Source: Prochlorococcus marinus str. NATL2A | Lineage (GTDB): Bacteria; Cyanobacteriota; Cyanobacteriia; PCC-6307; Cyanobiaceae | Assembly: GCF_000012465.1 (NCBI RefSeq) | Contig: NC_007335.2 | Span: forward strand, 960,001 to 992,000 | Reading direction: 5' to 3' | DNA length: 32,000 bases | Part shown: positions 1 through 32,000 of the stretch, piece by piece | Numbering within the stretch: position 1 is the first letter of the stretch | Layout of the letters: the number at the start of each line of letters is the position of its first letter | Translations under genes and position numbers: made by a program | Notes under the pieces: model-generated | The model's input: only the letters and a program-made list of their open reading frames with translations | What the model was told of the DNA's origin: nothing | Database searches by the model: none

Positions 1-171
1 AATACTATTTACAGTAGGTGTACCACTAACAATGATTTTAAAAGGAAAGAAAGATTAAGTTATTTTCACTGACGATTTTATGGAGAATTAAATTGTGAGT
101 AACTAAACAAACAACTACAAAAAAAGGATTTAGATTAAACTCGTAAAGAGCTAATTCAAAACAAGAAAGAT

Positions 172-609
172 ATGAGTAAAGATATTAAAATTCTAAATGA
201 TATTATCAACACCTTATTTAAGTATATTCATCCAAAGAAATTTCATTTCAATTTGGTATTGCTATCAGGATTACTCTTGGTACCATTGCAACAAACCAGA
301 TCGGAAGAACTTTTTCTAAAATGTGTTGGTAAATATGAAATAAATAGAGGTGCTCTAATCAAACCAGATTGGGAAACGAGCTACCTAACAATTAATCTAG
401 ATGGATTAATATCTACTATTTACGATAAAGGAGTAAAAAAAGAAGGAAGGACTTTGATTAGACGTAATTCATACACAATAACTCAAAGAGATAATAGAAA
501 CAGCGTTAGGAATATCTACAAAATCAATGGAAAGTATGGTACCTACTCAGTTGAATCCCCACAGAGGTATAGAACTTTGATAGGTACTTGTCAAAAAGGA
601 AGAGGTTAA
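172..609 (+). CDS. hypothetical protein with N-terminal hydrophobic segment
   Basis: 145-aa track ORF with an ATG start. The hydrophobic stretch FNLVLLSGLLLVPL near the N-terminus suggests a signal or anchor. No family recognised. Confidence 0.45.
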   Translation: MSKDIKILNDIINTLFKYIHPKKFHFNLVLLSGLLLVPLQQTRSEELFLKCVGKYEINRGALIKPDWETSYLTINLDGLISTIYDKGVKKEGRTLIRRNSYTITQRDNRNSVRNIYKINGKYGTYSVESPQRYRTLIGTCQKGRG

Positions 610-660
610 GAAGATTGATTTAAAAATATAAAATACTACTTCAATTATTTTCTAAATCAA

Positions 661-801
661 TTAATTGTCGCTTCCTTTACTTTGATCAAGACCTTGAGCT
701 CTGCGGTTTTTGGCAATACCTCCAACCCCAAGCACCAAGAAAATCATATAGAAAAATAAAGTAGAAATAATCGTAATGATTGAAATCGTGGCAATATTCA
801 T
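661..801 (-). CDS. small single-TM membrane protein (46 aa), hypothetical
   Basis: Hand translation gives MNIATISIITIISTLFFYMIFLVLGVGGIAKNRRAQGLDQSKGSDN: one hydrophobic helix followed by a basic/polar tail. It falls below the track length cutoff. Confidence 0.3.
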   Translation of the reverse strand: MNIATISIITIISTLFFYMIFLVLGVGGIAKNRRAQGLDQSKGSDN

Positions 802-1127
802 TAAAAAAATATTGATTTAATTTGTTCTCTAAATCTAACAGGAAGTGTCAATACAACCACTTAAGTAAAGACAACAGTAACGCCACTGATAAGTATCGCA
901 AACGTAATAATGAAAAAAGGCAGAACTTGAATTTTATTGTTATTCATAGAAATCGATTTTTTTATACGGTAATAAAATCACAAAGAGGACGAGACGAATA
1001 ACTACGCAAAAACATTAGTAATAACCGGCCTACAATAATTTTTTTTGTAAAAAGCAATTATTTAAGAAGACTTTAAGTATATAAATTATTAGATAGAATT
1101 TAAAAATGCTTTCAATCTTAAGTTGAT

Positions 1128-1421
1128 ATGTGGGTAAGCATAGATCTTTGCTTAGTACCAATAGGGGTAGGTGTCTCATTATCTCCATACATAAAGACGT
1201 GCTTATCAATTATTGAGGAACATAAGCTTGAGCATGAACTGGGTCCAAATGGAACTGCAATTGAAGGGGAGTGGGATCAAGTTTTTGAATGCGTAAAGAA
1301 ATGCCATGAGGCAGTTCATAGCAAAGGTGCTCCACGTGTTTATACAACATTAAAAGTAAATACACGTACAGATAAGAAGCAATTATTTAAAGAAAAAGTG
1401 GGAAGTGTAAGAGGCTCATAG
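1128..1421 (+). CDS. MTH1187/YkoF-like (DUF77, UPF0045) small protein
   Basis: 97-aa ORF. The pattern VSIDLCLVPIGVGVSLSPYI...ELGPNGTAIEGEWDQVFECVKKCHE is typical of the DUF77/thiamine-binding YkoF-like family. Confidence 0.6.
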   Translation: MWVSIDLCLVPIGVGVSLSPYIKTCLSIIEEHKLEHELGPNGTAIEGEWDQVFECVKKCHEAVHSKGAPRVYTTLKVNTRTDKKQLFKEKVGSVRGS

Positions 1422-1542
1422 CAAAAGAATGTAAAAGCATTAAGAAAAAGTTTAAAACCCTAAAACAAAAGAAAGATCCCAACATTTACCCATGCATACT
1501 CATAGAAGTACTGATATAAAAGAAATACCAGCACGGTAATTA

Positions 1543-1644
1543 ATGACTATCTTTGCTCGTCTAAGCAGATCAGAAGTTATTCACGGAAGAGTGGCTATGT
1601 TTATCGTTGCTATCTGGTTATTCACAAACTATCTAATTCGTTAA
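1543..1644 (+). CDS. mini HLIP-like single-helix protein (33 aa)
   Basis: Hand translation gives MTIFARLSRSEVIHGRVAMFIVAIWLFTNYLIR. It contains the chlorophyll-binding-type motif E-x-x-H-G-R-x-A-M followed by a hydrophobic helix. Not in the track because it is under 60 aa. Confidence 0.4.
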   Translation: MTIFARLSRSEVIHGRVAMFIVAIWLFTNYLIR

Positions 1645-1820
1645 GAATGGCTAACCCTATTAAAACTTGGTTTTTTGAATTAATCGAAGATGCGATAGGC
1701 AGTAAAGCTATGAAGCAATTTAAGGAAGAAGAAGAAGGAAAAAAAAAGAATTCCGAATCAAATGATGAGCCCAAACAAAATTAGTTGTTAAAGACTCCTA
1801 GTTATATAGCCAACCAAGAA

Positions 1821-1991
1821 TCAATCCCATTCAGCCGCAACAGCTCTTAAGCCACTAGCAATGATTTCGTTGGGGCAATTAGTATCCTCCTTTAAGGCCT
1901 TAGCTGCAAGATGAACGTTCTCCCAAAATACAGACACTGCTCCAGTTTTTTGGTCATCAGAGAATTTAAAATCCTCAAAAGCTTTTGGCAT
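1821..1991 (-). CDS. small hypothetical protein (56 aa)
   Basis: Hand translation gives MPKAFEDFKFSDDQKTGAVSVFWENVHLAAKALKEDTNCPNEIIASGLRAVAAEWD. The composition looks like a soluble protein. No family recognised. Confidence 0.3.
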   Translation of the reverse strand: MPKAFEDFKFSDDQKTGAVSVFWENVHLAAKALKEDTNCPNEIIASGLRAVAAEWD

Positions 1992-2583
1992 TTTCCTATT
2001 TTTTTTTAAGTTCTAGCAAAAAATTCATTCATCAACTTTAATCTTCACTGCTTCAGTGTAATTATCTTTTTTATTATCTAAAAATAGTTTCCTTGTGATT
2101 AAAACTGCCATGGTCGTTAAAAATATAAAGCCAACACTTTGAACAAAATCTATATAGGTTGCCAAAAAATGAGTCATTGGAAACTTGATTTTTTCAAATG
2201 TAGAGGAAAAAAATCAAATGACAAATTCAACAACACAAAAGCAATAAACAGTAACTTAATGATCTGTTGAAGCCAAATAGCTATCACCCAACAAGGTACC
2301 AGTACCTAAATCAAAAACATTATCCAAATTAGATAACAACTCTTTTAATTCTTCTCCACTGATTCTTTTAATTTCTTGGTAAGTTTCTTTAGACATCGAA
2401 AAAATAAAATCAGATGCAAATTTAACCACTCCCAATCAGTCTCAGAGACCGTAAAGACCGATAGGGGTAATTGCCTTTCGGCATACTTCAATAAAAAGAA
2501 ATTATGACAATAATTAGTTTGCTTGTATTAAAATTTCTAATCAATACCACAAAGAAATTAACGATACCTATGAGTAATAGATG

Positions 2584-3241
2584 TTAAGTAATTATTCCTA
2601 CACGGCTGACAGTGGTTTGTTCTTATATTTTTTGAACTTCTCAGGACAACCTTCTTTTTATACTGAGCTTTAGAAGGTTGTTTCTTTGAATAAAAAACGT
2701 CAGTGCTCCTCCCCAGAAGCCAATCAATAGATGACCAATTCCATTGATTGCCTGACGTACACTTATCCTAGATTTTCCTTTTCATCAATAGTTCTGTAGG
2801 ACCGTACGTCTTAAGTAGGGAAACCGTAAAAAGAATAATCTCTTTTAACTAGACATTTAAAAAGGGCCCGAGGGGGCCCTTTTTCTTTACCGATTCTTTG
2901 GAAGCTTCTGGATATTGGTGGCCTGGGGCCAAGTGTCTAGTAGAAAGGCTTTTTTACTCCGTTAGGGCACCTAAACGATGCAGAGGAGCTTCGACTGAAT
3001 TGACGCACCTAAATCATTGATCCTTGTCGCATCAGACGAATAGCCTACTTATTCATTGAGAATGTTGGAGCAGGAACCAGAATTCAGTTCGCTTCTCTTA
3101 AATACTCAGGTGGAGTGTCGACCATCAATGGTGCCTCTGAGCTCAACAAACGTATCTTTGCTCTATTCGCACCTCAACGCAATCAGCCTTAATGCCCATT
3201 GCATTTCCACTACACCTGATCAAAAATAGTAAGTTTGGGGT
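2584..3241. repeat. direct repeat copy A (~658 bp, non-coding, G+C-enriched)
   Basis: Aligns end to end with 28612-29270 in the same orientation. By manual alignment 2584-2728 is identical, 2729-2849 carries about 15 substitutions plus one 1-nt indel, and 2850-3241 carries 2 substitutions. All six frames are broken by stops. Confidence 0.95.
2859..2884. terminator. bidirectional intrinsic-terminator-like hairpin inside repeat copy A
   Basis: Sequence AAAAAGGGCCCgaggGGGCCCTTTTT: a 6-bp GC stem flanked by an A-run and a T-run, so it reads as a hairpin plus U-tract on either strand. Confidence 0.7.
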
Positions 3242-3273
3242 ATAAGAATTTTATCTCAAATCAAAACATCAAT

Positions 3274-3618
3274 ATGTCGAGAGAACAAACAAGCAAACAA
3301 GATCAAATAAGCAATTTCGGTGAAATAGCTAAAGGATGTAGAACTGATAATCAAAAAATTGAATTTTTCGATTCATCTAAGGAAGCATTTTTCACAGATT
3401 CAATTGAATCAACAAGCTCGGTTAATGAAGATATCCCTAAAGACTTAGACGACGGGTTTTACGTATACGCAAATATGAAAAAACTTAGCGAAACGGAGCT
3501 TGAAGAGTTGAAAAGTCTGCCATGGAAAGAATACCCAGAAAACTTTAAGATATTTTTATTCGATTTTTGCATCTTAAATGGTGATGCATATTCAAAATAC
3601 TTCCCCAATTCAAAGTAG
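3274..3618 (+). CDS. hypothetical acidic protein
   Basis: The track ORF 3235-3618 starts at a TTG that lies inside the repeat end. The first ATG (3274, MSREQTSKQ...) is the more plausible start. No family recognised. Confidence 0.5.
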   Translation: MSREQTSKQDQISNFGEIAKGCRTDNQKIEFFDSSKEAFFTDSIESTSSVNEDIPKDLDDGFYVYANMKKLSETELEELKSLPWKEYPENFKIFLFDFCILNGDAYSKYFPNSK

Positions 3619-3850
3619 TTTTAGTGATTTTCAGAGGTGTCAGCAAAGACAATCCTGAAAAAGCGATCGTTGTAGTTCAAGCTTAAGAGGGTGTCTTAGG
3701 AAAACATATACAAGAGAACATTGAAATATTTGAAAAAAAATGGTGCAGTCATGACTACGGCAGAACTTAGTCTCTGGTCTTGAGGATCCAAATTGCTTAG
3801 GTATAAATAAAGAATCAAATCAAAAGATTAGTCTCAATTAAATCTGAACA

Positions 3851-4120
3851 ATGATTAGAAATCTGTTTTTCTTAATTCTCGGAGCATTTAGCGGTCTTTG
3901 GTTTATATGGCCTCAAATCATTACGACCAAAGGTTGGGAATGCACAAAAGATGTTATTGCATCTTCTAATGAAGATTTAACAGATATTGAATCATTAGTT
4001 GAATCATTGCCAAACAGAATCAAATTAGGCTTGGCTGTTTCCCCAAAAACATTGCTAAAGAGAGAGAACCTTACTCGTATCGAGAAGCTTAGAATTGTTG
4101 GAGATGCTTGCTTTAGATAA
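3851..4120 (+). CDS. hypothetical membrane-anchored protein
   Basis: 89-aa ORF with N-terminal helix LFFLILGAFSGLWFIW. The overlapping antisense ORF 3913-4131 looks like a shadow. Confidence 0.55.
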   Translation: MIRNLFFLILGAFSGLWFIWPQIITTKGWECTKDVIASSNEDLTDIESLVESLPNRIKLGLAVSPKTLLKRENLTRIEKLRIVGDACFR

Positions 4121-4174
4121 TTTAAAACCACAAACGAAAATTATCATTATAAATATCAACAAAAAGTTGGCGTC

Positions 4175-4678
4175 TTAACTTATCAAAGCAATCGCTTCTT
4201 TTAATTCGTTCGCATGATTGATCTCATCTTGAGCAATTTCACGTATCCTCTGATCGTTTGGATTAACTGTTAGATACTTTGCATAAGTTTCATACGCATG
4301 CTCTTCAATTTTTATATTGATATCGTATGCATTTGATGGAGAGAGTAAGTAATAAAAAACCATTACCCAGTAATAGAAGAGCACTAAATGCCTAGCAAGA
4401 AATCGATCAACCCAATATCTATTGCCGCTTCGTGATTCCATCTCCTCTAAATGCTCCGTCTCATTGATTGCTTGGTAAAAATGAGCCTTCATAAGCTTGT
4501 TACTTAAAGGAGTCTTTAGGCCAAGCGATTCTTGTAAATGCAAAACTGATAAGAATGCAAAATAAGGTGCTCTAGCGATTACCTCAAGAACCCAAAAACG
4601 TTGAATCGGTCTACCCTCGTAGATCCGATCAAGAATACTTACACTAAAATCTAAAACAAGTGAATTAAAACCTTTCAT
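4175..4678 (-). CDS. ptox: plastoquinol terminal oxidase (PTOX / alternative-oxidase family di-iron protein)
   Basis: 167 aa with the di-iron carboxylate motifs LEVIARAPYF, NETEHLEEME, EEHAYETY and DEINHANEL (ExxH repeats), as in the AOX/PTOX family. Confidence 0.85.
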   Translation of the reverse strand: MKGFNSLVLDFSVSILDRIYEGRPIQRFWVLEVIARAPYFAFLSVLHLQESLGLKTPLSNKLMKAHFYQAINETEHLEEMESRSGNRYWVDRFLARHLVLFYYWVMVFYYLLSPSNAYDINIKIEEHAYETYAKYLTVNPNDQRIREIAQDEINHANELKEAIALIS

Positions 4679-4796
4679 AGTCCCTTAGCTAACTATTTAA
4701 GTATAAATACTTAGCAAAAGAAGTTGAGTAATAACTAATTTATTTAACTATCGATAGCTACTTAAGCTGAATATGGAAGTGGACCAAAGATTAAAT

Positions 4797-4973
4797 CTAT
4801 CTTGCTCGAACAGGCTGGTAAGTAGGAATCATCTTTCCTCCACCGAAATCGTCATCATCATCTGGAAGCGCTCTTGAGATTAGTTCTACCAGAACTAGAG
4901 CAGCCATAGGATAGAAACACCATAAAACAGCTTTCCAGATGGGAAATGAGTCAACTAGCTGAAGCTCAGACAT
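4797..4973 (-). CDS. small single-TM protein with poly-Asp/Gly tail (58 aa), family member 1
   Basis: Hand translation gives MSELQLVDSFPIWKAVLWCFYPMAALVLVELISRALPDDDDDFGGGKMIPTYQPVRAR. The tail motif is shared with 7408-7584 and 29707-29841. Confidence 0.5.
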   Translation of the reverse strand: MSELQLVDSFPIWKAVLWCFYPMAALVLVELISRALPDDDDDFGGGKMIPTYQPVRAR

Positions 4974-5186
4974 GTATCAGAAAATTGTTTGCACAAACCT
5001 AACTGATCTAAAAATATTTAGTGTTACGGTTAGCACGAAGTGAATGTTTATCTAATCGAAACTTGTGTAAAAAAATTACTTCAAGCCGTCTAAGTTTTCC
5101 ACAGCTTCAGAGTCACTAAATAACTCCAAGATCTAAATAAAAAGCAATTCCAATAAAAAAGACCCTAGGTATGGTGTCCTACGGGC

Positions 5187-5203
5187 CTGGGTGATGGGGA
5201 TCT
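5187..5203 (+). repeat. 17-nt motif CTGGGTGATGGGGATCT, copy 1
   Basis: Exact 17-mer found again at 5343-5359. Each copy lies downstream of an AAAAAGACCC start-like motif (about 5156 and about 5275). Confidence 0.8.
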
Positions 5204-5342
5204 TATTTTTAACTGTTTTTCAAGCAAATTGCAACCCCTACCATATCTGGTGTTAGAAAGATTAAAAAAACAGAAAAAAAGACCCATATCTGGAATTATT
5301 AGCTTGCGTAATATGTACACAGCGAGTAGTATTTTCGAATTA

Positions 5343-5359
5343 CTGGGTGATGGGGATCT
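5343..5359 (+). repeat. 17-nt motif CTGGGTGATGGGGATCT, copy 2
   Basis: Exact repeat of 5187-5203, located 14 nt upstream of a terminator hairpin. Confidence 0.8.
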
Positions 5360-5372
5360 CTCAGTATCTACT

Positions 5373-5395
5373 CCCTCAAATTTGAGGGTTTTTTT
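5373..5395 (+). terminator. intrinsic terminator
   Basis: CCCTCAAATTTGAGGG palindrome followed by T7. Confidence 0.65.
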
Positions 5396-5489
5396 ATGCC
5401 ATGAATTTCTGCAGATAATTTCTAAGATGGATTAAGGCAAAATTAGTGAAAAACTGCTCTGATCCTTATTTTTTTCCCAAATCGAGAAG

Positions 5490-5702
5490 ATGGAACAAGT
5501 AACTGATGCAATTGGTAATCCCACAGCACTCTTAGTAGAGAGAATTTTTTGGTTGGGGTTAGGTGCATTTTTAGGACTGGCAATAATTACTTCTTTACTA
5601 AGAGGATTAAAAGAAAGTAAAAACAAAACGACACCAATTTCACCTGATCAATTAGAAAATCTTGCAAAAAAAGCGATCCAACAAAACAGTGATAGCAATT
5701 GA
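5490..5702 (+). CDS. small membrane protein, hypothetical
   Basis: 70-aa ORF with TM helix IFWLGLGAFLGLAIITSLL. The antisense ORF 5432-5626 is judged a shadow. Confidence 0.45.
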   Translation: MEQVTDAIGNPTALLVERIFWLGLGAFLGLAIITSLLRGLKESKNKTTPISPDQLENLAKKAIQQNSDSN

Positions 5703-5992
5703 TATTGGTTATCAGATATTTTTATAGCCACAAACAAATTTACTTATGGTCGTTGGGGCGAGAACCGTACAATCAGCTACCACTGATTAGATGATGAGCA
5801 TATATGCTTAATACATATTCACAAAAACAATGAAATTAGTTCCTTACATATTCATGGCTGTTGCTATCTTCTCAGAAGTTTCAACAATTGCTACGACTCC
5901 TATTATCTAATTGAATCTCATTAATTGAGTATTCAGACCTAACGCGTTCGGGTGAATACCGACGTTAGATTGTATATAACTGATTTGTATTC

Positions 5993-6253
5993 ATGCTCAA
6001 AAAGATATTTAGGGCTGCTAGTTTTTTAGCTTTGTCTGTTTTTTTAACTTCGACAACTATTTTTTCAGGAATTATTCCTGCAGCCGCCGCTCAAATGGGT
6101 TCTGATATGAACGAAGATAACTCTATGGGTATTGTGATCGAAGAGTCTAGTGATGCCTTGGATGGTTCGAAAACTAGTGCTGCCCCAGACCTCGGAGATG
6201 ATCAAGCGTTTCCTTTTATCCCAGGTTTTGGTAAAAATTCCGGAAAAGACTGA
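5993..6253 (+). CDS. small secreted acidic protein with C-terminal FPFxPGxG motif, family member 1
   Basis: Signal-peptide-like N-terminus (FLALSVFLTSTTIFSGIIPAAAA), an acidic middle, and the C-terminus GDDQAFPFIPGFGKNSGKD. Paralogous to 29971-30216. Confidence 0.6.
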   Translation: MLKKIFRAASFLALSVFLTSTTIFSGIIPAAAAQMGSDMNEDNSMGIVIEESSDALDGSKTSAAPDLGDDQAFPFIPGFGKNSGKD

Positions 6254-6354
6254 GTATCCTTCTGTTGAAAGTATTGATTGATAATAAATTACTAATTTTT
6301 TCGAAAGCTATAAAAAATCCACAGATATAAGTGGTAATTAGCTAAACCATTTTC

Positions 6355-6459
6355 ATGGAAAAATGGGAAACAAAAATAATCATTTTTGTTATGTTTGCAG
6401 TGCTTGCAATAGGGTCAATTGCGCCATTGATCAGGATGATCAGTGATCGTATTTCTTAA
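6355..6459 (+). CDS. tiny membrane protein (34 aa), hypothetical
   Basis: Hand translation gives MEKWETKIIIFVMFAVLAIGSIAPLIRMISDRIS, with one TM helix. Confidence 0.25.
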   Translation: MEKWETKIIIFVMFAVLAIGSIAPLIRMISDRIS

Positions 6460-6591
6460 GAATTAATTTGCTTGGACAAGCTGAGATTATTGAGGAACTA
6501 TTCCTAACGTGATTGCTTTTGGCATTTTTTGCTTATTTAAATTTTTATTTTGCAAAAACTGGAAAAAATGGATTAAATGCTCGAATGGAAC

Positions 6592-6620
6592 AAAAAAAAT
6601 CTAGAGAAAAATCTCTAGAT
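6592..6620 (-). terminator. intrinsic terminator of the hli pair
   Basis: On the minus strand: ATCTAGAGA-tttt-TCTCTAGAT, a 9-bp stem followed by a T-run, located 30 nt downstream of the hli stop at 6651. Confidence 0.6.
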
Positions 6621-6650
6621 TTATATGAAGATTGATTTGCCTAAAGCTAT

Positions 6651-6947
6651 TTAAAATATGCCAGGAATAATTTGACCAGTAGTGATATAAGCGCCAAGTA
6701 AAGCAATCATTCCAATCATTGCCCAACGGCCATTGGTCTTTTCTGCTTCCTCAGGGTAGTTGGAATAGTTTTCAACTAATTGAGTTTGTACTTGGGTAGC
6801 AAACATGTTTTGCTTGCCATATTCAGTAATGATCTGGTTAGAAGCAGAACTGTAAGCAGGGATTCCTGTTGGATCAACAGATTGACCTTCTGATTGATTA
6901 TCAGTTGGATCTATTGATTGATCAGAAACTGGATTACTAGAAGTCAT
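6651..6947 (-). CDS. hli: high-light-inducible protein (HLIP, one-helix CAB-like)
   Basis: C-terminus EEAEKTNGRWAMIGMIALLGAYITTGQIIPGIF. I place the start at the internal ATG (MTSSNPV...) because the longer track ORF would overlap the upstream hli. Confidence 0.85.
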   Translation of the reverse strand: MTSSNPVSDQSIDPTDNQSEGQSVDPTGIPAYSSASNQIITEYGKQNMFATQVQTQLVENYSNYPEEAEKTNGRWAMIGMIALLGAYITTGQIIPGIF

Positions 6948-6955
6948 ATAAGAAC

Positions 6956-7201
6956 CTAAAAAATACCTGGAATGATTTGACCTGTTGTTGCGTAAGCACC
7001 GAAAGCAGCAATAAAGCCGATCATTGCCATCCAACCATTAAACTTTTCTGCTTCTGGAGTCACGAGATTAAACTCAAATAATGGCCATGAATGTAAAGGA
7101 AAAGTAAAGGAATGTAAAGGGGGCACCCGTACACAGCAAAAGTTATCAGGGGTATTAGCTGAAGCAATATTTTTTATCCACGGTCTAAATAACAATTCCA
7201 C
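6956..7201 (-). CDS. hli: high-light-inducible protein (HLIP); start codon uncertain
   Basis: C-terminus PEAEKFNGWMAMIGFIAAFGAYATTGQIIPGIF. There is no in-frame ATG between 7201 and the motif, so the N-terminus may be shorter if a non-ATG start is used. Lies 8 nt upstream of the next hli. Confidence 0.75.
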   Translation of the reverse strand: MELLFRPWIKNIASANTPDNFCCVRVPPLHSFTFPLHSWPLFEFNLVTPEAEKFNGWMAMIGFIAAFGAYATTGQIIPGIF

Positions 7202-7228
7202 TAACTTTGTTGAACTTAATTCAACTAG

Positions 7229-7405
7229 ATGGATTTAATACCAGGTGTAGTTCTTTTCTTTGGAGCCATTGGAACTGTGGCTTTACTTGGTTGGGATACT
7301 TTCCAAAATCGTAAGCCAATTACTAAAGCTGAAATGCAGCAGTCTCGTGGAACTAGAGCAGCTAAGCCACAACAAAAGAGAAGAGGATTATTTAACAGAG
7401 GATAA
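7229..7405 (+). CDS. small single-TM protein with basic tail (58 aa)
   Basis: Hand translation gives MDLIPGVVLFFGAIGTVALLGWDTFQNRKPITKAEMQQSRGTRAAKPQQKRRGLFNRG. The stop is 2 nt before the next ATG. More protein-like than the antisense track ORF 7225-7422. Confidence 0.5.
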   Translation: MDLIPGVVLFFGAIGTVALLGWDTFQNRKPITKAEMQQSRGTRAAKPQQKRRGLFNRG

Positions 7406-7407
7406 TT

Positions 7408-7584
7408 ATGGGTGAAATTCAAACATACGCTTCAAACTCAGGAGATTTTAATTTCCTTTTCGTTCTAATCATTGTTGGGACTTATCTTCTTTATGAGGTT
7501 GGAAAGGCAATAATGGACAACAACGATGATGATGACATGGATGGAGGAATGACGATGCGTGTAGCAGATGGAGCACAGGCCTGA
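7408..7584 (+). CDS. small single-TM protein with poly-Asp/Gly tail (58 aa), family member 2
   Basis: Hand translation gives MGEIQTYASNSGDFNFLFVLIIVGTYLLYEVGKAIMDNNDDDDMDGGMTMRVADGAQA. Tail motif as in 4797-4973 and 29707-29841. Confidence 0.5.
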   Translation: MGEIQTYASNSGDFNFLFVLIIVGTYLLYEVGKAIMDNNDDDDMDGGMTMRVADGAQA

Positions 7585-8055
7585 ATTGACTACCAAAATA
7601 ATATGTACTAATTGACAACAAAAATTTGTCGTCTCTAAACAAGTTCAAGGGTGAATTGAATATATAATTAGTCATCTATTTAATTAAAAATTTTGAGCGA
7701 AGAAAATATCAAAAGAAAAATAGATGCTTTATTAAAAGAACTTCAGGAGAAAACAGGAGTTTCGGATGAAGAGATGGACGAATTTAAAAAAATTATGGAA
7801 CTAGCAGATTTTTCTCAAGACCAAGAATAATTTTGGTATAAGTCGGGTTGAATGAAGGTTTAGCGAGATGCGAGTTTTGACCAAATAAGCAGTACCAACA
7901 CGTTAAACAATGCATATCCAATAGCAATTTGAATTTGGTAAAAATAACCAACAATCGAAGAGGATCCCAAAATAATCAAACTAGTAATAAAAATATCTCT
8001 TGAAAAATTCACCTAAAAAAATCAAGCACTATAAATATTCAGATTGAAAATGAAA

Positions 8056-8214
8056 TCATGAAAGTCTTATTTGATTTTCAATCGAATAAGCATTGCTTGT
8101 GCAGGCCTCATTGCCTGTAACTTGAGAAACAGCAATAACGAGAAGGCTTAGAGAACCAACTGCTAAAGAAATTGTTCTAATAGCACTGGCTTTCTTAGAG
8201 ATTTTCTTGCTCAT
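8056..8214 (-). CDS. small secreted/anchored peptide (52 aa), paralog of 25725-25876
   Basis: Translation from the internal ATG gives MSKKISKKASAIRTISLAVGSLSLLVIAVSQVTGNEACTSNAYSIENQIRLS: a basic N-terminus, a hydrophobic core, and an IENQ motif shared with the paralog. A phased CTTAACTT array lies 31 nt upstream. Confidence 0.55.
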   Translation of the reverse strand: MSKKISKKASAIRTISLAVGSLSLLVIAVSQVTGNEACTSNAYSIENQIRLS

Positions 8215-8245
8215 ATAAATAATATAATTATTAAGAATCCTAAGC

Positions 8246-8275
8246 TTCAAGAATGCAAGTTAAGTACAAGTTAAG
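8246..8275 (-). promoter_or_regulatory. candidate Pho box (PhoB site): three 8-mers with 11-bp phasing
   Basis: Minus strand reads CTTAACTT-gta-CTTAACTT-gca-TTCTTGAA. It matches the published cyanobacterial Pho-box form of PyTTAAPyPy(T/A) 8-mers separated by 3-nt linkers. Confidence 0.5.
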
Positions 8276-8337
8276 GAAAAGAAACCAAACCTTAACCTTA
8301 ATGCGTTGGCAAAAATTTACATGAAGAGAGTCTGACG

Positions 8338-8544
8338 TTACCAGTAGCAATAAGTAGCAGTAATGATACTTACAACAGGTTTTGGAAATTTAATTGGGAT
8401 CTCTTCAAAATTTAGGGCAAGCCAATCACGACAAATCTCATTTTCTATTTGTACATTAGAAATTAAATTTTTATTTAATACATCTTCTTTAGAGTTGTCA
8501 ACCAAATTATTTGTCCAAAGGATGAGAGTTAAAATCAATGGCAT
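8338..8544 (-). CDS. hypothetical protein (68 aa)
   Basis: Track ORF with an AGGAG-like motif about 8 nt upstream of the ATG (minus strand TAGGAGATTAATAGA-ATG). Preferred over the overlapping + strand ORF 8363-8560. Confidence 0.4.
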   Translation of the reverse strand: MPLILTLILWTNNLVDNSKEDVLNKNLISNVQIENEICRDWLALNFEEIPIKFPKPVVSIITATYCYW

Positions 8545-8949
8545 TCTATTAATCTCCTAGATGAAAATTACATAATTTTTAATCAAGAAAGATATGATCC
8601 GTTGTTTGACTTCCTTCTAAATAATCTATTGAACTAAAAAGTGCCAAAGAAGTAGTTAGTAAAACAACAAGGCAAAAAGATGTGAAGTATAGGTATAAAT
8701 AGCTTAATGATAATTCACCACTAATTATCACAATAAAAAAAATGATTTAAATCTATGATAATTTAAATTCCCTTATAATTGATTATGAAGGAGTTAAGAT
8801 ATGGTTATAATATTTAAAGAAGTTTAACGCAATATATCTAAGTTAACGTAATTATAATCATATGTTAAACAGTATTTAAGCTTAAATAAACTTTGCCTTT
8901 ATTTGACAAGTTAAATAGATGCTAGGTTTAGGAAAATTTTTATAAGCTG

Positions 8950-9582
8950 ATGACTTCATCTTTTCAGGAATCCCTGTCCGAAGAAAGTCAGTTTTATGTA
9001 GAAATTTTAGAAAATATGTATCATTCAAATCATATTGTTAATATTCCTTCAGGAGAAAAAGTATCACTAAGCAAAAGTTATCTTTGGTTAGTTGTAAGAG
9101 GTGTCATAAAAATACAAACTTTAACTCTAGATGGAGAACTATCAATACTAGGTTTGGTGAGCAGGGATGAGGTCTTTGGCCAGCCATTATCTATATCGAA
9201 TCCATATGAAGCATATGCATTGGGCAACTGTGATCTTTTACCAATTTCATTAATTGAGATCGAACAAAACCCAACCTTATCTATATCCATATTTAATGCT
9301 CTCAGGAAAACTTATCAGCAAACTGAAATGCTTTTGTCAATCAAGGCAATCCGAGGAATGGAAGACAGAATTAAGTCCTTGTTTTTATTTTTAGCAGAGA
9401 GATATGGACGAGATTATAAAGATGGAATTGTCATAGATATTCGCCTTACACATCAGGAAATAGCTAATTTATTAACAACAACTAGAGTTACAGTTACAAG
9501 AATAATGAGTGGTTTGAAAGAATCAAAATTTTTAATCCTAGAAAGAAGCAAATATGTATTAAAGAAGCACTCAACTATATAA
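8950..9582 (+). CDS. ptrA: Crp/Fnr-family transcription regulator, PtrA-like
   Basis: 210 aa with a cNMP-binding-like N-terminal domain and the C-terminal HTH HQEIANLLTTTRVTVTRIMSGLKE. Its position directly upstream of phoBR matches the picocyanobacterial ptrA context. Confidence 0.75.
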   Translation: MTSSFQESLSEESQFYVEILENMYHSNHIVNIPSGEKVSLSKSYLWLVVRGVIKIQTLTLDGELSILGLVSRDEVFGQPLSISNPYEAYALGNCDLLPISLIEIEQNPTLSISIFNALRKTYQQTEMLLSIKAIRGMEDRIKSLFLFLAERYGRDYKDGIVIDIRLTHQEIANLLTTTRVTVTRIMSGLKESKFLILERSKYVLKKHSTI

Positions 9583-9668
9583 GTTTTTTTTAATGATCAG
9601 CTCACTTCATTCAATTTTCTTATAAATCAACTATAATTGATATAATCAAAAATGTTAGCTTAACCTCT

Positions 9669-10406
9669 GTGACCAGTCGTGTCTCTGACAAGATATCCAA
9701 GGCTAAAAGACTACTTATCGTTGAAGACGATAAGAGCATTCGCGAAACGCTCAATGAAGCTCTTGTTGCAGAGGGTTACCAAGTCGAGGCTTGCAAGACT
9801 GGTGATGAAGCTGAGGCTAGAGTTTTCTCTCAGTTCGACACACGTAAAAAGATTGATTTAATTGTTTTAGACTTAATGTTACCCAACCTGAATGGAATAG
9901 AGCTTTGTAGAAGAGTCCGAAAAAACAATATAAAAACACCTATTCTTATTGTCAGCGCAAAAGACAGTGAATCTGATCGTGTATTGGGATTAGAAGTTGG
10001 AGCTGACGATTATTTGATAAAGCCTTTTGGCTTAAATGAACTAATTGCAAGGTGTCGAGCAATTCTCAGAAGATCTGAAACTAATCATGAGAAAGCTCAA
10101 GATTCTTCCCAAGTCCTTAGCTACAAAAATATATCCTTATACAGACAGGAATACAGGGTCACAAAAAACAGTAAGGAAATAAATCTTGCCCCTAAGGAAT
10201 ACAAAATCATGGAATTGTTCCTGCAGAATCCAAAGCGGGTGTGGAGTCGTGATCAACTTTTAGAACAAATTTGGGGGATTGATTATGTGGGGGATTCTAA
10301 AACTGTAGATGTACATATTAGGTGGATTAGAGAAAAAATAGAGGATGATGCATCGGATCCAGACTATATAAGAACCGTTAGAGGTTTTGGCTACAAATTT
10401 GGGTAA
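9669..10406 (+). CDS. phoB: phosphate regulon response regulator (OmpR/PhoB family)
   Basis: GTG start. Receiver domain (LLIVEDD, LIVLDLMLP, SAKD) plus winged helix (VDVHIRWIREKIE, IRTVRGFGYKF). Followed 9 nt later by the histidine kinase. Confidence 0.9.
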   Translation: MTSRVSDKISKAKRLLIVEDDKSIRETLNEALVAEGYQVEACKTGDEAEARVFSQFDTRKKIDLIVLDLMLPNLNGIELCRRVRKNNIKTPILIVSAKDSESDRVLGLEVGADDYLIKPFGLNELIARCRAILRRSETNHEKAQDSSQVLSYKNISLYRQEYRVTKNSKEINLAPKEYKIMELFLQNPKRVWSRDQLLEQIWGIDYVGDSKTVDVHIRWIREKIEDDASDPDYIRTVRGFGYKFG

Positions 10407-10415
10407 AGGCGAATT

Positions 10416-11549
10416 ATGCTAAAAAAAATATTAAAAAAGCTACTCAAATTCATAAAAAAGATTCTCAGCATTAGAGGAGTTGGAACGACCATAAGAAATG
10501 TTAGAAAGTGGCCTAAACGTCAACAATTTGTAGATGTCTCTCAAATCCTAAATTGGGTCGATGATATTAATCAGGGTTGGATAATTATTACGTCTAAGAA
10601 TAAAATCCTGTTTATCAATAAGCAAGCAAAGAAATTATTGTCAATTAAAAAGGATTCAAAAATATTAGGGAAATCCCTCTTTAAACTTGAAATCCCAGAT
10701 GAGATAAAGAGAGAAATTCAAAAGCTTAATAGGGCAAAGACATTTAAAAGTATTCCTTATTTCTTTCATGAAAAAGAACTTGAAATTTCATTAATGCCTG
10801 GCTCAAAATCCACTACGCTTATACTTTTAACTAATAAGAGGTCTTTAGATTATCAACGTCAACTACAAGAGAGAATGTTAGGGGATGCCGCTCATGAATT
10901 AAAAACTCCATTAACTGCACTCATGTTGCTTGGAGATAGATTGGAGGATTTGGTCAAGAAAAAAGATAGACCATTAATAAAGAGATTAAGAAAAGAAATT
11001 TTAAGACTAAAGTTGATGGTGAATGATTTACTGGAGTTGTCCAGATTGGTCAATTCATCCTCAGTTCAGGAAGAATTGACAAAAACAATTAATATGGAAG
11101 AAATTGTACTCAGTTCATGGAATACCCTTAAGCCGCTCGCAGATAAGAAAAAATTAAATTTAGTTAATACATCGAAAACTAATTCTTTAATAGAGGGTAA
11201 TTCTGAGAAATTATATAGGGTTGTTTTTAATTTGCTTGATAACGCAATTAGATATTCTCCTGATTCAGCTAACATCAATACTCAAATTCATGAAGATGAA
11301 AAACATCTAATTTTAAGTATCAAAGATGAAGGGCCAGGATTAAGTAAAGATGATCTGAAAAATATGTTTCAACGTTTTTATAGAGGTGATCCATCTAGGT
11401 ATAAAAATAAACGTATAGGTAGTGGTTTAGGTCTCTCAATAGCTCAACAAATAGTTGTTAATCACAAAGGGGCTATTGAAGCTTCTAATGATACTAATGG
11501 TGGTACTTTGATGAAAATCAAATTACCTCTACAAAAACAGATTGTTTAG
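10416..11549 (+). CDS. phoR: phosphate sensor histidine kinase
   Basis: H-box HELKTPLTAL, N-box NLLDNAIRYSP, G1 DEGPGL, G2 GSGLGLSI. A PAS-like segment precedes the H-box. The N-terminus is basic and has no obvious TM helix. Confidence 0.9.
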   Translation: MLKKILKKLLKFIKKILSIRGVGTTIRNVRKWPKRQQFVDVSQILNWVDDINQGWIIITSKNKILFINKQAKKLLSIKKDSKILGKSLFKLEIPDEIKREIQKLNRAKTFKSIPYFFHEKELEISLMPGSKSTTLILLTNKRSLDYQRQLQERMLGDAAHELKTPLTALMLLGDRLEDLVKKKDRPLIKRLRKEILRLKLMVNDLLELSRLVNSSSVQEELTKTINMEEIVLSSWNTLKPLADKKKLNLVNTSKTNSLIEGNSEKLYRVVFNLLDNAIRYSPDSANINTQIHEDEKHLILSIKDEGPGLSKDDLKNMFQRFYRGDPSRYKNKRIGSGLGLSIAQQIVVNHKGAIEASNDTNGGTLMKIKLPLQKQIV

Positions 11550-11890
11550 TAAATATCTGGACAGTTTTTTCTTGCTATAAGTCGTTTCAAGTCTCGAACA
11601 GCATCACCAGTTAATAGATAACTACCATCATTTTCTTCATACCAATAGGTTTGTCTTTTACCAATTGCAGACCAGAATCTATCTGGGAGTGATGGCATAT
11701 AAAAATCAACAAACGCTGAAACACCGTATTCATTTTCAGACCTCATATCATCACATGCCTTATTCATTTCTTCTACATTATGTATGTAGTATCTTGCTGC
11801 TTGCCAAAAGTATTTATCCTCTGCTTTTGATGTTTCTAGCAAACAAAAGAATAGATAACTAAAAATAGCTAAAAGATATTTTCTCTTCAT
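11546..11890 (-). CDS. secreted hypothetical protein downstream of the PhoA-like gene
   Basis: Start placed at the internal ATG, which gives the signal peptide MKRKYLLAIFSYLFFCLLETSKA. The longer track ORF would run through the upstream terminator. The 3' end overlaps the phoR stop by 4 nt in convergent orientation. Confidence 0.6.
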   Translation of the reverse strand: MKRKYLLAIFSYLFFCLLETSKAEDKYFWQAARYYIHNVEEMNKACDDMRSENEYGVSAFVDFYMPSLPDRFWSAIGKRQTYWYEENDGSYLLTGDAVRDLKRLIARKNCPDIY

Positions 11891-11918
11891 GAATTTAAAT
11901 ACATCGAATTTAATGGAT

Positions 11919-11954
11919 AAAAAAAAAGGGTACAACATCTATATGCTGTACCCT
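11919..11954 (-). terminator. intrinsic terminator after the PhoA-like gene
   Basis: On the minus strand the AGGGTACA...TGTACCCT hairpin is followed by T9. Confidence 0.55.
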
Positions 11955-11972
11955 AAATGTTAGTAGATTGAT

Positions 11973-14237
11973 TTAAAGCTTTCCTATATTTAGGAATAAT
12001 GTTTCTCCAGTTGATTTTTTTGAAGTTCCATCATTGTCAGTTGATATGTAAGCGGTACCATCTTTTTTGATAGCTAGGCCTTCAACTTTTTCAAGAATAA
12101 ATCCACCTGTTGAAGTTAGATCTGATCTCAAATCCTTAACGAACTCTTTCTTAACCAATGGATATAGAATTGGTGTAGAAGTATCATTCGAAATTGGATC
12201 AGGATTAATATCAGAAACTTTGATACGGAAAATAGACTTTAATTTAGCCTTTGCTCCGTAATTGCTATCTCTTTCAATTGCATAAAGATATCCGTCATGA
12301 TGAGTCAATTCGGAAATTCCTACGCCACCTTTTCTACCTTGCTTTTCGAATACATAGTTAACGGCTCCCCATTCATTGCTTTCTAAGTTGTAAGTAACAA
12401 TTTTTGTTGTATTAAATGGATCATCCGCCCATGGCTTTTGTTGTGCCATGTAAAGAGTATCTCCAACTTTTGCTATTCCTTCAAAGCCAGCTTTCGTTTG
12501 ATATTGAATAAGGGAATAGGGTACATCTATTTTTTCAAGAATTTCACCATCTGAGCTGATGTGATAAACAGCAGCTGGAGCTTGTTCTATCCCCGGACCA
12601 CCTTTCTCTTTGAATCCTTCTGTGGAAACATAAAAACCACCTTTACCATCAAGTGTAATTCCCTCCATATCCAAAAATGGAGCAGTCTTTCCTTTTAACT
12701 TGATGTCTATAGCAGTATCAAGTATGGCAGGGCTGTAATTTGTATCGATCACATAAATTCTTGGCTGTGACGAAAATGTGCTGTCGTTAACGGCATAAAT
12801 CTTTCCATCGCCTCCGTCAACCATTCCGCTAATCGATCCCCAACTAACAAAGTCATATCCACCTTCATTAGTGATGTGTGGATAAATTGCATCTGCCTTT
12901 TGGAGCTCGTAAGTCATTACATGTGAAGCCAAGCCAGGTTCTTTCTTGTTGTAATCTTTTTCGTTAGAAGATGCGATTAAACCACGATTAGGAATTGCGA
13001 CAAATCCTTCTGGTCCAATACCAGATGGTAATAGTTGAAGGAGTGTTGGCTGACTTAAATCTGATACATCATATACAGCTACAACTCCAGCTCTTTCAGC
13101 TCCTACAAACATATAAGGAGTACCTTTGATTTTCGCATAAGTCACTGATTCAGGTTCTACTCCTTTCTTTCCAGCACGATCGTCTTGAAAATGACCAATT
13201 TGTGCAATAGCTCTTTCTAGTCTGTTTCCATCTTCATAAACAACAGAACCATCTTTATTCCAAATCGTCCAAGATCTAGAACCTCCTCTTTTTGCCTGAC
13301 CTTCTTTCTTTAACTTGTAATCTCCCTCGTTAGCTGTCGCAAAATGATCGTTATCAATCCAAGTTAGTCCGTCTGGTTCACGTCTAACGTTTTTTAGCTT
13401 TTTCTTGAATGTATGTGCTCCATCTTTTTTAGTATCCATTCCTGCCATTTGACTTACTAGACCTGCTGAAAAATGGGAGATAACTTCACCTTTTTTATTT
13501 AGTACCACCAAGTGATTATTTTCTTGCAGTGAAACAACTGTTTCACCTTTTTTATTAATCGTTAGAAATTCTGGCTCAGGGTCACTTGGTGCTATTTCAG
13601 AAAGACCAGAGACATCTGCGAAGAACATTGAATCACAATCAAGATCTCCTCCTTTTAGCTTTACAAAAGCAACATTACCTGCAGGCATTTGTGGAATTAC
13701 ACCATCATTAAATTCTTCATCTCTTTCATTCTCAATCGCAACTGCGATAAATTTTCCACTTGGGGCAATTGCGACACTGTCAGGTTGTCCACCAACGTTG
13801 CATTCTTTGGACTTAATACCTGTTTTTAGATCGTATGAGGTTATTGATCCTGATGGATTTGTGTAGCTTTCAGATGTATTAATACCTACAAAGATTTTAC
13901 CTTTACGCTCCATCACTGATGTTGGTTCTGCATCTAACTCGATAATCCCTTCACCTTTAGGATCTGAAGGATCTGTAATATCTATTATTCCTAGAACACC
14001 AAGATCACTATCAGTGTAGATAAGTGTTTTTCCATCCTTAGTTGCTGTGATGGTCTCTGCAGATGTTTTAGTTGTGGACTTTACACCAGATGGAAGATTC
14101 CTATTGATAGCAAAAGAAGAAACTCTGTTGAAATTCTTATTTGAAGCATCCCGCCAACCTGCAAGACTTGATGTGCTTGAGGAGGCTAAGAGAGCTAGCA
14201 CTGCTGAGCCACATGCTAGTACAACCCTTTTTTTCAT
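11973..14237 (-). CDS. phoA: secreted beta-propeller/phytase-like phosphoesterase (atypical PhoA-like alkaline phosphatase of marine picocyanobacteria)
   Basis: About 754 aa from the internal ATG, with signal peptide MKKRVVLACGSAVLALLA. Repeated propeller-like segments and EG(I/L)A motifs (GFEGIAKV, VEGLAIKKDG). Synteny phoR / this gene / porin / pstS and a strong Pho-box-like array upstream. The function is inferred. Confidence 0.65.
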   Translation of the reverse strand: MKKRVVLACGSAVLALLASSSTSSLAGWRDASNKNFNRVSSFAINRNLPSGVKSTTKTSAETITATKDGKTLIYTDSDLGVLGIIDITDPSDPKGEGIIELDAEPTSVMERKGKIFVGINTSESYTNPSGSITSYDLKTGIKSKECNVGGQPDSVAIAPSGKFIAVAIENERDEEFNDGVIPQMPAGNVAFVKLKGGDLDCDSMFFADVSGLSEIAPSDPEPEFLTINKKGETVVSLQENNHLVVLNKKGEVISHFSAGLVSQMAGMDTKKDGAHTFKKKLKNVRREPDGLTWIDNDHFATANEGDYKLKKEGQAKRGGSRSWTIWNKDGSVVYEDGNRLERAIAQIGHFQDDRAGKKGVEPESVTYAKIKGTPYMFVGAERAGVVAVYDVSDLSQPTLLQLLPSGIGPEGFVAIPNRGLIASSNEKDYNKKEPGLASHVMTYELQKADAIYPHITNEGGYDFVSWGSISGMVDGGDGKIYAVNDSTFSSQPRIYVIDTNYSPAILDTAIDIKLKGKTAPFLDMEGITLDGKGGFYVSTEGFKEKGGPGIEQAPAAVYHISSDGEILEKIDVPYSLIQYQTKAGFEGIAKVGDTLYMAQQKPWADDPFNTTKIVTYNLESNEWGAVNYVFEKQGRKGGVGISELTHHDGYLYAIERDSNYGAKAKLKSIFRIKVSDINPDPISNDTSTPILYPLVKKEFVKDLRSDLTSTGGFILEKVEGLAIKKDGTAYISTDNDGTSKKSTGETLFLNIGKL

Positions 14238-14273
14238 TGAGTAAAATTCAGTCACCTATTGTTTAGCTGACAG

Positions 14274-14325
14274 AAGTTAAGAGAAAAACTTTTTAAGTTA
14301 AAAAAAAGGTTAGCAAAAAGTTAAG
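14274..14325 (-). promoter_or_regulatory. candidate Pho box array (five 11-bp phased positions, three strong 8-mers)
   Basis: Minus strand reads CTTAACTT-ttt-GCTAACCT-ttt-TTTTAACT-taa-AAAGTTTT-tct-CTTAACTT. It ends 37 nt before the ATG at 14237 and lies downstream of the porin terminator. Confidence 0.6.
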
Positions 14326-14346
14326 AAACATTTATCAACTATGCAT

Positions 14347-14378
14347 AAAAAAAAGACCCCTAATGTAGGGGCCTTTTT
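14347..14378 (-). terminator. intrinsic terminator after the porin gene (palindromic, could act on both strands)
   Basis: A8-GA-CCCCTA-atg-TAGGGG-CC-T5. On the minus strand this is a hairpin followed by T8. Confidence 0.7.
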
Positions 14379-14398
14379 GAAAAGTTTAAGTAAGAAGT

Positions 14399-15385
14399 TT
14401 AGAACTTGTACTTAACGTTAAGAGCTGCGCCAGATAGATCCTCTCCACCTACACCAGCATCTTCTGATGTCCAGATCATTGGTGTGATCTTAACGCCATC
14501 AGCAATCTTGTAGTCATACCATGCTTCGTATGTAAGCTTCTCATCAGTTCCCTTTTGAGTTCCTACGCCTACGCCAAGTGTACCTGGGCCTGCATCAGCT
14601 TCTACACCAACAACCCAGTTTTCATCTTCTTCACCCTTTTCAGGATCCATTGAATCAAAATAAGCACTTACGGTAACAGGGATTGATTCTGGCTGGAAAT
14701 AGGCACCAATACCGTATGCAGTGTATGTATCACTGCTGTCACTGTATGTAAATGTTCCGCCAAAACCATCTCCATCAAAACCAAGCTGAGCAGTTACATA
14801 GTCTTCAGTATCGTCACCAAAGATTCCCTTACTTGCATCATCACCATCAGCAGCTGTCATGTTAAGAGAAGCATTCCAGCCATTATCTCCTGCATAAGCG
14901 ATAGTTGCACCTGTTCCGCCTTCACCGGCAAGAGCATAGTATCCATCAGCTGCTAATAGAACTGGCTCACCATAGACAGATGTAGTACCAGCAAGACCTT
15001 GATCTCCATCCATCTTTGGTCCGATACTTATTGTTAAGTCTTCGGCAAGAGGGAATTGGTAATAAAGATCAGTAAGAGTTGGGGTTTTACCGCCGCCCTT
15101 ACTGCTTTGAGGATCGATTCCACCAGCTAAGGTTTTACCACTTCCAATTTCAAATTTTCCAACAAGCTTGTCTTCACCAGTAAAACTAGTAGTAGCTTTC
15201 CACTTCATTTCATATGAAGAATGAAGCTCGTCTCCATCTGCTGAATCTGCATTAGAACCAACAGTGAAATTTACACTGCTTTTTAATTTTGTAGTTGGGC
15301 TAAATGCAGTATCTGCATTAACAGCAACAGGAGCCATAAGGCCTAATGCTGCAGGAGCTATTAATAAGCTCTTAAAAAATTTCAT
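14399..15385 (-). CDS. outer-membrane beta-barrel porin (P-stress cluster porin)
   Basis: Signal peptide MKFFKSLLIAPAALGLMAPVAVNA from the internal ATG. Gly/Asp/Thr-rich alternating beta-strand pattern and terminal ...NVKYKF. Divergent from pstS. Confidence 0.8.
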   Translation of the reverse strand: MKFFKSLLIAPAALGLMAPVAVNADTAFSPTTKLKSSVNFTVGSNADSADGDELHSSYEMKWKATTSFTGEDKLVGKFEIGSGKTLAGGIDPQSSKGGGKTPTLTDLYYQFPLAEDLTISIGPKMDGDQGLAGTTSVYGEPVLLAADGYYALAGEGGTGATIAYAGDNGWNASLNMTAADGDDASKGIFGDDTEDYVTAQLGFDGDGFGGTFTYSDSSDTYTAYGIGAYFQPESIPVTVSAYFDSMDPEKGEEDENWVVGVEADAGPGTLGVGVGTQKGTDEKLTYEAWYDYKIADGVKITPMIWTSEDAGVGGEDLSGAALNVKYKF

Positions 15386-15469
15386 CGTGTCCTCACACAA
15401 GATAAAAAGGTAATGGATTTAACATCCAAACGAAACTTATAAGATGTACGTTCAGGAATGACTAAAGTT

Positions 15470-15499
15470 AGGTAATGGTTTGGTTAAGGTTTAACGAAG
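15470..15499 (-). promoter_or_regulatory. candidate Pho box, porin-proximal
   Basis: Minus strand reads CTTCGTTA-aac-CTTAACCA-aac-CATTACCT with exact 11-bp phasing. Weaker than the PhoA-like array. Confidence 0.35.
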
Positions 15500-15564
15500 T
15501 AAAAATTAATTTTTTTTTAGAGTAAAAATCGTAATTTTGAAATTTATTTCGTTTTAAAAAATGC

Positions 15565-15594
15565 AAATTAATCTTGGTTAATCGAAAGGTTAAG
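15565..15594. promoter_or_regulatory. candidate Pho box, pstS-proximal
   Basis: Minus-orientation reading is CTTAACCT (a perfect consensus 8-mer, 15587-15594), ATTAACCA, ATTAATTT. TTAA cores are spaced 12 and 10 nt rather than 11/11. About 100 nt upstream of the pstS ATG. Confidence 0.4.
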
Positions 15595-15698
15595 AACACA
15601 CCAAGGAAAATTGATGAATTGCTAATTTGAATTTGAAATAAAAATAATTAGATCAATTAAATGCTATGAAATAAGAGCCAGTTTTTTTATTAGGCCTC

Positions 15699-16670
15699 AT
15701 GACCTTCGCCAAGAAGGCCCTCATCTTTACTTCTTTGCTTGCAGTGGGCGCAGGCATGTCCGCAACTGCAGCTAGTCGTCTTAGTGGAGCAGGTGCATCC
15801 TTCCCCGCTAAAATCTACACTCGTTGGTTTTCCGATTTAGCAAAAGAGGGTGGACCTCGTGTTAACTATCAAGCTGTTGGTTCAGGTTCTGGCCGTAAAG
15901 CATTCATTGATCAAACCGTAAACTTCGGTGCTTCTGATGATCCAATGAAAGCAAAGGATATTGCAAAAGTTACTCGTGGATTAGTTCAAATCCCAATGGT
16001 TGGAGGCACAATTGCCTTTGGCTACAACTACGATTGCGACCTTAAACTTACTCAAGAGCAAGCTGTTCGCGTTGCTATGGGTAAAATCTCTAATTGGAAA
16101 GAAGTTGGTTGTCCAGCAGGAAAAATGACATGGGCACATCGCTCTGATGGTTCCGGTACAACCAAGGCTTTCTCAAACTCCATGCAAGCTTTCTCTAAGA
16201 CATGGAATTTAGGAACAGGTAAATCTATTGCTTGGCCTGCTGGTGTTGGTGGAAAAGGTAACGCAGGTGTTGCAGGCGTAATTCGTAATACTCCTGGTGC
16301 AATTGGTTATGTCAACCAGTCATACATTAAAGGAGAAATCAAGGCTGCCGCTCTTCAAAACTTATCTGGAGAGTATTTAAAGCCATCTACTGAGTCAGGA
16401 GCTAAAGCTCTTAATGGAATTACGTTAGATGAAAATTTAGCAGGTAAAAACCCCAACCCAAAAGCTAAGGGTGCATACCCAATCGCTACGTTGACATGGA
16501 TTCTTGCTTATGAAAAAGGCAATGGTAGAAATACTAAAGCCATTCAAAAGTCACTTAACTACTTGCTAAGTGATAAAGCTCAGGCTAAGGCTCCTTCTCT
16601 TGGATTCGTACCTCTTAAAGGTGAGATTCTTAAAAAATCACGTGCTGCCGTAAAGCGTATTGGTAAATAA
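15699..16670 (+). CDS. pstS: periplasmic phosphate-binding protein of the Pst ABC transporter
   Basis: 323 aa with a signal peptide. Contains SGAGASFPAKIY, QAVGSGSGRKAF, HRSDGSGTT and GAIGYV, the classic PstS motifs. Confidence 0.95.
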   Translation: MTFAKKALIFTSLLAVGAGMSATAASRLSGAGASFPAKIYTRWFSDLAKEGGPRVNYQAVGSGSGRKAFIDQTVNFGASDDPMKAKDIAKVTRGLVQIPMVGGTIAFGYNYDCDLKLTQEQAVRVAMGKISNWKEVGCPAGKMTWAHRSDGSGTTKAFSNSMQAFSKTWNLGTGKSIAWPAGVGGKGNAGVAGVIRNTPGAIGYVNQSYIKGEIKAAALQNLSGEYLKPSTESGAKALNGITLDENLAGKNPNPKAKGAYPIATLTWILAYEKGNGRNTKAIQKSLNYLLSDKAQAKAPSLGFVPLKGEILKKSRAAVKRIGK

Positions 16671-16687
16671 ATTAAACTCATGATCTT

Positions 16688-16714
16688 AAAAGGAGGCATT
16701 AGCCTCCTTTTTTT
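16688..16714 (+). terminator. intrinsic terminator of pstS
   Basis: AGGAGGC-atta-GCCTCCT followed by a T-run, 18 nt after the stop. Confidence 0.75.
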
Positions 16715-16743
16715 ATTGTCTATTTTTTGCTTGCTAGTAGCTT

Positions 16744-16773
16744 CTTAACTTAAGCTTAAAAAAAGCTCTTTAA
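16744..16773 (+). promoter_or_regulatory. Pho-box-like phased 8-mers (doubtful)
   Basis: CTTAACTT-aag-CTTAAAAA-aag-CTCTTTAA, but it ends 1 nt before the ATG at 16775. It is therefore too close to act as a promoter for that ORF as annotated. Confidence 0.25.
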
Positions 16774-16774
16774 A

Positions 16775-16972
16775 ATGAAAAAAAAAGTATCAATGAATAA
16801 TTGGAAGGAAATAGTTGGATCACCCATCTGGTGGGTTCCAGTTTCACTACTAGTTTTATTTATTTCGATTGAGGGCTTACATCTCGCAGAGCATGGTAAA
16901 AACTGCAAAACAAAAGCAGCTTGGATGAATGAAGCTGGTCTTGAATATGATCGAGAGTCAGAGGTTAGATGA
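16775..16972 (+). CDS. hypothetical small membrane protein
   Basis: 65-aa ORF with TM helix IWWVPVSLLVLFISI. Start uncertain. Confidence 0.4.
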   Translation: MKKKVSMNNWKEIVGSPIWWVPVSLLVLFISIEGLHLAEHGKNCKTKAAWMNEAGLEYDRESEVR

Positions 16973-17017
16973 TTATTTCATTTAACAGTTATTTGAACGA
17001 ATTTTTAAAATCTTTTT

Positions 17018-17047
17018 CTTAAATTAAACTTAAAAACAATTTGATAA
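17018..17047 (+). promoter_or_regulatory. Pho-box-like phased 8-mers upstream of the lipoprotein gene
   Basis: CTTAAATT-aaa-CTTAAAAA-caa-TTTGATAA, 25 nt before the ATG at 17073. The background is AT-rich, so chance occurrence is plausible. Confidence 0.3.
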
Positions 17048-17072
17048 TCTTACTTTAGATATAAGAAAAAAA

Positions 17073-17438
17073 ATGAAACGATTGCTTCTACTTTCTCCGT
17101 TATTTCTTTTCTTATTAACGGGTTGTCCAGAAAAAGATGAAATTAAAAATATGAATCAAACAGAGCTAGAGAAATTGGATCAATGTATTAATGATAAAAA
17201 AGCTAAAGGTTTGTCTATTTTAGAATGTGGAAATGATTTAAAAAAATCCACTGATTCCACATCAACTCCATCAACTAAAACTGAAGTTAAAGAAAAGAAA
17301 GCAAGTTCTACAAAGTCAAAAACAAAACTCAAAACAAAGGTGCCCACTCAATCAAAGACAGAATTAGATAAAATTGATGAATGTATCAATAGGATGAAAG
17401 CGAAAAAATTACCCTATTTTAAATGTCTACAAAAATAA
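17073..17438 (+). CDS. lipoprotein with internal two-fold repeat
   Basis: Lipobox LLLTGC after the signal peptide. Two related modules, TELEKLDQCINDKKAKGLSILEC and TELDKIDECINRMKAKKLPYFKC, are separated by a Ser/Thr/Lys-rich linker. Confidence 0.65.
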   Translation: MKRLLLLSPLFLFLLTGCPEKDEIKNMNQTELEKLDQCINDKKAKGLSILECGNDLKKSTDSTSTPSTKTEVKEKKASSTKSKTKLKTKVPTQSKTELDKIDECINRMKAKKLPYFKCLQK

Positions 17439-18665
17439 GATTTGGATTGCCATCCCTACAGCAATAGATATGGCAACTAATTTATAAGGCTTTATGGATT
17501 GTTTAAAACTAATGATTAGACTTATAAAAAACAATAGACTATAAATACAAGTTTGAAAGATATCTTTGCCAACGATAACCTTACCCGTCATAGGTATAAC
17601 TACAGCAAGAATTGCACCAGGTATGCCTGATAACACTCCATTAATATAGTTATCTATCATTACTTTATTTTTGATTCTTTTTATTAAAGGTTCTCCTAAA
17701 AGAATAAATATAAAACTTGGTAAAAATATCGCGAATGTTGAGATGAGGGAGAAAAATGTTCCTAAAAGAATAGTTCCTCCTTTTGCTCCAACTTGAAAGC
17801 CTATAAATGCACTTGAAAGAACCACTGGCCCTGGAGAGAGTTGACCGATAGCTATAGCATCAATAAAACTACGACTATCTAACCAACCCATCTCAATTAC
17901 TTGGGTTTGAAGGAGTGGAACAATTACTAACCCTCCACCAAAAACCAGTAAACCTGCTTTAAAGAATACATAAAATAACTTCAAAGAGTTCGATAATAAA
18001 TTGCCTATATCCTCTCGAAATATTGGAGCCGTTAAAAAACTTGGAAAACAAAATGAATTTAGATCGACATAAGAATGCTCTAAGCCAGAAGGAACAAAGA
18101 AAAAGCTCAGGAATCCCTTAGAATTACTTTGATAGATTCCGAAAATTCCAGCCAACAATAAAAGCAATGTGATTGGAAGATGAAGTGAAGTTGATCGATC
18201 AATAATTGACCCAATAAATACAAAACTAGCCGTTGTCCATTGCCATACTTGACTACGATTTTTTAATAGGTTTAAAGCAAACCCCCAAATTATTGAAATT
18301 ACGATTATTTGAGGAATAGACAAAAAAACTGAAAAATCATCAATTGATTGTCCTTGTCTCCAAAGTTGACTCAAAAGTAAAATGATGAAAAATCCAGGCA
18401 ATAAAAAACATATCCCACTTATTAATCCTCCATAAAAACCCTTTATCTTTGTCCCTAAAAAGATGGCTAATTGACTTGATGTCGGCCCAGGTAGTATTTC
18501 GCAAATACCCAATCCTTCGTCAAACTCTTGCTCGGAAACCCAATTCCTTTGAATGATGATCTCGTCTTTAAACATTGCAATATGCGCATATGGGCCGCCA
18601 AAACTAAAGACTCCTATTTTCAGAAAAGTTGAACTTAGTTCAGAAAATGTTGGGCTCACTATCAC
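17427..18665 (-). CDS. chrA: chromate-transporter (CHR) family membrane protein
   Basis: 412 aa and highly hydrophobic. Two CHR-like halves, each with FGG and PGP motifs (FSFGGPYAHIAM...LPGPTSSQ; VFGGGLVIVP...LSPGPVV). Confidence 0.85.
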   Translation of the reverse strand: MIVSPTFSELSSTFLKIGVFSFGGPYAHIAMFKDEIIIQRNWVSEQEFDEGLGICEILPGPTSSQLAIFLGTKIKGFYGGLISGICFLLPGFFIILLLSQLWRQGQSIDDFSVFLSIPQIIVISIIWGFALNLLKNRSQVWQWTTASFVFIGSIIDRSTSLHLPITLLLLLAGIFGIYQSNSKGFLSFFFVPSGLEHSYVDLNSFCFPSFLTAPIFREDIGNLLSNSLKLFYVFFKAGLLVFGGGLVIVPLLQTQVIEMGWLDSRSFIDAIAIGQLSPGPVVLSSAFIGFQVGAKGGTILLGTFFSLISTFAIFLPSFIFILLGEPLIKRIKNKVMIDNYINGVLSGIPGAILAVVIPMTGKVIVGKDIFQTCIYSLLFFISLIISFKQSIKPYKLVAISIAVGMAIQILFL

Positions 18666-18716
18666 TAAAAAAATATCCTATTGAAAAAGATAAGGTAATC
18701 TTTTGGTATAAGAATA

Positions 18717-20003
18717 TTAGGCTTTTTCAAAAGCTATAGCACTTGAAACTGGTGGTAGTCGTAAACTAGTCAACAATGAGATAAATACAAATAGGCTTGA
18801 ACACCATAAACATAGTTGCATTCCTATAGAGGCATTAGCTCCAAGCATGAATAAAACTCCTGATAGGAGAGTACCAATCAGTCTTCCTGCCGCATTTGCC
18901 ATATAATAAAAGCCTACGTTTAGACTTACGTTTTCCTTATCCGTATAAGCAAGAACCATATATGAATGTATCGATGAGTTCATTGCAAAAATGAATCCAA
19001 ATAGTATCAATCCAGCTGTAATTGCTATTTCTGGATTGCTTTGTCGCCATAGTGCTATTGCTATTAGCGCAGGTATCGCAGTTAAGACAGCACTCCAAAA
19101 TTGAACAGAAGAAACTCCTGGACTTGTTTTATTTCCCCATAAATTTCTTAAAGACGGCGCAAACGCTTGAATAAAACCATAACCAATAACCCACAATCCT
19201 AGAAAAGCTCCAATCTCAGAAAAATTCCAATTTAAATACGTTTCAAGAAAAACAGGAAGTGCTACGACGAACCATACATCTCTTGCTCCAAAGAGAAAAA
19301 AACGTGCAAAAGAAAGGACGTTGATCCCTTGAGATTTAGAGAATAAGTCTTTAAAGATGGGTTTGCTTTTCATCTTTCCAATATCTCCAGGCAAAATCAA
19401 TGTCAATAAAAACGAAACACCTAATCCGATTGCCATTAATTCAACTGCTTTATTAAATCCAAAACTTGTAAGCAAAAGTCCACCAAGAAAGAAGCCAACT
19501 CCTTTTAGTGCATTTTTTGAACCAGTTAAGATAGCTACCCATTTAAATAATTGATTATTTCCACCATCTTCTTCTGAGGAGTCTGGAACGACAGTTTTGA
19601 TGGCACTTTTAGCACTCATCTTATTGAGATCTTTTGCTATACCACTAATCGCTTGAGCAACCATGACATAAATAACACTCAAAAGTTTCGACCAACCACT
19701 GGAAACGGGTATCAACATCAATAAGGCACCGATTTGCAAAAGAGTCCCGACCCATAGTGTTAGACGTAATCCATACCTTGCTCCTATCCATCCACCATAG
19801 AGATTAGTAATAACGCCAAAGAACTCATAAAAAAGGAATAAGAATGCGATTTCTAATGTTGTATATCCAAGGCTATGAAAGTGAAAAATCACTAGCATTC
19901 TCAGAGCACCATCTGTCAGTGTGAATGCCCAATAGTTGGTCGTTACGATTCCATATTGTTGCAAAGCCGATAATCGCATGTTCTTATTTTTAATCCTTTT
20001 CAA
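18717..20003 (-). CDS. arsJ: MFS permease, ArsJ-like (organoarsenical efflux partner of GAPDH)
   Basis: About 12-TM MFS protein. The N-terminal [25 protein letters not shown] resembles ArsJ. Lies immediately downstream of gap: a 14-nt overlap with the ATG at 20003, or a 10-nt gap if the ATG at 19979 is used. Confidence 0.7.
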
Positions 20004-21015
20004 GATTTATGACATGGCAAACGAGATCTGCCATTCGACAGCTATAACCCCATTCATTGTCATACCAAATATAGACTTTCAATTGAGTTTTATTGATCAC
20101 CATGGTTGATGGCGCATCTATGATTGAGCTCCTTGAGTCATTGACATAATCAATTGAGACAAGTGGTTTTTCTTCGTAACCAAGTATTCCTTTTAGCTCT
20201 CCTTCTGAAGCTTCTTTGAACACATGATTAACTTCTTCTTGCGTGACCTCTTTCTCTAATTCAAATACAGCATCAGTTAAAGATCCATTGAGGAGAGGAA
20301 CTCGAACTGCATGGCCATTTAATTTTCCTTGTAATTCTGGGAATATCATCCCTATCGCTTTTGCTGATCCTGTTGTTGTTGGAATTAAGCTTTGTGATCC
20401 GCTCCTTGCTCTTCTTAAATCTGATTTAAAAGAATCAACGATTACCTGTGTATTTGTTAAATCATGAAGTGTTGTGATGCTTCCATGCTTTATACCAAAA
20501 GCTTGATTAACAACTTTCACAACGGGAGCTAAGCAATTAGTTGTGCAGGATGCAGCTGTTACTAAGCGATGTTTATTGGGCTCATATAAATCATGATTAA
20601 TACCGTAGACGATATTTAGAGTATCCTCTCCCTGGATGGATCCTTTTACTGGACATGCAACGACAACTCTTTTCATCCCAAGAGTATCAAAATAAGGATT
20701 TAATGTTTGAGGAGTTTTGAATTTTCCTGAGCATTCGAGAATTAGCTCTGTGCCTTTTTCATTCCATGGCACTTTTGTGTAATCACTTTCTTGAGAAAAA
20801 GATATTGGCTGACCTTCAATACTCAGGTTGTTTTGGTCGTTGCTTATTGCTTTGTTCCAACGACCATGAACTGAGTCATATTCAAGTAAATGCGCAGCTC
20901 CCTTTGCATCACCAAATGGATCGTTGATATGCGAAATCTCGATATTTTCCCTATCCCAGAGTGCTCTAAGAACAAGTCGTCCTATACGACCAAAACCATT
21001 AATACCAATGCGCAT
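19990..21015 (-). CDS. gap: glyceraldehyde-3-phosphate dehydrogenase (ars-cluster paralog)
   Basis: Start placed at [13 protein letters not shown] (NAD-binding motif). Catalytic SCTTNCLAP is present. The 20-codon track extension would cover the promoter palindrome. Confidence 0.9.
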
Positions 21016-21048
21016 AAAACTCCGCAACAGGGCACATACATAGCATAT

Positions 21049-21082
21049 ATCAAGAATGGTTGATGCATCAATCATTCTTGAT
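21049..21082. promoter_or_regulatory. 34-bp near-perfect palindrome, candidate ArsR operator in the gap/arsR divergent promoter
   Basis: ATCAAGAATGGTTGATGCATCAATCATTCTTGAT matches its own reverse complement at 32 of 34 positions. The inner 12-mer TTGATGCATCAA is a perfect palindrome. Lies 34 nt from the gap ATG and 45 nt from the arsR start. Confidence 0.5.
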
Positions 21083-21126
21083 TGGCTTTGGAAATTATTG
21101 TATTATGAGAAAATATTTTTACTCTT

Positions 21127-21456
21127 TTGTCTGTGAGTTCAGCGGTTGACAGCGAAATTGTTTCAGACAAGACAAAGAAACTGCTAAAAGCTCTTTCAGA
21201 GCCACTTAGACTTCAAATCATTGAGGCTTTATCTTCAGGCGAAAAATGTGTATGTGATCTTATTGAAGAGATGGGACTTGCTCAGTCAAAAATATCGTTT
21301 CATTTAAAAGTCTTGAAAGATGCTGAATTGATAATTGATAGGCATAGCGGAAGATGGGTTTATTATCACTTAAATATCGAAGCTCTAAACTCTTTGCAAA
21401 ATTGGATTGTTCTTCTCAAGGAGAACTCTCAACGGTCTACAAAAGATTGTTGCTAG
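21127..21456 (+). CDS. arsR: ArsR/SmtB-family metalloregulator
   Basis: TTG start (or GTG at 21133). wHTH with LRLQIIEALSSGEKCVCDLIEEMGLAQSKISFHLKVLK, including the CVC metalloid-binding motif. Confidence 0.85.
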   Translation: MSVSSAVDSEIVSDKTKKLLKALSEPLRLQIIEALSSGEKCVCDLIEEMGLAQSKISFHLKVLKDAELIIDRHSGRWVYYHLNIEALNSLQNWIVLLKENSQRSTKDCC

Positions 21457-21608
21457 GATTTCTATTATTAATTTTATTTTTTAAATATAGAAACTATATT
21501 TAACATTGAACTTAATGCAAAAATATCTAAATTAATTTCAAATAGTTATTATCATAAACAAACTTCATATGCTGTTGTTTACAGTAGTATTAACTTTAGA
21601 ATTTGTGA

Positions 21609-22637
21609 ATGTCTTTAATAGATCGATACCTAAGTTATTTTATCGCTGTTTCTATGATTCTAGGGGTCTCTATTGGATCTATCTTTCCTAATTTTTCTAA
21701 TTATATTTCCTCTTTAGAACTAACAGGTATCAATCTACCTATAGCTTTTTTGATATGGGGAATGATAATTCCGATGATGTTATCAATAAATTTTAATTCT
21801 ATTATCAAAATCAAGGATAGGCCACAGGCGATTTTGATTACGATAATAGTGAATTGGTTAATCAAACCAATACTTATGACAGGTATAGCTATATTATTTA
21901 TAAATAATATATTTTCCTCTTGGATTGATGCTGCTAAAGCTTCAGAATATATTTCTGGGATGATTCTATTAGGAGTTGCTCCTTGCACTGCAATGGTTTT
22001 TGTCTGGAGTAATCTTGTTAAAGGGAACTCTAACTATACTTTGGTCCAGGTTATTATTAATGATCTTATTTTATTATTTGCTTTTGCACCTATTGCTTCT
22101 TTCTTGCTTGGTGTTAATCAAATCAAAATACCCTTATGGACTATATTTAACTCTGTTTTAATTTATGTATTTATACCGCTTTTATTCTGCTTATTGATCA
22201 AAAAAATTGTTAATGATGCAGCAAAAATTTATACGATAAATAATTTTTTGAAGCCAATTTCTGGGATTTGCTTGGTTTTAACTGTTTTATTTTTATTTTT
22301 AGTACAAGCTAGTGAGGTTATCAATAACCCATTCCAAATCTTATTAATAGCTATCCCTTTAATCATTCAGACCTTTTTGATCTTTTTTATTACAGCAATT
22401 CTTTTGAGAATATTTAATCAAGAAAAATCAATAGCAGGTCCAGCTTCAATGATTGGGGCTTCCAATTTCTTTGAATTAGCTGTTGCTATCGCAATAAGCC
22501 TTTTTGGTGTTAATTCAGGTGCCGCAACTGCGACGGTTGTAGGTGTTTTAGTTGAAGTGCCGGTAATGCTATCTTTGGTTGGCATTGTTAACAATAATGA
22601 TTATTTATTTCCTACTCGAGCTAAAAGCTTTCGCTGA
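21609..22637 (+). CDS. acr3: ACR3-family arsenite efflux permease
   Basis: 342 aa, about 10 TM helices. The signature LLGVAPCTAMVFVWS and the C-terminal GVLVEVPVML are typical of ACR3. Confidence 0.9.
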   Translation: MSLIDRYLSYFIAVSMILGVSIGSIFPNFSNYISSLELTGINLPIAFLIWGMIIPMMLSINFNSIIKIKDRPQAILITIIVNWLIKPILMTGIAILFINNIFSSWIDAAKASEYISGMILLGVAPCTAMVFVWSNLVKGNSNYTLVQVIINDLILLFAFAPIASFLLGVNQIKIPLWTIFNSVLIYVFIPLLFCLLIKKIVNDAAKIYTINNFLKPISGICLVLTVLFLFLVQASEVINNPFQILLIAIPLIIQTFLIFFITAILLRIFNQEKSIAGPASMIGASNFFELAVAIAISLFGVNSGAATATVVGVLVEVPVMLSLVGIVNNNDYLFPTRAKSFR

Positions 22638-22679
22638 TTTAGCTTTTCTGATTTGCTCAAATAAATCAAATAAAACATC

Positions 22680-23118
22680 ATGATTATTCGAATTGTGAGA
22701 TGCTCTAGTGAAATACATAAAAAACACTGTCCTCAGATTCACTGCAACTAGAAGCACTTATTCAAGGTTTTACTGATAGAGGGCTCAAAACAAGACATAT
22801 TTACCAGCTAACACTACAAATGATTTCTTGGCTATCAGGCCAAGTGGTAATCCCATAACCGCAGAGGGTCTTGCAGGAATGTATGACAGTGCCGATTTGG
22901 TTATTGAGCTCTCCGAATAAGTAAAGATTCATCGATTAGAAGCTAATTCTGATTGGGGCTTTGCTGCATTCACCTTGAAAGAAGAATTTAACTACAAAGG
23001 TGAGCGAAATAATGATTTATCTAGTTATTCATTGATTTTTAAGAAAATAGATGGCACTTGGAAAATTTCCTGGATGCAAAGATCACAAGGAACTACAGAC
23101 CTCTCGACTTGGAGTTAA
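22680..23118 (+). pseudogene. decayed SnoaL/DUF4440-like (NTF2-fold) gene
   Basis: Homology-like segments lie in three frames: ATG at 22680; ...LEALIQGFTDRG... from about 22721; ...NDFLAIRPSGNPITAEGLAGMYDSADLVIELSE then an in-frame TAA at 22918-22920; then VKIHRLEANSDWGFAAFTLKEEFNYKGERNNDLSSYSLIFKKIDGTWKISWMQ to the stop at 23118. Confidence 0.45.
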
Positions 23119-23235
23119 CCTATTTCCCAACGCCTGAAAGCGTTAATGTAATTTTTCTCAATTAGGTTAAGAATCAGGTTTAGATTGTTAACCAATTCTT
23201 GAAGACAACAAAGGAAAGATCGTTGTATAAATCAA

Positions 23236-23316
23236 ATACAGAACGGAAGTACTCCTCGCACATCGTTCTGTATCAAAAGAGCATCCACTCAGTAAGCTGG
23301 GCAGGGTGCTTTTTTA
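23236..23316 (+). ncRNA. candidate sRNA with Yfr1-like ACUCCUCGCAC loop
   Basis: TATAAA -10-like box at 23226. An 8-bp stem ACAGAACG/CGTTCTGT (23238-23271) encloses GAAGUACUCCUCGCACAU. It is followed by a terminator hairpin (AGCAUCC A CUCAG uaag CUGGG CA GGGUGCU) plus T5. Confidence 0.45.
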
Positions 23317-23404
23317 ATGTCTTATTTAAAAGTATGCACATGTGACAGTTAAGAGACTCATCTACTGATACTTGAGACATCTAGATTTTTCAAATAGTTT
23401 TAAT

Positions 23405-23499
23405 TTGTGAGGAGTAGAGATCCTCCGCAGTGGAAACAAGGAAACACTTGCGCCTGATCTCACGAATAAACCGCCTTGTTCAGAACGGGCGGTTTTTTT
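23405..23499 (+). ncRNA. yfr2: Yfr2-family (Yfr2-5 / Cyano-1-like) sRNA
   Basis: 5' UGUGAGGAGUAGAGAUCCUCC, tandem GGAAACA-AGGAAACA motifs (23432-23446), and a terminator ACCGCC-ttgttcagaacg-GGCGGT plus T7. Identified from my recollection of the Yfr2 family motifs. Confidence 0.7.
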
Positions 23500-23598
23500 G
23501 TTTTTAATTAGAAAAACTAATGATGTTTCTATAGGCACGTTTGATTCATTCAATATAGTTTTATCTTTTCAATGAGATAGGTATCATGCATAAGTTCT

Positions 23599-23874
23599 AT
23601 GAAAGAACCAAAAAGAGAAGCATTGCCAATAGTTACAGGTTGGTTAGTTGCTCCAACAAGAGATTTCTGTTTGTTCTTTATTCGTGATCCCAAATCATCC
23701 GTAGGTTATCCAAGTGTGCTGAGTCAACTTTGGTATTGCACTATCGAAGGAAGTCCAACAAAGTTAAAAAATACAAGACGAATAGATTTGAATAGTGCAG
23801 AAGAAACTTGGAGAGAGCTAATTAGCAATGGTTGGGAATTAGTTGAAGATCAAATTAATGATGATGCTGCCTAA
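23599..23874 (+). CDS. conserved-looking hypothetical protein (91 aa)
   Basis: Track ORF. Trp-containing pattern GWLVAP...LWYC...ETWRELISNGWELVE resembles small picocyanobacterial DUFs. The family is not firmly recognised. Confidence 0.5.
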   Translation: MKEPKREALPIVTGWLVAPTRDFCLFFIRDPKSSVGYPSVLSQLWYCTIEGSPTKLKNTRRIDLNSAEETWRELISNGWELVEDQINDDAA

Positions 23875-24241
23875 ATATGATTGGCGACTCTTAATACAAA
23901 CGCCTAACATATTGCGACCTAATATCTAATTATTAGCTAGTAAAAACAAGCAAAGAGAGCCGGACTTCCCGTAGTAACGACTCTTCCTTGCTTGGCTTGG
24001 TGACCACTGCTTAGATTGGTACCTTGCATTTTGATTATGGGTAAGGAAGATTAATTAATGGATAATCAATACTTAATTCATAGTTAAGCTAGCGTAATAC
24101 TGGGTTTGTACGGATAATAGAAAGTGGTTTTATTGAGAATCTTTTAATGGCAATAAAGAGCAGTTTGATTTTGTTTGACGCAATTTAAAAAAAATTTAAT
24201 TAGAGTATTAATATATTAGAAGGTAAAAATTCTTTATCTGC

Positions 24242-24763
24242 ATGGAATCTAAGAAATTATTTTCTAGGAAGAATTTACTCAATTCTCTTGCTTTCTCTGG
24301 TGTTCTTTTCGTAAATACATTGAACCCTCAAGGGATTAGTGCTGAAAGTCAAAAAAGCATAGATATTCCTAAAGTTGTTTCTTACAGATCAGCATCATGC
24401 GGTTGTTGCAAGAAATGGGTTAACCATCTACGCGATAATGGATTAGAAGTTGTTGATAACGTTATTGAAGATGTCTCAGCAATAAAGAAACAATATAAAA
24501 TTCCCAATAATTTAAGATCATGCCACTCTGCTCAAATAGGTGAGTACACGATTGAAGGACATGTGCCGATTGAATCAATCAAAAAACTTTTCAAAGAGAA
24601 ACCAAGTATCTCTGGGATAGCTGTTCCTGGTATGCCTCATGGTTCTCCTGGAATGGAATTACATTCACACGAATCACATTCTCACGATAATTATGAAAGT
24701 TATAAAGTAGTTTCATTTAGTAATAGTGGTAAAACAAAAATATTCGACAAAATTTCTCCCTAA
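24242..24763 (+). CDS. DUF411 (CopG-like) periplasmic metal-binding protein
   Basis: Signal peptide followed by SCGCCKKW...SCHSAQIGEYTIEGHVP...GIAVPGMPHGSPGME, the DUF411 signature. The C-terminus is His-rich (HSHESHSHD). Confidence 0.8.
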   Translation: MESKKLFSRKNLLNSLAFSGVLFVNTLNPQGISAESQKSIDIPKVVSYRSASCGCCKKWVNHLRDNGLEVVDNVIEDVSAIKKQYKIPNNLRSCHSAQIGEYTIEGHVPIESIKKLFKEKPSISGIAVPGMPHGSPGMELHSHESHSHDNYESYKVVSFSNSGKTKIFDKISP

Positions 24764-24777
24764 GACAAGTACTAATT

Positions 24778-25011
24778 ATGTTAATAATGAGTTTTGTTCT
24801 TAGGAAGTTAAAAATTCTCACTTTTTTCTTTTTCTTAACTCTTCCTTTCAATCTTTATTCTCAAGCTCATATGAAGGGTACATTTTATTCTGAGCAAGAA
24901 GCTGAAAAAGAATCATTTGAACTTGGTTGCATTGGAATACATAAAAATCAAGATAAATGGCTTCCATGTAAAAACGAAAAAGAGCTACATAAGAAACTTC
25001 GAGCGAATTAA
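24778..25011 (+). CDS. small secreted protein, DUF3721-like
   Basis: Signal peptide followed by FYSEQEAEKESFELGCIGIHKNQDKWLPCKNEKEL, which resembles the GC-x-G-x-H...W-x-PC motif of DUF3721. Lies 14 nt after the DUF411 gene. Confidence 0.5.
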   Translation: MLIMSFVLRKLKILTFFFFLTLPFNLYSQAHMKGTFYSEQEAEKESFELGCIGIHKNQDKWLPCKNEKELHKKLRAN

Positions 25012-25013
25012 TA

Positions 25014-25280
25014 ATGAAAAAACTATATTCAAGTCGGAAATGGCATAGAAGACTTGCAGTAATTCTTGCGGTTCCATTATTTTTAACTATTTCAAGTGGT
25101 TCTCTGTACCCCATTTTATTAGCTTTTGGTATAGATGCTTTTTGGTTGATCAAATTACATACCGGTAATTTTGGATTTATAAATTTGCAGTCTATTTATT
25201 CACCATTAACAGGACTGTCAACTTTGGTACTTCTTTGCACTGGAATCTCTTTATTGAAAAGACCTTCGAAAACAAACTAA
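25014..25280 (+). CDS. small membrane protein, PepSY-associated-TM-like
   Basis: RKWHRRLAVILAVPLFLTISSG followed by a second TM helix. Starts 2 nt after the previous stop, which suggests an operon. Confidence 0.5.
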   Translation: MKKLYSSRKWHRRLAVILAVPLFLTISSGSLYPILLAFGIDAFWLIKLHTGNFGFINLQSIYSPLTGLSTLVLLCTGISLLKRPSKTN

Positions 25281-25358
25281 AAAATTGTTAGCACAGCACA
25301 AAGCTATGCCCAAGCGCATGTAAAGGAGGTCACATTTAGTTTTGAAAAATTCTTGATA

Positions 25359-25685
25359 ATGTCTATGGAGAACCAACAAGTTCTACGCTTTCGAATCACT
25401 AATACTATGGATGACACAACCAATAGGTGGATTTCTATAAAAGAAAACCCATTGCAAAGCGCTCAATCAAAACGCTACCAAAAACAATTACCAACTGAGA
25501 AGTGGACACCCACTGATGATCACGCGATTGACATCATTAGTGATTATTTGATTTGTATTAGAGAAGATATGAACGCAATGATTGAAGAGCTTGGTTGTGA
25601 TACAGAGTATGCCGCAGGTTTGCTAAGAGCTATCGCTGATGGATATGAAGACCTCAATTCAAATTCCGAGGACTATTCCAAATAA
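25359..25685 (+). CDS. hypothetical acidic protein
   Basis: The track ORF starts at TTG 25353. The first ATG is at 25359. No family recognised. Confidence 0.45.
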   Translation: MSMENQQVLRFRITNTMDDTTNRWISIKENPLQSAQSKRYQKQLPTEKWTPTDDHAIDIISDYLICIREDMNAMIEELGCDTEYAAGLLRAIADGYEDLNSNSEDYSK

Positions 25686-25724
25686 TAGTGAATAAAAAAA
25701 TAGACACCTTAGTTCAAACGTCTA

Positions 25725-25876
25725 TCAATCATGCAATTGATTTTCTATTTCTAAGTTTATAGATGTAGGAGAAAAAGCATCAGCAGAGCCAGAGAAAGCT
25801 ATTACAGCTAGGCTAACTGCACCAACAACTGTTGATAATGTTTTCAACTTTTTGGAAACTTTCGCTTTTTTTGACA
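25725..25876 (-). pseudogene. frameshifted paralog of the 8056-8214 small peptide gene
   Basis: ATG-TCA-AAA-AAA-GCG-AAG gives MSKKAK and then hits a stop after 10 codons. The +2 frame continues VSKKLKTLSTVVGAVSLAVIAFSGSADAFSPTSINLEIENQLHD. The span is 152 nt, not a multiple of 3. An in-frame TTG could rescue a 40-aa product. Confidence 0.35.
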
Positions 25877-25911
25877 TGTGCTTGTGAAGTCGAACTTCTT
25901 AAAATTAATCT

Positions 25912-25941
25912 ATTGTTAACTCTAAGATAAGAGAAAGTTAA
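25912..25941 (-). promoter_or_regulatory. candidate Pho box upstream of the frameshifted small-peptide gene
   Basis: Minus strand reads ATTAACTT-tct-CTTATCTT-aga-GTTAACAA with exact 11-bp phasing, 35 nt upstream of the ATG at 25876. Same architecture as 8246-8275. Confidence 0.45.
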
Positions 25942-26091
25942 TAAATGGAAATGAAACCTTAACTTAAGCTAGAAAGAATAGTTTGCATAAAACGATCAGC
26001 AGAAGCTCTTTCTTCAGCTACAAGTTATTGGTATTAAAGTAGGAAACTTTTCTAAGCTTAGGGCTGACTATTCATCTACTTCCTTAAGAAA

Positions 26092-26346
26092 TTAATTCGT
26101 ATCGGCTACATTCTTAAAGAACTCACAATAAACCATTAAATCTGATTCTTTTTCTGTCTTCAGATTGAGTAATTCTATGGTTTTAGCAGTATCAATTCTA
26201 TAGGCATACCAATCAAGACAAGTCTCTCTTTGTTTTTGTGTCGATGAAATGGGCTTTGCTTTATATGTACCTACTTCTGTTGAAGTCTTTGTACAAGCAC
26301 TTATCAAAACAATAAATAAGATTAATAAAAATAAACGGGTCATCAA
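26092..26346 (-). CDS. small lipoprotein, hypothetical
   Basis: Signal peptide with lipobox VLISAC (MMTRLFLLILFIVLISACTK). Confidence 0.6.
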   Translation of the reverse strand: MMTRLFLLILFIVLISACTKTSTEVGTYKAKPISSTQKQRETCLDWYAYRIDTAKTIELLNLKTEKESDLMVYCEFFKNVADTN

Positions 26347-26999
26347 TATTTAATCAGCCATCCATCAGAACATAGCACTCGTTTCATTAGCTTCAGGTAT
26401 TAAAGATTACACAGGTTATTGAGATATTCTGATAAGTTAAAAATGGCTGGTGATTTGCGTGAACAGATTACCAGCTTGTAGCCTTACTACTTGCAATAGC
26501 TAAAAGTGGATAGGTGATTTCGACTACACGAAAAAATCTGAAAAAATGCTAGAAAATAACATAATTAAATTCTTATAATGAAACCACTTGCAGACAGTAA
26601 TCATCTTCAACAAGTATTAGCTCAGATTCAATTAAACATAATCAGAACTAAAGATCAAAAGATGTCTGATCATCTCTGGTATCAGAAATCAATGTGTGAT
26701 GGAGAAAAATAAAAAATTAATGAAGAAATTAAAAACAATATTTCCTTTTATCTCTGCTATTGGAGTTTTCTTTTTGGCTAGTAATTCACCTATGTGGAAA
26801 CAAATGGTCGAAAATGAAATCAAATCTATCCCTGTAAAAGAATTTAAATAAAGATAGATTTTTAATTTAGAAATTTACGAGAGACCCAAGAAAGCGAGGA
26901 ATTTATCTAGCGACAAGCTAAATAGTTATAGAACAAGGTTAAAAGCCCTTTATATGAGTCGCTACCGCTTCTATATCCAGTCAATTCAGATAAATCTTT

Positions 27000-27353
27000 T
27001 CATGTTTTTGCTCCAATAATTATTTTTCCGTTAATTTCCCATGAAGGAAATCCTTCTATTTTTTTATCAATGCATAATTGTGTTTGGCTATTTTTACCAT
27101 CACGAGCGCATTCAACAACATTAAGTTCTTCATAAGCTTGTTTTCCAAATAACTCGCTTTGATAAAGGCAGTTTGGACACCAATAAGCTGAATACTTTAC
27201 TACCCCTTGTTCAGTTAAGTGCTTTGCTAGATCAATTGATTGTTTTGTACTTTCAGTAGTAATTATGAGCTCTTTTTTGGTTCCAAGATGTCCACTAGTT
27301 ACAACACTAGGTAATAATAGTAAGCCTATTAAAGGCAATAAAAGTCTTTTCAA
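27000..27353 (-). CDS. secreted thioredoxin-fold protein (CxxC), similar to the Trx-like domain fused to cyanobacterial VKOR
   Basis: YSAYWCPNCLYQSELFGKQAYEELNVVECARDG...GFPSWEINGK. The ORF has no ATG. The TTG at 27353 gives the signal peptide (M)KRLLLPLIGLLLLPSVVTSG. The track start is another TTG at 27392. Confidence 0.65.
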   Translation of the reverse strand: MKRLLLPLIGLLLLPSVVTSGHLGTKKELIITTESTKQSIDLAKHLTEQGVVKYSAYWCPNCLYQSELFGKQAYEELNVVECARDGKNSQTQLCIDKKIEGFPSWEINGKIIIGAKT

Positions 27354-27487
27354 AAAAAAACCAATTAAATTGTATCTTACATCAACTATCAAATAAAGAC
27401 TGAATTAACTATCTAACAACTTCTGATTAATCTTTTTAATTATGCATTGATCTCAATAGAATTCCTTAAGTCCTCATAAAGTAGTTG

Positions 27488-27655
27488 TTATGAAAAGTAG
27501 AATATCAACAACTCATCAAGACAAAACCCTTCCGTTAACCATTCTCTAAACTCCTGACCTATAGCGCTCTGATCTTTACTATTTAGTTTATTTGATCTTT
27601 CCATTAATAAAGTCATTGATTCAGCTATCATCTCTTCCATATCAGGATAAGTCAT
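27488..27655 (-). CDS. small hypothetical protein (55 aa)
   Basis: Hand translation gives MTYPDMEEMIAESMTLLMERSNKLNSKDQSAIGQEFREWLTEGFCLDELLIFYFS. Confidence 0.3.
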   Translation of the reverse strand: MTYPDMEEMIAESMTLLMERSNKLNSKDQSAIGQEFREWLTEGFCLDELLIFYFS

Positions 27656-28353
27656 TAGCAAACAGAATGAATGATTCTACAAACTTATTAGAATTAAAAA
27701 GGAATCACGTTAATTGTTCTAAGATGAAAATCCTTTTAAGAAGAAGTTAAGAGCTAAAAGCAGTCAAAAGAAATAAAAACTAGTTAATTGTTATTAGGCA
27801 TGTGAAGCTCATCTTCAATATCTTTTTCACGATAAAGGTCTAATGTTGAATTTAATTCTGATAATAAAATAGATATTTTCTCTTTCTTGTATTGATCTTT
27901 AACCTGAGAAAGTTTTTTCATAAAAAATCTCTCTATGTTTAATATTATTTTAGTGGTTAGTACATTAATTTAAATGTCTTTATTAATACATCAGGAAAAT
28001 GATTCTGGTTTAACAAAAAATCTATGTTTCAAGCATCAATCTGACTTTGTTTGAAGCAAGTGAAGCATGTATTAGAATAGATAAGATATTGCGTACAAGA
28101 TTGAAAAAAAATAAGACAAAATTAGCATTTCTAATAATTGCCTTTTTGATTGCTACACCTATCTATATTAGTCAATACACAAGAATATATAATAATTCAA
28201 ATGAAAGGGAAAAATTAACTGTCGATGGAATGTTTTTAGACTGACAAAAGAAATTTTTATAAAGTTCACTTAACTATGGAATTTTAATTAAATCATCCAA
28301 ATCTAGTTTAAAATCATAAAACATGAAATGCGTTAAGAGAAGGAGAGAAAAAG

Positions 28354-28584
28354 ATGAGATGGCCACCGAATGCAGCTTGGACCTCAGCCGTAAAAAGAGA
28401 AGGTTATCGACATTTTGAAGTTAAAAGCTATGGAGGCAAAAAAGATGAACGGTGGGTAGAACTATTTCCAGTTAACAACAACGAAATTCTTATAAAAGTT
28501 CCATGGTCGGAATTAAAAACATATTCAAAGTGGACGAGTGGATGGCTTCAGTTGCCAAAAGATGAAGATTGCGATGGCAACTAA
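28354..28584 (+). CDS. Trp-rich small conserved protein (TIGR02450-like)
   Basis: AAGGAGAG RBS about 8 nt upstream. The pattern W-x-S-x(5)-G-x-RHFEV...VELFPV...VPWSELK...W-x-SGW matches the tryptophan-rich small protein family as I recall it. Confidence 0.6.
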   Translation: MRWPPNAAWTSAVKREGYRHFEVKSYGGKKDERWVELFPVNNNEILIKVPWSELKTYSKWTSGWLQLPKDEDCDGN

Positions 28585-28611
28585 TCTCTAGAGAAAATAA
28601 AAAACAGATAT

Positions 28612-29270
28612 TTAAGTAATTATTCCTACACGGCTGACAGTGGTTTGTTCTTATATTTTTTGAACTTCTCAGGACAACCTTCTTTTTATACTGAGCTTTA
28701 GAAGGTTGTTTCTTTGAATAAAAAACGTCAGTGCTCCTCCCCAGAAGCCAATCAATTGATGACCAATGCAATTGATTGCCTGACGTACACTCATCCTAAA
28801 ATCTCCTTTTCTTTAATAGTTCTGTAGGACCGTACGTCTTAGGCAGGGAAACCGTAGAAAGAATAAAACTCTTTTAATTAGACATTTAAAAAGGGCCCGA
28901 GGGGGCCCTTTTTCTTTACCGATTCTTTGGAAGCTTCTGGATATTGGTGGCCTGGGGCCAAGTGTCTAGTAGAAAGGCTTTTTTACTCCGTTAGGGCACC
29001 TAAACGATGCAGAGGAGGTTCGACTGAATTGACGCACCTAAATCATTGATCCTTGTCGCATCAGACGAATAGCCTACTTATTTATTGAGAATGTTGGAGC
29101 AGGAACCAGAATTCAGTTCGCTTCTCTTAAATACTCAGGTGGAGTGTCGACCATCAATGGTGCCTCTGAGCTCAACAAACGTATCTTTGCTCTATTCGCA
29201 CCTCAACGCAATCAGCCTTAATGCCCATTGCATTTCCACTACACCTGATCAAAAATAGTAAGTTTGGGGT
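28612..29270. repeat. direct repeat copy B (~659 bp)
   Basis: Same orientation as 2584-3241 and offset by 26,028-26,029 nt. Begins 28 nt after the stop of the Trp-rich protein gene. Confidence 0.95.
28888..28913. terminator. bidirectional terminator-like hairpin inside repeat copy B
   Basis: Identical AAAAAGGGCCCgaggGGGCCCTTTTT element to that at 2859-2884. Confidence 0.7.
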
Positions 29271-29301
29271 CTAGCTAAGATCTAATCAATAAATCAAAAA
29301 A

Positions 29302-29496
29302 ATGAATCAGACTCCAGAGAAAGAGAAGGGAATGAGCTTTATTAAAAAAGCTGGTAAATGGGCTCCATTAGTTGGAGGAGCATGGATTGTTCTGAATATT
29401 GTTGTTCCATTAGCTCTTCTTCGTATTCCTGCAGTCCAAAAATACTTAGTAGTACTTGAAGACATACTCCCTTTTGATATTCCAGGTATTGGTTAG
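29302..29496 (+). CDS. small membrane protein (64 aa)
   Basis: Track ORF with TM helix WAPLVGGAWIVLNIVVPLALL. The stop codon directly abuts the next ATG. Confidence 0.5.
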   Translation: MNQTPEKEKGMSFIKKAGKWAPLVGGAWIVLNIVVPLALLRIPAVQKYLVVLEDILPFDIPGIG

Positions 29497-29673
29497 ATGG
29501 CAACAGAGATTATTTGTTTTTTCTTGCTTGGTATTGCAGCACTGCTTCTAAATGCTGGACTCGACGCTCAAGTTCTTCCACTCTTTTGGCTAATTCTTCC
29601 ATTAGTAATCAAATTAAGTTTCGACAATATAACCAGAAAGAAAGCTCTCCTCATCAACAAAAAAACAAAATAA
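29497..29673 (+). CDS. small two-TM membrane protein (58 aa)
   Basis: Hand translation gives MATEIICFFLLGIAALLLNAGLDAQVLPLFWLILPLVIKLSFDNITRKKALLINKKTK. The ATG follows the upstream TAG immediately. Preferred over track ORFs 29514-29696 (+) and 29568-29762 (-). Confidence 0.45.
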   Translation: MATEIICFFLLGIAALLLNAGLDAQVLPLFWLILPLVIKLSFDNITRKKALLINKKTK

Positions 29674-29706
29674 GGGCTAAGGTCGTGAAAAATTAGCCGA
29701 AAAGCT

Positions 29707-29841
29707 TTGAACGAGTTACAAGCATTGACGCTATCAGGAGCATTAGCTGTATTTGCTATCACCTGGCTATTTTTTGGTTTTGGGGATGATGATGATGATG
29801 GAGGCGGGATGATGAGACCTGTCAGACAAAATGCCGATTAA
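29707..29841 (+). CDS. small single-TM protein with poly-Asp/Gly tail (44 aa), family member 3; non-ATG start
   Basis: From the TTG: (M)NELQALTLSGALAVFAITWLFFGFGDDDDDGGGMMRPVRQNAD. There is an in-frame stop at 29686-29688, so only TTG (29707) or ATT (29692) starts are possible. Confidence 0.4.
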   Translation: MNELQALTLSGALAVFAITWLFFGFGDDDDDGGGMMRPVRQNAD

Positions 29842-29970
29842 ACATCAGTAGGGAATAAGGAAGAGAAAAGCCTCAATTTAGAGAAGACAATCCAAAAGGT
29901 ATTTTTACAAGTCCTAAAGCTAATCAACCTTCTGATCAAGCATTAGCCTAAGTAATGAGAGCATGTGTAT

Positions 29971-30216
29971 ATGAAAAATTTTCTAATCAAATTAGTTTTA
30001 TTCGTATTCATTGTTTTCTCTGGATTGAATAGTGCTGAGGCAGTAATACAAGGCTGGGTTCCACCAGAGGATTATGGAGAAGGAGACTCATATGAAATGG
30101 GAATGGAAACCGAAGAAGAAGCTATAGAGATGGAGTCACAAACTAAAGAGTTGAGTATGGAGGATATTTTTGGGGATGAACAAGTTTTTCCTTTTCCACC
30201 TGGCCTAGGCAATTAA
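29971..30216 (+). CDS. small secreted acidic protein with C-terminal FPFxPGxG motif, family member 2
   Basis: ATG at 29971 (the track start GTG 29965 is 2 codons upstream). Signal peptide MKNFLIKLVLFVFIVFSGLNSAEA, an acidic core, and the C-terminus GDEQVFPFPPGLGN. Confidence 0.6.
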   Translation: MKNFLIKLVLFVFIVFSGLNSAEAVIQGWVPPEDYGEGDSYEMGMETEEEAIEMESQTKELSMEDIFGDEQVFPFPPGLGN

Positions 30217-30286
30217 TCAAAACGCAAACATTCGCTTTAGTAAGGTAGATACAGATAACTATCTAACTTTTAAGTTTGTTGAACTA

Positions 30287-30697
30287 ATGGCAGCAATAAA
30301 AAAAGACTCAGAGCCTCTAGATAACTTATCCAGTCAAGAGATAGAGGATATTGTCAGATCAAACGAAATTTTGGATCAAGAAAATGAAAGACTAATCAAA
30401 GAAGAAGAAATAGAGGCACAAAGATTCTCAAAGACAAAATCTACAAAAAGATTCCTTAGACGATTAAGAAGATCTCCACTTGAAGTGATAAATCGATCAC
30501 TCTTTTTTGTATTCATTGGTAGTTTTATCTTCTCCTTTGTCTCTGTGTACTCAATCAACAAGTTGTGGTTTGTTTTTTATGTCATCAGTGCCTTCTCATG
30601 TGTTTTATACACTCCAAATAGACAAGCCCTAAAGGAACTAATTGCAGCATGGCCAAATATCGAAGATCTTTTAAAAAAAAGAAGTTTATGGAAATAA
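30287..30697 (+). CDS. hypothetical membrane protein
   Basis: 136 aa. Charged N-terminal half, then two TM helices (LFFVFIGSFIFSFVSVY, LWFVFYVISAFSCVLY). Confidence 0.55.
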   Translation: MAAIKKDSEPLDNLSSQEIEDIVRSNEILDQENERLIKEEEIEAQRFSKTKSTKRFLRRLRRSPLEVINRSLFFVFIGSFIFSFVSVYSINKLWFVFYVISAFSCVLYTPNRQALKELIAAWPNIEDLLKKRSLWK

Positions 30698-30784
30698 ATT
30701 ATTTAGACTTATAGACCATTGATGTGAAAATTATTTACTGAGGTAAGTCTCAACTATTCTAAATTCAAAATTGATTAAAAGGTA

Positions 30785-31126
30785 ATGGATAAAAAAGGAG
30801 CCAAAGGGTACTGGATCTCAACGGCAAAAATTATTAATCAAGAATTATTTGATGAATATGTCGAAAAAGTTGGGCCATGGCTAAAAGAGAATGGTGGGAA
30901 GGTATTCGCGAAAGATACAGACCCAAGAGGAAAAGAAAAAACTGAAGATTCAAACCTTGCAGTCATTTGTGAATTTCCATCTATGCGAATAGCTGTAGAT
31001 GCTTATGAGTCAAGTGAATATCAAGAACTTTCAAAGCTACGTAAAGCAGCCACCGTGAATGCAACGTTCACAATTATGGAAGGAATGGACGAGGCAACAA
31101 AACTTAGAAGAGCAATGGGAATGTAG
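30785..31126 (+). CDS. DUF1330-family protein
   Basis: GYWISTAKIINQELFDEYVEKVGPWLKENGGKVFAKD...AVICEFPSMRIAVDAYESSEYQEL matches the DUF1330 pattern. Confidence 0.75.
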   Translation: MDKKGAKGYWISTAKIINQELFDEYVEKVGPWLKENGGKVFAKDTDPRGKEKTEDSNLAVICEFPSMRIAVDAYESSEYQELSKLRKAATVNATFTIMEGMDEATKLRRAMGM

Positions 31127-31219
31127 ATAATGGCATCAAACACCTCACTATTCATTTCATATAAATGAATGAATTGATCAAATAATTAATAGCATTAAAA
31201 CATTAGGAGGCATATTCTG

Positions 31220-32000
31220 ATGAGTTCACAAAATAGAAGTGACGATCAAGAGCTGGTCAGCAAAAACCTTGAATTAATTATTAGTTCGAGTAACTACCAA
31301 TTAGCCCATGAAGATAGAGAGTTGCTCAATAGTGATGAAATGAGAGGAGTGCGAATGCTTCTAGAAATTAATAAACCAGAAAAAATCTTGGAAGAGCAGA
31401 ATATCTTATCAACAATTATCGTCTTTGGAGGTGCAAGTTTATCTGATAAAAGCTCTATAGATCACAGAATTGAACTAGCAAAGAACTCTCTCGCTAAAGA
31501 TCCACGCTCATCGAATTTAAAGAGAGAATTAACACGGCTAAAGAATCTACAATCAATCTCTCATTACTACGACTCTGCTAGAGAGTTCGCGAAGATTGTC
31601 TCCAGACAAAACCAAAAAGAGCATTGCAATTCACATGTAATTGTCACTGGTGGTGGTCCGGGGATTATGGAGGCTGCCAATCGAGGTGCTTTTGATGCGG
31701 ACTGTAAATCAATAGGATTAAACATAAGTCTCCCAAACGAGCAACATCCCAATGCATATATCACCCCTGGGCTTTGCTTTAAATTTAATTATTTCGCCTT
31801 ACGAAAATTTCATTTTGTGATGCGATCAGTTGCAGCTGTCTTTTTCCCTGGGGGATTTGGAACATTTGATGAACTATTCGAATTACTCACTCTTCGTCAA
31901 ACAGGAATGAAAACAGAAATTCCAATTATTCTTTTTGGTCGAGATTATTGGTCGAAAGTGATCAACTTTCAATTCCTTTCAGATCACGGACTTATCTCAG
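31220..32000 (+). CDS. LOG/TIGR00730-family (Rossmann-fold nucleotide-binding, PpnN-like) protein, 3' end outside the window
   Basis: AGGAGG RBS at 31205-31210. Hand translation contains VTGGGPGIMEAANRGA and PGGFGTFDELFE (the PGGxGTxxE motif). Open to the window end, so absent from the track. Confidence 0.8.
   Translation, partial: MSSQNRSDDQELVSKNLELIISSSNYQLAHEDRELLNSDEMRGVRMLLEINKPEKILEEQNILSTIIVFGGASLSDKSSIDHRIELAKNSLAKDPRSSNLKRELTRLKNLQSISHYYDSAREFAKIVSRQNQKEHCNSHVIVTGGGPGIMEAANRGAFDADCKSIGLNISLPNEQHPNAYITPGLCFKFNYFALRKFHFVMRSVAAVFFPGGFGTFDELFELLTLRQTGMKTEIPIILFGRDYWSKVINFQFLSDHGLIS

Follow-up and report, generated by a model that had tools for sequence, protein, structure and literature searches.

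The direct repeat bracketing a phosphate and arsenate gene region of Prochlorococcus NATL2A is a pair of yfr103 genes evolving in concert

Introduction

In Prochlorococcus marinus NATL2A, a region that carries PTOX, hli, phosphate and arsenate genes lies between two long, nearly identical direct repeats, which raises the question of what these repeats are and whether they account for the gain and loss of the genes between them. The original prediction on this locus treated the repeat as an anonymous recombination substrate and offered it as a simple mechanism for the presence/absence polymorphism of phosphate genes. The window analyzed here is a stretch of 32,000 nucleotides (CP000095 960001–992000; the offset from window to genome coordinates is 960000). 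The anonymous repeat now becomes a named gene, that of the abundant and functionally enigmatic ncRNA Yfr103, present as two paralogues. We are confident in the overall reading that the repeat is a paralogous yfr103 pair, that the pair is kept alike by gene conversion, and that cargo turnover is internal to it. New with respect to the literature that we found are the fixed positions of yfr103 throughout the LLI (eNATL) clade, flanking PTOX, hli and variable phosphate/arsenate genes, and the concerted evolution of the two copies.

Results and Discussion

The repeat pair is authentic and lacks mobility genes

MAFFT and blastn align the left (L) and right (R) copies (Table 1) as one unit, with 97.42% identity over 659 columns (16 mismatches and one gap), close to the manual count of about 17 substitutions and a 1-nt indel for near-identical repeats of ~658 bp. 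A repeat search splits the unit into two direct families, 2584–2838/28612–28866 (95%) and 2837–3136/28866–29165 (99%), with a spacing of 26028/26029. The differences between the copies are clustered, 15 of the 17 lying within 2729–2849 and the remaining two at 2989 and 3054, and L/R similarity is lost sharply at either edge of the unit in NATL2A.

An assembly artefact, with one locus assembled twice, is refuted and retains next to no probability. Besides the 17 differences between them, the copies are each set in unique sequence to the left and right; Sanger libraries of 3, 8, and 40 kb were used to finish NATL2A; and other strains with closed genomes also have the pair. Window positions 1–11421, the left copy among them, are matched without difference by an independent NCBI assembly, GCA_047285905.1, and a locus from that contig carries the right copy, 100% identical. 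In Logan contigs from further read sets, sequence stops either at the first L/R mismatch or 30 nt inside the unit. In practical terms, assemblies break or may mis-join at the unit, and short-read mapping, assembly of LLI genomes and quantification of Yfr103 are affected.

The earlier observation that the junctions hold no integrase, transposase, tRNA or tmRNA was borne out. ARAGORN reports 0 tRNA or tmRNA genes in the window, no integrase or transposase domain is present in the Pfam-labelled genes of the window and flanks or in the junction ORFs, and no tyrosine recombinase Pfam domain was found in the called genes of the same regions or in the junction ORFs. The longest ORF in the unit has at most 62 codons. 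With no transposase-type ORF and no terminal inverted repeats in the repeat search, the units are unlike the arms of an IS composite transposon.

Table 1. Coordinates, in window numbering, of the repeat units, their parts and the neighboring genes
Feature	Position	Strand	Description and basis
Thiamine_BP (MTH1187 family) gene	1128..1421	+	left outer anchor; Pfam
Left copy of repeat unit	2584..3241		658 bp; repeat search, MAFFT, blastn
AT-rich left arm, beyond yfr103 terminator	2584..2856	+	several hairpins; contains patch 2729-2849
yfr103, left paralogue	2857..3221	-	Table S2 antisense contigs; GC-rich, no conserved ORF
Hairpin A5-GGGCCC-GAGG-GGGCCC-T5	2859..2884 (right copy 28888-28913)		terminator-like on both strands; sequence, folding
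Candidate -10 box TACTAT of yfr103	3227..3232 (right copy 29256-29261)	-	alignment; inferred
Conserved module: p114, p89, PTOX, p86, two hli genes	3242..8238		collinear, 93-94% identity in short-cargo strains
Variable slot	8239..28128		content from nothing to ~20 kb between strains
TIGR02450/DUF2389 Trp-rich gene	28354..28584	+	last inside bracket; in every LLI locus reaching there
Right copy of repeat unit	28612..29270		659 bp; repeat search, MAFFT, blastn
yfr103, right paralogue	28886..29250	-	Lott et al. Tables S2, S5
PM-6 family gene	29302..29496	+	right outer anchor; divergent from yfr103

The core of each unit is the yfr103 gene

The core of the unit is the yfr103 ncRNA gene, an identity that is taken, together with its expression, from published tables and coordinates. 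Hou et al. (2016; PMC5069720) described Yfr103 as a very abundant, multi-copy picocyanobacterial ncRNA of 290–328 nt, with 7 paralogues in Synechococcus CC9605 and homologues in NATL1A and NATL2A. In Table S2 of Lott et al. (2020; PMC7368042), ‘yfr103’ is placed at 988876–989276 on the minus strand with 26,040 reads, and plus-strand contigs at 962780–963244 are labelled ‘antisense of yfr103’; the two loci are ~26.03 kb apart and both fall on repeat units. Table S5 of the same study lists a BLAST match of NATL2A 988902–989272 to the 304-nt Yfr103 of MIT9313 (75.3% identity over 227 nt), which corresponds to window positions 28902–29272, in the right unit. The offset between the two numberings was confirmed by yfr2/Cyano-1, found at 983395–983510 in Table S2 and at 23401–23465 in the window by Rfam. 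Cyano-1 alone gave matches in the Rfam scan of the window, and no model matches the repeat unit.

The sequence by itself also points to a minus-strand RNA, given that the yfr103 region has a GC content of ~45% compared with ~32% around it, that it contains no conserved ORF, that its core is as conserved as the adjoining coding genes and nearly invariant over 26 copies, and that the GC hairpin keeps its stem while its loop varies (25 copies). This hairpin is absent from the output of a consensus terminator scan. Fold z-scores are modest (−2.3 for the minus strand, −1.5 for the plus strand), and RNAalifold finds 2 compensatory pairs for the plus strand and none for the minus strand; the nearly invariant core leaves an RNA structure unsupported by compensatory changes.

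Transcription of yfr103 would likely start from the candidate -10 box near the right end of the unit and stop at the hairpin terminator. The box reads TAnnnT in most lineages (TACTAT, TAATAT, TATTAT) and TTCTAT in loci L064, L082, and L096. For the left gene, the terminator defines the 3′ end and the -10-like box suggests the 5′ end, with the published contig reaching ~3244. The predicted length of ~360 nt and the 400 nt of the published contig both exceed 330 nt, compared with 290–330 nt for the family. Relative to the start of transcription, an imperfect palindrome at −29 to −58 is a further feature of the family.

Several plus-strand frames of 55–62 codons are open in all copies, on which basis the unit might be read as encoding a small protein, or as a decayed protein gene, rather than an RNA. 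We consider this highly improbable, as the frames overlap and escape stop codons only through the low variability of the sequence, such changes as occur are mostly non-synonymous in either frame, the start is TTG, the longest ORF of the unit has no Pfam match, and the published minus-strand transcript is very abundant (PMC7368042).

The two copies are fixed in position across LLI and evolve in concert

All LLI-clade genomes with sufficient sequence, closed ones included, have the pair, always at the same two sites. Eight LLI genomes each contain two copies of yfr103; the unit was not found outside the LLI clade. The left copy lies ~1.16 kb downstream of the Thiamine_BP gene in LLI genomes, and every LLI locus retrieved has the right copy flanked by the Trp-rich gene and the PM-6 gene. 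The spacing of the copies ranges from 6.6 to 26 kb. The occurrence of two copies in all LLI lineages sampled, the most divergent included, suggests that the two-copy state predates the divergence of these lineages.

Within a genome, the L and R copies share 97.4–100% identity, compared with 85–98% between genomes. Identity is 99.7% at a spacing of 6.6 kb and at 10.2 kb (MIT0916, closed), 99.5% at 11.1 kb (MIT1012, closed), 99.4% at 11.4 kb, and 97.4% at both 24.2 kb and 26.0 kb, the pairs that lie furthest apart being the less similar ones. Two single-cell genomes show 100% at 10.8 kb, a value that may partly be assembler consensus, although closed genomes give the same pattern. In a neighbor-joining tree, L and R copies are intermixed and form no separate clades. 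In two genomes, R-type sequence has spread through the left copy as far as the start codon of p114, and the end-points of conversion tracts vary between genomes.

The higher identity within than between genomes, together with the intermixing of L and R copies, indicates recombination between the copies, and in this respect the repeats are the recombination substrates that they had been proposed to be. Concerted evolution is directly visible in these comparisons, and we infer gene conversion as the homogenizing process: homologous recombination, mostly as non-crossover gene conversion, would keep the copies near-identical within a genome while lineages diverge.

Gene conversion homogenizes direct paralogues such as bacterial rrn operons and duplicated tRNA genes, which are in principle also substrates for deletion and duplication. 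The yfr103 copies are likewise RNA genes in direct orientation that appear to be homogenized by gene conversion, but they differ in encoding an ncRNA, regulatory or structural, that is clade-restricted and in lying 6.6–26 kb apart, as two copies around a flexible interval. They resemble the Yfr103 family of very abundant ncRNAs of ~300 nt (Voigt et al. 2014; PMC5069720; PMC7368042) in their abundant transcript and in having several paralogues per genome, and the coordinates published for NATL2A map to the conserved core in each unit, whereas the seven copies of Synechococcus CC9605 are scattered along the chromosome (PMC5069720). In the Yfr103 literature, we found no account of the NATL2A copies as direct repeats bracketing a phosphate/arsenate region, and nothing on concerted evolution or on the extra 270 nt duplicated alongside the gene.

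Cargo turnover takes place between the copies

The cargo genes named in the original prediction agree with their Pfam labels (AOX, Crp, Response_reg+Trans_reg_C, HisKA/HATPase, Phytase-like, PBP_like_2, Chromate_transp, MFS_1, Gp_dh, HTH_5, SBF, and DUF411), and the repeats do bracket a region whose content differs between LLI strains. The claim that everything between them is accessory was too broad, as every LLI locus conserves the Trp-rich gene and almost all of them also retain the left 5 kb with PTOX, hli, and other genes; the exceptions in the left module are PTOX, missing in locus L063, and p114, missing in several LLI loci. The variable slot of NATL2A contains ptrA-phoBR, a PhoA-like gene, a porin gene, pstS, chrA, an MFS/arsJ-like gene, gap, arsR, acr3, yfr2, and a DUF411 cluster.

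Cargo amounts to ~26 kb in NATL2A and 24.2 kb in a NATL1A-like assembly; a type of ~10–11 kb has pstS-MFS-gap-arsR only, a 5.7-kb type has pstS only, and a 6.6-kb type has no P genes. Both copies of the unit are retained in all five cargo sizes. The cargo breakpoints are internal, near 8238 and 28129 rather than at the repeats, and the 10-kb type carries the pstS block and the MFS-gap-arsR block in inverted orientation. Differences in P genes between LLI strains arise between the copies and not through them. The idea of a repeat-driven polymorphism of phosphate genes is thereby corrected, being mostly unsupported in LLI, and a unit found in LLI only cannot account for P-gene polymorphism in other Prochlorococcus lineages. 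Within the slot, phosphate, arsenate and metal genes would be gained and lost through insertions and deletions inside the bracket and through an inversion, with the repeats uninvolved.

In the Lopez-Perez and Rodriguez-Valera model, replacement-type flexible islands are exchanged through their conserved flanks; they are similar in their clade-wide synteny, variable content and highly conserved sequence on either side that may serve as homology arms. In NATL2A and its relatives, in contrast, the arms are homologous to each other and genes are gained and lost one by one rather than by replacement of a whole cassette.

Crossover between the copies is at best rare

A crossover between the direct repeats, by deleting, circularizing or amplifying the bracket, could also have produced P-gene presence/absence. 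The copies do recombine, and loss or excision of the whole bracket would be mechanistically possible, if at best rare; as the source of the polymorphism, we regard it as unlikely. The predicted joining of the outer flanks by a single unit is seen in two short-read contigs, both open to doubt: Thiamine_BP flank, one unit and PM-6 follow each other in single-cell genome AG-402-B19 (L034, 82-kb contig), and the same order occurs in JGI metagenome contig Ga0068486_1012502 (L096). Logan contigs of B19, however, end 61 nt into the unit on the left and begin 31 nt before its right end, and these breaks at both unit borders imply more than one pair of flanks on the unit in that cell. L096 may be chimeric, its left flank being closest to NATL2A-like genomes (92%) and its right flank to other lineages (97%), and a core as invariant as this one can link different populations in a de Bruijn graph. 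Among the ~25 contigs >1 Mb with PM-6, none lacks the upstream Trp-rich gene, and no empty single-copy site is present among the closed genomes. Among GTDB loci, 13 reach beyond the left copy, and 11 of these have the standard cargo (the exceptions are L034 and the inverted L036); the circle junction that had also been sought is absent from 12 metagenome contigs. The five cargo sizes, one of them without P genes and all with both copies, and the confinement of the unit to LLI further oppose a crossover origin.

The geometry observed is exactly that left by a single crossover of the Campbell type, in which a circle with one yfr103 and the cargo enters a chromosomal yfr103, thereby doubling the homologous sequence, and gives rise to an integrase-free mobile island. 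Such an origin would fit the lack of integrase, tRNA and IS, conservation of the core across LLI would suffice for homology, and an empty site together with a circle would account for the B19 read graph equally well. We nevertheless consider it quite unlikely. Two copies are present in all LLI lineages sampled, including the most divergent (79–86% unit identity), so any Campbell-type integration would have been one ancient event, and the 12 metagenome contigs lack its circle junction as well. PM-6 and the unit have neither the Thiamine_BP flank nor the Trp-rich gene as a neighbor in outgroups, and with these differing neighborhoods an ancestral empty site is not seen.

Doubtful, too, is a mobile cassette, again integrase-free, with the yfr103 pair as its homology arms, in which crossover would yield a circle with one yfr103 and the whole PTOX/hli/phosphate/arsenate segment, leave a single-copy site, and be followed by re-entry elsewhere. 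With yfr103 conservation of at least 90% among LLI cells, homologous recombination might bring such a circle, or linear DNA that ends in yfr103, into the chromosome of another cell. The AG-402-B19 data would fit a cell with both products, an assembled empty site and extra unit flanks in the same reads. Tycheposons and tRNA-anchored Prochlorococcus islands (Hackl et al., bioRxiv 10.1101/2020.12.28.424599) are comparable as flexible regions with nutrient-acquisition cargo that includes phosphate genes, but the present locus has no integrase, full or partial tRNA, or short att-like repeats, and its 658-bp repeats contain a functional gene.

Sequence beyond the yfr103 terminator

In the preferred reading of a yfr103 gene pair kept alike by gene conversion, each unit would consist of the ~360-nt minus-strand gene and ~270 nt of less constrained sequence beyond its terminator. 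This left arm has a fold z-score of −3.8, and a plus-strand transcript contig at 962538–962761, with 1,473 reads, has been reported there (Lott et al., PMC7368042). Unit positions 1–243 are missing at the left site in one metagenomic lineage. Past the end of the unit, residual L/R similarity persists in the MAFFT alignment to the downstream ATG.

The repeat is a true two-copy unit

A repeat scan returned two abutting direct repeat families, 2584-2838/28612-28866 and 2837-3136/28866-29165, with offsets of 26028 and 26029 nt. Alignment with 180-nt flanks (MAFFT) reveals a single 658-bp unit, similarity dropping sharply at either end, and blastn puts the left (L) and right (R) copies at 97.42% identity, with 16 mismatched positions and a single gap in 659 columns; the near-identical direct repeat pair of the original prediction is thus real. 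Fifteen of the 17 differences fall within 2729-2849, and elsewhere only positions 2989 and 3054 differ. An assembly artifact was ruled out. A second assembly, GCA_047285905.1, matches the window without a difference at L and at R, the NATL2A genome was finished with 3-, 8-, and 40-kb Sanger libraries, and Logan contigs of other read sets stop exactly 30 nt inside the unit or at the first position where L and R differ, which is how a genuine two-copy repeat shows in a k = 31 graph.

No tRNA or tmRNA lies within the window, and the unit differs from a tRNA-anchored island, a tycheposon, and a composite transposon in every criterion tested for each. Neither the tycheposon preprint nor the papers of Kettler and Steglich mention this repeat. 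Searches of two 26-27-mers against viral contigs and blastn against phage genomes gave no match, which argues that the unit is not phage-borne. Exact NATL2A protein matches are AAZ57933 (PstS), AAZ57948 (PM-6), and PMN2A_0427.

Features of the repeat pair and its surroundings (window positions)
Feature	Position	Strand	Remark
Thiamine_BP gene	1128-1421		left anchor
Left unit (L)	2584-3241		
yfr103, left copy	2857-3221	minus	in GC-rich right part of unit
Hairpin	2859-2884		A5-GGGCCC-GAGG-GGGCCC-T5; perfect 6-bp GC stem, 4-nt loop, T5 tail
TACTAT box	close to right end of unit	minus	TAnnnT kept in most lineages; TTCTAT in three loci
hli paralogue stretches	6652-6749; 6957-7054	minus	98 nt, 71% identity
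Variable slot	8239-28128		phosphate/arsenate genes
'yfr10-like' transcript	23243-23323	plus	Lott et al., PMC7368042
Cyano-1/Yfr2-family sRNA	23401-23465	plus	Rfam, 63 bits
Trp-rich gene	28354-28584		
Right unit (R)	28612-29270		
yfr103, right copy	28886-29250	minus	in GC-rich right part of unit
PM-6 gene	29302-29496		right anchor

The unit carries a yfr103 paralogue

The longest open reading frame of the unit has 62 codons, and there is no ORF conservation pattern pointing to coding; this analysis, together with Pfam on the longest frame, speaks against a protein-coding unit. The right 390 nt have a GC content of ~45% in surroundings of ~32%. This part is nearly invariant in 26 copies from many genomes, includes a 46-nt block with zero changes, and is conserved to the level of the adjacent protein genes, ordinary nearby spacers being far lower. 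The stem of the hairpin at 2859-2884 is constant and the loop differs among lineages. A consensus terminator scan of 2300-3500 reported no site despite this hairpin, and negatives of that scan are therefore unreliable. From these features, the unit was predicted to hold a minus-strand ncRNA of ~360 nt. No credible match in the unit was obtained with Rfam, either at the gathering threshold or at E ≤ 10, and covariation in RNAalifold runs on both strands of 25 copies did not discriminate between the strands.

The published transcriptome identifies this RNA. For NATL2A (CP000095), Lott et al. 2020 (PMC7368042) give in Table S2 a minus-strand 'yfr103' contig at 988876-989276 with 26,040 reads, as well as plus-strand contigs at 962780-963244 and 962538-962761 labeled 'antisense of yfr103', and in Table S5 a BLAST match of the 304-nt Yfr103 to 988902-989272. 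The two published yfr103 loci are 26.03 kb apart, and both coincide with the units when the window is placed at CP000095 960001-992000, an offset that was cross-checked with yfr2/Cyano-1 (983395-983510 in Table S2, PMC7368042) against the Rfam Cyano-1 match in the window. These published data confirm the minus-strand ncRNA prediction. On published annotation and published BLAST, the unit belongs to the Yfr103 family, and the "repeat" is two yfr103 paralogues, each duplicated along with ~270 nt past the terminator. According to Hou et al. 2016 (PMC5069720), Yfr103 measures 290-328 nt and occurs as seven paralogues in Synechococcus CC9605; it exceeds every other ncRNA of MIT9313 in abundance, and NATL1A and NATL2A both have homologues.

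The shorter plus-strand contig (window 2538-2761; 1,473 reads) begins 46 nt ahead of the left unit and spans its hairpin-rich left arm; it was labeled 'antisense of yfr103' although it lies past the terminator (PMC7368042).

The pair is kept throughout the LLI clade

With the Trp-rich gene, PTOX, PM-6, and Thiamine_BP as anchors, about 60 loci of the LLI clade were retrieved; closed genomes, single-cell genomes, and metagenomes all contributed. Wherever the sequence extends far enough, the Thiamine_BP gene is followed downstream by a unit after ~1.16 kb, and another unit separates the Trp-rich gene from PM-6. An invariant 20-mer of the core matched 12 metagenome contigs, 11 with a canonical left or right junction and one a chimera. 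A 42-mer spanning the hairpin had zero matches in genome contigs and is uninformative, as it falls in the variable portion of the unit. The unit is absent from the corresponding places in outgroup loci of Synechococcus, other Prochlorococcus clades, and MIT1223: nhmmer and sensitive blastn found no homologue around the Thiamine_BP gene in Synechococcus and the other Prochlorococcus clades, nor around the Trp-rich gene in MIT1223 and another LL single-cell genome.

In one metagenomic lineage from Tara (L072:9047-9157 and L073:8557-8861), the left copy starts at unit position 244, ~650 nt after the Thiamine_BP gene, so the first 243 nt are dispensable at that site. A metagenome contig (PVBE010156886.1, L066:1-1595) with 386 nt of the unit and PM-6 between unrelated dipeptidase-like and SDR-like genes is almost certainly chimeric and was rejected.

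The two copies evolve in concert

Within genomes, the two copies are 97.4-100% identical (table below), and identity between genomes is 85-98%. In a neighbor-joining tree, copies group by genome, with no separate L and R clades, and the alleles in the variable patch are arranged as a mosaic and recur in different genomes and positions. L and R therefore recombine with each other and evolve in concert. R-type sequence replaces L-type as far as the start codon of p114, a gene of the conserved module between the copies, in two genomes, indicating that the end points of conversion tracts differ. The two least homogenized pairs are also the two furthest apart, at most a hint of distance dependence, as these pairs, NATL2A and the NATL1A-like assembly, are close relatives.

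Identity and spacing of the two copies within single genomes
Genome	L/R identity	Spacing
AG-311-D23	100%	10.8 kb
AG-402-M18	100%	10.8 kb
CACIEK single-cell genome	99.7%	6.6 kb
MIT0916 (closed)	99.7%	10.2 kb
MIT1012 (closed)	99.5%	11.1 kb
AG-402-I21	99.4%	11.4 kb
NATL1A-like assembly	97.4%	24.2 kb
NATL2A	97.4%	26.0 kb

Single-copy junctions are doubtful

The predicted joining of the outer flanks by one repeat copy was seen in two contigs, both from short-read assemblies, in which the Thiamine_BP flank is connected to PM-6 through a single unit. The first (L034) is an 82-kb contig of single-cell genome AG-402-B19. In the independent Logan assembly of its run, SRR7041162, sequence coming from the left ends 61 nt inside the unit and restarts 31 nt before the right end, indicating that in those reads the unit borders more than one pair of flanks; this leaves two possibilities, a mis-join in the published contig or an empty site alongside a second copy. 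The second (L096) is a 9-kb JGI metagenome contig whose left flank is nearest NATL2A-like genomes and whose right flank is nearest other lineages. As an assembly graph can connect different populations through the invariant core, this contig is open to doubt. Among contigs >1 Mb carrying PM-6, none lacks the Trp-rich gene upstream. With both junctions doubtful and no empty site among these contigs, deletion or excision of the bracketed region is possible but unproven and rare.

In single-cell genome AG-363-B05 (QCFD01000021.1, L036:5011-9830), the left flank, together with unit positions 1-56, abuts a block in inverted orientation. This block extends from the spacer beyond a MAPEG gene back across PM-6, a complete inverted unit, and the Trp-rich gene as far as hli and PTOX. 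Either the inversion is real, spanning about 9 kb or more, or the join is an amplification chimera; it was kept out of the evidence.

The cargo varies at internal breakpoints

MIT0916-type genomes are collinear with NATL2A over 3711-8238 and from 28129 on. In the interval, their gene content is limited to pstS and MFS-gap-arsR, both inverted, and they are without ptrA-phoBR, the PhoA-like gene, the porin, chrA, acr3, and the DUF411 cluster. The cargo is reduced further in L063 (5.7 kb), where pstS is the sole P gene, and L101 (6.6 kb) and L036 have no P gene whatever. One LLI genome carries a phosphonate-type insert between DUF1651 and DUF411 (window 24110 to 24127), comprising a phosphonate-binding protein, an ABC ATPase, and two permeases (PhnD/C/E-like) with a MauE-family gene (L014:1793-5833). 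In one single-cell genome (L016:8292-9697), the Trp-rich gene has phoB and a phoR truncated to 152 aa (HisKA only) directly beside it. Both yfr103 copies are kept in every cargo version, and this, together with the internal breakpoints, argues that the repeats are not the breakpoints of the P-gene polymorphism. Of the mechanism originally proposed, recombination between the copies stands, in the form of concerted evolution, but the attribution of P-gene variation to it does not. What is new is the arrangement of the yfr103 pair around a flexible region throughout LLI and the concerted evolution of the pair, a modest extension of a known kind of system rather than a new mechanism.

Several further observations concern the region. 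The pstS and MFS-gap-arsR blocks (window 15776-16966 and 18714-21433) lie in opposite orientation in strains with 10-kb cargo (L009:5461-9449), indicating that the slot underwent inversion besides insertion and deletion. The position of the two-component system in L016 is unlike that in NATL2A. The variable slot also contains the Cyano-1/Yfr2-family sRNA, with the 'yfr10-like' transcript just upstream, and the adjacent hli genes are a tandem paralogue pair. The left outer flank, upstream of the window start, is island-like (L001:1-9000), with two DNA_ligase_aden fragments, several hli-like ORFs, DUF938, DUF4090, and an AbrB-like gene; between strains, this flank is 76-92% identical, compared with 88-98% for the right flank.

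What the first reader, a model, noticed from the sequence alone, without database searches (positions are those of the whole stretch)
2584..3241. The repeat unit is non-coding and G+C-enriched, with three divergence zones and an sRNA-like core ending in a perfect GC terminator
All six frames are interrupted by stops. The only shared ORF of about 55 aa (3062-3229) has atypical composition. G+C is clearly above the flanks: 50 of 100 nt in my hand count of 2861-2960. Divergence between the two copies is very uneven. There are 0 differences in 2584-2728, about 15 substitutions plus an indel in 2729-2849, and 2 differences in 2850-3241. The diverged patch sits immediately upstream of the AAAAAGGGCCC-gagg-GGGCCCTTTTT hairpin and contains two stems whose arms are preserved while the interiors changed. 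The first is CAATCAAT/ATTGATTG (2721-2750); positions 2729 and 2742 both differ, giving an A.C mismatch in copy A and a T-A pair in copy B. The second is GACGTAC/GTACGTC (2754-2760 with 2804-2810), whose loop carries 6 of the substitutions. A GGGAAACC motif follows. In the right arm there is a long-range 8-nt complement, ACTGAATT (2994-3001) with AATTCAGT (3081-3088). Two readings fit this pattern: a pair of paralogous sRNAs with different loops embedded in homogenised (gene-converted) flanks, or a larger structured RNA read from the minus strand into the same terminator.
Basis: partly seen in the sequence, partly recalled or inferred. Interest (0 to 1): 0.65.

Follow-up and report, generated by a model that had tools for sequence, protein, structure and literature searches.

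The report
Non-coding RNA repeats bracketing phosphate island
A 0.66-kb non-coding element, most likely an undescribed structured RNA gene, sits in two near-identical direct copies at both edges of the phosphate-acquisition gene island of high-light Prochlorococcus, and gene conversion keeps the copies alike.

Summary
Window 2584-3241 and 28612-29269 are a 658-bp direct repeat. It is non-coding, has 41.5% G+C against 32-33% in the flanks, and contains a perfect GC hairpin.

The two copies bracket the 26-kb phosphate-acquisition/PTOX/hli island. The same element sits at the same two syntenic sites in every high-light-type lineage I recovered (metagenome contigs and NCBI genomes), enclosing 3.9 to 26 kb of variable cargo. 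It is absent beside the homologous genes of the low-light strains sampled.

Copies within one genome are almost identical (0, 6 and 18 differences in three genomes). Positional orthologues differ by 26-29 sites or far more. This is concerted evolution, so the window's "three divergence zones" are a genome-specific conversion mosaic.

The right 310 nt is more conserved than the neighbouring genes. It shows no codon periodicity and no ORF that stays intact. Four helices in the left part carry significant compensatory changes. G·U asymmetry and folding z-scores favour the minus strand.

There is no Rfam, Pfam, phage or plasmid match, and no match in the supplementary files of the MED4 Yfr paper.

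Best reading: a new structured ncRNA locus, probably minus-strand, duplicated as island-bracketing repeats. Its function is unknown and no expression data were available.

The parts
2584..3241 (-). Unit copy A: 658-bp non-coding element at the left edge of the phosphate-acquisition island
   Evidence: Direct repeat of 28612-29269. Homologues sit at the same syntenic site after the Thiamine_BP/small-ORF block in L001, L003, L005, L012, L014, L019 and L033.
28612..29269 (-). Unit copy B: the same element at the right edge of the island, between the DUF2389 gene and a 64-aa gene
   Evidence: The same position holds in L006, L009, L013, L017-L029 and L047. No gene is called inside it in any NCBI genome.
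2905..3213 (-). Highly conserved non-coding core (right module) of copy A; candidate 5' domain of a minus-strand RNA
   Evidence: It has the lowest density of variable sites in the unit. It is 86.7-93.4% identical in lineages whose flanking genes are 73-84% identical. There is no 3-nt periodicity and no conserved ORF. Covariation is underpowered: 3 pairs with double changes, reached by 9 of 500 shuffles.
28934..29242 (-). The same conserved core in copy B
   Evidence: It differs from copy A at 2 positions only.
3223..3231 (-). Putative -10 element of the minus-strand transcript (TACTAT/TATTTT read on the minus strand), at the right boundary of the repeat
   Evidence: TATTTT is kept in all homologues that reach this point, and strong conservation begins just downstream of it. 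This is inference only; no transcription start data were available.
2858..2885 (.). Perfect GC hairpin AAAAAGGGCCC-GAGG-GGGCCCTTTTT with A/T runs on both sides. It looks like a bidirectional intrinsic terminator. On the minus strand it follows the core. Copy B equivalent: 28887-28914.
   Evidence: Sequence. The stem is kept, with changed pairs such as GGGCCT...AGGCCC in L009 and a variable loop. The simple scan did not list it because the T run is counted inside the stem.
2754..2810 (-). Hairpin 3 (GACGTAC/GTACGTC plus inner TCCTA/TAGGA read on the minus strand), with a fast-evolving interior
   Evidence: Alignment A4 of 27 sequences shows 88-89% of cells paired, with double changes in 2 and 3 pairs of the outer and inner helix respectively.
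2721..2750 (-). Hairpin 2 (CAATCAAT/ATTGATTG) with a hypervariable 14-nt loop
   Evidence: On the minus strand 97.7% of cells are paired, and 4 of 8 pairs show compensatory changes. There are 12 G.U cells on the minus strand against 1 on the plus strand. L047 has a largely different stem sequence that still pairs.
2705..2720 (-). Hairpin G (minus strand GCUUCU-GGGG-AGGAGC). It contains a frequent A/G polymorphism opposite a U.
   Evidence: 95.5% of cells pair on the minus strand against 75.0% on the plus strand. The helix was chosen from the minus-strand fold, so this asymmetry is biased.
2646..2681 (.). Hairpin 1 (ACAACCTTCT/AGAAGGTTGT) with a 16-nt loop TTTTATACTGAGCTTT that is nearly invariant (changed only in the two most diverged lineages, L008 and L029); the best-conserved part of the left module
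   Evidence: Only 6 variable sites fall in 2644-2673. 203 of 209 cells are Watson-Crick. The strand cannot be resolved.
3242..28611 (.). Cargo between the copies: PTOX, tandem hli genes, ptrA, phoB, phoR, a phytase-like phosphatase, pstS, chrA, an MFS transporter, gap, ACR3, a Cyano-1/Yfr2 RNA and DUF2389
   Evidence: Pfam and Rfam results. Cargo between the two units ranges from 3.9 kb (L029) through about 5 kb (L008, L047) and 9.5 kb (L019) to 26 kb (window, L020/L033).
29276..29281 (+). TAAGAT, a candidate -10 for the 64-aa gene to the right of copy B, divergent from the unit
   Evidence: The motif ctaagatcta immediately precedes the mapped 5' end of Yfr17 in MED4 (supplement of PMC2518516). 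This is a 10-nt resemblance and only a lead.

Best explanation
The 658-bp unit is a conserved non-coding gene locus, most likely for a structured RNA read from the minus strand. The proposed layout follows.
- A promoter sits at the right boundary of the repeat (-10 near 3223-3231).
- Next comes a highly conserved 5' domain of about 310 nt (3213 down to 2905).
- A GC hairpin at 2885-2858 acts as a terminator, possibly a leaky one. It would give a short form of about 0.36 kb and perhaps a read-through form of about 0.63 kb.
- A faster-evolving 3' domain follows, made of covarying hairpins (hairpins 3, 2, G and 1).

The locus exists as two direct copies that bracket the phosphate-acquisition/PTOX/hli island of high-light Prochlorococcus. 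Gene conversion between the copies keeps them nearly identical within a genome.

Shown here: the element is non-coding; the core is under strong purifying selection; the left-part helices covary; the copies evolve in concert; the syntenic placement is fixed and the cargo is variable. Inferred: that it is transcribed, which strand is transcribed, the promoter, and the termination behaviour. What the RNA does is unknown. My guess is a trans-acting or protein-binding regulatory RNA.
For: Non-coding:
- Variable sites fall 25/25/24 over the three codon phases.
- There are 1-nt indels within conserved sequence.
- All ORFs are broken in at least 3 of 11 lineages.
- There is no Pfam match, and only one stray called ORF among 5.8 billion proteins.

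Selection:
- The right module is 86.7% identical in L029 and 91.8% in L047. The adjacent coding sequences are 73-78% and 79-84% identical.

Structure:
- 26 pairs in four left-module helices are 92.9% paired.
- Nine of those pairs show changes on both sides, against 2.6 expected.
- No shuffle out of 500 reaches the observed value on any of the five measures. Slid controls give 29-42% paired.

Strand:
- The same pairs are 87.0% paired when read on the plus strand. Hairpin 2 has 12 G.U cells against 1 A.C cell.
- MFE z-scores for minus against plus are -4.92/-3.53 and -3.22/-2.59 in the window, -3.74/-2.57 in L029 and -3.67/-2.52 in L047.
- RNAalifold energies are -157 (minus) against -151 (plus) for the right module, and -118 against -111 for the left module.

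Concerted evolution:
- A/B differences are 18 (window), 6 (L019) and 0 (L029).
- The window and L019 differ at 26-29 sites. L029 is 65-87% identical to the window.

Placement:
- Two copies lie on one contig in the window, L019, L029, L008 and L047.
Against: - No expression data of any kind could be consulted.
- The right module varies too little for a covariation test. It has 3 pairs with double changes, reached by 9 of 500 shuffles, and its percentage paired equals the shuffled value.
- In strand-neutral helices of the right module, G.U-type and A.C-type cells are 15 against 6, and roughly 7 against 6 by my count of separate changes. That shows no clear asymmetry.
- If the left module is read from the minus strand, it lies downstream of the terminator. 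I found no convincing internal promoter and no 3' terminator at the left boundary.
- The T tract after the GC hairpin is better on the plus strand (TTTTTCTTT).
- One loop-extension allele (L002/L010/L028) has a plus-type T.G pair.
- Both strands may be transcribed.
Confidence: 0.55

Rival explanations
1. A plus-strand sRNA of about 290 nt starts near a -10-like TAATTAT at the left boundary (2589-2595) and ends at the GC terminator. The right arm is then a second, convergent minus-strand RNA sharing that terminator, or both strands are transcribed as a sense/antisense pair.
For: The hairpin is flanked by A and T runs on both sides, and the plus-strand T tract is the better one. AT-rich -10-like motifs sit at both boundaries of the repeat, facing inward. 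Hairpin 1 is followed by TTTCTTTG on the plus strand. Convergent layout would explain why the repeat ends where it does. Overlapping ncRNA pairs such as Yfr8/Yfr9 are known in MED4 (PMC2518516).
Against: The covarying helices of the left module pair better on the minus strand: 92.9% against 87.0%, and 12 against 1 wobble cells in hairpin 2. The minus-strand fold is about 10 kcal/mol more stable for the left part, with a lower z-score. The -10-like motif at the left boundary is poorly kept in L010 and L014.
Confidence: 0.2
2. The unit is mainly a DNA-level element. On this view it is a pair of long homology arms, left by or used for recombination. The arms mediate gain, loss, amplification or exchange of the phosphate-island cassette. 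The RNA-like features would be secondary.
For: - The direct repeats sit exactly at both island edges in all lineages, around very different cargo of 3.9-26 kb.
- Contig L002 joins the left flank of copy B, a unit, and the right flank of copy A. That is the junction expected from an excised circle or a tandem duplication.
- Among closely related genomes the unit is more polymorphic than its flanking genes: 90-97% and 96-99% identity against 98-100%. This fits allele exchange.
- Part of the cargo is inverted between genomes.
Against: - Recombination substrates need no sequence constraint, yet the core is more conserved than the coding flanks across clades.
- The helices covary.
- No recombinase gene or tRNA is present.
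- No deletion product (left flank A, unit, right flank B) was seen among the roughly 35 loci that carry a unit.
- L002 may be an assembly chimera through the repeat.
- The core is not found in viral contigs.
- This role is compatible with the RNA-gene explanation rather than exclusive of it.
Confidence: 0.15
3. The repeats are attachment-site duplications of an integrated mobile element, of the tycheposon or integrative-island type.
For: Direct repeats flank a block of flexible, niche-adaptive genes. Cargo-carrying tycheposons with phosphate-assimilation modules are described in Prochlorococcus (bioRxiv 10.1101/2020.12.28.424599).
Against: ARAGORN finds no full or partial tRNA or tmRNA in the window. 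No integrase or other mobility domain occurs in any large ORF. The repeat is 658 bp, far longer than an att core. The pair is present in every lineage at the same site, whereas tycheposons are rare and transient.
Confidence: 0.03
4. The unit is a decayed fragment of a protein gene or rRNA from a donor with higher G+C, or it encodes a small protein or a type I toxin.
For: The G+C content is higher than the flanks. Copy B has a hydrophobic 41-aa minus-strand ORF.
Against: There is no Rfam hit even at E up to 10, no Pfam hit and no protein family. There is no phage or plasmid similarity. The 41-aa ORF lacks its ATG in copy A, and carries stops or frameshifts in L002, L009, L010 and L017. A pseudogene would not be more conserved than its functional neighbours.
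Confidence: 0.02

Closest known systems
Yfr103 (ncRNA of marine Synechococcus and low-light Prochlorococcus; Hou et al. 2016, PMC5069720; Voigt et al. 2014)
   Same: It is a long (290-328 nt) non-coding RNA of picocyanobacteria. It is present in several paralogous copies per genome, has strongly conserved sequence and structure, and its function is unknown. The length matches the conserved core plus hairpin here (about 360 nt).
   Different: Yfr103 is reported only from Synechococcus and the low-light strains SS120, NATL1A/2A, MIT9303 and MIT9313, not from high-light strains. I could not obtain any Yfr103 sequence, so homology is untested. The upstream palindrome described for Yfr103 was not looked for. 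Here the copies have fixed positions bracketing one island.
Island-associated Yfr ncRNAs of Prochlorococcus MED4 (Steglich et al. 2008, PMC2518516), including the Yfr8/Yfr9 and Yfr6/Yfr14 pairs and the Yfr11/Yfr16 paralogues
   Same: They are ncRNAs specific to high-light clades, clustered in or next to hypervariable islands, 80-290 nt long, some in paralogous copies and some with decayed small ORFs.
   Different: None of the conserved 12-mers of the unit occurs in that paper's supplementary files. The published primers and 5' ends of Yfr8, Yfr9 and Yfr17 do not match the unit. Yfr8/Yfr9 overlap almost fully as an antisense pair, and their small ORF is conserved in several strains, whereas the ORF here is not. 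Only the 10-nt motif ahead of the Yfr17 start resembles the right flank of copy B.
Long direct repeats flanking genomic islands, with concerted evolution of dispersed RNA-gene copies (for example rRNA operons or duplicated sRNA genes)
   Same: The copies are homogenised within a genome while diverging between genomes. The repeats are potential substrates for deletion, duplication and cassette exchange.
   Different: Here the repeated gene is an undescribed ncRNA locus. The pair is stably maintained at both edges of one specific adaptive island across clades.
Rho-independent bidirectional terminators
   Same: A perfect 6-bp GC stem with a 4-nt loop, flanked by A5 and T5 runs.
   Different: It lies inside the conserved element rather than between two protein genes. 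Whether it terminates on one strand, both strands, or only partly is untested.

Membership tests
Any Rfam 15 family (including Cyano-1/Yfr2, Cyano-2, Yfr1, 6S, RNase P, tmRNA) | The covariance-model score reaches the family's gathering threshold | tested here: not met
   The only hit in the window is Cyano-1 at 23401-23465. In 2400-3400 with E up to 10, the best hit is Atu_C8 at 21 bits against a threshold of 50, and it aligns on the terminator hairpin only. Loci L019 and L029, which carry units, give no hit either.
Yfr103 | Sequence or structure homology to published Yfr103 genes | not testable with these tools
   No Yfr103 sequence is held. The supplement of PMC5069720 gives only coordinates in Synechococcus CC9605. 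The Voigt 2014 paper is not held.
Yfr103 | Length of about 290-330 nt and several paralogous copies per genome | tested here: met
   The core plus hairpin is about 360 nt. There are two copies per genome in the window, L019, L029, L008 and L047. This is a resemblance in kind, not evidence of homology.
Yfr103 | Very high transcript abundance | not testable with these tools
   No transcriptome data were accessible.
Type I toxin-antitoxin or dual-function RNA with a small ORF (Yfr6/Yfr9-like) | A small ORF conserved across homologues | tested here: not met
   The 41-aa ORF has no ATG in copy A and in most homologues. It carries stops or frameshifts in L002, L009, L010 and L017. All right-module ORFs are broken in at least 3 of 11 lineages.
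Tycheposon or integrase-mediated island (att repeats) | A tyrosine recombinase gene plus flanking full or partial tRNA or tmRNA repeats | tested here: not met
   ARAGORN finds 0 genes in the window. No integrase domain occurs in the ORFs scanned.
MITE or IS-type mobile repeat | Terminal inverted repeats, target-site duplication, and many copies at variable sites | tested here: not met
   The window holds only two copies (nhmmer). They are always at the same two syntenic positions. No large inverted repeat is associated with the unit.
Structured non-coding RNA (generic) | Base pairs maintained by compensatory substitutions beyond the shuffled and slid controls | tested here: met
   For the left module, 9 of 26 pairs show double changes, and 0 of 500 shuffles reach any of the five measures.
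Structured non-coding RNA (generic) | The same covariation support for the conserved right-hand core | tested here: inconclusive
   Three pairs have double changes, reached by 9 of 500 shuffles. The paired percentage is 97.3 against a shuffled 97.2, so there is too little variation to decide.
Intrinsic terminator | A GC-rich stem-loop followed by a T run | tested here: inconclusive
   The sequence fits on both strands. The scan tool lists nothing because the T run is absorbed into the stem. No 3'-end data were available.

The most novel reading that the evidence does not exclude
The two ncRNA-gene copies double as portable, near-universal homology arms. Their roughly 300-nt core is almost identical across high-light Prochlorococcus. 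Any incoming DNA that carries one or two units could therefore recombine at the island edges. Unequal crossing-over between the copies could then excise, amplify or swap the phosphate-acquisition cassette. That would be a concrete mechanism for the long-noted, phylogeny-independent distribution of phosphate genes in Prochlorococcus, achieved without integrases. The L002 junction (left flank B, unit, right flank A) would be its footprint.
Probability: 0.2. Interest if true: 0.85.

Novelty: new member of a known kind. Interest (0 to 1): 0.6.

Why it matters
Prochlorococcus is the most abundant phototroph in the ocean. Its phosphate-acquisition island is the textbook example of niche adaptation through flexible genes, yet how that island is remodelled is unclear.

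An undescribed, strongly constrained non-coding RNA locus sits at both borders of this island and is kept in concert. It is a new candidate regulator in a genome with very few protein regulators. It is also a testable candidate for the recombination substrate behind cassette turnover. As a practical point, it explains why assemblies break at this locus.

Tried and rejected
- Rfam at gathering thresholds and at E up to 10 gave nothing credible.
- BLASTN against phages and plasmids gave no match.
- Four exact-pattern scans of viral contigs with core motifs gave no match.
That motif turned out to be variable in its loop, so the scan found only one SAG.
- Pfam on the ten longest stop-free six-frame segments found nothing.
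- An exact look-up of 10 candidate ORFs found only a 30-aa spurious ORF. That hit was useful for fetching contigs.
- A protein search with the 60-aa conserved frame found one stray ORF (a first attempt, timed out).
- The type I toxin idea for the 41-aa hydrophobic ORF was rejected because the ORF is not conserved.
- The tycheposon/att idea was rejected: no tRNA and no integrase.
- Pho-box-like 8+3 periodicity at 3187-3217 was considered by eye. It matches the consensus poorly and overlaps a hairpin, so I did not pursue it.
- A search for an internal minus-strand promoter just downstream of the terminator found only a weakly -10-like, conserved TGTCTAAT.
- DUF2389 and 64-aa gene homologues from low-light or other lineages (L030-L032, L039-L045) carry no unit.
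- The literature search found no description of the element. The Voigt 2014 paper is not held.
- Two scripts that used ViennaRNA gave no answer. I replaced them with strand-folding runs.
Full report
**1.

The window contains a direct repeat with copy A at 2584-3241 and copy B at 28612-29269. A base-by-base alignment gives these differences:
- none in 2584-2728;
- 14 substitutions and one 1-nt indel in 2729-2849;
- two substitutions (2989, 3054) in 2850-3241.

G+C is 41.5% for the unit and 44.7% for its right part. It is exactly 50 of 100 in 2861-2960, against 32-33% in the 1-kb flanks and 34.6% for the whole window. Every reading frame has 9-16 stops. Inverted 8-mers are enriched: 15 observed against 3.8 +/- 2.6 in shuffles.

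The GC hairpin AAAAAGGGCCC-GAGG-GGGCCCTTTTT is perfect. The simple terminator scan misses it because the T run is counted inside the stem.

**2.

The 26 kb between the copies is the Prochlorococcus phosphate-acquisition region plus neighbouring genes:
- PTOX and tandem hli genes;
- ptrA (Crp family), phoB and phoR;
- a phytase-like phosphatase, pstS and chrA;
- an MFS transporter, gap and ACR3;
- a Cyano-1/Yfr2 RNA and a DUF2389 gene.

There is no tRNA in the window and no integrase domain in the large ORFs. The window corresponds to GCA_047285905.1, contig JBJBCH010000002.1 (L033 and L020).

**3. Related loci**

I recovered homologues by three routes:
- a 30-aa spurious ORF that gene callers sometimes call in the unit led to three metagenome contigs;
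- a scan of metagenome contigs with a conserved 23-mer gave 14 more;
- look-ups of the flanking DUF2389, Thiamine_BP and 64-aa proteins and their homologues gave NCBI genome loci.

The unit always occupies one of two syntenic places:
- after the Thiamine_BP/small-ORF block (position A: L001, L003, L005, L012, L014, L019, L033);
- between DUF2389 and the 64-aa gene (position B: L006, L009, L013, L017-L029, L047).

Both copies lie on one contig in the window and in L019, L029, L008 and L047. They enclose 26, 9.5, 3.9, 5.1 and 5.5 kb respectively. The cargo differs between genomes:
- with or without phoBR and phoA;
- with a phosphonate transporter (L024);
- with phoBR remnants (L026);
- with the pstS-MFS segment inverted relative to the window.

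Homologues of the flanking genes in other lineages have no unit beside them (nhmmer). These include SS120 (AE017126) and MIT 1223. The core was not found in phages, plasmids or viral contigs.

Many metagenome contigs end inside the unit. That is expected for a repeat.

**4. Concerted evolution**

Within a genome the two copies are almost identical: 18 differences in the window, 6 in L019, and 0 over about 635 nt in L029. Between genomes, copies at the same position differ at 26-29 sites (window against L019). L029 is only about 65-76% identical to the window in the left part and 84-87% in the right part.

In L019 and L029 the stretch 2729-2857 is identical between copies. The window's three "divergence zones" are therefore a genome-specific mosaic of conversion tracts. 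They are not a maintained difference between paralogues.

The boundaries of the repeat are the same in the divergent L029: TTAAGTAA on the left and AAGTTT on the right.

Among closely related genomes, whose flanking coding sequences are 98-100% identical, the unit is more polymorphic: 90-97% in the left part and 96-99% in the right part. This suggests that alleles are exchanged between lineages.

**5. The unit is non-coding and under selection**

Across about ten distinct lineages the unit has three parts:
- The left module (2584-2857) evolves fast. The exception is hairpin 1 (2646-2681), which has a nearly invariant 16-nt loop.
- The GC hairpin (2858-2885) keeps its stem with changed pairs, while its loop varies.
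- The right module (about 2905-3213) is nearly invariant.

In L029 the right module is 86.7% identical to the window, while the adjacent coding sequences are 73-78% identical. In L047 the figures are 91.8% against 79-84%.

Evidence against coding:
- variable sites in the right module fall 25/25/24 over the three codon phases;
- single-nucleotide indels occur within it;
- each ORF of 12 codons or more is disrupted in at least 3 of 11 lineages;
- the 57-aa ORF is cut short in L029;
- the 41-aa hydrophobic minus-strand ORF of copy B lacks its ATG in copy A, and has stops or frameshifts in L002, L009, L010 and L017;
- Pfam finds nothing in six-frame segments;
- a search of 5.8 billion proteins with the conserved frame finds a single stray ORF.

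**6. RNA structure and strand**

I tested four helices of the left module, using a 27-sequence alignment in minus orientation. They were hairpin 3 (outer and inner helix), hairpin 2 and hairpin G.
- 92.9% of cells form standard pairs.
- 9 of 26 pairs have changes on both sides, against a shuffled mean of 2.6.
- None of 500 shuffles reaches the observed value on any of the five measures.
- Slid controls give 29-42% paired.

In L047 its stem sequence is largely different yet still pairs.

Read on the plus strand, the same pairs are only 87.0% standard. Hairpin 2 shows 12 G.U cells on the minus strand against 1 on the plus strand. By my count these come from about seven separate changes against none.

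Folding z-scores are more negative on the minus strand in three lineages:

| Sequence | Minus | Plus |
|---|---|---|
| Window, left part | -4.92 | -3.53 |
| Window, right part | -3.22 | -2.59 |
| L029, whole unit | -3.74 | -2.57 |
| L047, whole unit | -3.67 | -2.52 |

Consensus folding energies also lean to the minus strand.

The right module is too conserved to test. It has three pairs with double changes, reached by 9 of 500 shuffles, and no clear wobble asymmetry in strand-neutral helices.

Its two single-sided changes are G.U on the minus strand.

A -10-like TATTTT/TACTAT on the minus strand at 3223-3231 is kept in all homologues, and conservation starts just downstream of it. This is inference, not a mapped start.

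**7. Best explanation**

The unit is a conserved non-coding gene locus for a structured RNA, probably read from the minus strand. It has a highly conserved 5' domain, a GC hairpin that terminates transcription at least partly, and a faster-evolving 3' domain of covarying hairpins. The locus is duplicated as direct repeats at both borders of the phosphate island and is homogenised by gene conversion.

Shown:
- non-coding status;
- selection on the core;
- covariation in the left module;
- concerted evolution;
- fixed placement with variable cargo.

Inferred:
- transcription;
- strand;
- promoter;
- termination.

What the RNA does is unknown.

The main weakness is the layout. On the minus strand the covarying left module lies downstream of the terminator, with no clear promoter or 3' terminator of its own. 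A convergent pair (left module on the plus strand, right module on the minus strand) or transcription of both strands therefore remains possible.

**8. Rivals**

- A purely DNA-level role as recombination arms fits the geometry. It also fits contig L002, which joins the left flank of B, a unit, and the right flank of A. That is the junction expected from a circle or a tandem duplication. This role does not explain the constraint on the core or the covariation, and L002 may be an assembly chimera. I treat it as a possible second role, not an alternative.
- An att-type origin fails for lack of a tRNA or an integrase.
- A pseudogene or small-protein origin fails on all tests.

**9. Comparison with what is known**

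No Rfam family matches. The element is not among the MED4 Yfr RNAs of Steglich et al. 2008. Conserved 12-mers from the unit are absent from that paper's supplementary files, and the primers and 5' ends of Yfr8, Yfr9 and Yfr17 do not match. Only a 10-nt motif ahead of the Yfr17 start resembles the right flank of copy B.

The closest thing in kind is Yfr103. It is a 290-328-nt, multi-copy, highly abundant RNA of unknown function. It has been described in Synechococcus and low-light Prochlorococcus but not in high-light strains (PMC5069720). I could not obtain its sequence, so homology is untested.

I file the finding as a new member of a known kind: a picocyanobacterial structured ncRNA whose copies form island-flanking repeats.

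**10. Verdict**

The element is real, conserved and apparently undescribed. Its position at both borders of an ecologically important island makes it worth an experiment. Interest is 0.6.

Noticed in passing
window 23401-23465 (+): A Cyano-1 RNA (Yfr2-family sRNA) scoring 63.4 bits lies inside the island between the two units. A second one was seen in L039 at 9426-9491.
   Followed up: partly
window 6651-7201 (-), repeat family D3 6652-6749 / 6957-7054: Tandem paralogous hli (high-light-inducible protein) genes, 71% identical over 98 nt, lie next to a PTOX gene (4175-4678, minus strand). They belong to the cargo that is always present between the units.
   Followed up: no
L002 (JGI 3300006565 contig, 3022 nt), 395-1926: This contig joins pstS(rev)-DUF2389 (left flank of copy B), one unit, and the 114-aa gene-DUF3764-PTOX block (right flank of copy A). 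That arrangement is absent from the window. It is the junction expected from an excised circle or a tandem duplication of the island, but it could be an assembly chimera through the repeat.
   Followed up: partly
window 15699-21456 compared with L013, L019 and L021-L028: The pstS / 65-aa / MFS / gap / arsR segment is inverted in the window relative to most other genomes. In those genomes pstS lies directly upstream of DUF2389 on the opposite strand. The window also carries extra genes (ptrA-phoBR-phoA, chrA, ACR3).
   Followed up: no
window 29270-29285 and the MED4 Yfr17 5' end (supplement of PMC2518516): The motif CTAAGATCTA just right of copy B also directly precedes the mapped 5' end of Yfr17 in MED4, which lies a few genes upstream of phoB. 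This suggests that TAAGAT is the -10 of the downstream 64-aa gene. It also suggests that MED4 shares this flank. Whether MED4 has the unit itself could not be checked.
   Followed up: partly
units of L004, L016 and L002 compared with window 3242-3275 and 29270-29301: In some genomes the copy followed by the A-type gene carries about 20-30 nt of the B-type right flank (TCTAGCTAAGATCTAATCAA). The edge of the homogenised tract therefore differs between genomes.
   Followed up: partly
window 14399-15400 (-): A 333-aa ORF between the phytase-like phosphatase and pstS has no Pfam match at all.
   Followed up: no
window 1421-2583: The 1.1 kb left of copy A holds only very small ORFs (33-59 aa). One of them is hli-like (1543-1644). 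Other genomes annotate these as separate tiny genes (L033-L038).
   Followed up: no
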